DNA from: a virus | Taxonomy: Duplodnaviria > Caudoviricetes | Direction: 5' to 3' (one strand) | IMG/VR virus record: IMGVR_UViG_3300025735_000004 | Coordinates: 17,710 to 81,709 of that record | Length of the DNA stretch: 64,000 nucleotides | In this document: positions 1 to 64,000 of the stretch, piece by piece | Layout of the letters: each line of letters begins with the position of its first letter | Numbering within the stretch: position 1 is the first letter of the stretch | Notes under the pieces: model-generated | The model's input: only the letters and a program-made list of their open reading frames with translations | The model's database searches: none | Told to the model about the DNA's origin: nothing | Made by a program: the position numbers and the translations under genes

Positions 1-212
1 TGCGGTTCTTCGTCAACTGCCGGGTCAAACGCCAGCATTGCGAGGATCGCGTCGGCCACGGTCTTGTAGCAGTAGCAGGCCTCAAAGCTGCAATAGCTGA
101 GGTCGAAGAACAGGCGGCCGTTGTAGGCCATTTGGGCGACGGCCATCCAGGTGCCGTCCGGCAACTGCCGGGCGTACTGGTAACCCTGATCGAGCACCTG
201 TTGCTCAGTCAT
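1..212 (-). CDS. Hypothetical protein (partial, runs off window start)
   Basis: Hand translation from ATG at 212: MTEQQVLDQGYQYARQLPDGTWMAVAQMAYNGRLFFDLSYCSFEACYCYKTVADAILAMLAFDPAVDEEP, open to base 1. Confidence 0.6.
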   Translation of the reverse strand, partial: MTEQQVLDQGYQYARQLPDGTWMAVAQMAYNGRLFFDLSYCSFEACYCYKTVADAILAMLAFDPAVDEEP

Positions 213-241
213 CGGTTCCCTGAACCGGGGCGGGTTTTGCT

Positions 242-270
242 TATTCATAGTTCATAATTCACAATTCATG
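242..270. repeat. Heptad tandem array (RRTTCAY) no. 1
   Basis: tattcat agttcat aattcac aattcat g, intergenic. Confidence 0.85.
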
Positions 271-278
271 TTTCCGAC

Positions 279-647
279 TCAGTGCCCGGTCTGCCCTTCG
301 GGGCGGGACATCAGGTGGGCAAGGCGCTGCGTAGCGTACTGGTCAATTTCGGTCAGGATCGCGTCGACCCACTGTTGCGCTGCCTCGCCACCCTCGTTGA
401 ACTTGCCCAACATCAGTTTCATCAGCGTCTGACAGATCGCGTACTGCGCCTGTTCGGTTTCGTGGATCTGGCCAGCCGTGGCATTGGCGGGGATGATCCC
501 CACCCGGTAGGCGGCGATGAGGTCCGCGATCGACTGCGCCCCCTCAAGCATCCCTTTCATTTGGTTCATGCGGCGCAGCGTTTCGGGGTTCTGTGCCGCG
601 CTTGCTTGTATCCGGCGCAGCATCGCTTCTTTGTCTTGTAAGTCCAT
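279..647 (-). CDS. Hypothetical helical protein
   Basis: 122-aa ORF co-oriented with neighbours, typical codon usage. Confidence 0.7.
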   Translation of the reverse strand: MDLQDKEAMLRRIQASAAQNPETLRRMNQMKGMLEGAQSIADLIAAYRVGIIPANATAGQIHETEQAQYAICQTLMKLMLGKFNEGGEAAQQWVDAILTEIDQYATQRLAHLMSRPEGQTGH

Positions 648-669
648 GCGGGTCGTCCTTTTCAGGTGG

Positions 670-1254
670 TTACGCGAGCTGGATGCGATTCATCGTCCAG
701 CCAAACACGTACTTCTTGTTTTTCGGCCTTGCCTCGGTGCGGCCGAGGTAATACACCGCTTGCTGACTATTGATCAGGGCCAGCAGGCAGTGTTCGCCCT
801 GTGCCTTGCGCAGCGCCAGAAAGGCATCCAGGGCGATAAAGCTCTGTGGCCCCAGGTTGCCGTCCGGCTCCAGCTGAGGGTAGTTTACCTTACCGTCACC
901 GTCCGGGTCGTTCAGCGCGTTGAGCGCACGTTGCAGGAACGTCGCGGCCTGGCCCGGCGGCAGGTTGACCTCGATTTCAAACAGCTCGGCGGCCAGTCGG
1001 TGGCTGCGCAGCAGCACCTGGTCGAAGTGCGGCTTGACGAAGTAGTTGCGCAGGTACAGCAACTCGGCGCTGTCGCGGGGGTAGTCCTTCATTGCCCCCA
1101 TGTAGCCGTCAGCGCGGGCCGCCGCTTCGGTCACCCCCCAACGGGTCGCACCCCCGGCGTCATTCGCGTCGATCTTGCCGCCGCCGTCCCCCTCGATGCC
1201 GATCAGCTCGGCAATGATCTTGTCGATTTCCGGTGTGCGTGTGATCAGCCCCAT
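670..1254 (-). CDS. Endolysin, glycoside hydrolase family 108 with C-terminal peptidoglycan-binding domain
   Basis: EG...DAGGATRWGVT, FLQRALN, DGNLGPQS and YVFGWTMNRI motifs typical of GH108 phage lysozymes; aggag RBS upstream. Confidence 0.9.
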   Translation of the reverse strand: MGLITRTPEIDKIIAELIGIEGDGGGKIDANDAGGATRWGVTEAAARADGYMGAMKDYPRDSAELLYLRNYFVKPHFDQVLLRSHRLAAELFEIEVNLPPGQAATFLQRALNALNDPDGDGKVNYPQLEPDGNLGPQSFIALDAFLALRKAQGEHCLLALINSQQAVYYLGRTEARPKNKKYVFGWTMNRIQLA

Positions 1255-1281
1255 GGTGACGCTCCTTTCTTATTGTTTTGG

Positions 1282-1566
1282 TTATTGCACGATCTCAATT
1301 TCAACCCACTCACTGCGCAGCTTCACGTCAGGCCCGAACTCGATGACGACCTGCAACCAGTAGCTGCCATACAGCGGCATGTCCCCAACTTTTGTGGTGT
1401 AACGCACCACCCCCGTTGCCGCGTTCAACACCGTCAACGCGGACGTAATGGTCACCCCCGCAGCATCCCGAATGTCCAGGGACAGCGCGGTCTTGTCGGT
1501 CAGGTCCACCCCCGCCGTGATGTCGATGTCGATGCCGTAGGTGTTGCGAAAAATCTTGATAGTCAT
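1282..1566 (-). CDS. Small virion protein, BppU N-terminal-like beta domain
   Basis: DLT...NAATGVVRYT...GD...G.YWLQV pattern; start moved to MTIKIF with ggag RBS. Confidence 0.55.
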   Translation of the reverse strand: MTIKIFRNTYGIDIDITAGVDLTDKTALSLDIRDAAGVTITSALTVLNAATGVVRYTTKVGDMPLYGSYWLQVVIEFGPDVKLRSEWVEIEIVQ

Positions 1567-1578
1567 GGGGCGCTCCAC

Positions 1579-3042
1579 TTAGGCGGTGTCGACCGTGACG
1601 CTGAAACCGGCACTGGTCTTGGTGCTAACAACAAGGGGGAGGACTGGCACGGCCCCGACCACGGCCACTGTCGTGAGCACGGCTGCGGAAGTGGTGAATT
1701 CGGCAGGGCTCAGTGACCCGGTGGTGGTGAGCCTGGCTGCCGCGGTGGTGTGGCTTTGCTGATTGCTCTTGAGCGCGATCCGCGTGGTCAAACCGGCCGA
1801 GGCCCCTGGCTGGTCCAGCAGGCCGGCGCGCAAACCCGCGACCGCCGCCGCGAGCCTGGCAGTCGCTGTGCTGTGGCTACTGGCGTTGACCTTGAGCAGG
1901 CTCTGCGTGCCGAGGCTGGCCGTTGCATTGGCTTGGCCAGCCAAGGCCGCGAGCAACCCGATCTGTGTGGTGAGCCTGGCGGTCGCGGTGACCTGCACAC
2001 TCACCGTGGCGCCCATGTTGTCGTGCGTGGTCAGGCTGGCCGTGGCTGCACTGACGCCGTGGGCACCCACCTGCAGCGCAATCGCGGTGGTGAGCGCGGC
2101 GCCCACCGACACTTGGCCAGCGGCGGCGGCCTTTGGACGGATCGCGGTGGTAATGGCGGCACTGAGAGTTGATGCACTGCTACCGTTCGCTTTCGGGCGG
2201 ATCGCCGTGGTGAAAGCGGCACTCACCGTTGTCGAGCTACTGCCGTTCGCCTTCGGACGGATCGCCGTGGTCAACGCCGAAGTTGCAGTCACCTGGTCGG
2301 CAGCGTTCGCCTTCGGGTGAATCCCGGTGGTCAACGCCGCCGTGCGCGAACACACGCTGCTCAGTGCCGCCGCCAAATGGGCGGCTGGGCTCTTGAACAC
2401 CAGGTTGTCGTCGAAGTCAACAAACGCCGCGTGGTTGCTGACCGTCGCGTTCAGCGTGGCGTTTTCTGTGGTGCCGTCGAAAAAGAAGTCCGCCGTATAG
2501 GCCGAGGCAGCGCCTTGCAAAAGCGCCGGCCATACCTCGCAGATCAGCACATCGCCGTCGAGCGCCATGATCATCGTGCCGGGCGTGTTGTACGACCCCC
2601 AGTCGACTTTCTCGGTGTTGGCCGCAGAGGGTGGTGCCACGCCCGTAAGCGGAATCGAGTTCCCAGGCCCCTCAAGCAACTTCCCCACCACCGCCCCGGT
2701 GGACGGACGCCACACGTACAGGCAGGTAGTCAGGTACTGGCCCAGGTTCATTTGGGTGTTTGACTGGGTTAACGCGACGTTCAACCGGAAAACAGCGGTC
2801 ACGGATTGGTTGCCGTTTAACGGGGGGCTGGCGAAGTACCCCATGAACGGCAGTTGCAGGGCGGTGTTTGCCAGCGAGGTGCCGGACAGTGAAGCCTGCG
2901 CCGTGCCGATGGTGGTGTTCATCGTGCGCAGGGTGGCCGCGCCGGTGGCACTCCAGCTCGGCGTAGCCGAAGACTGCGGGCCGGTGGGGAAGGTGCCCGC
3001 CGCAGTGTTAGAGGCGTTGTGTAAATAGAGTTTGGTTGTCAT
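1579..3042 (-). CDS. Putative virion/tail-associated protein with C-terminal ~21-aa Ala/Thr repeats
   Basis: 487 aa; repeated A(A/R)LTT..(RP)KA units; 63-bp DNA periodicity at about 2080-2340. Confidence 0.65.
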   Translation of the reverse strand: MTTKLYLHNASNTAAGTFPTGPQSSATPSWSATGAATLRTMNTTIGTAQASLSGTSLANTALQLPFMGYFASPPLNGNQSVTAVFRLNVALTQSNTQMNLGQYLTTCLYVWRPSTGAVVGKLLEGPGNSIPLTGVAPPSAANTEKVDWGSYNTPGTMIMALDGDVLICEVWPALLQGAASAYTADFFFDGTTENATLNATVSNHAAFVDFDDNLVFKSPAAHLAAALSSVCSRTAALTTGIHPKANAADQVTATSALTTAIRPKANGSSSTTVSAAFTTAIRPKANGSSASTLSAAITTAIRPKAAAAGQVSVGAALTTAIALQVGAHGVSAATASLTTHDNMGATVSVQVTATARLTTQIGLLAALAGQANATASLGTQSLLKVNASSHSTATARLAAAVAGLRAGLLDQPGASAGLTTRIALKSNQQSHTTAAARLTTTGSLSPAEFTTSAAVLTTVAVVGAVPVLPLVVSTKTSAGFSVTVDTA

Positions 3043-3072
3043 CCCCTTTCACCTCGACGAAGGTGAAGTGGA

Positions 3073-3513
3073 TTAGTTGTCGATCTGGAACGTCAGGTCG
3101 CCGATGGCAAACACTGGAGCCGGGTCACCGTTGTTGACCGTCTTGCTGACCGTCAGGGCGCTGTAGAACAGCATGTTGCCCGAGGTCGACGCATCCATCA
3201 CGGCCATGCCGGTCACCGTGCCCCAGTTGGCGGTCGGAGTCGGAAAGGTGATCGTGGCGTTGTTCGACGTGGTGCCGCCGGTGCCGCTGGAGGCGGTCGT
3301 GCTGCCCGCACTTTGGGTGCCGGCCCAGTTGGCTAGGCTGTTGGTCACCGCGACCCGCGCATAACTGCCGCCAGTGGCCTCGGTGCCCCCGGAGGTGTCG
3401 GTGGGGTTGGCGGTAAACAGGGCGATGTAGAGCGTGGACGGAAAGGTGTAAGCCTGGCCGCGAAACAGCTGATCGATCAGCTTGTTTTCCAGGTAGTCGG
3501 TCATTGCGCCCAT
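3073..3513 (-). CDS. Conserved phage tail-associated structural protein
   Basis: M(T)DYLENKLID...LYIALFTA.P...GGSYARVAV...SN.ATITFP.PT.NWGTVT...DA...GN.L pattern common in phage tail regions. Confidence 0.7.
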   Translation of the reverse strand: MGAMTDYLENKLIDQLFRGQAYTFPSTLYIALFTANPTDTSGGTEATGGSYARVAVTNSLANWAGTQSAGSTTASSGTGGTTSNNATITFPTPTANWGTVTGMAVMDASTSGNMLFYSALTVSKTVNNGDPAPVFAIGDLTFQIDN

Positions 3514-3645
3514 GAAGCACCCCAAAGTAGGTCGTGTGAAGTACGCGGTCCTACGTTGGGGCCGCTTGCCATTAAAGCGTAGGTTACGACCCCGGATTTC
3601 GCTTAAATTTCATAGCTCTAGGTGTCTAAACCAACGCTTTTGGGA

Positions 3646-3936
3646 CTACGCCGCGTGTTGCGCGGTGACCACGGCGGTGAGTTGGCCAACCCGTTCCGCC
3701 AAGCGCGACAGGCGCTGCTCAAAGATGTGCTCAAACTCGCCTTTGCCTTCCTCGCGCAGGGCGGTCAGGGCGTCGGGCATGGTCATCGGCACGATCAACG
3801 CTCGGGTGCTGTCGGGCAGGCTGGCCATGTGGGCCTCTGCTTCGTCGCGGTGGGTGTAAACCCCCGCCACCACAAGGGCTTCGCGTACTTCGTCCAGCCG
3901 GTAGAGCACCAGTGCTTCAGGTGTGATTTCGCTCAT
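3646..3936 (-). CDS. Hypothetical protein, first gene of the leftward operon
   Basis: 96-aa ORF followed upstream by AT-rich non-coding DNA. Confidence 0.6.
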   Translation of the reverse strand: MSEITPEALVLYRLDEVREALVVAGVYTHRDEAEAHMASLPDSTRALIVPMTMPDALTALREEGKGEFEHIFEQRLSRLAERVGQLTAVVTAQHAA

Positions 3937-4210
3937 GGGGAGACCTATGCAAAAAATCAGCTCGGCCGTCTTCGGTTGGGTGAAACACTCGCGGCCTTGG
4001 GTTAAAGACTAGGCGAGGATCGCGAAAAAATTTTGCGTTGCTTCAAAATCGAGGCAACGGAGGCCTCAAAAGCGGGTGTTTTACCCCCTCTTCGAAAGTT
4101 TTTTTAACTATTTTTTCGGTTGTACTGGGAACCTTTTCTGACAAGGCTTTGACGCCAGAGATTGTCCGACAAAACAGGGCGTTTTGATGGCACTTTTGTG
4201 AATGTCAAGG

Positions 4211-4244
4211 GGGGTAAAGACGGAGGCTTGGTTGTCTTTACCCC
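4211..4244. promoter_or_regulatory. Inverted repeat (possible operator)
   Basis: ggggtaaagac N12 gtctttacccc. Confidence 0.45.
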
Positions 4245-4275
4245 TCAATGCTCCGTATCCTATTGACCATAAACG

Positions 4276-4305
4276 AAAAAGCCCCCGCTGTTAGGCGAGG
4301 GCTTT
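4276..4305 (-). terminator. Intrinsic terminator-like hairpin (U-tract on minus strand, possibly bidirectional)
   Basis: aaaaagccccc gctgttaggcg agggcttt. Confidence 0.55.
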
Positions 4306-4308
4306 ACG

Positions 4309-4880
4309 GACTGGCGGGTGTTACAAGCACCTCCAGTCAAGGTCTCGGGGTATCTCTGCTTAGCTGGCCGGGGTACGAGACCGGGTCTAAAAAGTATACG
4401 CGAACATTGATCGCGTGTTCAACCATGCCCGCCTCATCCCCGTAACCCTTCCATTGCGCGTCTGGATCAAGATGGGGCGTTCGTTCGCCTATTGGGCCGC
4501 AGTGCGTAAAACCACCCACAAGGGGATCTTCTCAGGGTGGTCGGTATAGCCGGGAGGTACGAACCTGGAAACAGGTCGGGAAGGCAATGGCAGGGCGGCG
4601 TATTACCCAGACACAGGCGCCGTCGACTGTCCCAAAACCTACCCCCGCCGTGCGCCGAGAAGGGCCGAGGGCGCTTGTAACGCATAACCTCGAAAGCGCG
4701 GAACGCCAGCTGGGAGTGGGAGCCGGGAAACCGGGATTTCCCCATTGCGTGGAGTTGTGTGGAAGGCCTTTTTTCAAGGGCTGGACGCAGGGGCTCGCAC
4801 GCCAGTGGGAGCAAAAAGGGGGCCAGCTTTAGGCGGCCCTCACAAGCGTTTGTACCCCCCGCCTTGGGGTACGAATAGGG
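4309..4880. ncRNA. Candidate structured non-coding RNA
   Basis: No convincing ORF. Consecutive hairpins (4309-4338, 4341-4382, 4511-4541) and two stems capped by GAAA tetraloops (4563-4576, 4723-4734). Confidence 0.35.
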
Positions 4881-4992
4881 ACTGGAACGATTTAAATAAT
4901 ATTACGTTCAGCATCTGTTCAGACTTGTATGAGAAATGTAACGTGCTGTGCCCAGTACCAGGACAAATCCGAAAACAACAAGGAGAAGGACA

Positions 4993-5187
4993 ATGTTGAT
5001 ACTGACCCGCCGTATTCACGAAACCATCATGATTGGCGACGACATCCGCGTCACAGTGCTCGGTGTCAGCGGCCTGCAGGTGCGCGTCGGCATTGATGCG
5101 CCCAAGGGCGTCGATGTCCATCGCGAGGAAATCTACAACCGCATTCAGGCTGAAAAAGCTGATCTCGCAAAACTGGACCTAGACTGA
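4993..5187 (+). CDS. csrA: Carbon storage regulator CsrA/RsmA homologue
   Basis: [52 protein letters not shown] is the canonical CsrA signature; aggagaagga RBS. Confidence 0.95.
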
Positions 5188-5217
5188 ACGGATAGCTTCA
5201 TCACAGGGAGTTCACCG

Positions 5218-5598
5218 ATGCCCAACATCGCAAAGCTGCTGTACCAGTACGTTGGCAAAGACGACACCTACGAGCTGCTGGGTGACTGCATCGGCGCTGG
5301 TACCGACCGTGGCCACGACACCAAAATTTATCGCAACATCCACACCGGCCAGTTGCACAGCCGGTTGCCGGATGACTTCGAAGTCCGCATGAAACGCATC
5401 GGCGAGCTGGTCGAATTCCAGCACGACGACACCGATCTGCTGCGCGAAGCACTTGCGCTTTTCGAGTACGTCACCTGGCACGATGGCCGCTACCGTCAAG
5501 AGTCCAGTTTGAAGTTTCAGACCCCGGCGCAGAAGTTGGTGAGCCGGTTGGCCGAACGCCTCGGGGTTGTGCCGTATCAGTCACTCAAACAAGAGTAA
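5218..5598 (+). CDS. Hypothetical protein with DUF1653-like N-terminal domain
   Basis: YELLGDCIGAG...IYRNIHTGQLHSRLPDDF; resembles 49257-49502. Confidence 0.6.
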   Translation: MPNIAKLLYQYVGKDDTYELLGDCIGAGTDRGHDTKIYRNIHTGQLHSRLPDDFEVRMKRIGELVEFQHDDTDLLREALALFEYVTWHDGRYRQESSLKFQTPAQKLVSRLAERLGVVPYQSLKQE

Positions 5599-5609
5599 GG
5601 GACTACGAC

Positions 5610-6056
5610 TTGAAAACACTTCGCTGGTTTTTCACCTCGCACATTTTCTTGGCACTGGTCGCGATCCAGGTGTTCGTCCAGGTGTGGTCGAGGGCCGTGG
5701 AAATGCCGATCCTCGGGCTGTTCATCGGCCTCTGGCTGTCCTGGAAACTCGGCTGTTTGGCTGGCTGGGCCGACTTCCAGCAACGCGGGATTGACCATGA
5801 GCGCTTGGTGGCCAAGGACATCGCCCAGCTGCAGGAGGACTTCGAGGGTCAGCCCGAAGACGTGCGCCTGGCGATGGCCCCGCAGTATTCCCGGGCGTTG
5901 GAGTCGCTGACGTGGCTGCACCAACGACTGGTCGAGCGCAGCAACGCTCCCTACGTCCCCACGCGATTGCGTGACGCGCTGCCGTCGCCCGCCCGTTGGC
6001 TGGCCCGCCGCCGCGAGCGCCAAATCATGGCCACGGACAAGGTGCTGCACCCATGA
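5610..6056 (+). CDS. Hypothetical membrane protein
   Basis: Two hydrophobic N-terminal segments; TTG start. Confidence 0.6.
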   Translation: MKTLRWFFTSHIFLALVAIQVFVQVWSRAVEMPILGLFIGLWLSWKLGCLAGWADFQQRGIDHERLVAKDIAQLQEDFEGQPEDVRLAMAPQYSRALESLTWLHQRLVERSNAPYVPTRLRDALPSPARWLARRRERQIMATDKVLHP

Positions 6057-6256
6057 TCGCGATCGTCAACACCGGCAAGCGGCACCCGAAGAAGGGCCAC
6101 CACTACCGCCTGCAAATCAATGACCAGTTGATCACCGAGTTCTGGCACCGCCGGGTCGATGGCCTGAGCACCTGCCTGCAACGGGCCGCCGAAGCGGCCG
6201 AGGCCGCGCACCAGCAACAGGTCGAGGCGATGCTGCAACTGATCAACAAACAATAA
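6053..6256 (+). CDS. Hypothetical protein
   Basis: ATGA overlap with upstream stop; starts MIAIVNTG. Confidence 0.6.
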   Translation: MIAIVNTGKRHPKKGHHYRLQINDQLITEFWHRRVDGLSTCLQRAAEAAEAAHQQQVEAMLQLINKQ

Positions 6257-6271
6257 AAACAAGGATGCCCC

Positions 6272-6682
6272 ATGGCTTTCACCGTCCCCGAGCGTTTCCG
6301 CGTCACCGCCGGCATGTTGGCCAGCGCCAAGGCCACCCACGGCAACAACGGCGCGTTCATCATTCCGTTGCGCGACCCCGCCACCCAAACCGTGTTGCAG
6401 GCGAGGGCGATTGCCTCCGACTGCGAGGGCTGGGAGCACGTCAGCGTCAGTTTCCCGAGCAAAACCCCGTCCTGGGATGTGATGTGTACGATCAAAGACC
6501 TGTTTTGGGGGCCGCAGGACTGCGTGATGCAGTTCCATCCCCCGGAGAAGGAATATTCGAACTTCCACCCGTTCTGTCTGCATCTCTGGCGCCCGATCGG
6601 TAAAGAATTTCCGCGCCCGCCGCACCACCTGGTCGGCCCGCTGGCTCGCCGCACCCCTGAACCCAACGCCAAGGAGTCCTGA
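6272..6682 (+). CDS. Conserved phage protein (DUF7694-like)
   Basis: WEHVSVS...PSW..MC.IKDLFW...VMQFHPP..EY.N.HP.CLHLWRP motif. Confidence 0.7.
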   Translation: MAFTVPERFRVTAGMLASAKATHGNNGAFIIPLRDPATQTVLQARAIASDCEGWEHVSVSFPSKTPSWDVMCTIKDLFWGPQDCVMQFHPPEKEYSNFHPFCLHLWRPIGKEFPRPPHHLVGPLARRTPEPNAKES

Positions 6683-6684
6683 CC

Positions 6685-7134
6685 ATGGGCAAATGCACGA
6701 CCTACTACGACGAACTGCGCTTTGACACTCGCGACCCCGAGTTCACCCATGTGTATTGCTTCATCCGGGGCGAGGGCGATTGCCCGTTCATGGTCCATGG
6801 CTGGCATCACAAAGCGTTCCCCAAGACGCTCACCACCCACGAAATTTTCTCCAACATCTGGACCGGGCAGACCGACCCGATGACCTGGGAGCGCGAAGCG
6901 CCGCGGGCCGTCCTCACCCCGGCGATCTACAACCCCAACGATCGTGTGCCGGTGCCGGTCGAGCAGTTGCAGGCCTGGCGCGACAGCTTTACCGCCTGGG
7001 ACACCACGGTGTCCGGGGAAATGGCCGAGCAGATCACGGCGCACCTCACCTCGGTGACCCAGTGGGACAAGATTTGCCCGCACTGCCGCGCCCAGGACAT
7101 GTGGAACCAGCACCAGCGGGAACAAAAGAATTGA
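6685..7134 (+). CDS. Hypothetical protein with C-terminal CxxC
   Basis: 149-aa ORF, aaggag RBS. Confidence 0.65.
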   Translation: MGKCTTYYDELRFDTRDPEFTHVYCFIRGEGDCPFMVHGWHHKAFPKTLTTHEIFSNIWTGQTDPMTWEREAPRAVLTPAIYNPNDRVPVPVEQLQAWRDSFTAWDTTVSGEMAEQITAHLTSVTQWDKICPHCRAQDMWNQHQREQKN

Positions 7135-7589
7135 GCCAGGCGCCTGCCACTTGGGCCGCTGAAATGCAGGCCCTGCAGGACCAGATCGAGCAGCTGACGC
7201 TGGATCTGGAGTGTGCGCGGCGCAACGAGGCCGCCGCCACCTACTGGTATGGGCAGGATGACGGCGTGCGGGGGGCTTGCCTTCGCTGGGAGGAAGCGCT
7301 GACCAACCTGATCCCCAAGGACGGCACGATGCGCGAGCCGCTGGAATCGCTGTATCGCCGCACCGAAGTGCTGCGCCTGGATCTGGCCGCCGCCATCAGC
7401 GACATCGCCTTCCTGCGCGGCCAGCGCGATGGTTACGCCTCCTTGTTGGCCAGCGCCCTGCAGACCATCAACGCCTACTGGGTGCCGCACAACGAGGCGG
7501 CCGAGACGCTTCGCACCGAGTTAATGCGGCGCCTGCTTACAGTCGTCAAAGCAGCCTGGGAGGCGCGGGTGGCAGGAGCCCACCCGTGA
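7131..7589 (+). CDS. Hypothetical coiled-coil protein
   Basis: TTG start overlapping the previous stop; heptad-like helical pattern. Confidence 0.6.
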   Translation: MSQAPATWAAEMQALQDQIEQLTLDLECARRNEAAATYWYGQDDGVRGACLRWEEALTNLIPKDGTMREPLESLYRRTEVLRLDLAAAISDIAFLRGQRDGYASLLASALQTINAYWVPHNEAAETLRTELMRRLLTVVKAAWEARVAGAHP

Positions 7590-7813
7590 GCCCGAACTAC
7601 GCGATCGAGCAGCGCCTGCGCCTGATTGATTTCCTGCTGGAGCACTACGGCCACGTCGGCCGCCCCGAGCTGTGCGACTTCTTCGGGATCAGCCTGCCGT
7701 GCGCCTCGCTGGACCTCACGATGTACCGGGAGGCCAACCCGGGGAATGCCGACTACGACTTCAAGAGCAAACGCTGGGTGCGTGCGGCGACCTTCAAACC
7801 TCGATATTCCTGA
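7586..7813 (+). CDS. Stand-alone CapW/BrxR-type winged HTH domain protein (no WYL domain), copy 1
   Basis: EQRLRLIDFLL...G.V.R.EL.DFFGIS.P.AS.DL..Y....PGN..YD......V....FKP matches the N-terminal wHTH of CapW/BrxR repressors; GTG start at 7586. Confidence 0.8.
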   Translation: MSPNYAIEQRLRLIDFLLEHYGHVGRPELCDFFGISLPCASLDLTMYREANPGNADYDFKSKRWVRAATFKPRYS

Positions 7814-7847
7814 CCGACAAGACAACTATAAATAGAAGGAACTGTTC

Positions 7848-8120
7848 GTGGAGAAAGACAAGGTTGTGGTAGGCCTGACCCCTTGCGGGCGGCCGAAGTT
7901 GACCTACGCCATGGAGCAACGCATGCGCTTCATCGACTTCCAGATATTCCACTACGGCCACATTACGCGCCGCCATCTGATCGACTTTTTCGGCGTGACC
8001 TCGGCCACTGCGACCCGCGATTTCGCCCTGTTCATCGAGCTGTACCCGGGCCAGATCAAGCTCCACACGATGACCAAACTCTACGTCCCGACCAAGCAAT
8101 ACCAGCGCATTTTCCCCTGA
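7848..8120 (+). CDS. Stand-alone CapW/BrxR-type winged HTH domain protein, copy 2
   Basis: EQRMRFIDF...YGHITRRHLIDFFGVT.ATATRDF..F.EL.PG; paralogue of 7586-7813. Confidence 0.8.
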   Translation: MEKDKVVVGLTPCGRPKLTYAMEQRMRFIDFQIFHYGHITRRHLIDFFGVTSATATRDFALFIELYPGQIKLHTMTKLYVPTKQYQRIFP

Positions 8121-8151
8121 TTCACCCCCCAACCATGCAAAGGAATAAGAC

Positions 8152-8442
8152 ATGGCAACGCGCATCTGGAAATGGCCCCTGCAAATGACCACCGAACAAA
8201 CCCTGGAACTGCCGATCGGCGCGGTATGGCTGGACGTGCAGCTGCAGGGCGGCGTGCCGCAGATTTGGTGGCTGTGCAATGCCAACGCGCCACTGGAACC
8301 GCGCCACTTCGCCATCCACGGCACCGGCAACGAGATGCCGGACGACCCGGGCGAGTACCTGGCCACGTTCCAGACCGGCGCCTTCGTGTGGCACCTGTTC
8401 GAAGTTTTCACCCCCACCATCGAGCAAAGGAATGAAGCATGA
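8152..8442 (+). CDS. Conserved phage protein (DUF7352-like)
   Basis: IWKW.L...LP.GA..L.VQ.Q...P.IW...F.I.GTG...YL.TFQ.G.FVWHLFE. Confidence 0.65.
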   Translation: MATRIWKWPLQMTTEQTLELPIGAVWLDVQLQGGVPQIWWLCNANAPLEPRHFAIHGTGNEMPDDPGEYLATFQTGAFVWHLFEVFTPTIEQRNEA

Positions 8443-9107
8443 ATACTGAAATTCTCGCGATACTCGACCGCAGCGGTTCCATGTTCAACATCGCGGAGGA
8501 CGCGATCGGCGGCTACAACACCTTCCTCAAGGATCAGCAGGCGATCGAGGGTGAAGCGCGGATCACCGTCGTGCTGTTCGATGACCAGTATGAGCTGCTG
8601 TACGCCGCCACGCCGTTGGCCGACGCCCAGCCGCTGACCGCGCAGACCTTCGTGCCCCGCGGCGGAACGGCGCTGATGGACGCGATCGGGCGCACCCTGC
8701 AGGTCGAAGGGGCACGGATCGCGGCCGAGGGCTGGGCCGAGAAAGTCATCGTCTGCATCACCACCGATGGTGGCGAGAACCAGAGCAAGGAATTCACCGC
8801 GCCGATGGTGCGCGAACTGGTCACGGCGGCCGAGGCCAAAGGCTGGGCGTTTGTGTTCCTCGCGGCCAACCAGGATGCGTTCGCCACCGCCAGGTTCTAC
8901 GGCATGAGCGGCGCCCACGCGCAGACCTTCGCCGCCAACAGCGCCGGGGTGGGGGAGGCTTACGCCAGCATCAGCAACGTCACGCGCAGCCTGCGCACCG
9001 GGCCGGAGGGGGCGGCGGCGGGTGCGCTTGAGTTACGCGATACGCTGGCCACGGCGCAGGCCGGGGTCACGCCGAAGAAGAAAGCCAAAGCGCAAAAAGG
9101 TGCGTGA
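8439..9107 (+). CDS. Stand-alone von Willebrand factor A domain protein
   Basis: MIDAS motifs ILDRSGSM, GGTAL.DAIG, ITTDG.EN.S. Confidence 0.9.
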   Translation: MNTEILAILDRSGSMFNIAEDAIGGYNTFLKDQQAIEGEARITVVLFDDQYELLYAATPLADAQPLTAQTFVPRGGTALMDAIGRTLQVEGARIAAEGWAEKVIVCITTDGGENQSKEFTAPMVRELVTAAEAKGWAFVFLAANQDAFATARFYGMSGAHAQTFAANSAGVGEAYASISNVTRSLRTGPEGAAAGALELRDTLATAQAGVTPKKKAKAQKGA

Positions 9108-9343
9108 TGAGCGCCCCGCAGCGCGGCGGTTCGGAATTGCGCAAGCTGATCGAGTTCGCCAAGGAGCTGGGCTTTACCTGCGAAACGACCGGTAGCACGC
9201 AATTGGCCTTTCACCGACCGCACACGCGGGCGGTGTGGGCCTCTTACACTCCGAGCTGTCGCCACGCCCGCAAGAACACTCGCCGCGACCTGCTCCGGGC
9301 CGTGCGCGAGGCGGATGCACCAACCAATACGTCAAAGGAATGA
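9107..9343 (+). CDS. HicA-like (dsRBD fold) small protein
   Basis: LRKLIEFAKELGF...F.RP...V..S.TPS..HARKN.R.DL; Gln at the usual His position. Confidence 0.5.
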   Translation: MSAPQRGGSELRKLIEFAKELGFTCETTGSTQLAFHRPHTRAVWASYTPSCRHARKNTRRDLLRAVREADAPTNTSKE

Positions 9344-9346
9344 GCA

Positions 9347-9640
9347 GTGAGCGGGACCAAAGCATCACCGGAAATTGAATACCTGGGGCAGTTCATGTAC
9401 GTCCAACGCAAGGCCCTGCGCCTGACGTTGGACGAAGTGGCCACAGGAGCCGGCACGTCGAAATCCTACCTGTGGGAGATCGAGCACGGGCAGGCGTCAC
9501 CCTCGTTCATGTTGGTCGCCCGCTTGTGCCAGGTCTTGTGCCTGGACATCGGCGGGCTGGCCGCTGGATCGTTGAAAGTGGCTGAGCTGTGCGGGGAGGT
9601 CGAGCAAGATCCGGGGCGGCTTCATCGCGCCGGGGCTTGA
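9347..9640 (+). CDS. XRE-family HTH transcriptional regulator
   Basis: RKALRLTLDEVA...GTSKSYLWEIEHGQASPS...RLCQVL. Confidence 0.9.
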   Translation: MSGTKASPEIEYLGQFMYVQRKALRLTLDEVATGAGTSKSYLWEIEHGQASPSFMLVARLCQVLCLDIGGLAAGSLKVAELCGEVEQDPGRLHRAGA

Positions 9641-9729
9641 TTGACCCGACAACGAGCGAAGCGAGGCGTCAGGCTTTTCGGGGCCTCTGAAAACACCCCT
9701 ATATTAAGACTAAGAAGGGAAATCGCTAC

Positions 9730-10012
9730 AGCCCTTTGTTTTCAAGGGGGTCAGTCTTGAATTTCTGGACTACTTGTTTAGAAACTCAAGACTTTTTACT
9801 TGAATAAATGGCCATATCCAAGTGTTATGTATAGAATTTGTGCTTAAATTCAACGAAACCGTTTTGAAGTTCAAGTGATTGGTCTTGAAATTGCCCCATG
9901 ATTTCAACGTTTGCGCTGAGAAGTTCTAACAAAACGGTGCGAAAACACCCCCCAAATTCAAGAGTGGGGGCCAGAATACCCCAACGAATCCAAGAAATGA
10001 CTGGAATTCAAC
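9730..10012. other. Putative replication origin (AT-rich, repeated short TTCAA/TTGAA boxes)
   Basis: About a dozen (A/T)TTCAA(G/C)-like boxes in both orientations in AT-rich DNA directly upstream of rep. Confidence 0.5.
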
Positions 10013-10639
10013 GTGACTGAGAAGAAAAAGTCCTACTACACCTCCCGGGCCGACGTGGTGCCCACTCGACATAACCCATGGGCGGGTGAGTTGGCACACA
10101 CGATCAAGAAAGGGAACAAGGTCACCGGCTTTGCCAGCTCCAAGCACGCCTTGGTGAACCAAGCTACCGGCGAGGTGATGACGGACGACATCGCCCTGGT
10201 GGGGGTGCGCAAGGTAGTGGACAAGGAAGAGTTCATCAAGTTTTTCGGGGCAGGGATCATGGAGGTGTTCGAACTGACCACCCCGGCCAAAGACGTGTTC
10301 AAGGCGATCCTGAACGTGTACTTGGACCAGAAAAACCAGCCGGATCAGCTGTACCTGAACTACGACGAAATCAAAGAGATTTATGGCTACGGAAAGTCGC
10401 CCTCGACCTACTACAACGGTCTGAACGAACTGATCGTGAAAGGCTTCTTGGCCCCGGTGCAGTTCCGCGAAAGCCACTACTGGGTCAACCCGAACCTGTT
10501 CTACAAAGGCGACCGTATCCGTATCGTGCGCGAGTACGTGCGCGCCGGGACCAAGGCGGCCAAGCAGGTGGAGAAGGAGAACGCCGCGCTGAATCAGCTG
10601 GGGCTGCCGCTCGATGGCCCCATCATCGACACGGTATAG
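10013..10639 (+). CDS. Plasmid-type replication initiator (RepL/RepA-like winged helix)
   Basis: VNQATGEV...VDKEEFIKFF...AKDVF..IL...STYYNGLNELIVKGF...YWVNPNLFYKGDR pattern of RepL-family initiators. Confidence 0.75.
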   Translation: MTEKKKSYYTSRADVVPTRHNPWAGELAHTIKKGNKVTGFASSKHALVNQATGEVMTDDIALVGVRKVVDKEEFIKFFGAGIMEVFELTTPAKDVFKAILNVYLDQKNQPDQLYLNYDEIKEIYGYGKSPSTYYNGLNELIVKGFLAPVQFRESHYWVNPNLFYKGDRIRIVREYVRAGTKAAKQVEKENAALNQLGLPLDGPIIDTV

Positions 10640-10658
10640 GGGAAACCCCTAGTCGGGT

Positions 10659-10801
10659 ATCAGGGACAGATTTATGGTCGTGCCGGAATCTCTCCCTAAT
10701 GGGACCCCACTGGACACCCGTTTGCCCCAGTAGAACCGGGGTGTTCACGCGCCTAGCCGGAATCTCTCCCCGATAGGTTCATCAGGGACAGATTTATGGT
10801 C
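10659..10801. repeat. Two exact direct-repeat pairs in A-B...B-A order
   Basis: A = atcagggacagatttatggtc (10659-10679, 10781-10801); B = gccggaatctctccc (10682-10696, 10756-10770). Confidence 0.9.
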
Positions 10802-11213
10802 AGTCAGTGGCAGGCTCCGGCCGCGCCACCGGCCCCAGCAACACCGCCAAGGCCTGCGCACAGCGGGCCTGATAGGCTTCCTCCCCCAACGCCTTGCGCA
10901 GCTCCCGCAGCAGCACCAGGTCGACACTGTTGGCCTCCAGCCGTTCGGCCTTGTTCAGCTCGGCCACATGGCGCATCAGGCGCTGCTGGTCGCGGCGCAG
11001 GTAACGCAGCTTGGCGGTCGCCCGGCTGTACCAATCGGAATCGGCAAACACCTGGTCGATCGCGCTGCGCCGCCGCACCACGTCGAGCTTGTTGCTCAGC
11101 TCGATGATCGTCGAATCCAGCTCGACGCGCAGGGTTTCGCACTCGCGCAGGTTGGTCGGCAGTTCCAGCAGGTCGGGGCGGGGGCGTAGGGCAACGGCAG
11201 CGGGTGCGTTCAT
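10800..11213 (-). CDS. Hypothetical coiled-coil protein
   Basis: 137 aa, last gene of the minus-strand operon. Confidence 0.65.
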   Translation of the reverse strand: MNAPAAVALRPRPDLLELPTNLRECETLRVELDSTIIELSNKLDVVRRRSAIDQVFADSDWYSRATAKLRYLRRDQQRLMRHVAELNKAERLEANSVDLVLLRELRKALGEEAYQARCAQALAVLLGPVARPEPATD

Positions 11214-11264
11214 GCGGGGGTCTTCGCTTTTGGTGGATGACCCCCTTGAGTTTAGGTCAGGTTC

Positions 11265-11534
11265 TCAGGCGGTCAGTGCATCCGGCAGCTTCGGCCCGCC
11301 CAGCGCTTCCCACTTGCCGGGGTGGGCGGTTTCGACGGCGGCGTACAGCCAACGCACTTCCATCACCGCTTCCTCTGCGCTCAGGTAGTCGTGAACACGC
11401 ATCGCACCGAGGGCGGTGACGTGCAGTTCAATCACCAGGGCGGCGGCTTCTTCGCTACTGCCGGGGAGGAACATCAGGCCGCCGCGCAGGTTGGTCAGGG
11501 TTTGTTCGGTGATTTCTTTTTTGGTCCGGGTCAT
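11265..11534 (-). CDS. Helical paralogue family member 5
   Basis: C-terminal ALGAMRVHDYLSAEEAVMEVRWLYAAVETAHP. Confidence 0.7.
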   Translation of the reverse strand: MTRTKKEITEQTLTNLRGGLMFLPGSSEEAAALVIELHVTALGAMRVHDYLSAEEAVMEVRWLYAAVETAHPGKWEALGGPKLPDALTA

Positions 11535-11797
11535 TGCGGGGTGTCCTTGGGGTTGTGAGCGCGATAGGCGCCATGTACGCGATCAAGCAGGGCCTCGGCC
11601 TCGGCGTCGTCGATCAACCCCTGGCCGTACAGGATGCGCACCGTGGCCCGGCCGTTGTTGAGGATCTGGAACGCGCCGTCGTCGCTGGCCAGCGGCAACA
11701 GGCGGTCGAGCAGGTGGTCGAGGTGTTCCAGCAGGGAGGTGTAGACCGGGCCGCGGTTGGGCTCGGGGTACTCGAAACCTTCGACGGGGATGATCAT
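11531..11797 (-). CDS. Helical paralogue family member 4
   Basis: Starts MIIPVEG; ILYGQGLIDDAEAEALLDRVHGAYRAHNP. Confidence 0.7.
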   Translation of the reverse strand: MIIPVEGFEYPEPNRGPVYTSLLEHLDHLLDRLLPLASDDGAFQILNNGRATVRILYGQGLIDDAEAEALLDRVHGAYRAHNPKDTPQ

Positions 11798-12129
11798 GCC
11801 TGCCCCTCCGGTTTGCGGCTGTCCGGGTCGTAGTCGACGTGCCCAGTGCAATGCACGTCCGGCTCCGGCGGCAGGGTGTCGCGCAGCACCTGGCGCGTGA
11901 TGTCGTCGATCCGGCCCACCGTGGTCTGTTGCAGCTCGATGATCAGGGCTTCGGCTTGGGCCTCGGTCAGCGCACCGCACAGCACCATGCCCTGAAACAC
12001 CCCGAGGACATTGAACCGGCGGTTGCTCGCCGCCTGCAGGTCGTGGGCCAGGGTGACAAAGCGGATCTGCTGCCGCGCCATGGCGTGCAGCTGGGCGCGT
12101 TCGTGGTCGGTGTATTCAGGCATGGTCAA
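11794..12129 (-). CDS. Helical paralogue family member 3
   Basis: GVFQGMVLCGALTEAQAEALIIEL. Confidence 0.7.
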   Translation of the reverse strand: MTMPEYTDHERAQLHAMARQQIRFVTLAHDLQAASNRRFNVLGVFQGMVLCGALTEAQAEALIIELQQTTVGRIDDITRQVLRDTLPPEPDVHCTGHVDYDPDSRKPEGQA

Positions 12130-12421
12130 TGCTCCCCAGCAGGCCAGGGTGTTCGCGCTCGTAGGCGCGGTTGAGGTCGGCCAGGCCGAGCTGGAAGCGT
12201 TCGTCGCTCAGCAGGCCAATGCCCCACAGCGCTTCCAGGTGTTTGACGATCCGCGTGTGCAGGTGCAGGGCGGCGTCGGCCGGGCGCAGGTGCAGGATCT
12301 GCAACTGGCGGACGATGGCCACCAGCACGTTGGTGCGGTAGTCGGCGGTGGCCTGCGCGTCGGTCATGTCCGGCAGGTGCAGGCGGTTGATGGCTTCGTC
12401 GAGGGTTTCGGTGGTGGCCAT
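12116..12421 (-). CDS. Helical paralogue family member 2
   Basis: ALWGIGLLSDERFQLGLADLNRAYEREHP. Confidence 0.75.
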   Translation of the reverse strand: MATTETLDEAINRLHLPDMTDAQATADYRTNVLVAIVRQLQILHLRPADAALHLHTRIVKHLEALWGIGLLSDERFQLGLADLNRAYEREHPGLLGSIDHA

Positions 12422-12423
12422 GG

Positions 12424-12735
12424 TCAGTCGTCCTTTTCAGGTAATAGATCCGCCAGCGTCGGCTGGGCGCGGACGTAGGTGCGGCGCACGTCGGCCAGGG
12501 CCAGGTCCAGTTCCACTCCGGTGAGCGCATCCACGGCGTGCAGGGCATACAGCTGCACGGTGATCCGGGTGAACAGGGCTAGGGCGTCCCGGGCGCCGAA
12601 CCTCTCCAGCAGCAACAGGCGCGAGAGGATCGCCCCCAGCACGCGGATGCGGTGCGCGTATCGGCCTTGCGGGGTGATCAGGTCGGGGCGGCCGAAGCTG
12701 TTTATGTCGGCGTCGAGGGCATCGCTGGGGGACAT
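12424..12735 (-). CDS. Helical paralogue family member 1
   Basis: True start MSPSDALD after caaggagcgcactgcc; ALHAVDALTGVELDLALADVRRTYVRAQP. Confidence 0.75.
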   Translation of the reverse strand: MSPSDALDADINSFGRPDLITPQGRYAHRIRVLGAILSRLLLLERFGARDALALFTRITVQLYALHAVDALTGVELDLALADVRRTYVRAQPTLADLLPEKDD

Positions 12736-13404
12736 GGCAGTGCGCTCCTTGCGGATGGTGGTGCGAAATAGGTGGGGGCCTGTGTCAGCGGTGAGGGAAC
12801 CGACACGGCCGCCCGGGACGTACCTGCCTGGGGGTCGACCAGGCGAGCGGCAGCGTCGGCGCACGGTAGCACGCGGCTTGCGGGGTTTGGAATAGGGGGT
12901 GGGGGGTGTTTCGGGGTGGGTGAGTCGCCCGCCTGCCCGGAAAAACCGGCGGGCGACTCGCGAGGGGCGCGATCTGCCAATGCACGACCCTCGTGGCGGC
13001 GACGATAGCACGGGCGGGGTCGGCGGGGCGAGTCGGGGAAAAGGTGCCGAGGGGGTGCGGGGTGAGAACCAATGCCCCCTCGGCGGTGCGGCGCCCCTGG
13101 TGTTGCGACGGTGGGGACAAGGCGGCCGCAGTCCACCCCGGAACCCTGAGCATAGCGCGGCGGTGGAGGGGTGGTGGGTGAGGGGATCAGCGGTGGGGTG
13201 AGGGGTGTTTTCGGGGTGGTTTAGTGGGTCAGTATGGGTAACCATGGATTTGGGTGGGTTGTGGGGGTTGGCATGGGATTTTCCCTTTGGCTTGCCATTG
13301 TACGGTGTACCGCTGGGATTTTTGTGGGGTTGAGTATGGAAAGGGGGTCTAAGTGCTTGTCCTGGCTCACCATTCGTCGGAAAAAGTGTGGTCGGGGTCG
13401 ATTG

Positions 13405-13426
13405 TGGCACAACAATTGTTGTGCCA
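13405..13426. promoter_or_regulatory. Perfect 22-bp palindrome in a divergent promoter region
   Basis: tggcacaacaattgttgtgcca. Confidence 0.6.
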
Positions 13427-13694
13427 AGTACATGTTTTAGGTGTGGTCTTTGTTGCTATATGCCTTATGCCTAACCCGTCTAATGTGTTCTTATGGGTAT
13501 GCTATAGTTTTAGTGTACCACTCGCTCTTTAAAAAACAGTAGCTAGCCGAGTCGCCCCGCCGGGGGCGCGTCCAGTGAACCTTGCAAAAGGTACAGCGGA
13601 CAAACTCGCCTAGTGAAAAAGGCGCGACATTGTCGCGCTGGCGGATGTCGAGACATAGAGTCTCTGCCCGCCCCCCGGACACGGAGTTCATGCC

Positions 13695-13832
13695 ATGCGT
13701 TCCCTTATCGCTTCTGTAGTCGTGCTTCTTATCAGCGCCATGCTGGCCACCGAGGTTAGCGGGTTCGTGAGTGCGCGTATCGGTGCGCTGACTGACGCCG
13801 TGTCCCTTTCTTCACGGAGTGCCACCAAATGA
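13695..13832 (+). CDS. Small hydrophobic peptide (45 aa)
   Basis: Hand translation MRSLIASVVVLLISAMLATEVSGFVSARIGALTDAVSLSSRSATK; ggag RBS; stop overlaps the next ATG. Confidence 0.5.
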   Translation: MRSLIASVVVLLISAMLATEVSGFVSARIGALTDAVSLSSRSATK

Positions 13833-14554
13833 AAGCTAAAATCCCTAGCTACTTCGACGCCGGTCTGGTAGCTCGCGCCACCGAGCGCGCCGCCACCGAC
13901 GCCGTGTATAGCGCTTTGTTGGATCAAGCGGTTACCGCTGGCAAGGTCGCTGGCGCAGCGGTCAACAATACCGACGCTAGCGCCTACTGGAAGGCTCTCG
14001 GTGATTCGCTGGCGCGTCACGGCGTGGCCATGCTGGCTCACCCTGATGACGTGCCTAGCGCCAAAGAGCTGCGCGACTTGTGCGCGCTGGTCAATTCCGG
14101 GATCAAGGCCGCGCAGTCGGCGGCCAAAGCGCATGCGCTCAAAACTTTCGAGGCCGCGCAGATGGCCGACCGCGCCAAAAAAGCGCGTGACCGGATCGTC
14201 AAAGCGCTCACCCGTGCGCTGACCCCCTACGCGCTGAAAATCAATTTTCAGACCGCTAAAGTGGAAGCACTGGCCGCCGTCGCCGAATCGGACGCCCCGG
14301 ATAAATCCGCCGATACGGCAAAGGCCGCCGTGACCGCTGGCACTACGGCGAACCTTGACGCCTTTCTTGATGGGTTGTGCGCGCTAGATCCCGCCACGCA
14401 AAAAATGATTCTGGCGCGTGTCGGCGCCTCCTATAAAAAGTGGCAAGAAGAAGAGGCGACCAAAAAGGTCGAGGCGGACAAGCGCGCCAGCGCGGCCACT
14501 CAGAAAAAGCTGGATGACGAAAAATCGCGTAAAGAGGCCCGCGACGTAGCCTAA
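13829..14554 (+). CDS. Hypothetical Ala/Lys-rich helical protein
   Basis: 241-aa ORF with atypical codon usage. Confidence 0.7.
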   Translation: MKAKIPSYFDAGLVARATERAATDAVYSALLDQAVTAGKVAGAAVNNTDASAYWKALGDSLARHGVAMLAHPDDVPSAKELRDLCALVNSGIKAAQSAAKAHALKTFEAAQMADRAKKARDRIVKALTRALTPYALKINFQTAKVEALAAVAESDAPDKSADTAKAAVTAGTTANLDAFLDGLCALDPATQKMILARVGASYKKWQEEEATKKVEADKRASAATQKKLDDEKSRKEARDVA

Positions 14555-14572
14555 CCAACCCGGCGACACAAC

Positions 14573-14595
14573 CCCCACGCGGCCCCCGCGTGGGG
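14573..14595 (+). terminator. GC-rich hairpin after 13829-14554
   Basis: ccccacgcg gcccc cgcgtgggg; weak U-tract. Confidence 0.35.
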
Positions 14596-14649
14596 CGTTC
14601 GTGTGCCCGTCACTTTTTCCCGCGACACAGTCGCGCAAAGGGGTTTCCC

Positions 14650-14988
14650 ATGGCTTTCGATGACAGCACCGGCGGCGCTGACCGCCTGCACTACCGCGCC
14701 AACGCCGGCCAGTATGGCAACGACTGGGGCGACCATAGCCCGCAAAGCCTGTTTGGCGCGCTCTACGCCAGCCACGAGCGCGCCGAAGTGGATTCCGTGA
14801 AACAGGCCGAGTATCTGGCCCGCCGCGCCCGGATCGCCGCCGACGCGACTCGGCGCCGATCCGCCCCGGTCGAGGCCGCGATTCTGGCGGAACGGCTCGC
14901 CCAGTCGAAAACCGTTATGGGCGCGGCAATGCGCGCTGCCCTGGACAAGCGCGATCGGCAGAACGGCAGGGAACGGCTCGAAAAGTAA
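14650..14988 (+). CDS. Hypothetical protein
   Basis: Probable start MAFDDSTGG. Confidence 0.55.
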   Translation: MAFDDSTGGADRLHYRANAGQYGNDWGDHSPQSLFGALYASHERAEVDSVKQAEYLARRARIAADATRRRSAPVEAAILAERLAQSKTVMGAAMRAALDKRDRQNGRERLEK

Positions 14989-15039
14989 ACACCGTCCGTC
15001 AAGTTTATAGGGGTTCCCTCAGCTAGCCCCCCTTGACCC

Positions 15040-15120
15040 AACCAAACGGCGTACCAGTTAATTGTGTTTGACCGCCTAAACCGGTACAACACTAACTGGC
15101 ACCCTAAACCAGTACAAGGA
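15040..15120. promoter_or_regulatory. Putative res site of the serine resolvase
   Basis: Inverted gtaccagtta / taactggcac and direct taaacc(g/a)gtacaa repeats (15077, 15105) immediately upstream of the resolvase. Confidence 0.5.
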
Positions 15121-15126
15121 GGCCCT

Positions 15127-15777
15127 ATGGCCAATTCTCTACCGTTGGTGCGGGCGTACTTGCGCGCCTCCACCGCTGAACAGGATGCACAACGCGCCCG
15201 CGGCGCGCTGCTTGCATTCGCCGACGCTCATGGCCAGCGAATCGCTGGATTTTACCCAGAGAACGAAACCGGGACGAAACTCAACCGCCCGGAACTGTTC
15301 CGCCTGCTGAACGACAGCCAACCCGGCGACATTCTGCTGTGCGAACAAGTTGACCGGTTGAGCAGGTTGACCGAGGCCGATTGGTTGAGCCTGCGCGGAA
15401 TCATCCAGACCAAGGGCCTGCACATTGTGTCGCTCGATCTGCCGACTTCGCACCAGCTCATGGCCGGACTGGGCGAGGAAACTTTCGCCGGGCGCATGCT
15501 CGGCGCGATGAACTCGATGCTGCTCGACATGCTCGCGGCCATTGCGCGCAAGGACTATGAAGACAGGGTGCGCCGCTCCCGCGAAGGGATTGAGAAAGCC
15601 CGGAAAATTCCAGGCAAGTACAAGGGGCGCATCCCTGACCTGGTGCTGCACGCCCGTGTCAAGTCGTGCCTGGAAGCCGGGATGGCGATTCGCAAAACGG
15701 CCACGGTGTGTGACTGCTCGAAAACCACGGTGCAGAAAATCAAGGCGGAACTGGACAAGGAGACCGAGGCCGCCTGA
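15127..15777 (+). CDS. Small serine recombinase (resolvase/invertase) with C-terminal HTH
   Basis: RAYLRASTAEQD, RPELFRLL...GD.L.....DRLSR, KYKGR, HTH; aaggagg RBS. Confidence 0.93.
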   Translation: MANSLPLVRAYLRASTAEQDAQRARGALLAFADAHGQRIAGFYPENETGTKLNRPELFRLLNDSQPGDILLCEQVDRLSRLTEADWLSLRGIIQTKGLHIVSLDLPTSHQLMAGLGEETFAGRMLGAMNSMLLDMLAAIARKDYEDRVRRSREGIEKARKIPGKYKGRIPDLVLHARVKSCLEAGMAIRKTATVCDCSKTTVQKIKAELDKETEAA

Positions 15778-16009
15778 CCAACTATGAACGGATCAATCGA
15801 GCCGTTTTCCGGGGGGTTGAAGCCCCCCGGCCTTTGAAGGGATCAATCTGTCCTTTTTTGGAGCCCGCAGGCCGTGGGTGCCTTGCCGGAGGCACCCCCT
15901 TTGTTCTCTATATAAAAGAAATAATTTTTTATTTTTATAAGACGGTAAGGGCACGCTCTATTTTGTACCGTCTCGCACACTTTAAAAAGCTGACCCGGAA
16001 ATCAACAAA

Positions 16010-16052
16010 AATCTAGTTGACTAGTTTAAAACCCAAACTAGATGACTAGTTT
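16010..16052. repeat. Two palindromic CTAG-N4-CTAG boxes 25 bp apart
   Basis: aatctagttgactagttt and aaactagatgactagttt. Confidence 0.7.
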
Positions 16053-16407
16053 GAAGCCCAATATCCGACCTCGTTTCAACTCGCCCTTTTCCATTTCCCC
16101 TTACAAATCAACAGGTAGCCTAATGGTATGCGAGATGGGTCAACCCCCGAGCGTATGTTTTGCGGTATGCCTCGGGTAGGGGCAAAACGCCTTTCCCCGA
16201 AATGCAAGCAATATCGTTCGCCTACCTTGCCTTTTTTCGCGTTCCGGTGCTTCCGCTCGACCATTTACCCATTTCCGACCCATCGCTTTTTAGCCGGCAC
16301 CCACTTGCCGCAAAAACGCAGCAACGCCTATGAAGGCGACAAACCCCCCGGAACCCCCAAGGCCCGGCCGACCCCCCCTGTCACAACCGCCAACAAGGAA
16401 CCGCACC

Positions 16408-16701
16408 ATGACCACCACGCCCCACATCCGCGCCTTCAATACCGGGCGCACCTACACCGCCCACGGCCAGCGCATTGCCTACGCTGAGATCAGCCGCGAC
16501 GACCACCCGCACATCCCGATCGCCGAGGTGGTGTTCTACGACGTGGACCGCCACATCGACGGCCAGATCAAGGTCGTGGCCTTCCCCCACGAACCGGTCA
16601 ATGACCACGCCCTGCTCCAGGCCTACGACCACGGCGGCTACGTCTACAGCGCCGACCGCGAGCTGCTGGCCCAGCTCAAGGCCGCCGCCGAGGCGCTGTA
16701 A
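16408..16701 (+). CDS. Hypothetical protein, first gene of the accessory array
   Basis: Starts MTTTPHIRAFNTGRTYT after aagga RBS. Confidence 0.7.
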   Translation: MTTTPHIRAFNTGRTYTAHGQRIAYAEISRDDHPHIPIAEVVFYDVDRHIDGQIKVVAFPHEPVNDHALLQAYDHGGYVYSADRELLAQLKAAAEAL

Positions 16702-16737
16702 CCCTCACCCCCCGACCACCCCGAAGGAGTCACTGCC

Positions 16738-17184
16738 ATGACCTATGAAGACGACGACGCCGTGTTGCGCGCCGCCCTGCAGATCGCCGAACGGCGCCTG
16801 ACCTACACCGGCTGCGTCCTCACCAGCCCGCAGGTGGTGCGCGACTACCTGCAGGTGTGGGCTGCGCGCCTGACCGAGGAAGCGTTCGGCGTGCTGTGGC
16901 TGACCAGCGCCCACGAGCTGGTGCAGACCGAGGTGCTGGCCACCGGTTCGATCGATCAGGCCACGGTCTATCCGCGGGTGGTGGTGCGGGCCGGGATCGC
17001 GCACAACGCGGCGGCCTGTCTGGTGTTCCACAACCACCCCAGCGGCAACCCCGCGCCGAGCGGCGGCGACATCGCCCTGACCCGGCGCTTGAAGGAGGCG
17101 TTGGCCATGGTCGACATCACCCTGCTCGATCACCTGGTGGTCGGCCGCACCATTGTCAGCCTGGCCGAACAGGGGGTGCTCTAG
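16738..17184 (+). CDS. radC: RadC-like JAB domain protein
   Basis: E.F...L...GSID...VYPR.V...A......HNHPSG...PS..DI..T.RL......DI.LLDHLVVG. Confidence 0.92.
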   Translation: MTYEDDDAVLRAALQIAERRLTYTGCVLTSPQVVRDYLQVWAARLTEEAFGVLWLTSAHELVQTEVLATGSIDQATVYPRVVVRAGIAHNAAACLVFHNHPSGNPAPSGGDIALTRRLKEALAMVDITLLDHLVVGRTIVSLAEQGVL

Positions 17185-17231
17185 GAAGGGTTCGAATACA
17201 TACGCTACATACCACGTACTACGTAGTACGA

Positions 17232-17272
17232 CATGAACCATGAATTCACAGTTCATGGTTCACAATTCACAA
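17232..17272. repeat. Heptad array no. 2
   Basis: catgaac catgaat tcacagt tcatggt tcacaat tcacaac. Confidence 0.85.
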
Positions 17273-17286
17273 CGAGGAACCGCGCC

Positions 17287-17523
17287 ATGACCACCACCCT
17301 CCTGAACCACTGGGACCGTATCGCCCAGCTGATCTACGCCCTGCTGCTGGACTACCTGCCCCGTCAGCTGGCCGCTGTGCTGGCCATGCTGTGGCCGATG
17401 TTCGTTGTGCTGCTGGTCATCCTCATCGTCGGCGGGCTGCTCGCCTGGCAGGACCGCCGCGACCTCAACCGCCGCGTTCACCGGCGCCTGGCTCAGCTGC
17501 GCGACGAACGCCGCGACCGCTGA
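17287..17523 (+). CDS. Small membrane protein
   Basis: One long hydrophobic segment and a basic tail. Confidence 0.6.
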   Translation: MTTTLLNHWDRIAQLIYALLLDYLPRQLAAVLAMLWPMFVVLLVILIVGGLLAWQDRRDLNRRVHRRLAQLRDERRDR

Positions 17524-17528
17524 GCCGA

Positions 17529-17560
17529 CATGAACCATGAACCCGTAATTCACAATTCAT
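17529..17560. repeat. Heptad array no. 3
   Basis: catgaaccatgaacccgtaattcacaattcat. Confidence 0.8.
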
Positions 17561-17575
17561 AGAAGGAAGCACCCC

Positions 17576-18043
17576 ATGAAAACCTTGCACGACGCCCACG
17601 CCCTGACTGACTACGGCCTCAACCCGCTGACCGGCGAGGCCGACGCCTATTCCCGCCGTACCCTGTGCGACCTCAGTGATGAAGGGATCATTCTGCTCAC
17701 CGCCTACTTCGGGCTGGCCCACACCAAGGCCGCCGGGCAGGCGTTCCCGAAGAACTACAACAGCAGCGTGGGGGACAAGCCGGCGGTGGCCAGCGTGATG
17801 CTGGCCCGTGGCACCATGGACGATTTGATGGTGTTCGCCCTGCTGCACGTCGATCAGTTCGACTACGTGATGCAGACCCCGGGCGGCTACGCCGGCTTCA
17901 ACGACGGCGACCAGTACGGCGAGCACTACCTGCACGCCGCCCTGCCCGAGGGCTACCGCCTGCACTACAACGCCGCCAAGCGCAGCGCCCACCCGCACGT
18001 CGGGGACCGCAACGTCCACGCGATGAGTGGCAGGGTTCTCTGA
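17576..18043 (+). CDS. Hypothetical protein
   Basis: 155 aa, gaagga RBS. Confidence 0.75.
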   Translation: MKTLHDAHALTDYGLNPLTGEADAYSRRTLCDLSDEGIILLTAYFGLAHTKAAGQAFPKNYNSSVGDKPAVASVMLARGTMDDLMVFALLHVDQFDYVMQTPGGYAGFNDGDQYGEHYLHAALPEGYRLHYNAAKRSAHPHVGDRNVHAMSGRVL

Positions 18044-18053
18044 GTGGAAACAG

Positions 18054-18072
18054 CGGCAATATGCCGTATAAT
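18054..18072 (+). promoter_or_regulatory. Operator palindrome adjoining a TATAAT -10 box
   Basis: cggca ata tgccg followed by tataat, upstream of the RHH gene. Confidence 0.5.
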
Positions 18073-18105
18073 TTCCGTACATTCCCACCAGAAAGGAGCA
18101 CCACC

Positions 18106-18324
18106 ATGACCCGCATGACCCTCGACCTGTCCGATGAAATCGACCAGAAGCTCACCGCCATCGCCAAGGAACGCGGCATGACCAAGGCTGAAGCGATGCG
18201 CAAGGCCTTTGCCCTGCTGGTCATCGCCGATAACGAAGCGCGCAAGCCCGGCTTCTCGCTGGGCATCGTGCGTGAACGCGACGACCACACCCTGGAAGCG
18301 GTTGGCCGCGTGGTGGGGCTGTAA
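18106..18324 (+). CDS. CopG/ribbon-helix-helix DNA-binding protein
   Basis: MTRMTLDLSDEIDQKLTAIAKERGMTKAEAMRKAF. Confidence 0.85.
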   Translation: MTRMTLDLSDEIDQKLTAIAKERGMTKAEAMRKAFALLVIADNEARKPGFSLGIVRERDDHTLEAVGRVVGL

Positions 18325-18578
18325 TGGACAAGTTCGATACCGACATGAACCGCGTGTTCACCGACCCGGGCGGCGTCAACGTCAATGCCCTCGACCGCCT
18401 GCGCTTTGCCAAGCAGGTGTTGCTGGGGCTGGCCTTGATCTGTTCCGCGGTGTTCATCGCCTACGGGCTGGAACCGGACAACGCCGGGCTCGGCCATATC
18501 TTTGAACTGATCAAGATCGGCGCCTTGCCCCTGGTCACCTTGGTGATCTCGTTCTACTTCCCCAGTTCGACCAAGTAA
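18324..18578 (+). CDS. Two-TM membrane protein coupled to the RHH gene
   Basis: TAATG overlap; two hydrophobic helices. Confidence 0.75.
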   Translation: MDKFDTDMNRVFTDPGGVNVNALDRLRFAKQVLLGLALICSAVFIAYGLEPDNAGLGHIFELIKIGALPLVTLVISFYFPSSTK

Positions 18579-18602
18579 CCCACCCTCACCGGAGTCACTG
18601 CC

Positions 18603-19013
18603 ATGACCCACCTTGCCCCCCGCGCCCAGCTGATCCAGCTCGACGCCCGCCTGACCTTTCACTACGTCCAAGGCTGGCGCGGTGAAGACCAGTGGGCGCC
18701 GCTGAGCGCTGCCCGCCTCACCGCCGGCACGCCGATCGCCCACGACGAAGACGACTACAGCACCACCTATCGCCACCTGCTAACCTTCGGCCCGCACGGC
18801 TGGCAGGAGGCCAAGAAGGCCTACCGGCGCCTGCTGCCGCGCAAGGAACGGCCGACCTTTGTGCGCTGGCTGGCCCGCATGATCGGCGAGCACTTCGCCT
18901 TCGGCTGCCGCTGTGAACACGACTGCTGCGGCCACCTGCAAGGCAGCGCCAGTGCCACCTACATTGGCCGGCGCCGCTTCAGCGTGGAACGGCACAACAC
19001 CCGCAACGTGTAG
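18603..19013 (+). CDS. Hypothetical protein with C-x-C-x3-CC-x-H cluster
   Basis: GCRCEHDCCGH; preceded by cactgccatg. Confidence 0.75.
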   Translation: MTHLAPRAQLIQLDARLTFHYVQGWRGEDQWAPLSAARLTAGTPIAHDEDDYSTTYRHLLTFGPHGWQEAKKAYRRLLPRKERPTFVRWLARMIGEHFAFGCRCEHDCCGHLQGSASATYIGRRRFSVERHNTRNV

Positions 19014-19028
19014 CCCGGAGGATTCACC

Positions 19029-19391
19029 ATGAAACGCACCAAACAGCAGGCGAAGGCCTACCACAGCGCCGCGCTGGGCATCCTGCGCGGCTTCGGCGCG
19101 CAGTTGTCGGACACGCACCACCCGTACCAGCTCGAAACCACCGCTGGGACGCTGCGCGTGTCGGTCTATGGCAGCTACATCTGCACCCGGTTCGACGACG
19201 TGGCGCGGGCCAAGGCGCTGCTGCCCCCGGGGCGGTTGAACCCGTTCAGCGGCAAGTGGAACTGGATGGGCGGCATGACCCATGAAGGCGACCTGACCGA
19301 CCTCGCCCGGTTCCAGAACGAGCTGCGCCACCTGCTGCCCGAAGGCCACCAACCCAACCCGGACCTGCCCCTGGTCCCTTTCGAGGACTGA
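19029..19391 (+). CDS. Hypothetical protein
   Basis: 120 aa, ggagg RBS. Confidence 0.75.
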   Translation: MKRTKQQAKAYHSAALGILRGFGAQLSDTHHPYQLETTAGTLRVSVYGSYICTRFDDVARAKALLPPGRLNPFSGKWNWMGGMTHEGDLTDLARFQNELRHLLPEGHQPNPDLPLVPFED

Positions 19392-19393
19392 CC

Positions 19394-19837
19394 ATGAACC
19401 GCGAACGCCTTGAACTGATGGTCACCCTGCTCGCCGAAGTCGAGGCCGGCACCTGGGAACCGACCGGCACCACCCTCGGCCACCAGCCGCTGCCGCTGCC
19501 CCCTCGCCCCGGCCACCGCTTCGACATGATCGACTGGGTCGACGACGTGCGCCCCGACTGTGGCTTTGCCGCCTGCGCCATCGGCCACGCCTGCTTGGAC
19601 GAACGGTTCAACCAGCACGGCCTGTTCCTGCAATGGGGTGACCCCGGCCAGTCGCACGCCCCGATGTACTCCCACCAGAACCGCCTGCACAGATCCTGGG
19701 CCGCCGTGGGCCGGTTCTTCGACCTCACCCCCACGCAGGAAGACCACCTGTTCGACGGGGACCGGTACCCCTACGACCAGAAGAAAGACCCGGCCGCCGT
19801 GCGCCAGCGCATCGAAGCGTTTTTGGCCGCCGACTAA
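19394..19837 (+). CDS. Hypothetical phage protein
   Basis: FDM..W...CG.AAC.IGHA motif. Confidence 0.7.
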   Translation: MNRERLELMVTLLAEVEAGTWEPTGTTLGHQPLPLPPRPGHRFDMIDWVDDVRPDCGFAACAIGHACLDERFNQHGLFLQWGDPGQSHAPMYSHQNRLHRSWAAVGRFFDLTPTQEDHLFDGDRYPYDQKKDPAAVRQRIEAFLAAD

Positions 19838-19862
19838 CCCACCCGACAAGGGAGCGACAACC

Positions 19863-20177
19863 ATGAAAAAGATCATCGACGGCAAGCGCTACGACACCGC
19901 CACCGCGACCCTGCTGGGCGAGGACAGTGGCGGCGGCGGACCCAGTGACTTCAACTACTTTGACGAGGCGCTGTATCGCACCGCCAAGGGCGCGTATTTC
20001 CTCGCCGGGGAAGGTGGTGCGCTCACCAAGTACGCCCTGCGCTGCGGCGACAACTCGCGCACCTTCGGCGAGGGCCTGTTCCCCCTGACCGCTGGCGAGG
20101 CCCGGGAATGGGCGGAACAGCACCTCACCACCGAGGAAGTCGAAGAACACTTCGGTGGCGCCATCGAAGACGCTTAA
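19863..20177 (+). CDS. Conserved hypothetical phage protein
   Basis: MKKIIDGKRYDT.TA...EALYRT.KG.YFL.GEGG..TKY. Confidence 0.8.
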   Translation: MKKIIDGKRYDTATATLLGEDSGGGGPSDFNYFDEALYRTAKGAYFLAGEGGALTKYALRCGDNSRTFGEGLFPLTAGEAREWAEQHLTTEEVEEHFGGAIEDA

Positions 20178-20210
20178 CCCACCCCACCACCCCCCGAAAG
20201 GATCACTGCC

Positions 20211-20642
20211 ATGGTCAAACTCAGCCAGCTCACCCAATGCTTCTACGTGCCCGGACAAGGCCACATCATTGACTCGGCCTACCAGAATGAAGCCGGCGAA
20301 TGGGTCAGTCACATCCACCGCAAGAACCTGATGCAGATGCGCGACGAGCACCCCGACGTGGTGCTGGGCAACCTCGACGAATGGATTGACGCCGATGAGA
20401 AACGCCTGATCAGCCCGCCCAAGGAGATCACCAAGGAAGAGTGGTGGGAGGCGCTGGAATGCCTGCCGCCGGAGAGCTGGCAGAACAGCGGCGGCGGGGA
20501 ATCGTTCGTCATGATGGAATACTACAGCGGCCGGATTACCAGCATCTACGTGCGCCTGGGCGAGCGCTATTGCACCTTCCACGACGTGGCCAACCTGCCG
20601 CACCTGGACCGCCTGGCCAAGGCTCGCACCCTGCTGGGCTAA
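20211..20642 (+). CDS. Hypothetical protein (DUF1419-like EIT.E.W...LE.LPP motif)
   Basis: EITKEEWWEALECLPP...FVMMEY. Confidence 0.7.
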   Translation: MVKLSQLTQCFYVPGQGHIIDSAYQNEAGEWVSHIHRKNLMQMRDEHPDVVLGNLDEWIDADEKRLISPPKEITKEEWWEALECLPPESWQNSGGGESFVMMEYYSGRITSIYVRLGERYCTFHDVANLPHLDRLAKARTLLG

Positions 20643-20651
20643 GCCGCTGGC

Positions 20652-20683
20652 CATGAATTCACGGTTCACAATTCACAATTCAC
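20652..20683. repeat. Heptad array no. 4
   Basis: catg aattcac ggttcac aattcac aattcac. Confidence 0.85.
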
Positions 20684-20702
20684 CCAAGAAGGAAGCACTG
20701 CC

Positions 20703-20984
20703 ATGCCCACCCAAACCACCCTGTTCGCCCTGTTCAAAGTCGCCGACGTGATCGAAATCGACGGCTACGAAGTCGATAACTGCGCCTTCCTGCCCAACGA
20801 CGTGGTGCGGCTCGACTACTGCCACGACGACGAGCGCACCTGCTTTGTGGACCAGCCGGTCAGCCTCGATGACGGCGCCTGCCAAGCCGTTTCCTGCGAC
20901 GACCCCCAGTATGGCGGTGAAGCCGGGGATACCTGCGACCTGACCTTCAAGGTCACCCGCCTGCTGCAACCCGAGGATCTGTGA
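20703..20984 (+). CDS. Hypothetical acidic protein
   Basis: 93 aa, cactgccatg start. Confidence 0.7.
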   Translation: MPTQTTLFALFKVADVIEIDGYEVDNCAFLPNDVVRLDYCHDDERTCFVDQPVSLDDGACQAVSCDDPQYGGEAGDTCDLTFKVTRLLQPEDL

Positions 20985-21005
20985 ATTCACAATTCACAAT
21001 TCACA
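20981..21005. repeat. Heptad array no. 5
   Basis: gtg aattcac aattcac aattcac a, overlapping the preceding stop codon. Confidence 0.85.
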
Positions 21006-21030
21006 AACCACCCGAGAAGGGACCACCGCA

Positions 21031-21204
21031 ATGAACCCGATTGACCCCAACTTCGTACAGTTCTGCCGGGGCTTGACCGACAAGCAACTGGAAAACGTCC
21101 TCGCGGACGAATGGAGCGCCCACAAACACCGTGACTACGCCTCGGCGCAGCAGGCGGCCGTGGAACGCGGCTGGACCGTGCAAGATGGCCAGCGCATCAA
21201 CTAA
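21031..21204 (+). CDS. Small hypothetical protein (57 aa)
   Basis: Hand translation MNPIDPNFVQFCRGLTDKQLENVLADEWSAHKHRDYASAQQAAVERGWTVQDGQRIN; gaaggga RBS. Confidence 0.65.
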   Translation: MNPIDPNFVQFCRGLTDKQLENVLADEWSAHKHRDYASAQQAAVERGWTVQDGQRIN

Positions 21205-21209
21205 CCCGC

Positions 21210-21243
21210 CATGAACCATGAAGTCACAATTCATGGTTCACAA
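21210..21243. repeat. Heptad array no. 6
   Basis: catgaac catgaag tcacaat tcatggt tcacaa. Confidence 0.85.
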
Positions 21244-21268
21244 ACCAACACCTGAACAGGAGGCCGCC

Positions 21269-21664
21269 ATGGCCCTGATGATCCCCCTGAATGACGCGCC
21301 GTACCTGATGACCACCGAAACCCACCCGGAGCTGTACGAGACCAGCGGCAGCCTGACCTTGGAGGCCATGCAGCAGATGGTCGGCGGCTACATCGAGCAC
21401 GTCTTCCTGCACCCGACGCCGCGCCTGCGCCTGACCTTGGACACCAGCAACGACCTGCGCGGCGTGCTGGAAGGCGCCCCGCCCAACGCCACGGACGTGC
21501 CCGACGACTTCCTTCCCTACGTTCACTTGGTGATCAATGAAGAGGGCAAGCTGAACGGCCTGGCCATCAACCCGATCGCCTCGGCGCTGGTCCAGCGCCA
21601 CGGCCTGCGCGGGGACGTGATCTGCGGCCCCGCGCTGTTCCTCGGCCAGGACGAAATGCAATAA
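21269..21664 (+). CDS. DUF3846-like protein
   Basis: LEAMQQMVGGYIE...INEEGKL.GL..N..AS...D.I.GP. Confidence 0.75.
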   Translation: MALMIPLNDAPYLMTTETHPELYETSGSLTLEAMQQMVGGYIEHVFLHPTPRLRLTLDTSNDLRGVLEGAPPNATDVPDDFLPYVHLVINEEGKLNGLAINPIASALVQRHGLRGDVICGPALFLGQDEMQ

Positions 21665-21672
21665 CGCCCACC

Positions 21673-21703
21673 GTGAATTCACAATTCACAGTTCACAGTT
21701 CAC
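21673..21703. repeat. Heptad array no. 7
   Basis: gtg aattcac aattcac agttcac agttcac. Confidence 0.85.
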
Positions 21704-21742
21704 AAACCGCAACACACCCACCCCGAAAGAAGGATCACTGCC

Positions 21743-22450
21743 ATGAACCTGATTCAAGTGAAAAGCTGGAACATCGAACGCGGCCAAGACATCGACGCCG
21801 CCATGCTGATGGGCAGTTTCACCCGCTACCTGTACCGCGATCTGGACGCGGTGGAAGTGCCGGGTAGGCCGTCGTTCCACGAGGGTATCGAAACCAGCTT
21901 CGACCGCCTGCACGGCGGCTGCCTGTTCCTGTCGTTCACCGCCTTGGCCGTGCTGGAAGAGTTGATCGACTGGGACAAGTGGGGCGAGTTCGGCGGCGGG
22001 GTGTTCGCCTACGAGCACTTGGAAGCCGACGATACCCAGCCCTATACCGAGGGCACCGACCTCGCCGCCTTCCTGCTGCGCGAGATCCCCGCAGTGGCCT
22101 GGTACGAGATCGCCGAAAACTGGGACGTGCCCAACGACACCGAGCTGACCGACCTGCTGACCCGCTGGGCGGTGGCGGTCAAATTGCCGTTGGTGGACAG
22201 TGCCGTGCCGCTGCCCGCTGAGGCCCCCGTGCTGTTAGCCGAGGCCCCCGAGCCGGAGCGCCGCTGCGACTCCTTGCCCTACGACTTCGAAGACTTCGGC
22301 CTGAACCTCACCGAGTTGCAGGACAAGTACGCCACCGAGCAGGAACACCCCGAGTACCCCAACGGCCGCTGGGGGAGGGAGGCGCCCACGACCCCCTACT
22401 GGGACTGGGTCATGGCCTGCATCGCCAAGGATGACGACGACACCGAGTAA
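21743..22450 (+). CDS. Hypothetical acidic two-domain protein
   Basis: 235 aa; C-terminal EHP.YP...W...YWDWV module. Confidence 0.75.
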   Translation: MNLIQVKSWNIERGQDIDAAMLMGSFTRYLYRDLDAVEVPGRPSFHEGIETSFDRLHGGCLFLSFTALAVLEELIDWDKWGEFGGGVFAYEHLEADDTQPYTEGTDLAAFLLREIPAVAWYEIAENWDVPNDTELTDLLTRWAVAVKLPLVDSAVPLPAEAPVLLAEAPEPERRCDSLPYDFEDFGLNLTELQDKYATEQEHPEYPNGRWGREAPTTPYWDWVMACIAKDDDDTE

Positions 22451-22501
22451 GGCCCACGGGCAGGGACGCCCACTCCACCTACCCGAGAAGGGAGCACCAC
22501 C

Positions 22502-23038
22502 ATGACTACCCCCAACCCTGCGCACGCGGCGCGAATCCAGTGCCTCGACCGCGACGGCAACGTCAGCTTCTTGCACTACCAGAACGGCTGGACCGTGACC
22601 CTGGCCCACGGCCAACGCGCCGCGCTGTCCTACGCCGGCTTCCCGCACCACCAGGCCGCGGCCTGCAAGTTCGCCCTCGACGACTGCAAGACCCCGGCCG
22701 AGGTGCTGGCGGCAGCCCGGCGCTACGGCTGCCACACCTACACCTTGGAACTGCCCGCCAAGGAAGTCGACGATGACGGCGGCCCAGCGCCCGCTGACCA
22801 CTACCGTGCGGTCGACGCGACCGGCAGCAAGATGGTGTGGGTCCCGCTCCCACAGGCGCCGAGCCTGAGCGACCGCCTCACCGCGATCGTCGACGAAGCC
22901 CGCGCCGCCGGCTACGCGGTGGCGGTGCTGTACCCCGAGGAACTGATCGGAGTCGACAACGAAGCGCTGCAGGTCCACCTGGTGCGGGCAGGGAAGGCCT
23001 TCATCGACGCCAACCGTGAACCGGAAGAAGAGGAATAA
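22502..23038 (+). CDS. Hypothetical protein
   Basis: 178 aa; C-terminal GYAVAVLYPEEL module. Confidence 0.7.
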   Translation: MTTPNPAHAARIQCLDRDGNVSFLHYQNGWTVTLAHGQRAALSYAGFPHHQAAACKFALDDCKTPAEVLAAARRYGCHTYTLELPAKEVDDDGGPAPADHYRAVDATGSKMVWVPLPQAPSLSDRLTAIVDEARAAGYAVAVLYPEELIGVDNEALQVHLVRAGKAFIDANREPEEEE

Positions 23039-23042
23039 CAGC

Positions 23043-23432
23043 ATGAAAGCCGTCACCCAAGCCCCCAAGCCGGTCGAGATCATCGCCGGGCGTTTCGTCG
23101 TCATGTTCGAAGCGCAGGAAGAGGACACCGACCCGCGCAAACACTTCGTTGAGCAGTGCGGCTGGACGCCGAAGGACTACGCCAAGCAGCGCAACACCCA
23201 GTGGTTCGGCGTGCATATCACCCTGTGGGCCGGGGGCGAGCAGGTCGCTGAGCAGTTCCTGGGCGCCTGCGCCTACAAGAACCCCGATGAGTTCTGGCAG
23301 CGCTATCGCGGCGACTACTACGCCGACATGGTTAGCGAATGCCTGACCGCTGCCGGAGAACCCGTGCTCGCCACCATGTGGCGCGACACCGTGCGAGCTG
23401 AAACAGCCGCTAAACAAGGAGTAGCCCCATGA
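23043..23432 (+). CDS. Hypothetical protein
   Basis: Starts MKAVTQAP; LGAC.Y....EF motif. Confidence 0.7.
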   Translation: MKAVTQAPKPVEIIAGRFVVMFEAQEEDTDPRKHFVEQCGWTPKDYAKQRNTQWFGVHITLWAGGEQVAEQFLGACAYKNPDEFWQRYRGDYYADMVSECLTAAGEPVLATMWRDTVRAETAAKQGVAP

Positions 23433-24421
23433 CCATCACCATTGACCCGAAGCACCCCCTCGGCAGCGGCTCGCTGCTCTGGCTGCTGTCCGGGCGCATC
23501 CCCGGGGATGACGACGACACGCCGATGCTGTTCCTCGCCAACACCGAGGCAGGCGCCAAAGCCGCCTACGTGAAGTACATGCACGAACTGGCGGACCTCG
23601 ATGCGGACGGCCTTAAGCAGCTGGAAGCCGACCATGGCAAAACCTGTTACATCAACGTCTGCGATCAGATCGGCGCTGAGCAGTCCGAGCCCCGGGAGTA
23701 CGCCATCGCGATGCACGGGCTGCCCGGCCCCACCTGGCTGCAACAACCTGAAGACGACAACGACCTGGTGCTGCCGCTGACCTCTAACCCGGTGCTGGCC
23801 GCGACGTACACCGAAGCCGAGGCGCGCAGCCTGTGGGCGGACGTGTCCAAGCGGTTCCCCTCGGCGTCGTTTCGCCTTGATCGGCTGGTCACCCCGGCGC
23901 GGATCGCGGATCTGGAGCAACGCCTGCGCGACCTCGCCGAGGGCGCCCGCAGCAAAGCCGACCTGATCGCCAGCGGCTCGCCGACCTCGGCCTACGCCAA
24001 TCCGGTGCAGATCCTGCGGGCGATCGCCAAGGAAGCCGAGGACGGGTTGGGTCCCGACCCGGCCGCCGAGCTGGAGATTCAGCGCACACTGATGCTCAGC
24101 ACCGCCCACCTGCCGGACCTTTACCTTAAGTGGCTCAATGCGCAGGACCGGGTCAATGAAGGCGTCTTGTGGGAAGTCCCGCCGACTGCGATTGCCGATG
24201 ACGACGCGGAACCATCGAGCCTGATCGTCGACCCGGTCGGCGAATACGGCTGGCGGATCTGCATCACCGACTCGGTTGATGAATTCTCCGCAAGGGTGCC
24301 CGCTGACGACCCACTGCTGGCCTTGCTGCGCTTCGCCGAAACCCACCACTGCGACTGGCTGGGCATCGACCGGGACGGCCCGATCGTGCCCGGCCTGCCG
24401 ACCTTTGAGGACGATGAATAA
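23429..24421 (+). CDS. Multi-module protein with C-terminal DUF5983-like domain
   Basis: LMLSTAHL...YGW...L.FA....CDW..IDRDGP...GLPTF. Confidence 0.7.
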   Translation: MTITIDPKHPLGSGSLLWLLSGRIPGDDDDTPMLFLANTEAGAKAAYVKYMHELADLDADGLKQLEADHGKTCYINVCDQIGAEQSEPREYAIAMHGLPGPTWLQQPEDDNDLVLPLTSNPVLAATYTEAEARSLWADVSKRFPSASFRLDRLVTPARIADLEQRLRDLAEGARSKADLIASGSPTSAYANPVQILRAIAKEAEDGLGPDPAAELEIQRTLMLSTAHLPDLYLKWLNAQDRVNEGVLWEVPPTAIADDDAEPSSLIVDPVGEYGWRICITDSVDEFSARVPADDPLLALLRFAETHHCDWLGIDRDGPIVPGLPTFEDDE

Positions 24422-24422
24422 C

Positions 24423-24629
24423 ATGCGCATTCTCCCTGTCATCACCAGCCGCAACCCGAGCAGTCGCCCCGAAAACGACACGCTGCTGCACTGCTACGTC
24501 TGCCCGCTGCAGGCCACCTTCAGCACGGCAGCGGCCACCGGCTGGACCTTCGACGCGGACGGGGAACCGTTCCGCACCTACTACTGCCCGGCTCACCGGC
24601 CGGACCCACGCAAAGAGAGGCAACCATGA
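24423..24629 (+). CDS. Small Cys-containing protein
   Basis: CYVC...YCPAH. Confidence 0.55.
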   Translation: MRILPVITSRNPSSRPENDTLLHCYVCPLQATFSTAAATGWTFDADGEPFRTYYCPAHRPDPRKERQP

Positions 24630-25231
24630 AACGCCCAATGAGCAACGATGAACTGCTCCATCACATCATGCTGTACAGCAAGCACGGCTCGCTGATGCAG
24701 CTGATCGTGATGGAAGGGATACGCAACTACGCCGAAGCGATCGTGGACGCCGAGCCAGGCTTTCTCGGTACCGCCGCGCTGATGTTCAACGAAGACGACT
24801 GGCGCAACTGCTGCCGAGAGCTGCTGGACACGCTGGCCAACCGCGGGCAGCTGATGACCGAGGAAATCAGCGTGGAAGTGGAACTGGAGGACTTCACTCC
24901 GGCGGCCCATGAAGACCCCGAAAAGGCCGGGCTGCTCAAGACCCTGCTGCACCTGGTCGGCCAAGGCTGGCAACCGGTCGAGCTGTACGACTCGGAAGAA
25001 TGGCGCAACTTCAAAGCAGGGGCGCCGCTGCCGGACGTGGTTGAGGCCTGCGCGGAAGTCGAAATGGCGACCCTGCGCCTGCGCCACTGGGACGGCCGCA
25101 CTGGCTCGCTCGGGCTGGTGTGGGGCAACAGCCCGCTTGAACTGATCGCCGACCACACCACCGACCACGGCTTTGACGAAGCGGTTGCCGCCGCCCAGCG
25201 CAGCGTGTGGCCCAACTACCCGGAGGAATGA
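24626..25231 (+). CDS. Hypothetical two-module protein
   Basis: 201 aa; ATGA overlap. Confidence 0.7.
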   Translation: MKRPMSNDELLHHIMLYSKHGSLMQLIVMEGIRNYAEAIVDAEPGFLGTAALMFNEDDWRNCCRELLDTLANRGQLMTEEISVEVELEDFTPAAHEDPEKAGLLKTLLHLVGQGWQPVELYDSEEWRNFKAGAPLPDVVEACAEVEMATLRLRHWDGRTGSLGLVWGNSPLELIADHTTDHGFDEAVAAAQRSVWPNYPEE

Positions 25232-25232
25232 C

Positions 25233-25496
25233 ATGAGCAAGGAAGAACTGTTGGCCCAGGCCATTCAGGCCGGCGCCTCGATAAGCGAATTCATCAACAA
25301 GTTCGTGGAGCTGAACCCCCCGAGCGAGCGTGAAGTCGCGCTGATCAACAAGGCCCGAGAGCAGTACGTCAACGAGGGCGTGCTGGAGATTGACGAGCCC
25401 ACCATTGCATCCATCGGCGACGACCCCGGTGGCTACGTGCTGGCGTGGGTATGGGTCTACGACAAGGTCGATGACGAAGAAGAGGAAGAGGGCTGA
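25233..25496 (+). CDS. Hypothetical acidic protein
   Basis: LEID...S...GGYVLAWVWV motif. Confidence 0.7.
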   Translation: MSKEELLAQAIQAGASISEFINKFVELNPPSEREVALINKAREQYVNEGVLEIDEPTIASIGDDPGGYVLAWVWVYDKVDDEEEEEG

Positions 25497-25499
25497 GCC

Positions 25500-25724
25500 A
25501 TGTGGAAGTGCCCGGAATGCCACAGCCATCACCTGAACGTGATGATCACCACCTGCGCCAAGTTGTTGCAGTACGAGGACAACTTTGAAACCGAGGTGGC
25601 CGGCGACCACGAGTGGGACGACACGTCGAACATGACCTGCGAAGACTGCGGGCACTGCGATGCCGCGTTGCACTTTGACACCGACCAAGATGAACCAACA
25701 CCTGAGAAGGAACCGCAACCATGA
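25500..25724 (+). CDS. Small zinc-ribbon protein
   Basis: CPEC ... CEDC. Confidence 0.7.
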   Translation: MWKCPECHSHHLNVMITTCAKLLQYEDNFETEVAGDHEWDDTSNMTCEDCGHCDAALHFDTDQDEPTPEKEPQP

Positions 25725-26161
25725 GCACCTGGCACCAAGACAAAGCCCCCGTGAACCCGCAACACCCGTTCAACTGGACGGTGTACACCAACCCGCCGAA
25801 CCGCTCGGCCTCGGCGATGGCCTACCCCACCCAGGCCGAGGCCGAGGCGTTCATGGAACGGCTCAAGGCCGCCGTGAAGCCCGACGATCTGGAACGGCAG
25901 CTCGCGCTCAAGCACACCCGCATCCTGCCGCCGGTGTACACCAACGACCAGCGCCACGAACTGTTCTACGACGTGCGCAAACCCAGCGGCCAGCTCGGTT
26001 ACGTGAAGAAGGAACACATCGAGCGCTTCCTGCTGGAGCTGTGCGGCGGGGGCATGGACGCCAAGCAGACGGCCAGCGCCATGCAGTACGGCGGCGAGTT
26101 GAAGTTGAACACCCGTGTCGTCGTCAAGGGGCACAAGATCGGCCCGGTCGGGACGGTGTGA
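25721..26161 (+). CDS. Hypothetical protein
   Basis: 146 aa; ATGA overlap. Confidence 0.7.
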   Translation: MSTWHQDKAPVNPQHPFNWTVYTNPPNRSASAMAYPTQAEAEAFMERLKAAVKPDDLERQLALKHTRILPPVYTNDQRHELFYDVRKPSGQLGYVKKEHIERFLLELCGGGMDAKQTASAMQYGGELKLNTRVVVKGHKIGPVGTV

Positions 26162-26162
26162 C

Positions 26163-26360
26163 ATGCACAAACCCATCCTGATCGCCACGGACGGGCGCAA
26201 GAACGGCCTGGAAGCCTGGGCGCTGTACGACGACACCATCCCGGGCTATGAGCTGTTCGCCAGCCAGGCCTGCAACGATTACTTCGGGGATGCCGACACC
26301 CTGGAAGACTGCAAGAAAGTCGCGCAAGCCTGGTTTGACCAGCGCGCCAGCGAGCAATAA
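26163..26360 (+). CDS. Small hypothetical protein
   Basis: Starts MHKPILIA. Confidence 0.65.
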   Translation: MHKPILIATDGRKNGLEAWALYDDTIPGYELFASQACNDYFGDADTLEDCKKVAQAWFDQRASEQ

Positions 26361-26449
26361 CCCCCGCACCACCCCGTAACCCCAAACCCCAATAAGGCCA
26401 GCCAACTACCCCGGCAGGCCTACTCTTGCCTGTAGAAAGGAGAATCACC

Positions 26450-27292
26450 ATGCAACGCGCCCTTAGCCGTAACTTCGCTCACAACGCCAACTCGCTGCGC
26501 AGCGAAATCGCCCTCACCGACGACCAGATTTTCCGGGTCGCCCCCTCGATCTTTGCGCAGGAACCACACGGCTCCCGCAGCGAACGCTATGCCTACATCC
26601 CGACCATCGACGTGCTCAACGGCCTGCGCAAGGAAGGCTTCGAACCCTTCGCCGTGGTGCAGTCCAAGTGCCGGCTGGAAGGTAAGAGTGAGTTCACCAA
26701 GCACATGATCCGCATGCGCCACGCCAACAACATCCTCGCCCCGCAGGCCAACGAGATCATCCTGCTCAACAGCCACGACGGCACGTCGTCCTATCAGATG
26801 CTGGCCGGGTGTTTCCGCTTCGTCTGCCAGAACGGCATGATTGCCGGCGACATCCTGGAAGACATCCGCATTGGCCACCGCGGTGACGTGATGGGCAACG
26901 TGATCGAGGGTGCCTACACCGTGCTGCAGGGCTTCGACCTGGTGGATGAATCCCGCGAGGTGATGCAACAGACCCGCCTCAGTCAGGAGGAACAGGCGGT
27001 GTTCGCCCGCTCGGCGCTGATGCTGCGCTACGACACCGAAGACGCTGGCAAGGCGCCAATCCAGGCCGACCAGCTGCTGCGGCCACACCGCCGGGAAGAC
27101 ACCGGCACCGACCTGTGGACCACCTTCAACGTCGTGCAAGAGAACGCCTTGAAAGGCGGGCTGCGGGGCCGCACGGCCAACAACCACCGCACCACCACCC
27201 GTGCCGTCACTGGCATCACCCAGGACATGAAACTCAACCAGGCCCTGTGGGCACTGGCCGAGGGCATGCGCCAGCTGAAAGCCGCCGCCTGA
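26450..27292 (+). CDS. DUF932 family protein
   Basis: APSIFA...SRSERY.YIPT..VL..L..EGF.P...KHMIR.R...EIILLNSHDGTSSYQMLAG.FRFVCQNG...DLW.TFN.VQEN...LN.ALW.LAE. Confidence 0.9.
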   Translation: MQRALSRNFAHNANSLRSEIALTDDQIFRVAPSIFAQEPHGSRSERYAYIPTIDVLNGLRKEGFEPFAVVQSKCRLEGKSEFTKHMIRMRHANNILAPQANEIILLNSHDGTSSYQMLAGCFRFVCQNGMIAGDILEDIRIGHRGDVMGNVIEGAYTVLQGFDLVDESREVMQQTRLSQEEQAVFARSALMLRYDTEDAGKAPIQADQLLRPHRREDTGTDLWTTFNVVQENALKGGLRGRTANNHRTTTRAVTGITQDMKLNQALWALAEGMRQLKAAA

Positions 27293-27375
27293 CGGCGGGC
27301 ACGTTGGAACCGGACGCTGCTGGTAGACTGTCGGTCTACCCGCAGCCCCCTCCACCCTTTAAGTGACTCACTGCC

Positions 27376-28002
27376 ATGAGCAAAAAACCGATCGACCCCG
27401 CCCGACTGATCCCCGTCGAGCAACTGCCCGCCCTGCGCCAGCAGGCCGAGGAACAAGCCCACGTCAACGTCGACCGCCTGAACGCCAAGACCCGCAGGGC
27501 GGCGACCTTGGGCGATGACGCGATGGAGATTGCCCGACTGCCCCTCAGTCAGCGCATTCGCTACAACAAACTGGTCAAACTGGTGGATGCGGCCAGCGCC
27601 GACATCATGCCGTTCACCGCCTGCCGCAAGGGGTGCAGCCACTGCTGCAACATCGCGGCGTTGATTTCCGATGTCGAAGCGCAGCGCATTGGCGAAGCGA
27701 TCGGACGCAAACCGGTGAAGACCGGCGCGTTTCCGGCCGATGTCCCCGCGCTGCAGAAGAAATACTTTGGCGTGCCTTGCACCTTCTTGAAGGGCGGGCG
27801 CTGCTCGATCTACGAGGTTCGCCCGCTGGCCTGCCGGCTGCACTTCAGCATGGCCGACGACTCGTTCTTCTGTTCCACCGCGATCGCCCCGCAGAACAGC
27901 CTGGTGCCGGCGCTCAACCTGCAGGGCGTCGACCGGGCGCTGTTTATGATGACGCTCGGGTCGATGCACGCGGACATCCGCGACTTCTTTCCGAAGAGGT
28001 GA
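27376..28002 (+). CDS. YkgJ-family cysteine-cluster (Zn/Fe-S) protein
   Basis: C.KGCS.CC ... C.FL....CSIYE.RP..CR. Confidence 0.85.
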   Translation: MSKKPIDPARLIPVEQLPALRQQAEEQAHVNVDRLNAKTRRAATLGDDAMEIARLPLSQRIRYNKLVKLVDAASADIMPFTACRKGCSHCCNIAALISDVEAQRIGEAIGRKPVKTGAFPADVPALQKKYFGVPCTFLKGGRCSIYEVRPLACRLHFSMADDSFFCSTAIAPQNSLVPALNLQGVDRALFMMTLGSMHADIRDFFPKR

Positions 28003-28005
28003 GGG

Positions 28006-28134
28006 GAGGGGCAAAGGCCGTGTCTGTCCGCTCTGGCTAATCGCGCATCTTTCAGCGCGGTAGACGCAACCCCGTCCGTTCTGCGTGAGTGCCGGCTTAT
28101 GGGGAGAATTCGTCCGGCAGCACCTTTGCCCCTC
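28006..28134. other. Multi-branched inverted-repeat structure
   Basis: 12-bp closing stem gaggggcaaagg/cctttgcccctc enclosing three shorter hairpins. Confidence 0.45.
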
Positions 28135-28190
28135 GCTACAACTCTAGGCCAACCTGTCCGGTCGAGCAAAGCACGCCGACAGGCGCTTTC

Positions 28191-28238
28191 CATGAACTCA
28201 TAATTCACTATTCACATATATGAATTGCGTATTCATGG
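28191..28238. repeat. Heptad array no. 8, upstream of parA (candidate centromere/operator)
   Basis: catgaac tcataat tcactat tcacata tatgaat tgcgtat tcatgg. Confidence 0.75.
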
Positions 28239-28305
28239 TGCGGACACTAGGCTCACCACCGGTACTGTGTACCAATGGGTTTTAAAACTGGTGAGGGCCT
28301 TTTTT

Positions 28306-28947
28306 ATGAACGTCGTAATTGGCAGCAACAAGGGCGGGGTCAGCAAGTCAACCACCTGCATGAATCTTGCGATTGGTCTGACGCTTAGAGGCAAGGACGT
28401 GATCGTGCTCGACGCCGATGGACAGGGGAGTAGCAACCGCTGGCACGACAACCGGGAAGCCGCCAAACGTCACCCGATGGTCCCGCTCGCACAGAAATAC
28501 GGGAACCTGGTGAACACCGTCACCAGCCTGGCCGACAAGTACGAGCATGTGTTGATCGACACGGCTGGGCACAACAGCGCGGAACTGATCACGTCGATGT
28601 GCGTGGCGGATATTGTGATCGTCCCGCTCCATTGCAGTGATCTGGACATCGACACGCTCAAGCGGTTGCGCAAGCAATATGCCGAGATTTCGGCGTCGAA
28701 CCCGAAGTTGCGCGTGCTGATCTATCAGACGTTCGGCACCACCCACTCCAAAGGCAGGATCACCGAGCGTGCGGAATTCCTCGAAGAACTGCTGGCGTAC
28801 CCGGAGTTTGAAGTGCTGAACAGCGTCGGGCGCTACCGCAAAAGCTACATAGACTGCATCAAGAAGGGGCTGTCGGTGCTGGAGTCCCGCGACATCGAAG
28901 CCAAACAAGAAATCAACGAATTACTAGACGAGGTGTTTTATGGCTAA
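28306..28947 (+). CDS. parA: ParA partition ATPase (short, type Ib-like)
   Basis: Deviant Walker A KGGVSKST, LDADGQGS, LIDTAG, ADIVIVP; no N-terminal HTH. Confidence 0.92.
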   Translation: MNVVIGSNKGGVSKSTTCMNLAIGLTLRGKDVIVLDADGQGSSNRWHDNREAAKRHPMVPLAQKYGNLVNTVTSLADKYEHVLIDTAGHNSAELITSMCVADIVIVPLHCSDLDIDTLKRLRKQYAEISASNPKLRVLIYQTFGTTHSKGRITERAEFLEELLAYPEFEVLNSVGRYRKSYIDCIKKGLSVLESRDIEAKQEINELLDEVFYG

Positions 28948-29185
28948 GGCAGAGGCGGTGAAAACCACTGCGCAAATCGCTGGGGACTTGGCCAAACGCT
29001 TGGCCGGCGCGGTCGGGGACGGCGAGAAGGACATCCCGGCCTCGATCACCATCAGCTTACCGAAGTCAATGATCCGCGCACTGGAGGCCCGCCGTCTGGA
29101 GAACAAGGACGCCGCCGCCGGGCCGAAAACCATCAGCGGGCTGATCAAGGCCGCGCTGGAAAAAGACGGCTACGGGGTGCTGTGA
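28940..29185 (+). CDS. ParA partner, probable RHH centromere-binding protein
   Basis: 81 aa overlapping the parA end; flexible N-terminus then strand ITISLP and two helices. Confidence 0.65.
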   Translation: MAKAEAVKTTAQIAGDLAKRLAGAVGDGEKDIPASITISLPKSMIRALEARRLENKDAAAGPKTISGLIKAALEKDGYGVL

Positions 29186-29637
29186 CCATGAACCCGGGAT
29201 TGAAGACACACATCATGGACGACATCGCCCGCAGCGGATTCACCACGCTCGCGTCGAACGACCCGGCAGGGTGGATCGCTCACACCGTGGGCTTGACCGA
29301 CCGGGGGCACCCGGAAATCCTGATCAGTGGGCTGCGCGGGGATTACTGTCACAGGGTGTTCTGGACTGCCTATGAAGCGATCATGGAAGGCCGACACTTC
29401 AAGGCTGGGCAGTTGGACGACACGCTGGGCAACCTGACTTGCGCCTTCAAGACGCTGAGCCCGGCCGCGGCCAAAAAGTTCTGCGGGCAGGCGCAAGCGT
29501 TCTACGCCGGCACGTCGAAGACGCCGACCTTTGTGCAACTGGTGATGCCGGACAAGGAAGGGCACCTGCCGTGGCAGCCGGGCTACAACGCCGAACTGAT
29601 GAAGGTGCAGCGCCATCTGTGGGTGCAGCTGCACTGA
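29182..29637 (+). CDS. DUF4262-like protein
   Basis: HTVGL...GHPEI..SGL...VQLV.PD..G..PW.PGY. Confidence 0.75.
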   Translation: MTMNPGLKTHIMDDIARSGFTTLASNDPAGWIAHTVGLTDRGHPEILISGLRGDYCHRVFWTAYEAIMEGRHFKAGQLDDTLGNLTCAFKTLSPAAAKKFCGQAQAFYAGTSKTPTFVQLVMPDKEGHLPWQPGYNAELMKVQRHLWVQLH

Positions 29638-29701
29638 TCTTGCTGGCCATCTGCAACCAAGGCAATGTGTGGGGAGTATTCCAAAAACAAGGAAGCCCCC
29701 C

Positions 29702-29920
29702 ATGCGTGCTCCACGCCCCTCCCGCCGCATCACCTACGATCTTTTCCATGTGCAGGGCCTGTACGTTGGCCACGGCTGGGTGTCCCTGCTCAGTACCTTC
29801 GACCGCGACGAAGCGGACGCCTGCCTGCGCAAGCAGCGCGCCAAGAACCCGCTGGTCACCTACCGGATTGAACCCCAGCGCGTGCGCAGCAAGACCGTGC
29901 AAACCGTGGGGCTCAGCTGA
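29702..29920 (+). CDS. Hypothetical protein
   Basis: Starts MRAPRP; translational coupling to the next gene. Confidence 0.55.
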   Translation: MRAPRPSRRITYDLFHVQGLYVGHGWVSLLSTFDRDEADACLRKQRAKNPLVTYRIEPQRVRSKTVQTVGLS

Positions 29921-30174
29921 TGGCGGCCCGGTATAGCGCAGTTGACGCCGTGCTGCTGATCGTCCTCGCCGCCCGCATCCACAAGACCGACGCCGCCGTG
30001 CGCACCGTGGCCCGCAATATCGTCAAGCAGTTGCCGGTTGCTGACCGCCCCGGCGTGCGCAAGATCATGACCAGCCGGTACCCGCTACGAGTGGCCGAAC
30101 TGCTGCTCGACTGCTGGGCGCTGGTGCATGGCGAAGAACCACCCCAACCACCCGACAAGGGAGCGACACCATGA
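29920..30174 (+). CDS. Hypothetical protein
   Basis: TGATG overlap. Confidence 0.6.
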   Translation: MAARYSAVDAVLLIVLAARIHKTDAAVRTVARNIVKQLPVADRPGVRKIMTSRYPLRVAELLLDCWALVHGEEPPQPPDKGATP

Positions 30175-30650
30175 AACGTGACATCCAACCACCTACCCAT
30201 GAACAAGCCTGCGCCGTGCTGCGCTTCGCCAAAAGCAACGGGCTCGCCTGGAAACGCGCCTTGGCTGAACACTGGATGAACGAGTGTTCAGCGCACCGCC
30301 TGACCGACGCCGACCGGGCGCTGCTGCGCCAGGCGCGCAACCAGTGCGGCCCGCTGTGGCTGGAACAGGTCCGAGTGCCAGAGCTGACCGCGACCTGTGT
30401 GCTGCCCACCATGAAGGTCTGCGCGATCCTTGCGAAAACCCACTACGGGGTGACGCCCGCTGACCTGGGCATTGAAGACCGCGAGCTGATCGCCTGCATC
30501 CTGGAAGGGGAGAGCCTGGTGGAGGTGATCAACCGGCCGGCGCAGAAGTACGAACTGGCCCGCCTCGACAAGTCGCAATGGGGCGTACCCTCCACCGACC
30601 CGCTCAACGACGAGGATCTGGCCGCCGCGATCGCGCAAGTTAACGCCTGA
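30171..30650 (+). CDS. Hypothetical two-module phage protein
   Basis: FA...G..WK..L...W......L.Q.RN..GP.WL module. Confidence 0.7.
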   Translation: MKRDIQPPTHEQACAVLRFAKSNGLAWKRALAEHWMNECSAHRLTDADRALLRQARNQCGPLWLEQVRVPELTATCVLPTMKVCAILAKTHYGVTPADLGIEDRELIACILEGESLVEVINRPAQKYELARLDKSQWGVPSTDPLNDEDLAAAIAQVNA

Positions 30651-30729
30651 TTTATGGCTTTCTAACATCGGGTTTGGGAACCCCGACTATCGTTAAATAA
30701 CGAAGTCGCAAGTTGATCGGAGAATCGAC

Positions 30730-30981
30730 GTGCATGTAGTCAGTAAAAAGCGGTGGCAGATCGAGACAGGCTGTGTCGACTTCACCGAAACCGTCATTCA
30801 ATGCGCCGATTTCCCTGCTGTGCTGGCCGCGCTTACCGGCTACCGCCTGCAGAACGGAGCACCCCCTGTAGATCCGCGAATCTTGTTCGGGTTATTTGAC
30901 CCGAAGGTTCAAACCTGCCCGGTCGCCCTGTGGGCCACCGATGGGCTGGCGGACAGCGTCACGATCCACCGGCTGCACTAG
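30730..30981 (+). CDS. Hypothetical protein
   Basis: GTG start with ggag RBS. Confidence 0.5.
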   Translation: MHVVSKKRWQIETGCVDFTETVIQCADFPAVLAALTGYRLQNGAPPVDPRILFGLFDPKVQTCPVALWATDGLADSVTIHRLH

Positions 30982-31022
30982 GACATAACTAAACGGCTGA
31001 ATGATCAGCCTTGGAGCCTGAA

Positions 31023-31556
31023 ATGTTCATGATGAATCCATTGGTTTGCGTGGAACCCCCAGTCATTTCCTCCCCAGTCACCCCCCGCGCCGGCACGGCC
31101 ACGCCGTTGACCCTGCGCTTCCTGCGGCGAACCTTGCCGTGCGGAACCGAGATTTTGGGGGTGGCAGTGCAGGTCAAGCATCGTGAACTGATGTACAGCA
31201 TCGTGGCCCTGCCCGGGTTTGAAGGTGGCGGCAGGGATGCGGAAGGCTCAATGATGCCGCGCAGTGTGAGCGCGGCCTACACCCCGAAGCTCTACAACCC
31301 GGAGAGCCAGGCACAGGAACCGGTATGGCCGCCCCTGCTGCCGACCATGCGCCTGGTCAACGGTCATGAGTACACCGACTGGCAGTTCCCGGAAACCTCG
31401 CTGACTCGCCGCCTGGAACGCACCTACGCCGCCGCCGAGCCGCTGCTGCGCCAGCTGTGCAACCTGATTCAGGTCAAGCTGGTCAAGGGCTCACGCAAAC
31501 AGGTGTCCACCACCGTGCTGGTTGAACGGATCAACGAACTGTTGGCCAACGCATGA
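31023..31556 (+). CDS. Hypothetical protein
   Basis: About 177-aa ORF. Confidence 0.6.
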   Translation: MFMMNPLVCVEPPVISSPVTPRAGTATPLTLRFLRRTLPCGTEILGVAVQVKHRELMYSIVALPGFEGGGRDAEGSMMPRSVSAAYTPKLYNPESQAQEPVWPPLLPTMRLVNGHEYTDWQFPETSLTRRLERTYAAAEPLLRQLCNLIQVKLVKGSRKQVSTTVLVERINELLANA

Positions 31557-31565
31557 GGGCTGGGT

Positions 31566-31784
31566 ATGTTCTGGATTCTGCAAGCCAAGACGTTCCTGGA
31601 AGCCTGGTGGGCCAAGCTATTCGCGCTGCGCGATAACTACTACCTGGTCACCCTGGAACAGCCCAACGGGACACGTCGACAGGTGCCGGTGATGGCCGTC
31701 GACGCTGACGCGGCCTACATCTGGCTGGGCCAGCACTACCCGGCAGACGACGTGATCGACGTGCAGCTGCAGAAATGGGGATGA
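31566..31784 (+). CDS. Hypothetical protein
   Basis: 72 aa. Confidence 0.6.
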   Translation: MFWILQAKTFLEAWWAKLFALRDNYYLVTLEQPNGTRRQVPVMAVDADAAYIWLGQHYPADDVIDVQLQKWG

Positions 31785-32182
31785 GCGCCATGGGGTATCC
31801 GTCACGCAACCAGCTCGACCTGTTTCCGCAGCCCGGGAACTACGAGGAAGTCCACGGCGACCTCTACGACCGGCGCACCGGCAAGCGGTTGCGCACCGGT
31901 TACCGTGACGTGTTCTACCAGATCAGCGACGGGCATCAGCTGCGCGCCACGCTGCGGTTTCTGGAGGACGCCGTGGAAGGCCGGCGCTTCGTCTGCATCA
32001 CCGACGAAGGCCGGGCGATCTGCCGGCACTGCATGCGCTCGATGCTGCGTGACCTGCTCTTTGGCCTGCGCCACCCGGAGAGTTACCTGCTCCGGGTGGT
32101 GTCCACCGAACCACGGTACTCAGAACCGCTGTGTTGCGATTGCTGCGACGACGAAATACCCCCGATCGAGGACCGGCCATGA
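31781..32182 (+). CDS. Hypothetical protein with CxxC motifs
   Basis: ICRHC ... CCDCC. Confidence 0.65.
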   Translation: MSAMGYPSRNQLDLFPQPGNYEEVHGDLYDRRTGKRLRTGYRDVFYQISDGHQLRATLRFLEDAVEGRRFVCITDEGRAICRHCMRSMLRDLLFGLRHPESYLLRVVSTEPRYSEPLCCDCCDDEIPPIEDRP

Positions 32183-32448
32183 ACGCACCCCCGCTACCTG
32201 CGCAGATCCTCACCGCCTGTCGAAAAGCTCGCGGGGAGGGGCAGTTCCTGGACATCGACTTTATGCTGCCCTCGGTGCTGTATAACCGCGGCGCCGGCAC
32301 CGAGTTCCACTTTCGGGAAGAGGGGGCACAGACCCTGTTCGACCGCTACCGCCCGGTGGCTGAACAGACCGGCCTGCCTATGAAGGACGTGTTGCTGTGG
32401 GCTGCGCAGGAGTGGGACCTAAGCGGCAGCAAGCTAACACTGGGCTGA
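32179..32448 (+). CDS. Hypothetical protein
   Basis: ATGA overlap. Confidence 0.6.
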   Translation: MNAPPLPAQILTACRKARGEGQFLDIDFMLPSVLYNRGAGTEFHFREEGAQTLFDRYRPVAEQTGLPMKDVLLWAAQEWDLSGSKLTLG

Positions 32449-32609
32449 CCTAACTCAAGAGAAGGGAAACTAGCGGCGAAGTGTAGTCGAAGTTTTCGCC
32501 TGCGCGAGTTTGATGGCGTTTTGTTGTCAAGGGGTTGATATTATTTTAAATGATAGGCACCTTACAGCTCACGGACTGACTGGCAACACAACAATTAGGA
32601 GCCAAACGA

Positions 32610-33227
32610 ATGGCTTTAAATGCGGGATCAGGATTTAGCAAGCTGGCACAAATGGACTCTCAGATACAGGCGGTGATAGCTGCCTACGTTGAAGAACCGA
32701 CCCCCAAACACCAGCCCTTCGTCTCCAAGAAAAAAGAAGCTCGACGCCAGCGAGAGGCCAAGGAGCGAGAGCTAGCCGCGCTCCGTGACGCCCCATTAGA
32801 AGAGTTAATTTTTTCAACGCCCGCCCCTGATCAGCAGCTAACGCTAGCCGCTAAGCAGCAAGCCGAGCGCGATGAACTTGAACAACAGATGCGCTTAGCA
32901 TTGGGCATCGACAGCATTACTCCCGCTAGCGTTACCCCACCGAAACCTAAAGCGAAAGCCGCTATCAAGCCGCTAATTGCTAAGCCTAGTGCTCCGGTTC
33001 CGGTAAAACCCCGCGTTGAATTTAGTTTGCTCAAACGTAGCATCGAAGTGCTGTTGCGCATCCGCCGGCCGGACGGTCTGGAACTGCCGTTCTTTCACGC
33101 AGAGTCCCACGGTAGCCAGCTAGAAGCCGAGCTGGCAGCGGGCCGCAAGGCGCGGGGCTATGGCTTCAAGGTGCTCGCCACGATCAAGATCAGCATCAAA
33201 GAAGAAGTCTGCGAACACCACGCTTAA
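32610..33227 (+). CDS. Hypothetical protein
   Basis: 205 aa after an AT-rich promoter region; aggag RBS; lower GC3. Confidence 0.7.
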   Translation: MALNAGSGFSKLAQMDSQIQAVIAAYVEEPTPKHQPFVSKKKEARRQREAKERELAALRDAPLEELIFSTPAPDQQLTLAAKQQAERDELEQQMRLALGIDSITPASVTPPKPKAKAAIKPLIAKPSAPVPVKPRVEFSLLKRSIEVLLRIRRPDGLELPFFHAESHGSQLEAELAAGRKARGYGFKVLATIKISIKEEVCEHHA

Positions 33228-33243
33228 CAATTAAATCCTGTAC

Positions 33244-33274
33244 CGGGCTGCCGTTTTGGCAGCCCGTTTTATTT
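33244..33274 (+). terminator. Intrinsic terminator
   Basis: cgggctgcc gtttt ggcagcccg ttttattt. Confidence 0.75.
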
Positions 33275-33293
33275 GAGTAGTTAGGAATCGGTC

Positions 33294-33662
33294 ATGTCTA
33301 AACTTGCAGAGTTCCGCGCTGCGGAAGAACAGCTGGGCAAACAACTGGCGGCCTTGGAAGAATTACGAAACGACATCGGCCTCAAGCGTGAATTGGAATT
33401 TGATTCGGCGTTGAAACGCCTGATGGCAGACTACGGCGTGAGCGGCGAAACAGTGGCGATTCTCGTGGGTGTAGAGTCTCGACCTGCGGCAGGTAAAGCC
33501 ACTGGGGGCAAGCGCAAAGTTAACAACCGGGAGGCGGCCAAGACGTTCCTAAACCCGCACACCGGCGAGAGCCTGACGATCAAACGCCTGACCAATTCTA
33601 AGTACAAAGAATGGGCTGCGAAGTACGGCGAAGTCATCGTACACACCTGGCTGCAAGACTAA
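33294..33662 (+). CDS. MvaT/MvaU-like H-NS-family nucleoid protein, copy 1
   Basis: MSKLAEFRAAE..L..QL..LE.L.ND..LK.E.EF...L..LM..YG ... F.NPHTGE ... KEW..KYG...V..WL. Confidence 0.9.
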   Translation: MSKLAEFRAAEEQLGKQLAALEELRNDIGLKRELEFDSALKRLMADYGVSGETVAILVGVESRPAAGKATGGKRKVNNREAAKTFLNPHTGESLTIKRLTNSKYKEWAAKYGEVIVHTWLQD

Positions 33663-33694
33663 TTCCGGCGCTAACTTAATACTAAGGAAGTAAT

Positions 33695-34102
33695 ATGTTT
33701 GAGAAATTCGCCGAGTACACTGCGGCAGAGTTAGCGCTGGCTAAACAAGTTACCGCCCTCGAAGAACTCAAGAACGACCCCGAGCTAAAGCAGGAGTTAG
33801 AGTTCAGCTTTGAGTTAGAGGCCTTGCTGTCCAAGTATTCGTTCAGCAAATCCAAGCTGTACGGCTTCCTTGAGGCGCAGTACGGGGCCGCCAAGGCCGC
33901 TGAAACGAAGGCGCCTAGCCCGGCTAAAGCTGGCAAAGCGAGCAAGGAAAAGGCGGGGTATGAAGGGCATAAAGACAAGCTCTGGACCAACCCGCATACC
34001 GGGGAAGCCGTGAAGTCCAGACGCCGCGACCACAAGACCATCTTGGGGTGGATCGAAAAGCATGGCCTAGAAGAGGTCTTGACCTGGATGAAGCGGCTCT
34101 GA
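33695..34102 (+). CDS. MvaT/MvaU-like H-NS-family nucleoid protein, copy 2
   Basis: LEELKNDPELKQELEF...L..KY ... NPHTGE.V....HKT...W..KHG...V..W. Confidence 0.9.
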   Translation: MFEKFAEYTAAELALAKQVTALEELKNDPELKQELEFSFELEALLSKYSFSKSKLYGFLEAQYGAAKAAETKAPSPAKAGKASKEKAGYEGHKDKLWTNPHTGEAVKSRRRDHKTILGWIEKHGLEEVLTWMKRL

Positions 34103-34332
34103 TGGAAACGGATGACTACATGGCCATCTGGACGGTGTACCTGCGCCCGGCAAACCACCCCGAGATTTACATCGCCCACAAAGAGCTGATTGGTAAGGGG
34201 CATGTGATCAAAACCGGGGTCACTTTAGCGGCAGAAACTCTGGACGCCGTGCGCGACAAACTGCCCTTTGGCCTGATCCTTTTTTGCCGAGCGGAAAGTG
34301 ACGCCCCCGACATCGTGGAGAGCTGGTTATGA
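34102..34332 (+). CDS. Conserved small phage protein
   Basis: TVY..P..HP......D..DIVESWL. Confidence 0.65.
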   Translation: METDDYMAIWTVYLRPANHPEIYIAHKELIGKGHVIKTGVTLAAETLDAVRDKLPFGLILFCRAESDAPDIVESWL

Positions 34333-34763
34333 GCGACATCGATGCGCTGCTGGCCCGCGCCCGCGCCGCGTTGCAGAGGCCGGAACCCACGGTAACCCCG
34401 TTATTTCGGACCCTGCCCAAAGAGGTGCCGGTGCCGATCCCGCGCAGCAACTACGGCGGCGGAAACTCCCGGGATGCGGACAAGTTCGTGGTGCGCATGC
34501 CGGATGACATGCGCGAGCGCATGGCGCGCTTCTCCCGCCTGCATTTCCGCAGCATGAACTCGGAATGTCTGGTGGCGATGGAGTGGTGGATGGATCGGCA
34601 GGCGCTGATGTGGACGATGTTGCAGGCCACCGAGCGCGAGCTGGCCATTCAGGAAAGCATCAGCAAGGGTGCCACCGAGACGGCGCTGGACCTATGGGCC
34701 GAGCGCCATCCCGAGGCGAAGGAAACGATCGAGCAGCTGCGTGCGCTGCTCTACGTGGACTAG
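34329..34763 (+). CDS. Arc-family RHH regulator, AmrZ-like
   Basis: SRDADKFVVRMPDDMRERMA...RSMNSE closely follows the AmrZ/Arc SRTADKFVVRLP...RSMNSE motif. Confidence 0.85.
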   Translation: MSDIDALLARARAALQRPEPTVTPLFRTLPKEVPVPIPRSNYGGGNSRDADKFVVRMPDDMRERMARFSRLHFRSMNSECLVAMEWWMDRQALMWTMLQATERELAIQESISKGATETALDLWAERHPEAKETIEQLRALLYVD

Positions 34764-34831
34764 TCGGTGGACGCACTGCGTTCCGCAACCTGCGTGCGCA
34801 GTGCGTCGGCCTGTTGGTCATTGAGGAAGCC

Positions 34832-34999
34832 GTGAAACAGCAGGAACTGGATGCAGGTCTGCGCCCGGCCAGTGTTCGAATTACTCTCCCACGCGCCATT
34901 GGTGGCGTGCGCTTCTGGCCACGGCTTGACCTTCTTCGCTTGGACAGGGATAGGGGGGTTGCTCACGGCGTTCTCCAGGCCCACAACGGGCTCAGCTGA
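34832..34999 (+). CDS. Possible small ORF (55 aa)
   Basis: GTG start with gagga RBS; otherwise intergenic. Confidence 0.3.
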   Translation: MKQQELDAGLRPASVRITLPRAIGGVRFWPRLDLLRLDRDRGVAHGVLQAHNGLS

Positions 35000-35104
35000 A
35001 AAGAGGGAAGGGCACAAGCCCATCCTAAGTGTGGCAGGGAATCCAGAATCCCAAACCTCTGAACTACGCTCAGGTGATCTAAGACGCCCGAGAAGAGGTG
35101 CCCG

Positions 35105-35368
35105 ATGCACATACAAGAACTGCGTGCGCTGCTGGAAAAAGGCGTGACCCGCATCGTCTTCCTGAAAGCCGACAACAGCGAGCGCATCCTGCTCGCGACC
35201 CTTCACCCCTCCCGCATGCCACCCCCGCCACCGGTTGAAGCCGGCGCGAAACCGGGGCGTCCGATGCCCGCCGGCAACCTGCTGGTATGGGACACCGAAG
35301 CCCAGGCCTTGCGCAGCTTTTGCGTCGACCGCTTGCTGGAAGTGCCGGCACTCATTGAGGAACTTTGA
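35105..35368 (+). CDS. Stand-alone WYL_2 (DUF2693)-like SH3-fold protein
   Basis: F.K.D...R...ATL ... VWDTE....RSF..DR. Confidence 0.7.
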   Translation: MHIQELRALLEKGVTRIVFLKADNSERILLATLHPSRMPPPPPVEAGAKPGRPMPAGNLLVWDTEAQALRSFCVDRLLEVPALIEEL

Positions 35369-35369
35369 C

Positions 35370-36116
35370 ATGAACGCAATGGAGATCCGCGAACAGGAAC
35401 GCCGGCTCGCGGCGCTGACCTTTGACCAGTCGCCGTGCCGGGCTTTCCGGCTCTACCCGGAAGACGGCGACGACGATGAGTGGATCGACATCAAACCCGG
35501 CAAGGACGGGGAAGCCTTCCTGACCTACTGGATGCTCAACGAAGCCCGGCGCCGCTTGCAGCTGGTGGGCCTGTCCGAACTGGAGCCGGGTGTGTGGACC
35601 TTGGCGCTGCATTTCAGCGGCGATCGCTGGGCGTCCTACACCCTGCGCGCCGTGGCCTGTAGCAGCTGGTCGGGTGTGCTGTTCCCGCTGGCGGATATGG
35701 TGAAGAATCTGCCAGAGGGGGTGGTGCTGGACCCCGAAGAACTCGACTTCGCCCTGGAGCTGGAGACCGATCTGATCGGCCTGGCCCTGCCCGGGGCGAG
35801 CTGGACGGTGCTGTGGTTCCTCGCCAGCGAGTACAACGAATACGAAGTGGAACGGCTGGCCAAGAAGCTGGAGGACCCGTTTCAACGGGCGGCCTACTTG
35901 CAGGAACGGAGCCCGCTGACCGGACTGCCCCGGCCGGTCCTGACCTTGGAACACCCCAACGCGGTCCCGCTGGAACGCATTCAGTTCCTGCCGCCGCAAC
36001 CCGGAATCACGGTCGACCCCGACCAAGCCACCAGCAAGCGCCTGTTCAAAGAACACTGGATCTTGCGACTGTTGAACCCACCTGAAAAGGATCACTGCCA
36101 TGATGACCTCAAGTAA
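35370..36116 (+). CDS. Hypothetical protein
   Basis: Starts MNAMEIRE; 248 aa. Confidence 0.7.
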   Translation: MNAMEIREQERRLAALTFDQSPCRAFRLYPEDGDDDEWIDIKPGKDGEAFLTYWMLNEARRRLQLVGLSELEPGVWTLALHFSGDRWASYTLRAVACSSWSGVLFPLADMVKNLPEGVVLDPEELDFALELETDLIGLALPGASWTVLWFLASEYNEYEVERLAKKLEDPFQRAAYLQERSPLTGLPRPVLTLEHPNAVPLERIQFLPPQPGITVDPDQATSKRLFKEHWILRLLNPPEKDHCHDDLK

Positions 36117-36543
36117 TGTTCTAAGCCTCGCAACCTTCCGCGCCAAACGCGGTTTGCCCGAGGTGTTCCAGGACACCCGCACGCCGCTGGAAAAGATCCT
36201 CGCCTGCTACCTGCCCCCCACGAAGAACATGACCAAGGAAGCGGCGCTTCGACTGCTCGCCAGCGGCTGCGCCACCTCGATCGTGCGCTGGGCGGAAGAC
36301 AACGGCTCGGCGGTGGATGACGCGGCGCGGTTCCAGTTCTTCGCCGCCGGCAGCCCGGCGCGGCTGGTGCTACAGATCCGCGTCAGCCGCGTCGGCCAGC
36401 CCAAGGGGCCATGGCAGGCGATGGAGTTTCACCTGGACGCCGACAGCAAGGCGCTGGTGCCGCAGGCGTATGTGCAGGGAGTGGCCGAAGTATTCAAACC
36501 CCTGCTCACGCTGCCGATGACCGGGTTTTACAGGCTACGCTGA
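36100..36543 (+). CDS. Hypothetical protein
   Basis: aaggatcactgccatg start. Confidence 0.7.
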   Translation: MMTSSNVLSLATFRAKRGLPEVFQDTRTPLEKILACYLPPTKNMTKEAALRLLASGCATSIVRWAEDNGSAVDDAARFQFFAAGSPARLVLQIRVSRVGQPKGPWQAMEFHLDADSKALVPQAYVQGVAEVFKPLLTLPMTGFYRLR

Positions 36544-36588
36544 AGGTATGCGACGGAGGATCACCGTCGCGCATACCAACAGGAAGCC

Positions 36589-37116
36589 ATGATGACCAGA
36601 AAGCGCACGCCGTTAAGCGAGTGGTCGAAAGAGAACACTCAATTCCAGATCATCAAGACCGGGACGCTGGCCTTTGAGGCCGTGACCAGTACGAGCCGGG
36701 TCCGCGGTTCGATCGGCCAGCCGTCCACCGTCCTCTACGATTCGATCGCGTTGCGGTACAACCAGTGCGAACCGGGCGATCTGTTCCTGATGCGCCTGCC
36801 GAACAACCCGGCGCTGTACAACATGCGCAAGCATTTCAAGGCCCGCGGGCTGGCGGAAACGGACTACCGCGTGTTCCGTCCGTTGTGCGATGAGACGGGC
36901 GCGCACTTCAAACCCAGCAAGCGCCCGTTGGCAGTTCAGCGCCTGACGGCCGCCCGCATGAACCCCCTGCAACCCTTCCCGCGAGAAGCCGCGGCGCTGG
37001 CAAAAGCCGCCGAGGAACGCGGCGTCGGTGCGTTCCTCGTGCAAGATGAAAACCCAGTAAAACCGGGGCCTGCAGACGAGTTTTCGGCAGGAAATGGGAA
37101 CGTGGTTAATACTTGA
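36589..37116 (+). CDS. Hypothetical protein
   Basis: 175 aa, agga RBS. Confidence 0.65.
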   Translation: MMTRKRTPLSEWSKENTQFQIIKTGTLAFEAVTSTSRVRGSIGQPSTVLYDSIALRYNQCEPGDLFLMRLPNNPALYNMRKHFKARGLAETDYRVFRPLCDETGAHFKPSKRPLAVQRLTAARMNPLQPFPREAAALAKAAEERGVGAFLVQDENPVKPGPADEFSAGNGNVVNT

Positions 37117-37176
37117 GTCTTGAGGGTTAGCGTGCGAGTGACCGGCCCAAGCGAAAGGCTGGCACTCGAATTTTAT

Positions 37177-37201
37177 CGCCCGGGAAACCGGGCGTTTTTT
37201 T
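37177..37201 (+). terminator. Intrinsic terminator
   Basis: cgcccgg gaaa ccgggcg ttttttt. Confidence 0.85.
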
Positions 37202-37263
37202 CCCTCGACCGTCTGTGCAGGGCACATTGTCCTCCCGTTTTGGGGGGTTGACCGGGGCGCTTA

Positions 37264-37515
37264 ATGAATCCGCATTATCTTCCAACGACCGGCGAAAAAT
37301 TGACTGACGACGAACGCCTTTTGTTCATCCGTCACATCATCGAAAAGCACAACCTCACCCATGTCGACCTGGCTCGGTTCACCGGCTATGCCCGTGACAG
37401 CGTGTCCGGTTGGCTCACGGAAAAGACCTCACCACGCTATCGCGCCGTGCCTGTCCGGGCGTTCGACCGCCTGCTCGACCAATTGCAACTGGGCAAAGTC
37501 AAGGGCAGCAAGTAA
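37264..37515 (+). CDS. HTH DNA-binding protein (XRE/Cro-like)
   Basis: HNLTHVDLARFTGYARDSVSGWL. Confidence 0.75.
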   Translation: MNPHYLPTTGEKLTDDERLLFIRHIIEKHNLTHVDLARFTGYARDSVSGWLTEKTSPRYRAVPVRAFDRLLDQLQLGKVKGSK

Positions 37516-37530
37516 AGCGGGGGCGGGGCC

Positions 37531-40353
37531 ATGTATCACTACTATCAGCGTTCGGAACATGACGCCTGGTTTCTGCTCTCCAGTCAGGGTGAAGAGAACC
37601 CGGTGGAGCTGGCCAAGGCGCAGGGCGCGAAGAAACTGACCATCCTCGCCCTGAACCAGATGGTCAACGATGGTACCGAGGCCGAGCTGCCGCGCAACCG
37701 CGACAAGATCGGCTACCGTGGCCCGCTGTATTTCGACATCGACTGCAAGGATGACCTCGGCCAGGCCATCACCAGTGGTCAGGAACTGGTCGGCAAACTG
37801 ACCCGCATGGGGGTGCCGAAAGGCTGCCTCGAAATCTTTCTGTCGGGCAGCAAGGGCCTGCACGTTCTGGTCAACGAAAGCCTGTTTGGTGCCCGCCGCT
37901 TCACCCTGCGCCTGCCGGAAATCTACAAGGAAATGGCCCGCGACCTGTTCGTGATCGGCCTCGACTATTCGGTGTACAGCAGCGGCCGGGGCAACAGTTT
38001 CCGCATCGTCAACCTGCAGCGCCATGACGGTAAGTACCGGGTGCCCGTCAGCCCCGAGGAACTGGCCGAACTGACCGTCGACCGCTACCGCGAGCTGGTC
38101 AAGGCGCCCCGGGCGGTGGAAGTCGACGACCCGCAGGGGCTGGTGGTGCATGAACTCAAGGCCATGTTTGAAGAGGCCAAGAAGCGCGTCAACGCCAAGC
38201 CGAAGCTGGTGATCATCGCGTCATCGGCCGACATGGAAGCGATCCGCGAACCGGTCCCGACCTGCATCCAGATGCTGTGCGACAGCGATTCGTTGAAGGC
38301 CGATGCGTCCTACAACCAGGCCGCCACCCAGTTGGCCGCGTACATCGTGCGCGCCGGGGTGTCGCAGACGGTGAGCGAAAGCCTGGCGGCGCGGCTGGCC
38401 AGCAGCGCCAAGTCGAGCAAGTACAACACCGCCAAGTTGCGCCGCGATCACATCGAGGCGCAGATCCGTTACGTCGAACACACGCCGACGTTCAGCTTTG
38501 GCTGCAACGCGATCCGCGCCCTGCTCAGCAAGCGCCCGTGTGAAGGCTGCGCGATCGAGGCCGGGGCGAACAAGGGCGGCGATCAGGACGCCGGCCTGTG
38601 TGCCTTGGTTGAACCGGACGGCTATTACATCCGCCTGGGGGACGGCAAGCGGCGCATCAGCAACTTCACCCTGTCGCCGATCGATGTGTTCATTGACGTG
38701 CCGCAGGACGGCACCGCCCCGCGCCGGGTCGGCACGCGGATGGCGGTGATGAAGGACGGCAACGAGCTGTCCAAGATCATTTTCAAAGAAGCGGCCTTCG
38801 CCAGCCGCTCGGCGTTTCTGAAAGAGCTGGAAGGCCTCACTGACCTGACGTTTCAGGGGTCCGATCTGGAGATTCAGAAAATCAAACTCGCAATTTTCCG
38901 GGAGGCTCAGGACGTGGGAGAAATTTTCCAGGTCTACACCGCCGGGGTCCACATGGACTTCGTCGATGACATCCCGCTGTTCACCTATGTCGAACCTGAT
39001 ATGTCGGTGAACACGGTCAAGGTGCGCGGCACCCACCAGTTCCTCGGCAACCTGGTGGCCCGTCCTTACTTTGCGCACACCACCATGCCCGAGCGCGCCG
39101 ATCAGACCGTGGACAATGTGTTGGACAACCTGCTCAGGATTAACCAGCGACACGAAATGGGCATGCTGATTGGCTGGAGCATCGCGGCGCATTTTAAGAC
39201 GCACCTGATGTACCTCTACAGCCAGTTTCCTGTGCTCGCCCTGTGGGGCAGCGCCGGTTCCGGCAAGTCGAAGACGGCGGGCTTGATCACCTGGCTCAAC
39301 GGCACCGACTACATGCTCAAGGACTCCGGGGTTAGCGCCCCGTCGACCTCGCCCTACGGCATGCTGGATTACCTGTCGAGCACCACCACGGTTCCCCGGA
39401 TCATTGAAGAATTCAACAAGTCCAAGATGAGCAGCCATGCCTACAAGGACGTGGGCGAGCGGATCAAGCAGGCCTGGAACGCTGAGTCGACCTTGAAAGG
39501 AAAGCTCGGCCGGGGCATGGGCCGCACCGGCGCCGAAGCGGTGGCCATCCCGCTGTCCTCGCCGCTGGTGGTGATTTCGGAGCAAGAAATTGAAATCCCG
39601 GCGATCCAGGAACGCAGCATCCGCGTCCACCTGACCAAACAGAAGCGTGGCAAATGCCGCGAGCCGTTCTTTCTGGCCAGCGAAGGGCGCCAGCACCTGC
39701 GCCGGCTCGGCAAGGCCGTGATGGCCAAGGCGCTGACCACCACGCCCGAGGAAATCGAAGCGCTGATGACCAAGGCGTCGGGCCTGCTGCCCAAGGACAT
39801 GGACGATCGCCCACGCTACTCGCAGCAGGTGGTGCTGGTCGGGCTGTGGCAGTTGCAGGCGGTGTGTGAAGAACTGCACCTGTTCCAGTCACTGAAGACG
39901 CTGGAGCCAATCATTGACGTGGTGATCGGCCGCTTCGATGCCCCGGACCAAGGTTACGTGCAGAGCGAAATCGACCTGGTGCTGCAAAAGCTCGCGATCA
40001 TCGTGGCCATTTCACGCAGCGTGCAGGAAGCGGGGCAGGGCTATGTGCATCTGGTTGAGGGCCTACACTACTCGGTAACCCCGGAGTACCTGATCCTCGA
40101 CCCGGTGCTGGGCCATGCCGCCTACACCCGCTTCTGTACCGTCGAGGAACGCACCGCGCCAGTGATCAGCAGCGGGGCGCAGTTCACCAAGTTGATCAAC
40201 GAAGAACCCTATTTCATCAAGTACGCGCCATTCGCCGGGTTAGGTGGTGGCCGTCCGATGCTCTACCTGTCGCTCAAAGAAATGCAGGGGAAGAACATCG
40301 ACACCAGCCTGCTCGGCTGGGAGGGTGGGTATGACCGCTCCTACACTAGCTGA
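37531..40353 (+). CDS. AEP primase-polymerase fused to a Cys-cluster domain and P-loop helicase
   Basis: LYFDID, SGSKGLHV, C-terminal CNAIR...PCEGC, Walker A GSAGSGKS, Walker B IIEEF. Confidence 0.85.
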   Translation: MYHYYQRSEHDAWFLLSSQGEENPVELAKAQGAKKLTILALNQMVNDGTEAELPRNRDKIGYRGPLYFDIDCKDDLGQAITSGQELVGKLTRMGVPKGCLEIFLSGSKGLHVLVNESLFGARRFTLRLPEIYKEMARDLFVIGLDYSVYSSGRGNSFRIVNLQRHDGKYRVPVSPEELAELTVDRYRELVKAPRAVEVDDPQGLVVHELKAMFEEAKKRVNAKPKLVIIASSADMEAIREPVPTCIQMLCDSDSLKADASYNQAATQLAAYIVRAGVSQTVSESLAARLASSAKSSKYNTAKLRRDHIEAQIRYVEHTPTFSFGCNAIRALLSKRPCEGCAIEAGANKGGDQDAGLCALVEPDGYYIRLGDGKRRISNFTLSPIDVFIDVPQDGTAPRRVGTRMAVMKDGNELSKIIFKEAAFASRSAFLKELEGLTDLTFQGSDLEIQKIKLAIFREAQDVGEIFQVYTAGVHMDFVDDIPLFTYVEPDMSVNTVKVRGTHQFLGNLVARPYFAHTTMPERADQTVDNVLDNLLRINQRHEMGMLIGWSIAAHFKTHLMYLYSQFPVLALWGSAGSGKSKTAGLITWLNGTDYMLKDSGVSAPSTSPYGMLDYLSSTTTVPRIIEEFNKSKMSSHAYKDVGERIKQAWNAESTLKGKLGRGMGRTGAEAVAIPLSSPLVVISEQEIEIPAIQERSIRVHLTKQKRGKCREPFFLASEGRQHLRRLGKAVMAKALTTTPEEIEALMTKASGLLPKDMDDRPRYSQQVVLVGLWQLQAVCEELHLFQSLKTLEPIIDVVIGRFDAPDQGYVQSEIDLVLQKLAIIVAISRSVQEAGQGYVHLVEGLHYSVTPEYLILDPVLGHAAYTRFCTVEERTAPVISSGAQFTKLINEEPYFIKYAPFAGLGGGRPMLYLSLKEMQGKNIDTSLLGWEGGYDRSYTS

Positions 40354-41863
40354 ATACTTTCAGCGCGCCGGCATCGAACGCTACCCATCGTTCGCCCCGT
40401 TCGTGCAGCTCAAGCACACCCCGTTCCAGTCGCAGGTCGAAGGCCTGAGCCTGTGCGTACATTACCAGTGGTTCGGTCTGCTCGATGAGACCGGCGCCGG
40501 CAAGTCGATCCCCGTGGTGGGTGCGGCCCTGCACTACATCGGCCTGGGCAACAAGGTCGTGGTGCTGACGCTGGCCACCCTGATCTACCAGTTCGCCGAG
40601 TCCGTGATCGAAGAGTTTCAGGGCGTCGACAAGTACGTGCGCGTCCATGTGCTGGATGAACCGCCGGCCAAGCGCGCCAAGCTGATCGAGAAGTGGGACA
40701 ACGAAGGTTGGCCAGAAATGATGGTCATGAGCTACGAGCTGTTTGGCCACCAGAAACTGTGCAAGATCCTCAAGGAAAAGGGCTACGACGTACTGATCAC
40801 GGACGAAAGCCAGAAGTGGAAGTCACCGGAAAGCACGCTGGCCAAACGCATTGGCGAGTACGTCGGCAACCCGGCGCAGCCGGACACCGCGTTCTTTCCC
40901 ATGACCGGCACGCCGATGCACACCTACATGAGTGACTGCTACACCCTGCTCACCTTCATGAGCCCGGGGGCGTACCTGTCCTACGACCACTTCTGTCGCC
41001 GGCACTGCCGCTACAAGCTGATCCGCTTGAAGGTGCCCAAGATCACCAGCGGTGGCAAACGCATCAGCCGGGTCAAGGAACTGGTGGGCTACCAGCGGCA
41101 CGCCGAGTTGTCGGCCAACCTGTATGCCCGCTGCCGGCGTGTGCTGAAAAGCCAGATCCCGGAACTGCGCGACCTGAAGGAGCCGATCATTACCGAAGTG
41201 CCGGTCAGGCTGAGCCCGGCGCACCGCGAGGCGTACCGCAAACTCACCATCGAACGCTTCATCGACTACGGCGACGGCACCATCCTCTCTGCCCTGCAGG
41301 AGCAGGAGCTGCGCCAGAAGGTGTTGCAGATTGTCACCTGCCCGGAACTGTTCCTGCCCGAAGGCGCCAAGATCGACAACCAGGTGCTCGCCACCTGCCG
41401 CGACTTGGCCGAGGCGCACGTCACCGATTCCAAGGTGATCCTGTTCGTGAATTTCAAGGAGACCGTGGCGCGCTATGCCGAGTTCTTTGCGGACATGAAC
41501 CCGGCGACCATGAACGGGGCTCTGTCCGCGACCCAGCGCCAGGCGATGACCGAGAAGTTCCTGCACGACCCGACCTGCCGGCTGCTGGTGGCCAACCCAC
41601 GATCCGCCGGGGCGGGCTTCAACTTTCAAGGGGTCAGTCACACGGTGATCTTTGCCGAACCGACCGGCTCCCCGGGGGAATTCAAGCAGGCGATGGACCG
41701 GGTCGTCAGACCGGGCCAGCTCTGGCAGTGCAACATCTACGTGTTGAAGGCGCTGGAAACCCTAGCGCCCAACGCCATCCGCAACATGCTCAAGCGTGAC
41801 GGGGACATCGGGCAAGTGACCCTCGATCCTCGCACCCTGCGCCACTTTTACAACGTCGCATAA
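40331..41863 (+). CDS. SNF2-like superfamily 2 helicase
   Basis: DETGAGKS, TDESQ, MTGTP, GAGFNFQ, QAMDRVVRPGQ. Confidence 0.88.
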   Translation: MTAPTLAEYFQRAGIERYPSFAPFVQLKHTPFQSQVEGLSLCVHYQWFGLLDETGAGKSIPVVGAALHYIGLGNKVVVLTLATLIYQFAESVIEEFQGVDKYVRVHVLDEPPAKRAKLIEKWDNEGWPEMMVMSYELFGHQKLCKILKEKGYDVLITDESQKWKSPESTLAKRIGEYVGNPAQPDTAFFPMTGTPMHTYMSDCYTLLTFMSPGAYLSYDHFCRRHCRYKLIRLKVPKITSGGKRISRVKELVGYQRHAELSANLYARCRRVLKSQIPELRDLKEPIITEVPVRLSPAHREAYRKLTIERFIDYGDGTILSALQEQELRQKVLQIVTCPELFLPEGAKIDNQVLATCRDLAEAHVTDSKVILFVNFKETVARYAEFFADMNPATMNGALSATQRQAMTEKFLHDPTCRLLVANPRSAGAGFNFQGVSHTVIFAEPTGSPGEFKQAMDRVVRPGQLWQCNIYVLKALETLAPNAIRNMLKRDGDIGQVTLDPRTLRHFYNVA

Positions 41864-41953
41864 GACGACGGCACGAATTCCGGGAGACCGGGATAACAAG
41901 CGGCGGTAACAGCCGCAATTTGAATGACATTTTGAAGTTCAAAGACTAGGGGA

Positions 41954-42751
41954 ATGACAATGCCACTGATCAAAGATGGTAGCGCCGTAAGCAAGGACGC
42001 GGTGGAAACCGCAGAAGCGAGCGCCGCACAAAACTCCGAAACCCTGCAGGAAGAGGCCTCCGTGTTGGATGAGCCGGCTGTCCTGGACCCTGAACCGGCT
42101 GCGCAGCCTGCGGCTCAACCCACCTCTACCTCCACCGCTGTCGCCCCTCGCGCCGATGCGCCTGCGGCTCGCAGCAATGGCAGCCAGATGAAAGCCATGC
42201 AGGAAATGGAAGACGCCGGTTTTGGTGGCGGTCACATTGACTTCACGTCTTTCACCAACATCGTTTTGAAAGACGGTGAGTTCCAACTGGTCGGCACCAC
42301 TAAGTCGTTCTCCGCGACCGAAGGGTTTACCGGCACCATCCTGCAGGGTCGCGCCAAATGGGCGATGCGTGTGGGCAACGACGACGACGCCGACGTGTGC
42401 TTCGCGTACTCCAAGGCGGAATTCAACGACGTTGAAACCGAATCCGGGGCCAAGGTGGCCGAGTGGCGTGCGGAAAACCTGAAGCCTGAGCTGAAGGAAT
42501 ACGCCGAACTCTTTGTCATGGTCGACAAGATTCACGCCAGTGAATGCAAGGAGCTGGAAGGTGACGCCGTGGTTGTGCAGGTGTCGCCGATGTCGATCGG
42601 CAGGTGGGCGGGCTACAAGTTCAAGATGCAGAGCCGCACTGGCTGCCTCCCGAACGGCTACAAAACCCTGTTCATCCGTGGCGAAAAGGTCACGGCCGCC
42701 AAGTTTCCGTTCTACCCATGGGATTTCAAGTTTGTTGAATTGAACGCCTAA
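41954..42751 (+). CDS. Probable ssDNA-binding/replication accessory protein
   Basis: Position between helicase and polymerase; acidic, disordered N-terminus and aromatic C-terminus. No diagnostic motif. Confidence 0.45.
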   Translation: MTMPLIKDGSAVSKDAVETAEASAAQNSETLQEEASVLDEPAVLDPEPAAQPAAQPTSTSTAVAPRADAPAARSNGSQMKAMQEMEDAGFGGGHIDFTSFTNIVLKDGEFQLVGTTKSFSATEGFTGTILQGRAKWAMRVGNDDDADVCFAYSKAEFNDVETESGAKVAEWRAENLKPELKEYAELFVMVDKIHASECKELEGDAVVVQVSPMSIGRWAGYKFKMQSRTGCLPNGYKTLFIRGEKVTAAKFPFYPWDFKFVELNA

Positions 42752-42831
42752 GCCTCACGGCTAGCTGTGGTTTGCCGGCGGGTTCGCGCCCGCCGGCACT
42801 CTCTCTTGTCGTCCGAGGAATGGGGTGCAAC

Positions 42832-45800
42832 GTGAAACTGAATGGACTTGCTCTGCTCGATGTGCGCGGCTTGCTGCTGCACGCCTACCACCGGGGCACT
42901 GACCCCGATGCCAAACTCAGCCCCCTGACTGACAAGCCGGTGAACTCTGCCGGCTACGGTTTGCGTGGGTTCCTGGACACCTACATCATTCCCCTGCTGT
43001 CTGATTTCTCCCCCCTCAACATCATTGCGGTGTGGGATGGGGGCAACACCTTCCGCGAGAGCCTGTTCGCGAACTACAAGGCCAAGCGCCACGCCGAGGA
43101 AAAAGACCCGGCGGTCGAAGCCCAGCTGAAAAAGATGTTCGACATGGCCAAGGCGCTGCTGGCCTATGCCGGCGCCTTCAACGTGCGCGTCGAAGGCGTG
43201 GAAGCGGACGACGTGATCGGCGCCTTCTGCCTGCACTTCCCTGAAGTGCTCAAGCTGGTTCACACCGTGGACCGCGACCTGACCCAACTCAACGACGACA
43301 ACACCACCGTGCTGGTGAAGGCTCTGCCGGCGGACGATTTCGAAGGCTACCCAACCCGCTACGTGCGGATCTACAAGTCCCTGGTGGGGGACAAGACCGA
43401 CGAATACGGCGGCGTGCCGCAGGTCGGGCCGGTGGCGTTCAAGTTCCTGGTCGACACCTACGGCTGGGACGGCATCGAGCAGCTGGAAGCCTGTGTGGCC
43501 AGCAACGACTACACCTTTCTGCTGGAAGCGTGCGAAGCCACCAGCTGCAAGGTGCTGCGCAAAATCTACGAGAGCCGCAGCACCTGGCGCCTGATGTACA
43601 CCCTGGCGGGGCTGCACCCGGAACTGCTGTATGGCGCGCAGGGCCGCACGATCATCCGCCCGGAGTGGTACGTGCGCCTACCGGACGCGACCAAGGTGCT
43701 GGACCTGCTGACCATCGCAGGTGACCCGAGCCTGTTCGAACACTTCGCCCCGCACATGCCGACCATGACCCTGGTGACGCCGGAGAACTGGCCGCAGGTG
43801 CATGCCGCCTACGTTGAAGGGCTGCGCGACACCCCGCTGGCCAGCTTCGACTATGAAACCTACGACAGCCTTGGCCACGACTGGTCGGCCGCCCTGCCGG
43901 ACAGCTCCCGCGGCTACGTCGACGTGCTGTCGCAGCGCCTGACCGGGGGGTCTTTCACCTACGGCAGCAACCTGCAACACACCTTCTACCTCCCGGTGCT
44001 GCACAAGAACACGGCCAACCTGGACAAGGCGCGGCTGGTGGATCTGCTGCTCGACATCGAAGAGGCGCGGGTTGATTTCGTCGCACACAACGCGAGGTTC
44101 GAAGCGTTGGTGACCAAGCTGACGCTGAACTTCCAGCTGGAGGGGCCGATCTGTACGCAGATGCTCGGCACCTACGTCGACGAAAACCTGGAGCAGGGCT
44201 TGAAGGCCCACGCCCGGCACTGGCTGAAGTACGACCAGGTCGAGTACAAGGAGCTGCTGGCCCAGCACGGCGCCCGGGACATGCGCGACCTCACTGGCGA
44301 GCAGGTGACCCACTACGCCTGTGATGACGCCTTCGTCGCGGCGCGGCTGGCGGTGCTGTTCTTCCTGATCCTCAAGCTGGAACAGCAGTGGGACTTCGCC
44401 TACAACGAGGACCGCTACACCCTGCACCCGTTCAACGACAGCTTTGAAACCGGCGTGCAGCTCGACTACGCCCGCCTGGACGAACTGGCCGCTGCCGATG
44501 CCGAGGTGGTCAAGAACAACACCGAACGGTTGCACAGCCTGCTGGCTGAGCATTGCAACCAGATCAGCGACATCGGCGCTGAGGGCTTGAAGAAGGCTGA
44601 GGGCGACAACCTGCTCCGGCTGTTCATCCACGACAAGCTGAACCGCTCGCAGGCACAGGCCAAGGTGGCCGAGGCCTATGAGCGCTGGCGGCTGGGTTCG
44701 GTGTACGTCCCCTACACCGAGACCTTTACCCCGGCCGAGTTCATCGCCACGGAGAAGGGATTCACCCGCGTGGCCGAGAAGGTCGGGCTGCCGATCGTGA
44801 TGGAAAGCGTCAGCGGCAAGGGCGTCACCGCCTGGCTGATGACCAGCCAGCACCACCTGAAACAGCACGGCAGTACCGACCCGCGTGCCCGCATGCTGGT
44901 CGAGCTGGTGCAGGCCGCTGCCGGCGAGATTCGCAAGCGCGAGGGCGAGGCGTTCCTGACCTTGAAGCGGTTCATTGAAACCGAAGTGCTGCACCTGGAC
45001 GGCGTGCGCGTGATCGAGGGCGACGAACTCAACCTCAACAGCCCCAAGCAAATGCAGATGCTGCTGTACTGCAAGTTGCAATTGCCGGTGCGCCTGCGCA
45101 CCTTCCCGCAGAAGGGCAGCCGGCGGGATGAACTCGGCCTGGAAGGCAACCCCTCGACCAACGAGGACGCGATGTTGGCCGCGATGGCCGAGGACTGCCC
45201 CGAGGGCGATTGGCGCCGCGAGGTGTTGCAGCTGCTGATCGGCACCAAAGAGTGCATGACCCGCCAGTCCCTGTACTACGCCAAGTATCCGCACTGGCGG
45301 CACCCGAGCACTGGCGTGGTCCACCCTGGCACCCGCAACAATGGCACCAAGACCCGCCGCCCGGCCGGCTCCAGCCTAAACATCCTCGCCGTGAGCAAAG
45401 GCCCGCTGCGCTCGATCTTTCTGCCCCGGTACAAAGGGCATGTGATCGTCTCGCTGGACTTCTCCGGGCAGGAACTGCGCATCACGGGCAGCGAGGCAAA
45501 AGACCCGGTGCTGATTCAGGCCTACACCAGCCTGCCGAGCTACCTCGACGACGACGGCATGCTGCGCGCACGCTTCCAGGACATTCACTCGGTCACCGGC
45601 TGCACCTTCGCCGCCAAGGTGCTGGAGCAGCAGCTGGGCGGCGACATCCTCAAGCGCCTGAGTTTCAACAGCGCCGGCACCATGGACTACGAACAGTTTG
45701 TCAGCCTGTTGAAGGAAGGCGAGCACCTGTATGAGTTGGCCGGCGACCAGGCTCTGCCGCTGGGCAAGGCCATCATCAAGATCCGCAAGATGGCCAAGAC

Positions 45801-46398
45801 CGTGAACTTCCTGATCATCTACGGTGGCCAGGCGTTCTCGATGGGCATGAAACTGGGTATCCCGGAAAGGGCCGCCCAGCAGATCATCGACGGCGTGTTC
45901 GCCGGCTACCCACGGCTCGGCCCGTGGCAGCAGGAAACCATCGCCGAAGCCCGGCGGCAAGGCTACATCACCACGGCGTTTGGCACCCGCAAGCACTGCG
46001 ACCCCAACATTCTCAGCCGTGACGGCTCGCTGCGTTCGCGTGCCGAACGGCAGACGGTCAACCACAAGGTGCAGGGCTGCGCCGCCGACATCCTGAAAAA
46101 GGCCCTGACCAAGGCCCACCACACCCGTCTGTACGAAGAAACCCGCGCCCACCTGATCGCTCCGGTCTACGACGAGCTGACCAACAGCGTGCCGATCGAC
46201 AACGTGTTTGAGTTCGTCGAGCGCGCCCAGGACTGCATGAACATCACCCCGCCAGGGCATGCGATTCCGATGCTGGCCGAGGTGTCGATCGGCCGGAACT
46301 GGGAAGACGCCAGCAAAAACGAACTGGGGGATCGACCGTCGCAACGCAAGGTTGAGGCGCTGTTCGACAAGTGGGCCAAAGAGGGGTTGGTAGCATGA
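42832..46398 (+). CDS. polA: Family A DNA polymerase with fused 5'-3' exonuclease and 3'-5' exonuclease
   Basis: 5' exo: WDGG...YKAKR, EADDVI, DRDL, GDKTD. 3' exo: DYET, HNARFE, YACDDA. Pol: DFSGQELR, RKMAKTVNFLIIYG, NHKVQGCAAD, VYDEL. Confidence 0.95.
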   Translation: MKLNGLALLDVRGLLLHAYHRGTDPDAKLSPLTDKPVNSAGYGLRGFLDTYIIPLLSDFSPLNIIAVWDGGNTFRESLFANYKAKRHAEEKDPAVEAQLKKMFDMAKALLAYAGAFNVRVEGVEADDVIGAFCLHFPEVLKLVHTVDRDLTQLNDDNTTVLVKALPADDFEGYPTRYVRIYKSLVGDKTDEYGGVPQVGPVAFKFLVDTYGWDGIEQLEACVASNDYTFLLEACEATSCKVLRKIYESRSTWRLMYTLAGLHPELLYGAQGRTIIRPEWYVRLPDATKVLDLLTIAGDPSLFEHFAPHMPTMTLVTPENWPQVHAAYVEGLRDTPLASFDYETYDSLGHDWSAALPDSSRGYVDVLSQRLTGGSFTYGSNLQHTFYLPVLHKNTANLDKARLVDLLLDIEEARVDFVAHNARFEALVTKLTLNFQLEGPICTQMLGTYVDENLEQGLKAHARHWLKYDQVEYKELLAQHGARDMRDLTGEQVTHYACDDAFVAARLAVLFFLILKLEQQWDFAYNEDRYTLHPFNDSFETGVQLDYARLDELAAADAEVVKNNTERLHSLLAEHCNQISDIGAEGLKKAEGDNLLRLFIHDKLNRSQAQAKVAEAYERWRLGSVYVPYTETFTPAEFIATEKGFTRVAEKVGLPIVMESVSGKGVTAWLMTSQHHLKQHGSTDPRARMLVELVQAAAGEIRKREGEAFLTLKRFIETEVLHLDGVRVIEGDELNLNSPKQMQMLLYCKLQLPVRLRTFPQKGSRRDELGLEGNPSTNEDAMLAAMAEDCPEGDWRREVLQLLIGTKECMTRQSLYYAKYPHWRHPSTGVVHPGTRNNGTKTRRPAGSSLNILAVSKGPLRSIFLPRYKGHVIVSLDFSGQELRITGSEAKDPVLIQAYTSLPSYLDDDGMLRARFQDIHSVTGCTFAAKVLEQQLGGDILKRLSFNSAGTMDYEQFVSLLKEGEHLYELAGDQALPLGKAIIKIRKMAKTVNFLIIYGGQAFSMGMKLGIPERAAQQIIDGVFAGYPRLGPWQQETIAEARRQGYITTAFGTRKHCDPNILSRDGSLRSRAERQTVNHKVQGCAADILKKALTKAHHTRLYEETRAHLIAPVYDELTNSVPIDNVFEFVERAQDCMNITPPGHAIPMLAEVSIGRNWEDASKNELGDRPSQRKVEALFDKWAKEGLVA

Positions 46399-47675
46399 TC
46401 CAGTTAAACAGTGACCAACGCGGCGGCGTCGACCGCATGCTGGAGTTTGCCGAAAGCGACGATCCGTTCTTCCTGCTCGATGGTCGCGCCGGCACCGGCA
46501 AGTCCACCAGCGCGCAGACCTTCGCCCGCGAGACGGACCAGAGCGTGGTGTTCACCGCGCCGACCAACAAGGCGACCAAGGTGCTCAAGCAGATGTGCGA
46601 GACCGAGCTGCAGGGGCTGGTCCCGTGCCGCACGATCTACTCCCTGCTCGGCCTGCGGATGGACAACAGCGGGGAAGTGCGCAAGGTGCGCGCCGCCGAC
46701 GCCTTCAATCAGGCCCGCAACTACCAGGTGGTGGTGGTCGATGAAGGCTCGATGGCGAACTCGGGGCTGATGTACCACATCGAGCGCACCGCGAAGAACG
46801 AAGGCGTCAAGTTCCTGTTCATGGCCGACATCACCCAACTGCCCCCAGTGGGGGAAGAACGGTCGCTGGTGTTCGACATCGAGAACCGCTGGCAGCTGGA
46901 CAAGGTCGAGCGTCACGACAACCAGATCCTGACCTTCGCCACGCACATGCGCGACTGCATCCTGCACGGCGAGGCCCTTAACCTGTTCAGCGCCAACGAC
47001 GACCGCGGCGGGGTGTACCTGCTCGACTACAAGCGCCTGCGGGCCAAGGCGGTCGATGCGTTCAACAGCGACAGCTACCGCGCCGATCCGGGCTCGATCA
47101 AGGTGATCGCGTGGCGCAACGACACCGTGGCCATGTACAACGGCCTGATCCGCGATGCCATGTACGGCGCCAAGCTGGCCGCCGAGGCACCGTTCCAGCC
47201 GGGCGAACTAGTGGTGGTGTGCCAGCCGATCATGTCCGCCGATGGCAAAGAGACGCTGATGACCACCGACGAAGAGGGCACGGTGTTCTCCATCGACGTG
47301 CAGCAGCACCCGATGTTCAGCGAGCTGACTTGCTACCGGGTCGAAGTCCGCCCGGAAATGGAAGCGCACATGCTGGTGACCTGCTGGGTCATCCACCCCA
47401 GTTCCGAACGGGCCTACAAGCGCCTGCTCAACGAACTGTCGGAGCGCGCCAAGACCGGCAGCGGGGGCTGGCCAGCCTTCTGGAAGGCCAAGGAAGTCAT
47501 CCATGACGTGCGCCCCAGTCACGCCATCACCGCGCACCGCGCACAGGGGTCGACCTACGAGAGTGTGTTTGTGGACTCGGCCGACATCCTGCTCAACCGC
47601 AACTACATCGAATCCTTGCAGGCGCTGAACGTGGCCTGCACCCGTCCACGTCGCATTCTGGCGATCAGCAAATGA
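46395..47675 (+). CDS. Dda/RecD-like superfamily 1 helicase
   Basis: GRAGTGKS, APTNKA, TIYSLL, VDEGSM, QLPPV, AITAHRAQGST, VACTRP. Confidence 0.92.
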   Translation: MIQLNSDQRGGVDRMLEFAESDDPFFLLDGRAGTGKSTSAQTFARETDQSVVFTAPTNKATKVLKQMCETELQGLVPCRTIYSLLGLRMDNSGEVRKVRAADAFNQARNYQVVVVDEGSMANSGLMYHIERTAKNEGVKFLFMADITQLPPVGEERSLVFDIENRWQLDKVERHDNQILTFATHMRDCILHGEALNLFSANDDRGGVYLLDYKRLRAKAVDAFNSDSYRADPGSIKVIAWRNDTVAMYNGLIRDAMYGAKLAAEAPFQPGELVVVCQPIMSADGKETLMTTDEEGTVFSIDVQQHPMFSELTCYRVEVRPEMEAHMLVTCWVIHPSSERAYKRLLNELSERAKTGSGGWPAFWKAKEVIHDVRPSHAITAHRAQGSTYESVFVDSADILLNRNYIESLQALNVACTRPRRILAISK

Positions 47676-48169
47676 AAACTCCCCAAGAGAAAGGCAAGGA
47701 GTTCGAAGAACAGTTTCGGCTGTTCCTCAAGGAGCTGATGCAGAAACACCCACTGGCCAGCGCCCGGTTCTATGACACGCACTCGGCCGGCACCTACCTG
47801 CCGGACCAGCCGGGCGACCTCATCGCCTGCTTCAGGGGGATCTGTCACCTGTTCGAACTCAAGTCGAGCGAGGTGCATAGCAGCCTGACCGGTGGGCTGT
47901 CCAAGCTGCTGGCCAACCACCAGGCCACCCACCTGAAAATCTGGGCGCGAGCCGGCGCCAGTACCCACGTTTTGTTTTGGCAGCAGAGCACCGGGGTGAT
48001 CGAACTGTGGGACGGGGACGCCGTCGCGCACGTCCGCCACGCCCCTCACATGCGCCTCAAGGCCGATGGGATCTGCGACAGCTTCCCGGACTTTGAAGCG
48101 TTCAAGGCTGCCTTTACCGCCTCGCTTTTGCACAACCCGCGGTACACCGCGAAGAAGGTATTCCGATGA
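47672..48169 (+). CDS. PD-(D/E)XK nuclease, RecU-like Holliday junction resolvase
   Basis: GK.FE...PGD...FELKS. Confidence 0.7.
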   Translation: MKTPQEKGKEFEEQFRLFLKELMQKHPLASARFYDTHSAGTYLPDQPGDLIACFRGICHLFELKSSEVHSSLTGGLSKLLANHQATHLKIWARAGASTHVLFWQQSTGVIELWDGDAVAHVRHAPHMRLKADGICDSFPDFEAFKAAFTASLLHNPRYTAKKVFR

Positions 48170-49257
48170 CCGACATCCTTGTCTTCACCGACCCGCACCT
48201 GGGCAAGAATCTGGTGTCCCACACCACCCTGGACAGCCGCCGCCGGTTACGGGATGGGATCTACCAGCACAACAGCGGGCTGCTCGATCGCTTCCCGCAC
48301 GCGATCAAGACCTGCCTGGGCGACCTGTTCGACCGCTTCACCAACCCGGAAGACGTGATCTGGCAGGGGATGAGCCTGGCCGAGCGGGTGGACTACATCA
48401 TGGCTGGCAACCACGACCTGGTGAACGACCGGGGCCGCCTCGGCACCCTGCAGCTGATGGACAAGGCCCGGCCGGGGGTGATCCAACTCACGCCGTTCGG
48501 CGAGGCCCGGGGCTTCCTGCATGACGTGCGCCCCGGGGTGTCCTTCCTGTTCATCCCGCACCACAGCACCGACGATCTGTTCCATGAATCGCTGGCCGCC
48601 GCCGAGAACTGGGTGCGCGGCAAGGTGCCCGGGACCACAGCCTACCTGTGTGTTCACTGCAACTACGACTCCGGCTTTGCCACCGACGACACCGCGCTGT
48701 CACTCAGCCGCAAGCAGGCCAAGCAGCTGCTCGATGCCGGCTTCGATTACATTCTGGTCGGCCACGACCACCACCCCCGGGAAGACTGGGACGGCCGCGT
48801 GGTGATCCTCGGCAACACCCACCCGACCGGCTTCGGCGACATCACCGACAAGCGCGTGATGCTGATCCGCCCGGACGGCAAGCACGAATTCCACCAAGTG
48901 TGGTACCGCGACTCTGGCTACCTGCACCTGGACGTGAACGATCTGGTGGCGCCGGACTTCGACTTTGACGAAGACCGGGGCGCGCAGTTCATCGAAATCA
49001 GCGGCGAGTTGCAGGCCAGCCAGGTGATGGATCTGGCCCGTGCCGTGCGCAAGATTTGGCAGAGCTGGGCACCGCTGGCCGTGCGCAACACCGCCGAGGT
49101 GATCAAGCCAGGCACCGGCGAGACGCTGGCCGACCACGACTTTCACCAGCTGGACATGCAGATCCGCGCCGAGCTGATTAAACGCCCGGAGCTGGTCGAG
49201 CTGTTTGACGCCTTTTGGGCCGAGACCGCGCCCGCCATGCAGGAAGAGGAAGCGTGA
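48166..49257 (+). CDS. SbcD/Mre11-like metallophosphoesterase nuclease
   Basis: DPHLG, GDLFD, GNHD, GHDH; adjacent to the SbcC-like gene. Confidence 0.88.
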   Translation: MTDILVFTDPHLGKNLVSHTTLDSRRRLRDGIYQHNSGLLDRFPHAIKTCLGDLFDRFTNPEDVIWQGMSLAERVDYIMAGNHDLVNDRGRLGTLQLMDKARPGVIQLTPFGEARGFLHDVRPGVSFLFIPHHSTDDLFHESLAAAENWVRGKVPGTTAYLCVHCNYDSGFATDDTALSLSRKQAKQLLDAGFDYILVGHDHHPREDWDGRVVILGNTHPTGFGDITDKRVMLIRPDGKHEFHQVWYRDSGYLHLDVNDLVAPDFDFDEDRGAQFIEISGELQASQVMDLARAVRKIWQSWAPLAVRNTAEVIKPGTGETLADHDFHQLDMQIRAELIKRPELVELFDAFWAETAPAMQEEEA

Positions 49258-49502
49258 TGGTACTGGAAATCAAGCTGCTCAAGACCGAAGCAGAGCGTGT
49301 TGAGGCGCCACCGGGTCGGATCGTCCTTTTGAACGGCGTGCGATACATGGTCTATGGCGTGGCGCACGGAGCCGGGACAAGTCGCCAAGGCGAGGTAGTC
49401 GTCTTTGCCGATATGGACACAGGCCGAATGTTCTACCGGACCCTCGCAAACTTCGCCGACCAGATGGCGTGGAACGTGGTTAAGCAAGAAGGGGAAGCGT
49501 GA
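49257..49502 (+). CDS. DUF1653-like small protein
   Basis: YMVYGVAHGAG...VVF......FYR....F. Confidence 0.6.
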   Translation: MVLEIKLLKTEAERVEAPPGRIVLLNGVRYMVYGVAHGAGTSRQGEVVVFADMDTGRMFYRTLANFADQMAWNVVKQEGEA

Positions 49503-49789
49503 TGAAAATCGACATCATCAGTGGCCCACGGGCCAGCGGCAAAACCACCAAACTGCGCCAACTCACCGAGGCCTACAAGGCGGACGGCAAGGCGGTGCTG
49601 GACATCGGCCCGCACGCGACCCTGGCCTACATCCGCCGCCGGATTGTGCTGGCCAGCCTGCAGGGCTACACCGCGGTGACGCTCGATGACTGCAACGCCG
49701 ACACGCTGAAACGCCTGCGCCGGGCGATCAAGGAAATCGGTGAACGCATGGACATCGACATGACCATCCACGTCGTGGAGGCCGCGTAA
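49502..49789 (+). CDS. Small P-loop-containing protein
   Basis: ISGPRASGKTT, TLDD. Confidence 0.65.
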   Translation: MKIDIISGPRASGKTTKLRQLTEAYKADGKAVLDIGPHATLAYIRRRIVLASLQGYTAVTLDDCNADTLKRLRRAIKEIGERMDIDMTIHVVEAA

Positions 49790-51997
49790 ATGTTAGAGCG
49801 CCTGGAACTCAACAACTTCAAGAAGCATGAGCACCTGGTGCTGGACTTCACCGCTGGGTTGAATGGGGTGACAGGGCCGAACTACCGGGGCAAAACGACC
49901 GTGCTGTACGGGATTCTGTACTGCTTGGGCGGGGCGCGACTGGTCCCCGGTTCACGCCTGCAGACCCGGGGCACCAACAGCGGGTTCAAACAATCGCTGT
50001 GGCTGACCTTCGGCAACATCGGCCGGTACCGGATCGATCGCACCAAGACCGGCGCCACCTTGACCGAGCTGTGCCCGGACGGCACGGAACAGCCGGTGGC
50101 CACCGGCACCACGCCGGTGAATCAGGCGATCGCCCGCCTGCTGGGCATGCCGCTCAAGCGTTTCGCGCAGATCAAGTACGCCAAACAGCGCAAGGCCAGC
50201 GCCCTGCTGGAAGTGGGCAGCACCGAGTTGTTCAAGATCATCACCGAGCTGACCGGGCTGGAGCGGGTCAGTCAGGTGATGGAGCGGGTAGGGGGACAGC
50301 TCAAGGCCTGGAAGCTGCTGCAGGATGAATCGATCCTGACCGACATCGATGAGCAACAGGTGCAGGTGATGAACTGGCTGGGTGAGGAAACCCAGCTGGC
50401 CATCGACCTGGCGCAGCTGAACAGCGAGTTGACCGAGGCGAAGGCTCACCGCACCACCAGCGAAGCCCACGAACGCCGCCTGTCTCAGGCGCAAACCGCC
50501 GTGTTCGGCGCCGTGACTACGCTGCGCCAGGCCGAGCGGGAGGCCACGGCCAGCACGACGGCGCTGGAAGAAGCCCAGCAGCGCCTCGCCGAGTTTCGTG
50601 GACACCCCCTGAACACCGAAACCCTGGTCGACATGGAACTGCGACTCAAGGATCTGCGCGAGCAGGTCGCAGAGGGCAAGCAGGTGCGCTACCGGGTCAA
50701 GTCGTTGCAGCAGGATCTGGAGTCCGCCCAGCTGGAGTTGCAGGCAGCCGTCAGGAAGGCCGCGCCCCTGCGCGACGACCTCAAAGAGCTGCACCGCGAG
50801 GACGAAGTGGATCTGGACGCCCTGCATGCGGCTGCCACGCAGGCCGAGGTCAGCAAACAAACCGCCGGGGAGAAGCTGGAAGCGCTGATCGAGGCCGGCA
50901 AGGATGGCGTGTGCGGTGGGTGTCAACGGCCGTTTGACGCCTTCAACCCGCACGACCACGCCGCGCAGGTGCGCGAGCAGCAAGAGACCTGGCGCGAGAA
51001 AATGGCGGCGGCGCAGCTGGCCAAAGACGCCTTGCAGGCCGAGAACCTTTACCGCAGCAACCGGACCCAGGCCGAGGACGCTTTGCGTCAGGCCGAAAGC
51101 GCCGTCCACACCCATCAGCGAGTCTGCAACCGCCTGAGCGACCAGCTCGATCAGGCGACCCGGGATTCCCTGTCGCTGCCACCCACGGAGGCGATGACTC
51201 CGCAGATCGAGGCGCTGGACGCGCAGATCAGCACCGGCCGGCAGGACGCCCACCGCCAAGCCACGCTGCGTCAGGCGCTGGCCGTGGCCGAGAGCAATGC
51301 CACGCAGCGCAATCAGTGGCTGGCCAATGCCCAAAACGAACTGCACCAGACCGAAATCCAGCACCAGGTGGAAGGGGTCGACCTGCCCACCGCGCTGCGC
51401 ACGCAGCGCGAGAAGGTCGACGCCTGTGATGGCCAGATCCGCCGCCTGCAGGAGCAAATCGGGGTGCTGTCCAACCTCAAGCACGGCTTGCACGAACAGC
51501 GGGTCGCGCTGGAACGCACGCTGGCCACCGTGGTCGAGCGCAATCGCCAGCACGAACAGGCGGCGCAGAAGGTCGGCCTGCTCACCGAACTGCTGGGGCA
51601 CATCCGCAGCAACCGCGATCGCTACAGCAAGCAGGTGTGGGACGTGTTCATGGCCAGCGCCTCGATGTTCGCCAGCAACGCCACCGGTGGGGTCATCGAG
51701 TCGATCAGCCGCGGCGAAGACGGCGCCTTCACCTTCGTCGAGGACGGTTTCGAAATGGAACAGGCCGAAGCCTCGGGCGCCCAGCTGGCGATCATCGGCA
51801 CCGCCGTGCAACTGGCGCTCGATGCCGCTGCGCTGTCGCCGCTGAACCTGGTGCTGATGGATGAACCCACCGCCGACATGGACCCGGAGCGCGCTCTGGC
51901 CTTCAGCACCCTGCTCGCCGGCAGCGGCAAACAGGTGGTGATGGTGACGCACCGGGAAATGGACGGCACCGTATTCGACAACACGCTGGAGATTTGA
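49790..51997 (+). CDS. SbcC/Rad50-like ATPase
   Basis: GPNYRGKTT, coiled coil with CGGC hook, ASGAQ signature, MDEPT, VTH. Confidence 0.92.
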   Translation: MLERLELNNFKKHEHLVLDFTAGLNGVTGPNYRGKTTVLYGILYCLGGARLVPGSRLQTRGTNSGFKQSLWLTFGNIGRYRIDRTKTGATLTELCPDGTEQPVATGTTPVNQAIARLLGMPLKRFAQIKYAKQRKASALLEVGSTELFKIITELTGLERVSQVMERVGGQLKAWKLLQDESILTDIDEQQVQVMNWLGEETQLAIDLAQLNSELTEAKAHRTTSEAHERRLSQAQTAVFGAVTTLRQAEREATASTTALEEAQQRLAEFRGHPLNTETLVDMELRLKDLREQVAEGKQVRYRVKSLQQDLESAQLELQAAVRKAAPLRDDLKELHREDEVDLDALHAAATQAEVSKQTAGEKLEALIEAGKDGVCGGCQRPFDAFNPHDHAAQVREQQETWREKMAAAQLAKDALQAENLYRSNRTQAEDALRQAESAVHTHQRVCNRLSDQLDQATRDSLSLPPTEAMTPQIEALDAQISTGRQDAHRQATLRQALAVAESNATQRNQWLANAQNELHQTEIQHQVEGVDLPTALRTQREKVDACDGQIRRLQEQIGVLSNLKHGLHEQRVALERTLATVVERNRQHEQAAQKVGLLTELLGHIRSNRDRYSKQVWDVFMASASMFASNATGGVIESISRGEDGAFTFVEDGFEMEQAEASGAQLAIIGTAVQLALDAAALSPLNLVLMDEPTADMDPERALAFSTLLAGSGKQVVMVTHREMDGTVFDNTLEI

Positions 51998-51999
51998 CC

Positions 52000-52218
52000 A
52001 TGACCGATGCCGCCGATGCCGCCGGGGACGAACAGGAACTGATCGAGGACTTACTGCTGCGCCAGCACCGGGCAGCCGCCGCCAGGCACCAGAAGGCGAT
52101 GGCGACGTGTACTGGGGAGTGTCTGAACTGCGAGGCGCCCATCACGGAAGGGCGCTATTGCGATGTGGACTGTCGCCTGGACCACGAACGCCGCGTTACA
52201 TCGCAACTACGGCGGTGA
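52000..52218 (+). CDS. TraR/DksA C4 zinc-finger protein
   Basis: D.AD.A N-terminus, CLNC...CDVDC. Confidence 0.8.
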   Translation: MTDAADAAGDEQELIEDLLLRQHRAAAARHQKAMATCTGECLNCEAPITEGRYCDVDCRLDHERRVTSQLRR

Positions 52219-52642
52219 AGTAGCCCGGCGGTACAAAATCCTCGGCGCTCAGGCCGAGGGCTGCTTTGCGTTTGTTGTAGTAGCGCCAGCCGAAGGCCCG
52301 CACGGTGGCATACACCGCGTAACGGGTGGCCCTGTCCATGCCCCGGGCTTCCATGGCCTCCAGAAAGATCGCGTCGGCCTCGGCCCGGCTGTAACGCTGC
52401 GAGCAATACAGCCAGTCATGCAGCACCGCCGGGGCACGCAGCAGCCCGTTGACGTTGAACACCCCACGAAACGGGCGCGGGATCGACGCCAAGTCGGTGA
52501 TAAAGCCCCGGGGCGCAATGATCTTGTCGCCGTTGCGCAGCCCGATCAGCGGGTCAGTCACGACCCACTCATCCGGCACCGGCACCCCGCGTGGGGTGTA
52601 CTCCTGCAAGTTGAGCAGGCTGATGAACTGGAAGGCGCTCAT
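52196..52642 (-). CDS. DUF1353 family protein
   Basis: P.GF.TDLASIPR...AVLHDWLY...R.EAD.IF.EAM. Confidence 0.85.
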   Translation of the reverse strand: MSAFQFISLLNLQEYTPRGVPVPDEWVVTDPLIGLRNGDKIIAPRGFITDLASIPRPFRGVFNVNGLLRAPAVLHDWLYCSQRYSRAEADAIFLEAMEARGMDRATRYAVYATVRAFGWRYYNKRKAALGLSAEDFVPPGYFTAVVAM

Positions 52643-52893
52643 GATTTGTCGACCTTGTCTTCCAGCACCTTGGCTACCACGTCCTCGATCACCTCGCTCG
52701 ACTTGCGCTCATCGCGAAAGATCAGGATCAGCGCGATGACCAGAGCGACCCCCGCCGCCGCCTGCTCCACCGGCACCCCGAGGTAGGCCGACAGGGAGCC
52801 GAAGCCCAAGGCCAGCCCCTGCCAGGTCGACGGCTGATGCAGGTAGCGCACCAGCAGATTCAACAGTTCTTGTCGTGCTTCAGGATTGCCCAT
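52639..52893 (-). CDS. Putative holin
   Basis: PSTW.GL motif, two TM helices, charged C-terminus. Confidence 0.55.
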   Translation of the reverse strand: MGNPEARQELLNLLVRYLHQPSTWQGLALGFGSLSAYLGVPVEQAAAGVALVIALILIFRDERKSSEVIEDVVAKVLEDKVDKS

Positions 52894-53260
52894 ACCCACC
52901 CCCCCGTTGGTTCGCCCCAGTCTTTCCCGACTTCAACATCATTTCGATCACCGCCTGCTGCACCTGCAGGGACCGGATCTTGTCGTTGAGCTTTTCCAGC
53001 TCACTCTGCAACTGTTCCCGCGACGTGTAGTCCTTGGTCAGGGAAGCGATCGCCAGCTTGGCTGCCGCCTGTTCGTTCTCGATTGATTCCAGCTTCTGGT
53101 TGGTGGTCGCCATGTGCAGCGCGAGTGTGGGGGCTTGCTTGACCAGGTCCTGAATGCTGCTCAGGAACCCGACCAAAATGGCGACACACAGCGCACTGCA
53201 CACGGCCGTGACAACCCGGGCCAGTCGCGAATACCCCGCTCGGCGTTCTTCAATTGTCAT
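52880..53260 (-). CDS. Membrane-anchored coiled-coil protein (lysis-cassette-like)
   Basis: One TM helix, then coiled coil; gggag RBS. Confidence 0.55.
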   Translation of the reverse strand: MTIEERRAGYSRLARVVTAVCSALCVAILVGFLSSIQDLVKQAPTLALHMATTNQKLESIENEQAAAKLAIASLTKDYTSREQLQSELEKLNDKIRSLQVQQAVIEMMLKSGKTGANQRGGGYGQS

Positions 53261-53276
53261 AGGCACTCCCCTTTGG

Positions 53277-54164
53277 TCACATCAACACAATCATTCGAGG
53301 TTGCTGGGTCACGGCAACGGCTGTACTGAAGGCGACTTCGACCACCATCTGGCTGAGCCGGCCGGCGATCGGGGCGCTGATCGCCACTTCGGTGACCATT
53401 TGCGACACCCTGGCCTGGGCGACGGTATGCAAGGCAACCTCGGAAACTACCTGCGAAATCCTGGCAGGGGCCACAGTGGCAAGGGCGGCCTCGCTGACCA
53501 CCTGCGATACGCTGACCGTGTCTGCGGTATTGGTGGTTAGCGGTGCGGTGTCGCCGTTGGTGCCGACGCTGAACCAGTCAATGTCGCGGGTGCCGGTCGG
53601 GTTGTTGTTGCCGATCCCGACCCAGCCGGCGGCCGATACGGCGGAATCGGTGGCGGTGACGCTCCAGGTGGTCGGCTCAACCTGCCCGTCTTTCCAGACC
53701 CGTGCCTGCAAAGTGGTGCTATTGACGCGAAAACGGATGTAGTACCAGGTGTTCGCGACAGGGATGAAAGAAACGGCGGTGCCCAGGAGGGAGTTGACGC
53801 CCGCCACGAATTTTTGCAGCTGGTAGGTCTGACCGCTGGTGTCGAACTTGAGGCTGTAACCGTTCTCGGCAGCCGCTGCACCTGACCCCCTAACGGTGGG
53901 GAACGGCAGTTCGACCGAACTGCCGCTGGGCCGCACCCGCGCCAGAATCTCGACGTTGGCCCGGTTGGCGTCCGCGTCGATCGAGTCCCAGGTCACCAGG
54001 TGCCTGGCGGTGCCGGTGCCGGTGTTCTCCAGCACCTTGCCGCCTTCGGTGCTGGCCTTACTGCGCGTCAGCCAGTTGGTGGTTGTGGTGACCCAGCGCG
54101 CGGTCCAGTCGGACGGCTGCACATCCGCCGTATACGAGTCGAAGCTGGTCGAGTAGGTGGTCAT
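53277..54164 (-). CDS. Tail-associated protein with lectin/LamG-like beta domain
   Basis: WYYIRFRV...ARVW.DG..EP..W pattern; short C-terminal SQ.V.E repeats. Confidence 0.6.
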   Translation of the reverse strand: MTTYSTSFDSYTADVQPSDWTARWVTTTTNWLTRSKASTEGGKVLENTGTGTARHLVTWDSIDADANRANVEILARVRPSGSSVELPFPTVRGSGAAAAENGYSLKFDTSGQTYQLQKFVAGVNSLLGTAVSFIPVANTWYYIRFRVNSTTLQARVWKDGQVEPTTWSVTATDSAVSAAGWVGIGNNNPTGTRDIDWFSVGTNGDTAPLTTNTADTVSVSQVVSEAALATVAPARISQVVSEVALHTVAQARVSQMVTEVAISAPIAGRLSQMVVEVAFSTAVAVTQQPRMIVLM

Positions 54165-54167
54165 GGG

Positions 54168-55259
54168 TTAGAGGTCCGCCGAGATCCGCACACCAAACTC
54201 GGCGGCGTTCAGGTTGGTCTGCGACCAGTCTGCCGAGGTATTAGGGTCTTGGTCCCACACTTTCATCGCGTACTTGCCGGTGGTAGACAGGGGCTGAGAG
54301 GCAGCGAACGCTTCCGTAGCCCCGGATTTAACGAATACGTCGACCCCCCGGAACCCGGCGTCCGCTTTGTAGGAGTAGGCCGACACCTGCACGGCTTTGA
54401 TCGAGCCGGTTTCCGAGGCGTCCTGGAAGTTGTAGGAGTCCTTTTGCAGGGCGGTACTGGAACTGACGTAGTCCGTGGTGTTCGGCGTGGATTCGTCCAC
54501 CAGGGTGTAGTGGGTCGTACCTGTACTGCACGTCATTGCTGAGTAGGTACCGTCGCCGTTGGGGTAGTAGGGTTTGACCTTAACGTCCCCGAGGAAGCCA
54601 CCGGTGACTTCAGTAGCCGACGACTCAGTACGCACATACAAATCATCGAGGTTGACGGCTGAGCCGGCAGGGGAACGGAGCTGGAAATACTCGGCAGTCG
54701 CCACGCTGGAGGTCGCGCCTTTGGTATTGACCCCGGTTAAGGTGATGTCAGCCACGCCGTTGACCCGTACTTCCACTGCCCCCGCCGAAGCGTGGATGAA
54801 CACCCGCATTTCAATGTAATACCAGGTGTTCGTGGCAAGCGCCGCAATGCCGGTCCCAAGCAAAGTTGCGACGTTTGCCGAGCTGGATGAGAACCCCCGC
54901 GCCCGCGCTACGCGAAGTTTTCCGTCACTGAAAACCCCGATCGCGAACTGCCCGTCGAAGTCCCCGCCGTCCACGTAATTTGCCAACGCAAAAAGACAGT
55001 CGCCCGAGTTGCCGAACCCCGCAGCGGTTGGGGCGTTGGTGAGTCGCACCGCGCACCCCATTACCACGTTGGCCGTTGGGGCACTCAAACGCTTGCTTAC
55101 GCTGTTGGCCGAACTGGAGGAAATCCGCAGCGATTGCCCGCTGTTGCGAAAGTTGGTGGTGTCCATCGTGGTCGCTAATTGAGTGCCATCCCATTTAGCG
55201 GCAATATCCGCCGCCAAGTAATGGTCAAAACCGTCCATGAAATTCGTTACCCAAGCCAT
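54168..55259 (-). CDS. Tail-associated protein with lectin-like domain
   Basis: Starts MAWVTNFMDGFD; WYYIE...G..EVR.NG pattern. Confidence 0.6.
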   Translation of the reverse strand: MAWVTNFMDGFDHYLAADIAAKWDGTQLATTMDTTNFRNSGQSLRISSSSANSVSKRLSAPTANVVMGCAVRLTNAPTAAGFGNSGDCLFALANYVDGGDFDGQFAIGVFSDGKLRVARARGFSSSSANVATLLGTGIAALATNTWYYIEMRVFIHASAGAVEVRVNGVADITLTGVNTKGATSSVATAEYFQLRSPAGSAVNLDDLYVRTESSATEVTGGFLGDVKVKPYYPNGDGTYSAMTCSTGTTHYTLVDESTPNTTDYVSSSTALQKDSYNFQDASETGSIKAVQVSAYSYKADAGFRGVDVFVKSGATEAFAASQPLSTTGKYAMKVWDQDPNTSADWSQTNLNAAEFGVRISADL

Positions 55260-55260
55260 A

Positions 55261-57603
55261 TCAGCGCACCCCTGCAATGGAAAATGAAAAGTCCGCGAGC
55301 GTGGCGTCGGCCGTGCCCGGTGCCTTGAACTGCAACGCATCGCCCACAGCCAGGCTAAAGGCCGAGGCGGCAATGAAGGTCGGCGCCGCACCGGCAGCGG
55401 CAAAGCGCACGGTGCCCACGGCGGTGACGGCGTGGCCGCTGGCGGCGATCTTGTTGACGGTGATGTCGGTCTGCGCGGTAGCGGCGATCAGGGCGATCCC
55501 GCTGGAGCCCGCCATGGCGGCGGCGAAGCTGATGGCGAACGGGGCGACGAACATGCCCAGCACCTGGTTGGCTGCCGGCACGCCGTTCCACGCCACGCCG
55601 ATCACCGCCGGTTCGTCGTAGAACTCCAGGGCGTTGGCCGCCGCGTTGACCCGCAGCTTCTTGAGTGCCTGCCCGGAGAAGCTGGCGGGCACGTCGGTCA
55701 GGGCGACGAAGGTGGTCGCGCCGCTGGTGTCGGTGACGAACTCCAGCGCGGTCCCTGCCGAGTTGACCCGGACTTTCTTGAGCGCAGCGCCGGTGTAGTT
55801 GGCCGGTGCGTCTGACAGGGAGGTGAAGGCGGTGATGCCGGCCGGCACCGTGACAAATTCCAGCGCCGTGCCGGCACTGTTGACCTTGACGGTCTTGCTC
55901 GCGGCGCCGGTGTAGTTGACAGGCACGTCACTCAAGCCGGTGAAGGCGGTGACAGGGGCGGCCACCGTGACGAACTCCAGGCCCGAGGCGTCGGACTTGA
56001 CCTTGACCGTCTTGCTGCCTTGCCCGGTGTAGCTGGTGGGCGCGTCCGTGAGCCCAATGAAACTGGTAGGGGTCGCCCCTGCCGAGAACTCGATACCGCT
56101 TTCGTCCCCCTTGACGGTCACCACCTTGAAGGCGGAACCGGCGTAGGAATCCGGGGTGTCGGTCAGGGCGAGCAGGGTGGTGGTGCTGAGCGGGGCGAAC
56201 TCCAGCCCTGTCATCGCCGCGTTGACCCGGAGGAACTTCAGCGCCTGACTGGAATAGGCGTCCGGGGTGTCCGGCAGCTCCAGGAAGTTCGCCGGGCCGG
56301 TGCCTGTGGCGAACTCGACAGCGGTGCCGGCGGCGTTGACCCGCAGGACCTTGAGCGCCTGACTGGCGTAGCTGTCGGGCGTGTCGGTCAGGGCGAGCAG
56401 GGTCGACGGGGCCGCCGCGGCGCTGAATTCCAGCCCGCTTTCGTCACCCTTGACCGACACCAGGCGGAAGGCCTGGCCGGTGTAAGCGTTCGGGGTGTCG
56501 TTCAGCGCCAGGTAGCTGGACACCGGGCTGCCGAACTCAAGGCCGGTCTCTGCCAGGTTGACCACTGGCACCTTACCGGCTTGCCCGGTGTAGCTCGCCG
56601 GGGCGTCGGTGAGCCCGGTAAACACAGTGGGCGCGGCAGCACTGGAATACTCCAGACCGGATTCGTCGGCCTTGACCTTGACGATCTTGTTGGCTTGGCC
56701 AGAGTAGCTGGCCGGCACGTCGGACAAGCCGGTGAAGGCTGAGGCACCGCCACCGCCACCGGTGCCCGAGGCGATCGACACCACGTTGACCCCGTCACAG
56801 AACAGCGCGCCGTTGGTACCGGACGGCAGGGCCACGCCGGTACCGGACGCGGTCTTGACCGTCACCGCGAAGGAACCGGCGGTGTCGTTGTCGATGAAAT
56901 ACACCTTCGCCTTGGCCGGCACGATCAGGTTGCGCGCCGCCGTGGGGGTACCAGTCAGGCGGACCACCCCCTGTTCCATGGCTTCGGCGGTGGTCAAGGT
57001 CACGTCGGCGGTGGTGATGGCCTTGCTCAGCAGGGCACTAAAGGCTTTTTCCGTGGCCTCAATGCGCTTGTCCGGGCTGGCATAGGTCAGGCCCGAGTAG
57101 CCACTGCTGAGCAGGTCGAGCAGATCCTGGTAACCCGGGGCGTAGGTGGCCAGCTTGTTGACCGAGGTGAACGCCGTGCCGGACCACACCACCGAGTACA
57201 GCGCGGCCGCGCTGGAAGTGTCGCGGTACGGAATGCCGTCGATGCCCATGCGGATGTAGTAGGTGCCGGCAGCGGCGCCACTGAACGGAATCACCGTGGT
57301 GGTCGACTTGTACGCCATCTGCGCGGCGCTGGCACTCCAAAAGAAGCCAGGTTGCAGGGTCAGGTTGGTGCCTGACGTGCTGCTGGCGAACGAGTTCTCG
57401 CCGATCAGCGCCACGGCGATCGGGCCGAACATCGCCTTGCCGATGTTGAACAGGTTGGTCGGGCTGGCCGCCGCGCTGCTCAACGTGTCGACCGTGCCGG
57501 ACATCACGTTGATCGCGGCTTCGATCGCGTCATAGTTGGCGTTGTGCTTGGGGATGTAGGCCGTTTCCCCTGTGGCCGCCAGGCGCTGCAAAGTAATAGT
57601 CAT
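55261..57603 (-). CDS. Tail fibre protein with ten ~37-aa repeats
   Basis: Repeats of F..L.D.P..Y.G.A.K.V.V....TGLEF. Confidence 0.75.
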   Translation of the reverse strand: MTITLQRLAATGETAYIPKHNANYDAIEAAINVMSGTVDTLSSAAASPTNLFNIGKAMFGPIAVALIGENSFASSTSGTNLTLQPGFFWSASAAQMAYKSTTTVIPFSGAAAGTYYIRMGIDGIPYRDTSSAAALYSVVWSGTAFTSVNKLATYAPGYQDLLDLLSSGYSGLTYASPDKRIEATEKAFSALLSKAITTADVTLTTAEAMEQGVVRLTGTPTAARNLIVPAKAKVYFIDNDTAGSFAVTVKTASGTGVALPSGTNGALFCDGVNVVSIASGTGGGGGASAFTGLSDVPASYSGQANKIVKVKADESGLEYSSAAAPTVFTGLTDAPASYTGQAGKVPVVNLAETGLEFGSPVSSYLALNDTPNAYTGQAFRLVSVKGDESGLEFSAAAAPSTLLALTDTPDSYASQALKVLRVNAAGTAVEFATGTGPANFLELPDTPDAYSSQALKFLRVNAAMTGLEFAPLSTTTLLALTDTPDSYAGSAFKVVTVKGDESGIEFSAGATPTSFIGLTDAPTSYTGQGSKTVKVKSDASGLEFVTVAAPVTAFTGLSDVPVNYTGAASKTVKVNSAGTALEFVTVPAGITAFTSLSDAPANYTGAALKKVRVNSAGTALEFVTDTSGATTFVALTDVPASFSGQALKKLRVNAAANALEFYDEPAVIGVAWNGVPAANQVLGMFVAPFAISFAAAMAGSSGIALIAATAQTDITVNKIAASGHAVTAVGTVRFAAAGAAPTFIAASAFSLAVGDALQFKAPGTADATLADFSFSIAGVR
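55610..56745 (-). repeat. Ten tandem ~110-115-bp coding repeats in the tail fibre
   Basis: Counted in the translation. Confidence 0.85.
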
Positions 57604-57605
57604 GC

Positions 57606-58118
57606 TTACCTCAGTTCGATCAGAACGCCGCCGCGGAAAATACCGGTCGCGCCATACGGCACGACCCCATAGCCACCGAAGGTGGCGAGTTCGTCGTAGC
57701 TCAGGGCGCGGGCAACCAGGCCGACTTCGACAGTGGTGCCGAGGTCGTAGGCGATCGGGCCAAAGTCAGGGTCGGGGATGTGTACGGGGGTGCGGGTGTA
57801 CGTGCCGGGGCGGCGCTTCGACAGGCCGGTCACTTCCCAGCGCCCGGTCTCAGAGCGGCGCAGGCGCACGGCGGTACCGGCGTCGGCGTAGATCAGATCC
57901 CGGCTGTTGGCCGCGATCGGCACGTTGCGCAATGGCGCCACCACTTCATCCCCGGTGTTGCTGTCCAGCGACTTGAGGCCCACGTCGACATCGCAGCCGT
58001 AGGTCAGCGACAGGCCGTCAGTCACCAGCAGGGTCGGGCGGGTCAGGATGGAGCCGTCGATCTCCCTGATCGACTGGTCGATTTCGCCGCGGATGAGGTA
58101 AGTCAGTAAGCCGGCCAT
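57606..58118 (-). CDS. Tail region protein
   Basis: 170 aa in the tail operon. Confidence 0.65.
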   Translation of the reverse strand: MAGLLTYLIRGEIDQSIREIDGSILTRPTLLVTDGLSLTYGCDVDVGLKSLDSNTGDEVVAPLRNVPIAANSRDLIYADAGTAVRLRRSETGRWEVTGLSKRRPGTYTRTPVHIPDPDFGPIAYDLGTTVEVGLVARALSYDELATFGGYGVVPYGATGIFRGGVLIELR

Positions 58119-59599
58119 CAGACGCGGAACCCCTGCACCGAAAGCATGGCCGCCGACCCACGGGTCAGGTCGCGGGAGAACGTCAGCACGTACAGGCGCG
58201 AGCCGTCCGGCAGTTGCAGGATGTCGCCGCGCTCCAGTGCCGGGTGGTCAATAATGTCGACGTTCCAGGTGATGGCCGACAGGGAGCGGTACAGCAGTTC
58301 ACGCACGGCGATTTGCTGGGCATGGCCTTCGTTCATCACGAAGTCCGAGTCGAGGCTTTCTTCCAGGCGCATCCATTCCGGGGTGCTGTCGTTGTAGGCT
58401 TCGGTGGTGTTGGTTTCGTGGACATAGTCGTAGGGCTCGCCCCAAATCTCATAGGTCCCGGTGCCGAGGGACATGATGATCAGGAAGAACGCGATCTGCC
58501 CGGCGGCCTCGGCAATCCGGCCGACCGGGATGGTGAAGCCGGTCCCGGTGGGGCCGACCTGCACCGCATCCGGGTCGGAGGCGGCGTACATCATGGCGGC
58601 CAGCGCGGCGGTAGCCAGGGTTGGCACCCACACCTTGCTGGTCACGGTGATTTGCCCGCTAAACTCGCTTTTCTGTTCGTAGTCCTCATCGCCGACCGGC
58701 AGGAGGCCGTCGTTGACCGACGTGATGGTCTTCATCCAGGTGTTGTCGGCGCGCTGCCGGCGATCGTCCGACCAGTACAACTCGCGTTCCTGTTTGAGCT
58801 TGAAGAACCCGGCGGTGATCGACTCACGGGCCACCATCTGAGCCTGCTGCAAACTCTTACTCAGGTTCGGGTCGAGCCACTTGAGAATCACGGAGGTCAC
58901 GGAGGTTTTGTTGCGCGAGCCGCTGATGCGCAGCAGCTGATACGGCTCCAGCACCAGGTCAGGGGCGCGCACGATGTCGCGGGAGATTGGTTTGAAGCGC
59001 CCCAAGGCGTCGACCCACGGCTCAAGGGCAGCGACCTGCAGGAGGTCGGTCAGCATGTCCCATGCCGGCGTGTCGGCCAGCTGGGTGTCGCCATGCACGG
59101 TGCTGACGCCCAGCACCAGAGAGCCCCGGATTTCCGAGGGGGTCAGGCCGATGGCGGTGAGCACGTCCCGGGCAATCACGCCCAGTTCGCTGCCGGCGGG
59201 GTAGATGTTGCCGACCCACTTGGTCTGTCGCCACAGGCTGTTGCTGTCCCGGCTGCGCACGGTCAGGGACATGCCCCGCTCGCCACGGCTCTCGCGGTAA
59301 TCCGACAAGTCCTCGATCTGCCCGTTGAACAGCGGCAGGCCGTCGAGGCGCACCTGGATCAAGTCGCCGATCTTGGGCTGCGCCACGCCGTACAGTTCCT
59401 GATAAAACACCAGGCCCACGGTCAGGCCGGACTCGGACTGGGTGAGGTTGTCGGCATAGGGGCTGAGGTCCTGGTACACGGTGGCGGTACCGTCGACCAG
59501 TTGCGCCCAGGTGGTGGTGGTCGCCTTGAAATGCACCAGCTGGACGTTGCGCACAACGTCCTCGCTCGGGTAGCGCAGGTACGGGAATTCCGTAAGCAT
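58118..59599 (-). CDS. Tail tip/hub-like protein
   Basis: Position; C-terminal LERGD.. motif and the overall architecture of hub proteins. Confidence 0.55.
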   Translation of the reverse strand: MLTEFPYLRYPSEDVVRNVQLVHFKATTTTWAQLVDGTATVYQDLSPYADNLTQSESGLTVGLVFYQELYGVAQPKIGDLIQVRLDGLPLFNGQIEDLSDYRESRGERGMSLTVRSRDSNSLWRQTKWVGNIYPAGSELGVIARDVLTAIGLTPSEIRGSLVLGVSTVHGDTQLADTPAWDMLTDLLQVAALEPWVDALGRFKPISRDIVRAPDLVLEPYQLLRISGSRNKTSVTSVILKWLDPNLSKSLQQAQMVARESITAGFFKLKQERELYWSDDRRQRADNTWMKTITSVNDGLLPVGDEDYEQKSEFSGQITVTSKVWVPTLATAALAAMMYAASDPDAVQVGPTGTGFTIPVGRIAEAAGQIAFFLIIMSLGTGTYEIWGEPYDYVHETNTTEAYNDSTPEWMRLEESLDSDFVMNEGHAQQIAVRELLYRSLSAITWNVDIIDHPALERGDILQLPDGSRLYVLTFSRDLTRGSAAMLSVQGFRV

Positions 59600-60735
59600 T
59601 AGGGCACCGAGGTTTCACTAACGATGGAATTTGCGCCAGCAAGTACGCCAGCCAGTTGGACCAACACGACTCCGTTGTTTTCGCTGGCTTTCCTGCCAGG
59701 GCTCACGGTTGCCGCTGAATCATTCCCTACAGTGTAGGTCAGCTCTTGGCCGACGATCCCTTCGGCCGCGCCGCCGTACACCCGATTGAACACTGGCACG
59801 GTCTTGCCCTTCTGCGGAGAGCGCAGGGGGATCGGCGGCGTCATGCCAACAGGCAGCGCCACCGGGTAGTAGCCTTTGACTTTGGTGGTACAGATGCCGT
59901 CAGGCAAGGTGTCGGGCGAGTTGTAGCAGAACAGCACCCGGCGCATGAACGGGTCCCAGGTGAACGCGGTGTTAGCCCAGGTGAAGCCGCCGCTGACCAG
60001 CCCGGTGTGCAGCACACCCAGCACTTCGCCGGTCGCGTAATTGAAGGCGGTCAGGTTGCCGGTGGTTTCCACTGCGTAGGCCATCGGCGGTTCCGCGATG
60101 AACAGGAACTCGATGTTGCCGGCCACGTTGATCGTGCGCAGCCAGTCGCCGTTGGACAGTCGGCAGACCGACAGCTGCGAGGATGTGTTCTCGTGCAGGC
60201 GCGTGATCACCACGTCCCGCCCGGGGTCTACGGCAAAGGTGCCGGTCCCGGGGAACGCACCGGTGCTGCCGATGTTCGCCCCAAAGTCGGTGAGCAGCAC
60301 CGGGTGTTGCGTGGTCCGCCAAGTTACCGGGTCGACCTTCAACAGCCCGTAGTCGTAGAGGCTGGTGGCCCAGATCGTCCCGTCCGGCGCGGAAAACATG
60401 AACGCGATGGTGAACGAGGTGATGTTCTGGCGCATGCCTTTGTAGGCGCCTGTCCGGCCATCCCATACCAAGGTCTGCACGCTCCAGCTCGGCCACGCAT
60501 CTTGGCGCATCACGCACAACAGATGAATCTCAAACTCGCCGGGGTAGGTGGGGTCTTTGATGGTGAACAAGCCCCGGAAAAAGTCGATGTACATGGTGCA
60601 GGTGAATAGGGTTTCGACCGGGCTGGGGTAGAAATAGCTGATGCCGTCCGGGAGGATCAGACCGGTGCGCGGTACGGCCCGCGTGGTTAACGGGTACACC
60701 GCAACGTCAGACTCAAAAACCTGTTTGATGGGCAT
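59599..60735 (-). CDS. Tail protein, beta-propeller-like plus C-terminal Ig-like domain
   Basis: Starts MPIKQVFE; repeated short beta strands with D-P/G turns. Confidence 0.55.
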   Translation of the reverse strand: MPIKQVFESDVAVYPLTTRAVPRTGLILPDGISYFYPSPVETLFTCTMYIDFFRGLFTIKDPTYPGEFEIHLLCVMRQDAWPSWSVQTLVWDGRTGAYKGMRQNITSFTIAFMFSAPDGTIWATSLYDYGLLKVDPVTWRTTQHPVLLTDFGANIGSTGAFPGTGTFAVDPGRDVVITRLHENTSSQLSVCRLSNGDWLRTINVAGNIEFLFIAEPPMAYAVETTGNLTAFNYATGEVLGVLHTGLVSGGFTWANTAFTWDPFMRRVLFCYNSPDTLPDGICTTKVKGYYPVALPVGMTPPIPLRSPQKGKTVPVFNRVYGGAAEGIVGQELTYTVGNDSAATVSPGRKASENNGVVLVQLAGVLAGANSIVSETSVP

Positions 60736-61694
60736 CAGAGCAGCACCCCTGCGGTGAGGTTGAAGTGAAGGCCGGTGCTGCCGATCGGCAGGGTCACCCG
60801 AGTGCGGGCGTAACCGTCCACGTCGGTGGTCGACTGCGCGATCTGCACCACACCCGGCGTGGTGCTGGACCAGTCCACCAGCACGCCGGCACACGGCTCG
60901 CCGCCGGCACCGAGCAGGCGGGTGCGGTACTCGATCGAGCTGCCTTGACCCACGGTGCCGAGCGCCGCGGGGGCGGACAGGGTCGTGGGCACCGGCTCAT
61001 CGGCGTAGATGCTGATGGTGTGATGCACCTCGGGGCTGAGTTCCTGACGCAACACAAACCAGACCCCGAGGGCCGGGGAGTAGGTGGGAGGGAAGGCAGC
61101 GTCGAAACCGAGCTTGCGCTGCCAGCCGACGATTTCCCGATTGACGTGGTCGTACAGCACGGCGGAATCCATCGCCGAGACGAACACCGTGCCGGCGAGG
61201 GAGCCGGGGCTGTAGGTGTAGCCAATTCCACCGGCGTTCATGGTCGGCAGGGTGGCTTCGACGGCGCCGGAACCGGTCTCGCTGTGCAGGCGGCTGCGCA
61301 AATTTGAGAACAGTACCCGTTCCGCCAGGAAGTAAGCGCCGCCGGCCAGCCAGCTGGAGTCGGGGATGTCGGCCCCCTCGGGGTAGAGGGTCACCGGATG
61401 CACCGAGCGCTTGACCATGTAGGTTAAGCCCGCCGAAGCCACGGCAATGCCGGTGTTCTGTGTGTCGTGGCAGTAGAGGTCGTAAGCGGTCAACGACGGA
61501 TTGCGCACGCCGGTAAAGCCGTCGAGCTGGATCAGGGTTCCCGATTGAATGGAATCCCCGGTAGGCTTCCTGATAATGGTCACGGCTGCCAACGCCATCA
61601 GCGAGTCAAACCACGACGGCTTGTGGAAGCAGCGCGCATAGTTGCCGTCGATGTCCTTCATCGGGAACGGCCCGGCCAGCAGACGCAGGGCCAT
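60735..61694 (-). CDS. Tail protein, beta-rich plus C-terminal Big-1-like Ig domain
   Basis: GEPCAGV.V.W...STTD..GYA.T motif. Confidence 0.55.
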   Translation of the reverse strand: MALRLLAGPFPMKDIDGNYARCFHKPSWFDSLMALAAVTIIRKPTGDSIQSGTLIQLDGFTGVRNPSLTAYDLYCHDTQNTGIAVASAGLTYMVKRSVHPVTLYPEGADIPDSSWLAGGAYFLAERVLFSNLRSRLHSETGSGAVEATLPTMNAGGIGYTYSPGSLAGTVFVSAMDSAVLYDHVNREIVGWQRKLGFDAAFPPTYSPALGVWFVLRQELSPEVHHTISIYADEPVPTTLSAPAALGTVGQGSSIEYRTRLLGAGGEPCAGVLVDWSSTTPGVVQIAQSTTDVDGYARTRVTLPIGSTGLHFNLTAGVLL

Positions 61695-61695
61695 G

Positions 61696-62238
61696 TCAGG
61701 CCACCCTGCCGACAATACGCAGCTTGACCGTCACCGGGTATTCCACCAGGTCGGTGCCGACCGATTGCGGGGACATGGTCATGGGCGCACCGCCGACCTC
61801 GATGCCGACGATGATCACGCTGAACTTCAGGCTGGTGACGTAGGAGGGGTGCCATTCGATGTAACCCACCGCCGGATCGGGCGGGTTCATCCAGAAGGCG
61901 ATCAACGCCTTGAGCATGTCGAGCGGCATCGACAGGCCGGCGCTGGGAATCCAGCGTTCCTCCGGCGCCACGTCGCGCAGGTTGCCCGGCCACAGGGTGT
62001 TGGACGCCGACGATAGGGTCATCTGCGAGGTCCAGATCGGCGCAACAATCGCGTCCTCAGCCATGCTGGTCCATTCGTGCGGGGCCAGCGTGTAGTCCAG
62101 CGCGCCCAGCGTCGGGTGGATCATCCGGCCTTTGCCGGTGCCGGGCGCGGCGGCGGCCACCACCGACAAGACGATGCTCTCGACCACCGGGCTGGCGTCG
62201 AGGATGGTGAAGTTGGTCGTTGCAGTCAGTAGGGCCAT
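61696..62238 (-). CDS. Distal-tail-like protein
   Basis: Follows the tape measure; starts MALLTATTNF. Confidence 0.5.
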   Translation of the reverse strand: MALLTATTNFTILDASPVVESIVLSVVAAAAPGTGKGRMIHPTLGALDYTLAPHEWTSMAEDAIVAPIWTSQMTLSSASNTLWPGNLRDVAPEERWIPSAGLSMPLDMLKALIAFWMNPPDPAVGYIEWHPSYVTSLKFSVIIVGIEVGGAPMTMSPQSVGTDLVEYPVTVKLRIVGRVA

Positions 62239-62245
62239 ACCCACC

Positions 62246-62467
62246 TCACGGGACGTAGTGGACAGAGACAGTCGGGGTGTCGCCTGCCGTGCCGGGGTTG
62301 TAGCGGGCCAGCGCCACACCTTGGGCGTCGGTGACTTCGCTGATCAGGGTCAGGGTGCCGGTGCCGGCCAGCGTCCACTGGATCGCCCGGTAGGGCGGGC
62401 CTGTGAACACGATCAGGCAGCTGCCATCGGTGCGCACCAGGGTGCCGGTGAGGGCGTGCAGGCTCAT
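62246..62467 (-). CDS. Small Ig-like tail protein
   Basis: W.L.G.GTL....VTDAQG.A.A.Y. Confidence 0.55.
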   Translation of the reverse strand: MSLHALTGTLVRTDGSCLIVFTGPPYRAIQWTLAGTGTLTLISEVTDAQGVALARYNPGTAGDTPTVSVHYVP

Positions 62468-64000
62468 CGCTTGGCCCTCTCGTTGAGGACCTGCTGATCC
62501 AGCCAGTCGCCCATGCGCATACGCATTTGCGCCGGGGTGACGTGAACCTGGTACACGCTGGTCCCCCCACCGCCGTTGGCGCCGCCGACACGCTGACTTA
62601 CCGCTGCCGGCGTGGAGTTCGCCAGCGTAGCCTGGTCGGTAGAGACCGCCCCGGTGCGGGCGTTCAGCATCCGGCCGCTGTTGACCGCGTGGATGAAGTC
62701 GGACCCCAGCGCGGCGGTGGCGTTGGCGTTCAGGATGCTTTCGCCGTTGGAAACGAACAGCGGGGAGGTTTGGCCCCCGGCGCCACTGATGTAGGTGGGG
62801 ATCGAGTCAGAGGTACCCGAGCCAGGGCCGTGAATGATGCCGCCAGTGGCCATGTGCGAGGCTTGAACCGAGCTGATAGCGGTGGCCCCGCCACCGCCAG
62901 CGTACAGACCGGCCACCATGGTGCCGAGGCTGAACAGGCCGCTGGCCTGTCCTGCGCCGCTGGAGCTGCCCAGCCCGAGCAGCCCGCCGATGTTGCCGAA
63001 CACCTGGCCGAAACCGCTGGTGACCTTGTCCAGCAGGCCAACGAAGCCCCCGCCCAGCGATTCGAAGAAGCCCTTGCCCTCGGTTTCGACCAGCTTGTCC
63101 AGCCCGGGGCCGGCGGCGACTTTCTTCATCGCCTCGGCGGTTTCTTTCGGCAGGCAGCTGCCGTCTTTCGCCGCCTCAGAATTGCCGGTGTCACCGGTCA
63201 GCACGCCGACCACGCTGTCCATGAAGCTGCCCGGCTGGGTCACCTGCGAGGTGGTGTTGGTGGATTCGCCTTTCTTTGGCGACCCGCCCCAGCCGAAGCG
63301 GGCGAACAGCGCAGGGATCGCCCCCTGCTGCCCCGGCTCCTTGCCCCCGAACAGAGTGCCGGTGAGGCTGCCGATCGTCTCGTTGCTGAACGTCTTGATC
63401 AGCGTGCGCATGCTCTCTTTGGAGAGCTGCTTGAACACATCGTCCAGGGTGCTGCCGAGGCTTTTACCGCCCACCACGGCATCGGCAAAGGCATCACCGA
63501 TGCCTTCAATCGCGGTGACCACATGGTCATTGAGGACTTCGCCGAAGTGCTCAAACGACGACTCCGACTGTTCCAGGCTGCGCTGGATGAGGGCAGGGTC
63601 GAAGGCCCGCTTGAACCCCGACTCCCAGGTGCCGGTGACGCGCTCCAGGGCCAGCCCGACTTGCCCAATCTCGGTGTTGGTGCCGGCGATGACCCGGTGC
63701 AGGTCGAGAACTTCTGCCCGTGCCCTGGCCAGTGACTCGGCGATGTTCTTGTTGTATGGGTCCGCTTCGGCTTTCGGCGCCAGGTCGGCAACTTGCGCTT
63801 GTGCGATGCCCAGCGCGTGCTCAGCGTTGGCCCGTTTATCAAGCAACAACCCCTGGTGATCCGTCAGGTAATTACGGCGCTGGGTGCGGTCGCCGGGGAT
63901 CAGGCCCTTGTCTTCAAGCCGTGCATCATTCAGCAGGTTGCCGCTGGTAAGCGAGCGTTCCAGCAGGGAGTCGATTTCGTCGCGGGCTTGGCGCTCACGG
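62464..64000 (-). CDS. Tail tape measure protein (C-terminal part, runs off window end)
   Basis: Open to 63999; helical Ala/Gly-rich; C-terminal ATGG.I.GPG.GTSDSIP...SNGE.I motif typical of tape-measure proteins. Confidence 0.88.
   Translation of the reverse strand, partial: RERQARDEIDSLLERSLTSGNLLNDARLEDKGLIPGDRTQRRNYLTDHQGLLLDKRANAEHALGIAQAQVADLAPKAEADPYNKNIAESLARARAEVLDLHRVIAGTNTEIGQVGLALERVTGTWESGFKRAFDPALIQRSLEQSESSFEHFGEVLNDHVVTAIEGIGDAFADAVVGGKSLGSTLDDVFKQLSKESMRTLIKTFSNETIGSLTGTLFGGKEPGQQGAIPALFARFGWGGSPKKGESTNTTSQVTQPGSFMDSVVGVLTGDTGNSEAAKDGSCLPKETAEAMKKVAAGPGLDKLVETEGKGFFESLGGGFVGLLDKVTSGFGQVFGNIGGLLGLGSSSGAGQASGLFSLGTMVAGLYAGGGGATAISSVQASHMATGGIIHGPGSGTSDSIPTYISGAGGQTSPLFVSNGESILNANATAALGSDFIHAVNSGRMLNARTGAVSTDQATLANSTPAAVSQRVGGANGGGGTSVYQVHVTPAQMRMRMGDWLDQQVLNERAKR

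What the first reader, a model, noticed from the sequence alone, without database searches (positions are those of the whole stretch)
242..28238. Eight dispersed heptad arrays, one at the parA promoter: a partition protein that may double as regulator of the accessory array
Seen: tandem 7-bp units (AATTCAC/AGTTCAC/GGTTCAC/AATTCAT, often preceded by inverted CATGAAC units) occur at 242-270, 17232-17272, 17529-17560, 20652-20683, 20981-21005, 21210-21243, 21673-21703 and 28191-28238. All are at gene junctions, and the last sits just upstream of a short ParA and an 81-aa RHH-like partner. Known: in type Ib partition, pSM19035 omega (an RHH protein) binds direct and inverted heptads 5'-WATCACW-3' that act as both centromeres and promoter operators. 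The unit here (ATTCACA) differs from AATCACA at one position. Inference: 28940-29185 binds these arrays, so segregation would be wired to control of six junctions in the accessory cluster and one in the virion/lysis operon. Alternative: the arrays are microhomology hot spots for cassette exchange.
Basis: partly seen in the sequence, partly recalled or inferred. Interest (0 to 1): 0.82.

Follow-up and report, generated by a model that had tools for sequence, protein, structure and literature searches.

The report
Dispersed ParB-type heptad arrays in a phage-plasmid
An uncultured 82-kb Pseudomonas-type phage that probably lives as a plasmid carries eight arrays of one 7-bp repeat. The same repeat flanks the homologous ParA/ribbon-helix-helix partition genes of unrelated plasmids, so the phage's small partition protein most likely binds all eight sites, which may tie plasmid segregation to control of accessory and late genes.

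Summary
The 81.7-kb genome holds exactly eight arrays of contiguous 7-bp units (best register 5'-TTCAYRR-3', about 41 units). A two-unit pattern matches 17 times against 0.01 expected. The arrays keep their positions in three related metagenomic phages.

The 81-aa protein at 28940-29185 has a C-terminal ribbon-helix-helix fold behind a flexible N-terminal part. Its gene overlaps the end of a 213-aa ParF-like ParA. This is a type Ib partition pair.

The key new evidence comes from ten unrelated plasmids that share only these two proteins with the phage. All ten have 7-bp repeat arrays next to the pair. The Pseudomonadaceae plasmids (four Pseudomonas, one Azotobacter) use the phage's own heptad in the same inverted-then-direct layout, overlapping the parA promoter. 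A sixth, from P. juntendi, uses TTAATAA.

The assignment "partner binds the heptads" is well supported, though only indirectly. A regulatory role at six accessory-gene junctions and at the lysis/packaging junction remains an inference. No sigma-70-like promoter is recognisable there, and a purely centromeric role is a live rival.

The system works like omega of pSM19035, KorB of RK2 and the dispersed centromeres of N15. It is a new variant of a known kind. The scan had already noted this same stretch in another reading.

The parts
244..271 (+). Array 1: four contiguous TTCAYRR units on the + strand, antisense to the flanking genes. It lies between the lysis cassette and the leftward late (packaging/structural) operon.
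   Evidence: conserved in G001, G002 and G003; neighbouring genes
17231..17272 (+). Array 2: two inverted plus four direct units, between radC (16738-17184) and a 78-aa gene starting at 17287.
   Evidence: orthologous arrays in G001 and G002 differ only at the degenerate Y/R positions
17528..17562 (+). Array 3: two inverted units, one degenerate unit and two direct units, upstream of the gene 17576-18043.
   Evidence: arrays precede the orthologue in G001 and G002
20651..20685 (+). Array 4: one inverted plus four direct units, upstream of the gene 20703-20984.
20979..21006 (+). Array 5: one inverted plus three direct units. The stop codon of the upstream gene lies inside the inverted unit. It precedes the gene 21031-21204.
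21209..21243 (+). Array 6: two inverted units, one degenerate unit and two direct units, upstream of the DUF3846 gene (start 21269).
21671..21705 (+). Array 7: one inverted plus four direct units, upstream of the gene 21743-22450.
28190..28238 (+). Array 8: seven contiguous units (<>>><>>), two of them degenerate. It overlaps the -10 of a sigma-70-like promoter (28176-28204) for parA and is the likely par operator and centromere core.
   Evidence: conserved in G003 and shortened in G002
28306..28947 (+). parA: a 213-aa Walker-type ATPase without an N-terminal DNA-binding domain (type Ib, ParF-like).
   Evidence: Pfam AAA_31, MipZ, CbiA, VirC1; best solved relative is ParF of TP228, aligned over the full length; PHROG ParA-like
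28940..29185 (+). Partner: an 81-aa protein with a flexible N-terminal part (helix 10-22, near-invariant K19) and a C-terminal RHH (strand about 35-41, helices 42-58 and 65-75). It is the proposed heptad-binding centromere protein and repressor.
   Evidence: its homologues always lie just downstream of a ~213-aa ParA

Best explanation
The window belongs to an uncultured tailed phage of about 82 kb. It is probably a phage-plasmid.

Dimers of the 81-aa RHH partner bind cooperatively, one per 7-bp unit, to contiguous TTCAYRR heptads.

The seven-unit array over the parA promoter acts as the autoregulated operator and core centromere. The seven other arrays (about 34 units) are further binding sites for the same protein. 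Together they form a dispersed centromere on which the partner's N-terminal tail stimulates ParA.

Because they sit directly upstream of the ribosome-binding sites of six accessory genes and at the head of the late packaging operon, they probably also lower expression of those genes while the partner is abundant, that is in the plasmid-prophage state. This could work by promoter occlusion or as a roadblock.

Shown here: the arrays, their conservation, the RHH fold, the ParA type, and the co-occurrence of the heptad with this protein pair in unrelated replicons. Inferred: binding itself, centromere activity and any effect on transcription.
For: - The arrays are far beyond chance, and these eight are the only ones in the genome.
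- All spacings are 7 bp in the TTCAYRR register.
- The arrays are conserved at the same three kinds of place in three relatives. Substitutions are confined to degenerate positions and unit numbers vary.
- The partner has an RHH fold. The AF2 model shows an extended segment followed by two helices, and the structure list is dominated by RHH proteins, including pCXC100 ParB (Z 3.5) and omega (Z 3.2).
- Distant homologues pass the Pfam RHH_1 cut-off.
- ParA is ParF-like.
- Ten plasmids share only ParA (42-48% identity) and the partner (36-59%) with the phage. All ten have 7-bp repeats within about 150 bp upstream of parA or just after the RHH gene.
- The phage heptad is 33-fold enriched in those flanks (34 per 2470 bp against 14 per 33473 bp, Fisher 4e-29).
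- Among 210 composition-matched permutations, only phase shifts of the phage heptad are enriched, with a mean of 0.6 for all permutations.
- Pseudomonas plasmids show the same RTGAA|TTCAY-plus-direct-units layout, lying over the spacer and -10 of parA promoters.
- One of them, pPA1045-2, also has two sites 3.5 kb from par, in front of another gene.
- The strand residues vary along with the heptad type: VTISLP or ITISLP with TTCAYAA, RTTISL with TTCATAC-type units, NISVSLP with TTAATAA.
Against: - There is no binding data.
- The AF2 model is only moderate (pLDDT 70.5), and fold Z-scores are low, as expected for a 45-residue domain.
- No sigma-70-like promoter is recognisable at the accessory or late arrays, so the route to regulation is unclear.
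- The shared orientation and position of the accessory arrays could be inherited through duplication of a junction module rather than selected for control.
- Within the phage family, par and arrays always occur together wherever the sequence reaches, so co-occurrence cannot be tested there.
- Two complete plasmids have arrays only beside par, so dispersal is not a general family trait.
- The covariation table rests on eleven loci.
Confidence: 0.6

Rival explanations
1. Centromere only. The partner binds all eight arrays, but they serve solely as a dispersed partition site, as RHH ParB proteins need many sites to build a complex. Their place at gene junctions only reflects where insertions are tolerated, and transcription is not affected.
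For: - Type Ib plasmids in the sample carry from a few to about 20 repeats beside par, whereas the phage has only seven there, two of them degenerate. The dispersed units could make up the number.
- No promoter is recognisable at the seven distal arrays.
- N15 has four separate centromere sites (PMC7205306).
Against: - All six accessory arrays, and about a dozen in relatives, have the same polarity and end 2-27 nt before a ribosome-binding site.
- None lies in the many other intergenic gaps of the replication or structural modules.
- A Pseudomonas plasmid has par-distal sites 23-80 bp before another gene's start.
- In omega and KorB the same sites serve both roles (PMC9499535, PMC11790492).
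Confidence: 0.2
2. Recombination modules. The arrays are chiefly microhomology or site-specific recombination sites, for example for the serine recombinase at 15064-15777. They mediate gain, loss and exchange of accessory cassettes.
For: In the 17-21.5 kb region, twelve homology-block boundaries with G001 and G002 fall within about 10 nt of an array-plus-leader module. Gene content between arrays differs among relatives. A resolvase or invertase-type recombinase lies 1.5 kb upstream.
Against: - Breakpoints also fall at junctions without arrays.
- Serine-recombinase sites are not tandem heptads (general knowledge, not tested).
- The same heptads sit at the par loci of ten plasmids that share only ParA and the RHH protein with the phage.
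- The arrays at the parA promoter and the late junction are not cassette borders.
Confidence: 0.07
3. Expression signals that do not involve the par protein: promoter elements, mRNA hairpins or unstructured G-poor translation enhancers in the 5' leaders of accessory genes.
For: - The arrays abut ribosome-binding sites.
- TTCACA and CACAAT resemble -35 and -10 hexamers, and four units space them 17 bp apart (read from the sequence).
- Arrays 2 and 6 can form 11-13 bp RNA hairpins (z -2.4 and -2.6).
- Tandem AATTCAC runs lie directly before start codons in some unrelated viral contigs.
Against: - Four of the six accessory arrays show no significant RNA structure.
- Array 1 is antisense to its genes.
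- The promoter scan finds nothing at the accessory or late arrays.
- In plasmids the heptads also lie downstream of the RHH gene.
- The exact 19-mer occurs more than 120 times in genomes of unrelated phyla, so such runs are background tandem repeats.
Confidence: 0.08
4. Another phage DNA-binding protein binds the arrays, for example the second RHH at 18106-18324 or the MvaT-like pair at 33294-34102.
For: The protein from 18061-18324 passes Pfam RHH_1 (20.6 bits). MvaT-type proteins prefer AT-rich DNA, and the arrays are AT-rich islands in a 62% G+C genome.
Against: - The second RHH has no homologue (E 3.8 or worse) in the complete relative G002, which has at least eight arrays.
- The plasmids with the same heptads share neither that protein nor the MvaT-like proteins with the phage.
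- The MvaT hits are below the Pfam cut-off.
- Strict 7-bp phasing points to a sequence-specific repeat binder.
Confidence: 0.05

Closest known systems
Omega (ParB) / delta (ParA) of pSM19035, inc18 plasmids of Firmicutes
   Same: Both have a small RHH protein with a flexible N-terminal tail paired with a ParA. Both bind contiguous 7-bp units in direct and inverted orientation. Both have several arrays per replicon (six parS sites of 7-10 heptads in pSM19035) that act as centromere and promoter operator at once. In pSM19035 at least four contiguous units are needed to activate ParA (PMC9499535). All eight arrays here hold at least four unit positions, though arrays 3 and 6 are broken by a degenerate unit.
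   Different: No detectable sequence similarity, only a shared fold (Z 3.2). The unit is TTCAYRR, not WATCACW, and the register that makes the arrays contiguous is shifted by one base. The arrays are shorter (4-7 units). The host is a Gram-negative phage. The distal arrays lie inside a long same-strand gene cluster without recognisable promoters.
ParF/ParG of TP228 and the ParA/RHH pairs of gammaproteobacterial plasmids, including the parC1-parA-parB-parC2 layout of pB171 par2
   Same: ParA is closest to ParF among solved structures. The partner is homologous (36-59% identity) to the RHH proteins encoded just after ~213-aa ParA genes in Pseudomonas, Azotobacter, Serratia, Erwinia, Yersinia and E. 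coli plasmids. Those plasmids carry 7-bp repeats upstream of parA and downstream of the RHH gene, as in parC1 and parC2 (PMC4270457).
   Different: In plasmids the repeats flank the operon. Here most units are spread over 28 kb. ParG itself recognises tetramer boxes with AT-rich spacers (PMC3130281), not heptads. The link of the E. coli IncI-gamma/K1 example to pB171 rests on the divergent parM layout and on my memory; it was not verified.
KorB of IncP-1 plasmid RK2
   Same: A partition ParB that is also a global repressor, acting through operators scattered over the replicon (PMC11790492, PMC5577506).
   Different: KorB is a large HTH/CTP-dependent sliding-clamp ParB with palindromic 13-bp operators. 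It has no RHH domain and no heptads, and it is carried by a plasmid rather than a phage.
Sop system of the linear phage-plasmid N15
   Same: A phage-plasmid whose centromere consists of separate sites (IR1-4) rather than one cluster (PMC7205306). From memory, not checked here: some sites lie in late regions and the Sop system affects late gene expression (Ravin, Rech and Lane 2008).
   Different: Type Ia system with an HTH SopB and single inverted repeats. It has four sites, against eight arrays and about 41 units here.

Membership tests
Type Ib ParABS partition module | Small Walker-type ParA (about 200-215 aa) without an N-terminal DNA-binding domain | tested here: met
   213 aa. Pfam AAA_31, MipZ and CbiA. 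Full-length match to ParF of TP228, E 2.4e-10.
Type Ib ParABS partition module | Centromere-binding protein is a small RHH dimer with a flexible N-terminal part, encoded directly after parA | tested here: met
   The genes overlap (28940 against 28947). AF2 shows an extended 35-41 segment and helices 42-58 and 65-75. The structure list is dominated by RHH proteins at low Z, 4.6 or less. The phage protein scores 18.1 bits for Pfam RHH_1, below the cut-off, but distant homologues score 21.5-24.8 bits, above it.
Type Ib ParABS partition module | Array of short repeats next to the operon, overlapping its promoter | tested here: met
   Seven contiguous heptads at 28190-28238 overlap the -10 of the promoter-like site at 28176-28204.
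Type Ib ParABS partition module | The RHH protein binds the repeats, stimulates the ParA ATPase and stabilises the replicon | not testable with these tools
   Only comparative support: the heptads co-occur with the pair in ten plasmids.
Omega (pSM19035) family | Sequence homology to omega | tested here: not met
   A profile of the partner family finds no PDB chain at E up to 10. Only the fold is shared (Z 3.2, 18% identity).
Omega (pSM19035) family | Contiguous 7-bp units in direct and inverted orientation, several arrays per replicon | tested here: met
   All spacings are 7 bp in the TTCAYRR register, across eight arrays.
Omega (pSM19035) family | Consensus 5'-WATCACW-3' | tested here: not met
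   The unit is TTCAYRR (ATTCACA in omega's frame). Only the TCAC core is shared (PMC9499535).
Omega (pSM19035) family | Arrays overlap the promoters of the regulated operons | tested here: inconclusive
   Holds for parA. No sigma-70-like promoter is found at the seven other arrays. A consensus scan cannot exclude weak or factor-dependent promoters.
Phage-plasmid | Tailed-phage structural and lysis genes together with plasmid maintenance genes, and no integrase | tested here: met
   Terminase, portal, protease, head, tail and endolysin genes. ParA plus partner. A serine resolvase. No tyrosine integrase in the complete genome. A repeat-rich region lies before 10013-10639, but that protein matches no family. 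Extrachromosomal maintenance itself is not testable here.

The most novel reading that the evidence does not exclude
In this phage family the ParG/omega-type centromere protein is the master switch of the plasmid-prophage state. By coating about 41 heptads in eight arrays it partitions the genome, shuts off a block of plasmid- and ICE-type accessory (possibly anti-defence) cassettes after entry, and gates the packaging/structural late operon. Loss of partition protein or of copy number would then feed directly into the lytic decision. This would be the first RHH-based global circuit of its kind in a phage.
Probability: 0.2. Interest if true: 0.78.

Novelty: new variant of a known kind. Interest (0 to 1): 0.6.

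Why it matters
Partition proteins that double as global regulators are known from a few plasmids (omega, KorB). N15 hints at such a link in a phage-plasmid.

This would be a type Ib RHH version inside a tailed phage. Its binding sites can be read directly from the sequence, at the par promoter, at six accessory-gene junctions and at the head of the late operon. That makes a concrete question testable with simple assays: how does a phage-plasmid couple segregation, accessory gene expression and the lytic programme?

The work also defines, by comparison alone, the likely recognition unit (TTCAYRR) of a widespread gammaproteobacterial ParA/RHH family. At least 1220 plasmid records carry homologues of a distant member of that family. 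The analysis also gives a first hint of how strand residues covary with the heptad.

No deposited phage genome encodes a homologue of the partner.

Tried and rejected
- Megablast of 16-30 kb against phages found nothing. Against plasmids it found only the DUF932 gene.
- Searching IMG/VR for the 19-mer TTCACAATTCACAATTCAC gave 29 contigs. Only one is a relative. The others share no proteins with the window and have no par genes near the repeats.
- The same 19-mer occurs more than 120 times in bacterial genomes of unrelated phyla. Such runs are background tandem repeats, not evidence for or against the finding.
- The search for related loci with the second RHH, with the partner profile in genome contigs, and with distant-homologue alignments in IMG/VR gave nothing.
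Annotated plasmids were used instead.
- Foldseek against the PDB gave only weak MetJ hits. The wider VIA search was needed.
- A common RNA structure for the arrays was rejected: only two of six fold significantly, and array 1 shows no structure on the minus strand.
- The sigma-70 promoter idea (TTCACA, 17 bp, CACAAT) was not supported by the scan.
- pB171 records and the 2001 pB171 paper were not available.
Full report
**1. The observation**

Reading the eight stretches confirms tandem 7-bp units at the stated coordinates.
- The two-unit pattern RRTTCAYRRTTCAY matches 17 times in the window. The expectation from dinucleotide-preserving shuffles is 0.01.
- The window is bases 17710-81709 of an 81,709-base IMG/VR virus record with terminal repeats. 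The whole record has the same 17 matches, and the backwards control gives none.
- A looser cluster scan finds exactly eight arrays in the genome.

Taking the C of each TTCAY core as a marker, direct units are always 7 bp apart. The inverted-to-direct junction is 5 bp, or 12 bp where a degenerate unit intervenes. If the unit is written 5'-TTCAYRR-3', every junction becomes exactly 7 bp, including RTGAA|TTCAY. The arrays are therefore uninterrupted strings of heptads:
- one or two inverted units followed by two to four direct ones at the six accessory junctions
- four direct units at 244-271
- seven units (<>>><>>) at 28190-28238

That makes about 41 unit positions, three of them degenerate.

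**2. The setting**

A composition-based gene call and family searches give the following picture.
- Phage genes: endolysin, head and tail proteins, tape measure, primase, family A DNA polymerase, Dda-like helicase and SbcCD. The part of the genome outside the window adds large terminase, portal, protease and major head protein.
- Lifestyle: no tyrosine integrase anywhere in the complete genome, a small serine resolvase at 15064-15777, and a repeat-rich region before 10013-10639. A phage-plasmid lifestyle is plausible.
- Closest cultured phages: Pseudomonas phages Lana and PMBT3, with only 32% identity in the terminase.
- Gene cluster 16.3-28 kb: all on one strand, with genes typical of plasmids and ICEs (RadC, DUF3846, DUF5983, DUF932, a CxxCxxCC protein) among many unknowns. 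Its junctions share a C/A-rich leader and ribosome-binding site. Six of them carry a heptad array between the previous stop codon and that leader.
- Array 1: it lies between the lysis cassette and the first genes of the leftward late operon, and its units are antisense to those genes.
- Array 8: it overlaps the -10 of the only sigma-70-like promoter found near parA.

**3. Relatives**

The partner protein and the heptad pattern led to three related metagenomic phages:
- G001: 60 kb fragment
- G002: 84 kb, complete
- G003: 72 kb fragment

Arrays occur at the same three kinds of place in these genomes: the lysis/late junction, the parA promoter and several accessory junctions. Orthologous arrays differ in unit number and at the degenerate Y/R positions, while the TCA core is kept.

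G002 has one extra array downstream of par. G001 ends before the par region and G003 begins inside the accessory block, so neither tests co-occurrence.

Homology blocks between the genomes break at the array-plus-leader modules, and also at other junctions.

**4. The partner and ParA**

ParA (28306-28947) is 213 aa. Its best solved relative is ParF of TP228, aligned over its full length.

The partner (28940-29185) overlaps the end of parA.
- Its close homologues (64-95% identity) come only from contigs of about 82-83 kb or from short fragments. The segment SITISLPKS and the second helix are invariant among them.
- AF2 gives a helix at 10-22, an extended segment, and helices at 42-58 and 65-75 (pLDDT 70.5).
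- A structure search not dependent on Foldseek returns almost only RHH proteins, all at low Z (4.6 or less). They include TraM, PutA, NikR, antitoxins, MetJ, Arc, pCXC100 ParB at Z 3.5 and omega at Z 3.2.
- An exhaustive profile search finds 52 distant clusters of 75-120 aa proteins. Several pass the Pfam RHH_1 cut-off. They share an N-terminal L-A-D-R/K-P-Y-G motif and a C-terminal ISLP...NKR...GPKTVS motif.

**5. The decisive comparison**

tblastn against annotated plasmids finds homologues of the partner in 47 records. It finds homologues of a distant family member in 1220 records. In every case examined the match lies directly after an ATPase gene of about 213 aa.

Ten loci from Pseudomonas, Azotobacter, E. 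coli, Serratia, Erwinia and Yersinia share with the phage only ParA (42-48% identity) and the partner (36-59%). All ten have 7-bp repeat arrays within about 150 bp upstream of parA or immediately after the RHH gene.

The Pseudomonadaceae plasmids (four Pseudomonas, one Azotobacter) use the phage's own unit and layout.
- Pseudomonas sp. TMP25: TTATGAA|TTCACAA|TTCATAA.
- Strain ANT_J7: TTGTGAA|CTCACAA|TTCATAA, plus a run of AATTCGC/AATTCAC units.
- P. aeruginosa plasmids: ATATGAA|TTCATAA|TTCATAT, lying over the spacer and -10 of the parA promoter.
- TMP25 also has four direct units covering the end of the RHH gene.

The statistics agree.
- The phage heptad is 33 times denser in these flanks than in the rest of the loci (34 per 2470 bp against 14 per 33473 bp, Fisher 4e-29).
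- Among 210 permutations with the same base composition, only the phase shifts of the phage unit are enriched. TTCACAA scores 11, against a mean of 0.6 for all permutations.

The Enterobacterales proteins have R-T-T-I-S-L in the strand and TTCATAC, CCCATAC or TTAATAC-type units. A P. juntendi protein with N-I-S-V-S-L-P has TTAATAA units. This is a hint of covariation, on few loci.

Plasmid pPA1045-2 also has two sites 3.5 kb from par, 23-80 bp before the start of a large coiled-coil gene.

**6. Rivals**

- The second RHH (18106-18324) has no homologue in the complete relative G002, which keeps its arrays.
- A shared RNA structure is not supported. Only arrays 2 and 6 fold significantly.
- The promoter scan finds nothing at the seven distal arrays.
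- Tandem AATTCAC runs in unrelated viral contigs and in more than 120 bacterial contigs of many phyla are background tandem repeats.
- Recombination at the arrays is compatible with the synteny breaks, but it does not explain the link to par loci in plasmids.

**7. Reading**

The most likely account is that the partner binds one dimer per heptad, as omega does on its WATCACW heptads. In pSM19035, six parS sites of 7-10 units overlap three promoters, and four contiguous units are needed to activate ParA (PMC9499535).

Array 8 would be the operator and core centromere. The other seven arrays would be additional binding sites that enlarge the partition complex. Given their fixed place before ribosome-binding sites and at the head of the late operon, they probably also damp expression in the plasmid state.

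My estimates:
- the partner binds the arrays: about 0.8
- the arrays act as centromere: about 0.65
- they also regulate neighbouring genes: about 0.45

**8. Comparison and novelty**

The pair belongs to the type Ib class and is homologous to plasmid ParA/RHH pairs. It is not a sequence relative of omega, and its unit differs from omega's.

The idea of a partition protein acting as global regulator is known from omega and KorB (PMC11790492). Dispersed centromeres are known from N15 (PMC7205306).

Three things are new here: an RHH/heptad version in a tailed phage, most units lying far from par, and sites at accessory cassettes and at the late operon. No homologue of the partner is found in 50,697 deposited phage genomes. 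I class it as a new variant of a known kind, with interest 0.6.

Noticed in passing
window 28240-28305: Between array 8 and the parA start lies a conserved stem-loop that pairs CTCACCA with TGGTGAG. It sequesters the only Shine-Dalgarno-like GAGGG of parA. The arms are kept in G002 and G003 while the following T-run is not. The fold is not significant against shuffles (z -1.35). It may be a translational control element or attenuator of parA.
   Followed up: partly
window 15900-16330: A 430-bp AT-rich non-coding region ahead of the accessory cluster. A terminator-like hairpin sits at 15876-15897 and there are two copies of TGACTAGTTT(A/G)AA around 16020-16050. It is probably the main early promoter and operator of the cluster, and it carries no heptads.
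   Followed up: no
window 18106-18578: A second RHH protein (Pfam RHH_1, 20.6 bits) is followed by an 84-aa hydrophobic protein. The pair is present in G001 (68% identity) and absent from the complete relative G002. It is possibly a small addiction or regulatory module.
   Followed up: partly
window 16300-36600: Many gene junctions share a stereotyped C/A-rich leader, then AAGGA/GAAGGAA, then (t)CACTGCC or ACCGCAAGC before the ATG, with or without heptads. Homology blocks with relatives break at these junctions, which suggests cassette-like turnover.
   Followed up: partly
window 9740-10030: A dense set of TTCAAG/CTTGAA boxes and other repeats lies upstream of the 208-aa gene 10013-10639. That protein matches no Pfam or PHROG family. 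The region is a candidate iteron origin with a novel initiator.
   Followed up: partly
window 33294-34102: Two adjacent proteins have weak matches to the MvaT C-terminal DNA-binding domain (19.4 and 25.1 bits, below the cut-off of 27). This fits a Pseudomonas-type host.
   Followed up: partly
L004 6700-6753, L007 7837-7899, L021 1946-1991, L028 3256-3306: In unrelated viral contigs, tandem AATTCAC/AATTCAT runs abut start codons of structural or unknown genes, some with no Shine-Dalgarno sequence. The exact 19-mer also occurs more than 120 times in bacterial genomes, mainly Bacteroidota, Chloroflexota and Acidobacteriota. This is probably background heptanucleotide repeats and was not explained further.
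   Followed up: partly
L183 31143-31210 (P. aeruginosa plasmid pPA1045-2): Two RTGAA|TTCAY sites lie 3.5 kb from the par operon, 23-80 bp upstream of a 504-aa gene annotated as ZapB-like. The plasmid RHH ParB may also regulate a gene outside par.
   Followed up: partly
G002 reverse-complement 28079-28102 (inside L037, the G002:C1:40001-60000 stretch): The complete relative has an extra array plus a small extra gene, inserted ahead of a conserved non-coding region that in the window lies at about 30650-30730 without an array. The arrays move together with cassettes.
   Followed up: no

Follow-up and report, generated by a model that had tools for sequence, protein, structure and literature searches.

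Stand-alone BrxR/CapW-type winged-helix proteins encoded in tandem in a phage operon

The locus and its genes

Two adjacent genes on the + strand of an 81,709-bp phage genome, ORF-A (7586..7813, 75 aa) and ORF-B (7848..8120, 90 aa), each encode a stand-alone winged helix of the WHD_BrxR type. The window analysed here is a stretch of 64,000 nucleotides corresponding to bases 17710-81709 of the IMG/VR record (IMGVR_UViG_3300025735_000004). The record has direct terminal repeats and is rated 100% complete, which confirms that the two genes are phage-borne, as the initial annotation had it. The phage encodes a primase, helicases, a family-A DNA polymerase, and SbcC-like and tail proteins. Megablast against phage records gave no near match at the DNA level, and the nearest DNA polymerases found, those of Vibrio and Pseudomonas phages, are 33-36% identical to that of the present phage.

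ORF-A and ORF-B lie amid small accessory ORFs, in the middle of a long operon of small genes that runs rightward. The first gene of the operon (4993-5187) codes for a phage homologue of CsrA (Pfam E 2e-25). Immediately upstream of ORF-A is a gene (7131..7589, + strand; start TTG at 7131 or ATG at 7164) for a helical protein of about 141-152 aa, hereafter N-dom; the next gene downstream of ORF-B, a DUF7352 gene, starts at 8152. PADLOC gave no match at ORF-A or ORF-B. Their neighbours encode proteins of unknown function, and none was recognised as a known anti-defence gene.

The GTG start codon of ORF-A overlaps the TGA of N-dom (GTGA) and is preceded by AGGAG at 7574-7578. Of the inverted repeats scanned upstream of ORF-A, GGGTGG-N7-CCACCC (7567..7585, + strand) was the best; it abuts the GTG start, and its loop holds the Shine-Dalgarno sequence of ORF-A. 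A -1 frameshift joining N-dom to ORF-A was considered, the frame of ORF-A being -1 and open upstream. No slippery heptamer was visible, so termination-reinitiation at GTGA is the preferred explanation for translation of ORF-A.

ORF-B starts with GTG at 7848, downstream of GAAGGA at 7835-7840. This codon, rather than ATG 7911, is taken as the start because the N-terminal arm of the protein (GLTPCGR..LTYAMEQR) is conserved. In the gene calls of other pipelines, the orthologues are 73-75 aa (ORF-A) and 88-91 aa (ORF-B) long and have identical starts. Based on BLASTP, ORF-A and ORF-B are paralogues with 42% identity over 62 residues; at E 4e-19, the motif they have in common is far above chance. 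Both proteins end at the edge of the winged-helix domain. The two adjacent paralogues had been placed correctly at 7586-8120. The dN/dS ratios among five related phages were 0.16-0.53 for ORF-A and 0.12-0.47 for ORF-B, indicating that purifying selection acts on both genes.

A CapW/BrxR winged helix lacking the WYL sensor

Searches of local Pfam, PHROGs, PADLOC and NCBIfam returned no usable match for ORF-A or ORF-B. The Pfam copy searched was without PF26109 (WHD_BrxR), and the empty result is due to this missing model, not to the proteins being orphans. In a collection of 5.8 billion proteins, every homologue (46-97% identical) carries a precomputed PF26109 assignment. When the two proteins were compared with the PDB using phmmer, only CapW (7tb5, 7tb6, 9c5g) and BrxR (7qfz, 7t8k) were matched, over N-terminal residues about 5-92 of these regulators; the best E values, both to 7TB5, were 9.5e-11 for ORF-A and 3.8e-8 for ORF-B. 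A profile made from 59 stand-alone sequences matched the same five structures at E 5.6e-21 to 4.5e-11 and nothing beyond them in the PDB at 1e-3.

The AF2 model of ORF-A (pLDDT 92) consists of a long N-terminal helix, a helix-turn-helix and a two-strand wing (H5-21, H26-33, H37-50, E55-58, E63-66). By Foldseek, the model matched 7QFZ, 7TB6, 9C5G, 7TB5 and 7T8K with TMq 0.87-0.96 and rmsd 0.6-1.1 A, and the runner-up winged-helix families were five orders of magnitude worse (E>1e-2). Similarly, a shape search of the Atlas returned clusters with PF26109 in 100% of their members.

In CapW of Stenotrophomonas maltophilia, the DNA-contact positions R32, S42, Q45 and S47 have been identified by mutagenesis, and their mutation abolishes DNA binding (PMC9122588). 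These positions align to R26, S36, C39 and S41 of ORF-A and to R, T, T and T of ORF-B; we counted the DNA-contact residues as retained, with Q45 replaced by C in ORF-A and by T in ORF-B. The invariant columns R9, I13, G21, R25, F32, D42, Y46, N53, K61, Y63 and F69 do not differ between stand-alone and full-length proteins. Clearly, the homology of ORF-A and ORF-B to the N-terminal winged helix of CapW/BrxR is real, and the identity proposed from the sequence motif alone is borne out by PDB matches, profile and fold.

The model of the WYL sensor domain, PF13280, had no match at E<=1 in ORF-A, in ORF-B or in any of the six frames of the whole 81.7-kb phage, while the control genomes did match it and WYL domains were found in long relatives (L041, L054, L071). 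Neither ORF-A nor ORF-B has any sequence past the winged helix that could correspond to WCX or BrxR_CTD, and the DUF7352 gene comes next. A frameshifted WYL remnant downstream, which would mark the pair as pseudogenes, had not been seen by eye and is now ruled out: WYL is missing in all frames with the controls positive, both stops lie at the domain edge, and the genes are under purifying selection. The description of the pair as sensor-less stands as far as WYL and WCX are concerned, both being cleanly absent; it is incomplete for ORF-A, which is coupled to a helical domain and elsewhere fused with it.

The candidate helical partner and the stand-alone family

AF2 predicted N-dom to be all-helical with moderate confidence. 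The protein belongs to no Pfam, PHROG or Atlas family, and an Atlas feature search led to unnamed viral clusters only. N-dom was found only in the lineage of the present phage, and a gene for a winged helix (head) follows it in every locus for which the downstream DNA was read. In a related 84-kb contig (L016), N-dom and a head of the ORF-A type form one continuous frame, and in-frame fusions of N-dom to the winged helix also occur in four independent protein clusters (P0037, P0038, P0039 and P0050). A more apt description of ORF-A is therefore that of a C-terminal domain that has split off from a two-domain protein: because it is translationally coupled to N-dom, and fused with it in related phages, it lacks WYL yet does not lack a partner. 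In two further phages (L058 and L063), N-dom is directly followed by a head of the ORF-B type and ORF-A is absent; ORF-B is present in all related phages, including these two. The cassette thus consists of N-dom, one or two heads and the DUF7352 gene, with ORF-B as its constant member.

In BrxR and CapW, pairing is the role of WYL/WCX, and N-dom is the obvious candidate for filling this role here. The model of the fused N-dom-winged helix protein reached pLDDT 72 and pTM 0.38, with low inter-domain confidence. The fusion also provides a natural test case for how heads of the BrxR type may pair without WYL and WCX. New to the present analysis are the fusion partner, the constant presence of ORF-B, the recognition-helix classes described below and the counts of architectures in bacteria, plasmids and viruses.

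When 1.84 billion cluster representatives were searched with a profile, 1824 matches were obtained. Among the best 50 of these, 42 were proteins of 130 aa or less and 0 were full-length; proteins of 290-305 aa, in which the head is N-terminal, appeared only from E about 1e-15. Relatives were found at 57 IMG/VR loci on contigs of 6 kb to 315 kb. The stop codon lies <=9 residues from the end of the domain in 53 of the 57; three other loci encode full-length WYL proteins and one is ambiguous. The architecture was different in 400 bacterial genomes of one class, where 46 of 48 profile matches (in 45 genomes) lay in frames of 277-428 aa and only two were short. One of the two is located in a Dechloromonas element that is bounded by an integrase. 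Plasmids contributed 345 matching records, and among the 30 listed, all but 3 are annotated as WYL domain-containing proteins or regulators. Only two of 50,697 cultured-phage records were matched by tblastn, those of Stenotrophomonas phage Sonora and a Yersinia jumbo phage. The Sonora protein (CPT_Sonora_088, gp088) is 75 aa long, 59% identical to ORF-A and annotated as 'hypothetical protein'. We found no paper on phage-borne BrxR/CapW heads without WYL.

A quick maximum-likelihood tree with SH-aLRT support, weakly resolved and with many forks open, separates two well-supported clades, which contain nearly all full-length heads, from the stand-alone heads, which form a diverse grade. On this tree, we rejected the idea that the stand-alone heads were captured recently from a host regulator, as they lie outside the full-length clades. 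Helix 1 of the stand-alone heads bears a signature, R11, L16, H19 and Y20, at which full-length heads have E/A, R, W/F and E, respectively. Taken with the architecture counts and the tree, this signature argues that the stand-alone form is an old, phage-restricted branch and not a set of recent truncations or captures. The family of ORF-A and ORF-B is large and almost purely phage-borne.

A conserved helix 1 surface peculiar to the stand-alone family could also serve protein contacts. CapW and BrxR form domain-swapped dimers in which the heads lie side by side and WYL touches the wHTH of the other protomer (PMC9122588). With such an architecture, a free head might dock on host wHTH-WYL-WCX dimers, or form mixed head pairs, and thereby poison or re-program host WYL regulators with no competition for DNA. 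We regard such protein-level interference as very unlikely: all DNA-contact residues are conserved, which would be unnecessary in a pure protein binder, and a poisoned repressor would induce defence, an outcome hardly useful to a phage.

No gene neighbour is conserved across lineages, and only small clusters were seen. A DUF5131 gene lies directly downstream of the winged-helix gene in 5 loci, and an MvaT-like gene is among the neighbours in 4. In a phage group of the Pseudomonas-type temperate kind (L003), the order is int, the winged-helix gene, an MvaT-like gene and an Arc-like gene; in the Dechloromonas element, the winged-helix gene is followed by genes for an AlpA-like HTH protein and an integrase. 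Small winged helices often fill architectural, recombination, replication or partition roles, and the presence of the gene beside an integrase and an Xis-like HTH gene in integrating elements would suit an architectural or recombination-directionality factor. The present phage encodes a RepL-type initiator with a palindrome-rich, AT-rich region 1.6 kb downstream, which would suit a replication or partition accessory. However, phages without a nearby integrase, such as Sonora and jumbo contigs, also carry members of the family, no neighbouring gene is shared across lineages, the TTCAAG-N8-CTTGAA boxes of the phage are better explained as RepL sites, and the characterised relatives are all transcription factors. 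A role away from promoters is accordingly improbable, though less so than interference at the protein level.

Possible functions and relation to known systems

Among the known switches of bacterial defence islands, WYL repressors (BrxR, CapW and their relatives) are the most common. The pair of heads described here bears on the question of how phages handle inducible defence expression. The family could represent a new class of transcription-level counter-defence, or an evolutionary source or sink of the heads of these regulators. A cultured model is at hand in gp088 of Stenotrophomonas phage Sonora, a phage of a host species in which a CapW-CBASS system has been characterised.

ORF-A and ORF-B would be made from the rightward early operon with the phage csrA gene at its start, and would act as ligand-independent, sequence-specific DNA-binding proteins of the stand-alone, phage-borne branch of BrxR/CapW winged helices. 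As in BrxR/CapW, helix 3 and the wing would most likely read (pseudo)palindromes of roughly 20-25 bp. With the WYL/WCX sensor and dimeriser missing, ssDNA could not release the heads from DNA and their pairing must come from elsewhere: probably from the upstream helical protein in the case of ORF-A, and from contacts between winged helices or from the same helical partner in the case of ORF-B. The most likely job of such proteins is constitutive control, perhaps as dimeric repressors, of promoters chosen by the phage, either its own or those of early and accessory genes of a co-resident element.

We rank first, as a tentative choice falling somewhat short of even odds, the reading that the two proteins are constitutive DNA-binding regulators for the phage's own programme. 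The regulatory neighbours in L003 and the Dechloromonas element count in its favour. Against it stand the results of the operator search. No candidate operator or palindrome was found near ORF-A/ORF-B or at the operon start, and no perfect 6-N(0-14)-6 palindrome recurs in the 81.7-kb phage genome. Inverted repeats upstream of stand-alone winged-helix genes at 58 loci were not enriched relative to control windows (score 5.4 versus 5.3). A place in mid-operon among small accessory ORFs is also untypical of an autoregulated phage repressor. From its sporadic occurrence in cultured phages (2/50,697), the gene looks more like accessory host-takeover cargo than part of a core circuit.

The initial annotation put forward another target, the host. 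On that account, which we rank second and consider possible but doubtful, the heads would hold host operators of the CapW/BrxR type when ssDNA or DNA damage frees the host repressor; CBASS, BREX or other WYL-controlled operons would be kept at basal expression, and two paralogues would serve two operator classes. Several findings are consistent with such locked repression: the specific homology to the head of defence regulators with the DNA-contact signature kept, the strict loss of the sensor, the almost purely phage-borne distribution, the position in an early operon among accessory ORFs, beside CsrA as another homologue of a host regulator, and the MvaT-like silencer gene that follows the winged-helix gene in another phage lineage.

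The recognition helices bear on the same point. Those of viral members fall into two classes, one with P[QC]AS-x-D, in which x is hypervariable, and one with A[TQ]ATRD[FL], which is nearly invariant. The former, a pattern common to the three CapW structures, includes ORF-A with its CapW-like 'AS-x-D' helix; the latter includes ORF-B with its invariant 'ATATRDF' helix. The only other tandem pair seen (L033) likewise has one helix of each class, so that both pairs combine an 'AS-x-D' with an 'ATRD' helix, a point in favour of locked repression; the two L033 copies are 64% identical and nearer to each other than to ORF-A or ORF-B. We treat these classes as a lead only. Host operators vary between systems (PMC9122589), yet the recognition helix of ORF-B is invariant across diverged phages, which speaks against locked repression. 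So does the age of the stand-alone family, which forms a separate branch and does not track host regulators. In Dechloromonas, the one genome with both forms, the DNA-reading residues of the short head are not the same as those of the full-length protein, and the Sonora head is no closer to CapW of S. maltophilia than to that of P. aeruginosa.

Physiological data from the host systems weigh on both sides. CapW mutants in WYL that repress constitutively, the functional equivalent of an uninducible repressor, protected cells against phage lambda as well as the wild type did (PMC9122588). Relief of BrxR repression is not needed for blocking the initial infection but primes survivors (bioRxiv 10.1101/2025.11.13.688357). 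Locking the operon off may therefore gain an infecting phage little. Conversely, a phage inhibitor can be overwhelmed when BREX levels are raised (10.1101/2025.11.13.688357); preventing induction might therefore benefit a phage under some conditions, such as prophage induction. That the heads were recruited as phage regulators, the alternative offered by the initial annotation itself, is no less likely than locked repression. A more elaborate version, to which we give slightly less credence than to locked repression itself, is that of an uninducible competitor long kept in many phage lineages, with two heads for two operator classes and WYL-independent pairing by the helical partner; its targets would be CBASS, BREX, other defence islands and perhaps DNA-damage regulons.

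ORF-A and ORF-B can be set beside several characterised regulators. Aca-type autorepressors are encoded by a small HTH gene that ends an anti-defence operon, and bind inverted repeats in the promoter of that operon; no inverted repeat was found at the start of the present operon and no known anti-defence gene was identified adjacent to the pair. One close likeness is to CapW, the wHTH-WYL-WCX repressor of CBASS (PDB 7TB5 from P. aeruginosa PA17, 7TB6 from S. maltophilia and 9C5G from R. leguminosarum). The head is the same, with 33-39% identity and rmsd 0.6-0.7 A for 7TB5 and 7TB6, the best profile E (5.6e-21) to 7TB6, and the equivalents of R32, S42 and S47 kept; the recognition helix of ORF-A reads PCASLD, compared to PQASLD in P. 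aeruginosa CapW. BrxR, the regulator of BREX and defence islands (PDB 7QFZ from E. fergusonii, 7T8K/7T8L from Acinetobacter), gives the best structural match (7QFZ, TMq 0.96, rmsd 0.6-1.1 A) and has lent its name to PF26109, and ATATRDF of ORF-B corresponds to SVATQDF of E. fergusonii BrxR. Neither ORF-A nor ORF-B has the SRQQ motif with which BrxR of Acinetobacter reads bases (PMC9122589). Unlike CapW and BrxR, the two proteins have neither the WYL sensor nor the WCX dimerisation domain and are about a quarter of the length; they are encoded in mid-operon in a phage and not divergently from a defence operon, and no palindromic operator was found at their own promoter.

As two adjacent paralogous heads of the wider family of WYL regulators, ORF-A and ORF-B also resemble PafB/PafC. 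These mycobacterial tandem wHTH-WYL-WCX paralogues form a heterodimer, sense ssDNA and activate transcription. The likeness, drawn in part from PMC9122588, prompts the idea that ORF-A and ORF-B might form a heterodimer; unlike PafBC, however, they are without WYL and WCX, and L058 and L063 can do without ORF-A. Other stand-alone WHD_BrxR proteins of phages and mobile elements, such as Sonora gp088, have the same architecture (73-99 aa with a stop at the domain edge) and are annotated as hypothetical. Most of these members are single genes lacking a conserved neighbour, whereas the present phage carries a conserved tandem pair together with a helical partner; in sister phages, this partner and the head are one fused protein.

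Gene order around the WHD pair

The early operon containing the WHD pair (ORF-A and ORF-B, stand-alone BrxR/CapW-type winged-helix genes without a WYL domain) begins with a gene encoding a phage CsrA homologue (4993-5187, + strand; Pfam CsrA, E = 2.3e-25); the stretch of roughly 1 kb in front of this gene (3940-4950) has few ORFs. At the GTGA overlap between the stop codon of the gene for N-dom, the helical protein encoded upstream, and the start codon of ORF-A, there is an inverted repeat, GGGTGG-N7-CCACCC (7567-7585). The loop of the resulting hairpin contains the Shine-Dalgarno sequence of ORF-A; translational coupling between N-dom and ORF-A may be gated by the hairpin.

The pair is directly followed by a DUF7352 gene (8152-8442) and then by a gene for a vWA-like protein (8439-9107; phrog_7371, E = 1e-59). 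A DUF7352 gene was also found downstream of the head gene(s), which encode just the winged helix, in all 7 related loci examined.

A putative replication origin

Further downstream, an AT-rich gap (9640-10639) bears palindromes of the TTCAAG-N8-CTTGAA type. Allowing up to 2 mismatches, we found 8 matches in the window versus 1.5 expected, 4 of them within 9785-9976. Immediately after the gap is encoded a 208-aa protein with 35% identity to plasmid RepL. From sequence, the palindrome-bearing gap and the RepL-like protein look like an origin plus its initiator.

WHD-only genes in other viral loci

In a group of temperate phages of 37-48 kb (L003, L004, L036 and L037), the WHD-only gene lies in a cluster of small DNA-binding genes (3626-5924 in L003) with the order integrase, 75-aa ORF, WHD-only (73 aa), MvaT-like and Arc-like. 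The cluster includes a xenogeneic-silencer homologue, the MvaT-like protein, whose match to MvaT_DBD (E = 1.4e-5) was just under the cut-off. A second tandem WHD-only pair was located on an unrelated viral contig of 107 kb (L033, 3750-4225); its two copies share 64% identity, and their recognition helices read PQATRDF and PQASLDF. In 5 other loci (L019, L007, L021, L038 and L047), a gene of the DUF5131 family (phage Gp37/Gp68) is positioned immediately 3' of the WHD-only gene (Pfam E = 2e-87 in L019).

Full-length WYL regulators

Three viral contigs (L041, L050 and L054) encode full-length wHTH-WYL proteins in frames of 289-306 aa, with WYL domain E-values of 6.5e-7 and 2.4e-14 in the two proteins scanned; complete WYL regulators therefore occur on phage or prophage DNA too. 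The bacterium Dechloromonas sp. CZR5, in which an integrated element carries a WHD-only gene, also encodes a full-length BrxR-like WYL regulator of 301 aa (L071; 1468-3205 with its neighbours). Directly downstream of the regulator gene is a DEAD/ResIII helicase gene, and an ADP-ribosylglycohydrolase-like ORF is divergent from the regulator gene. This region may be a WYL-controlled defence locus.
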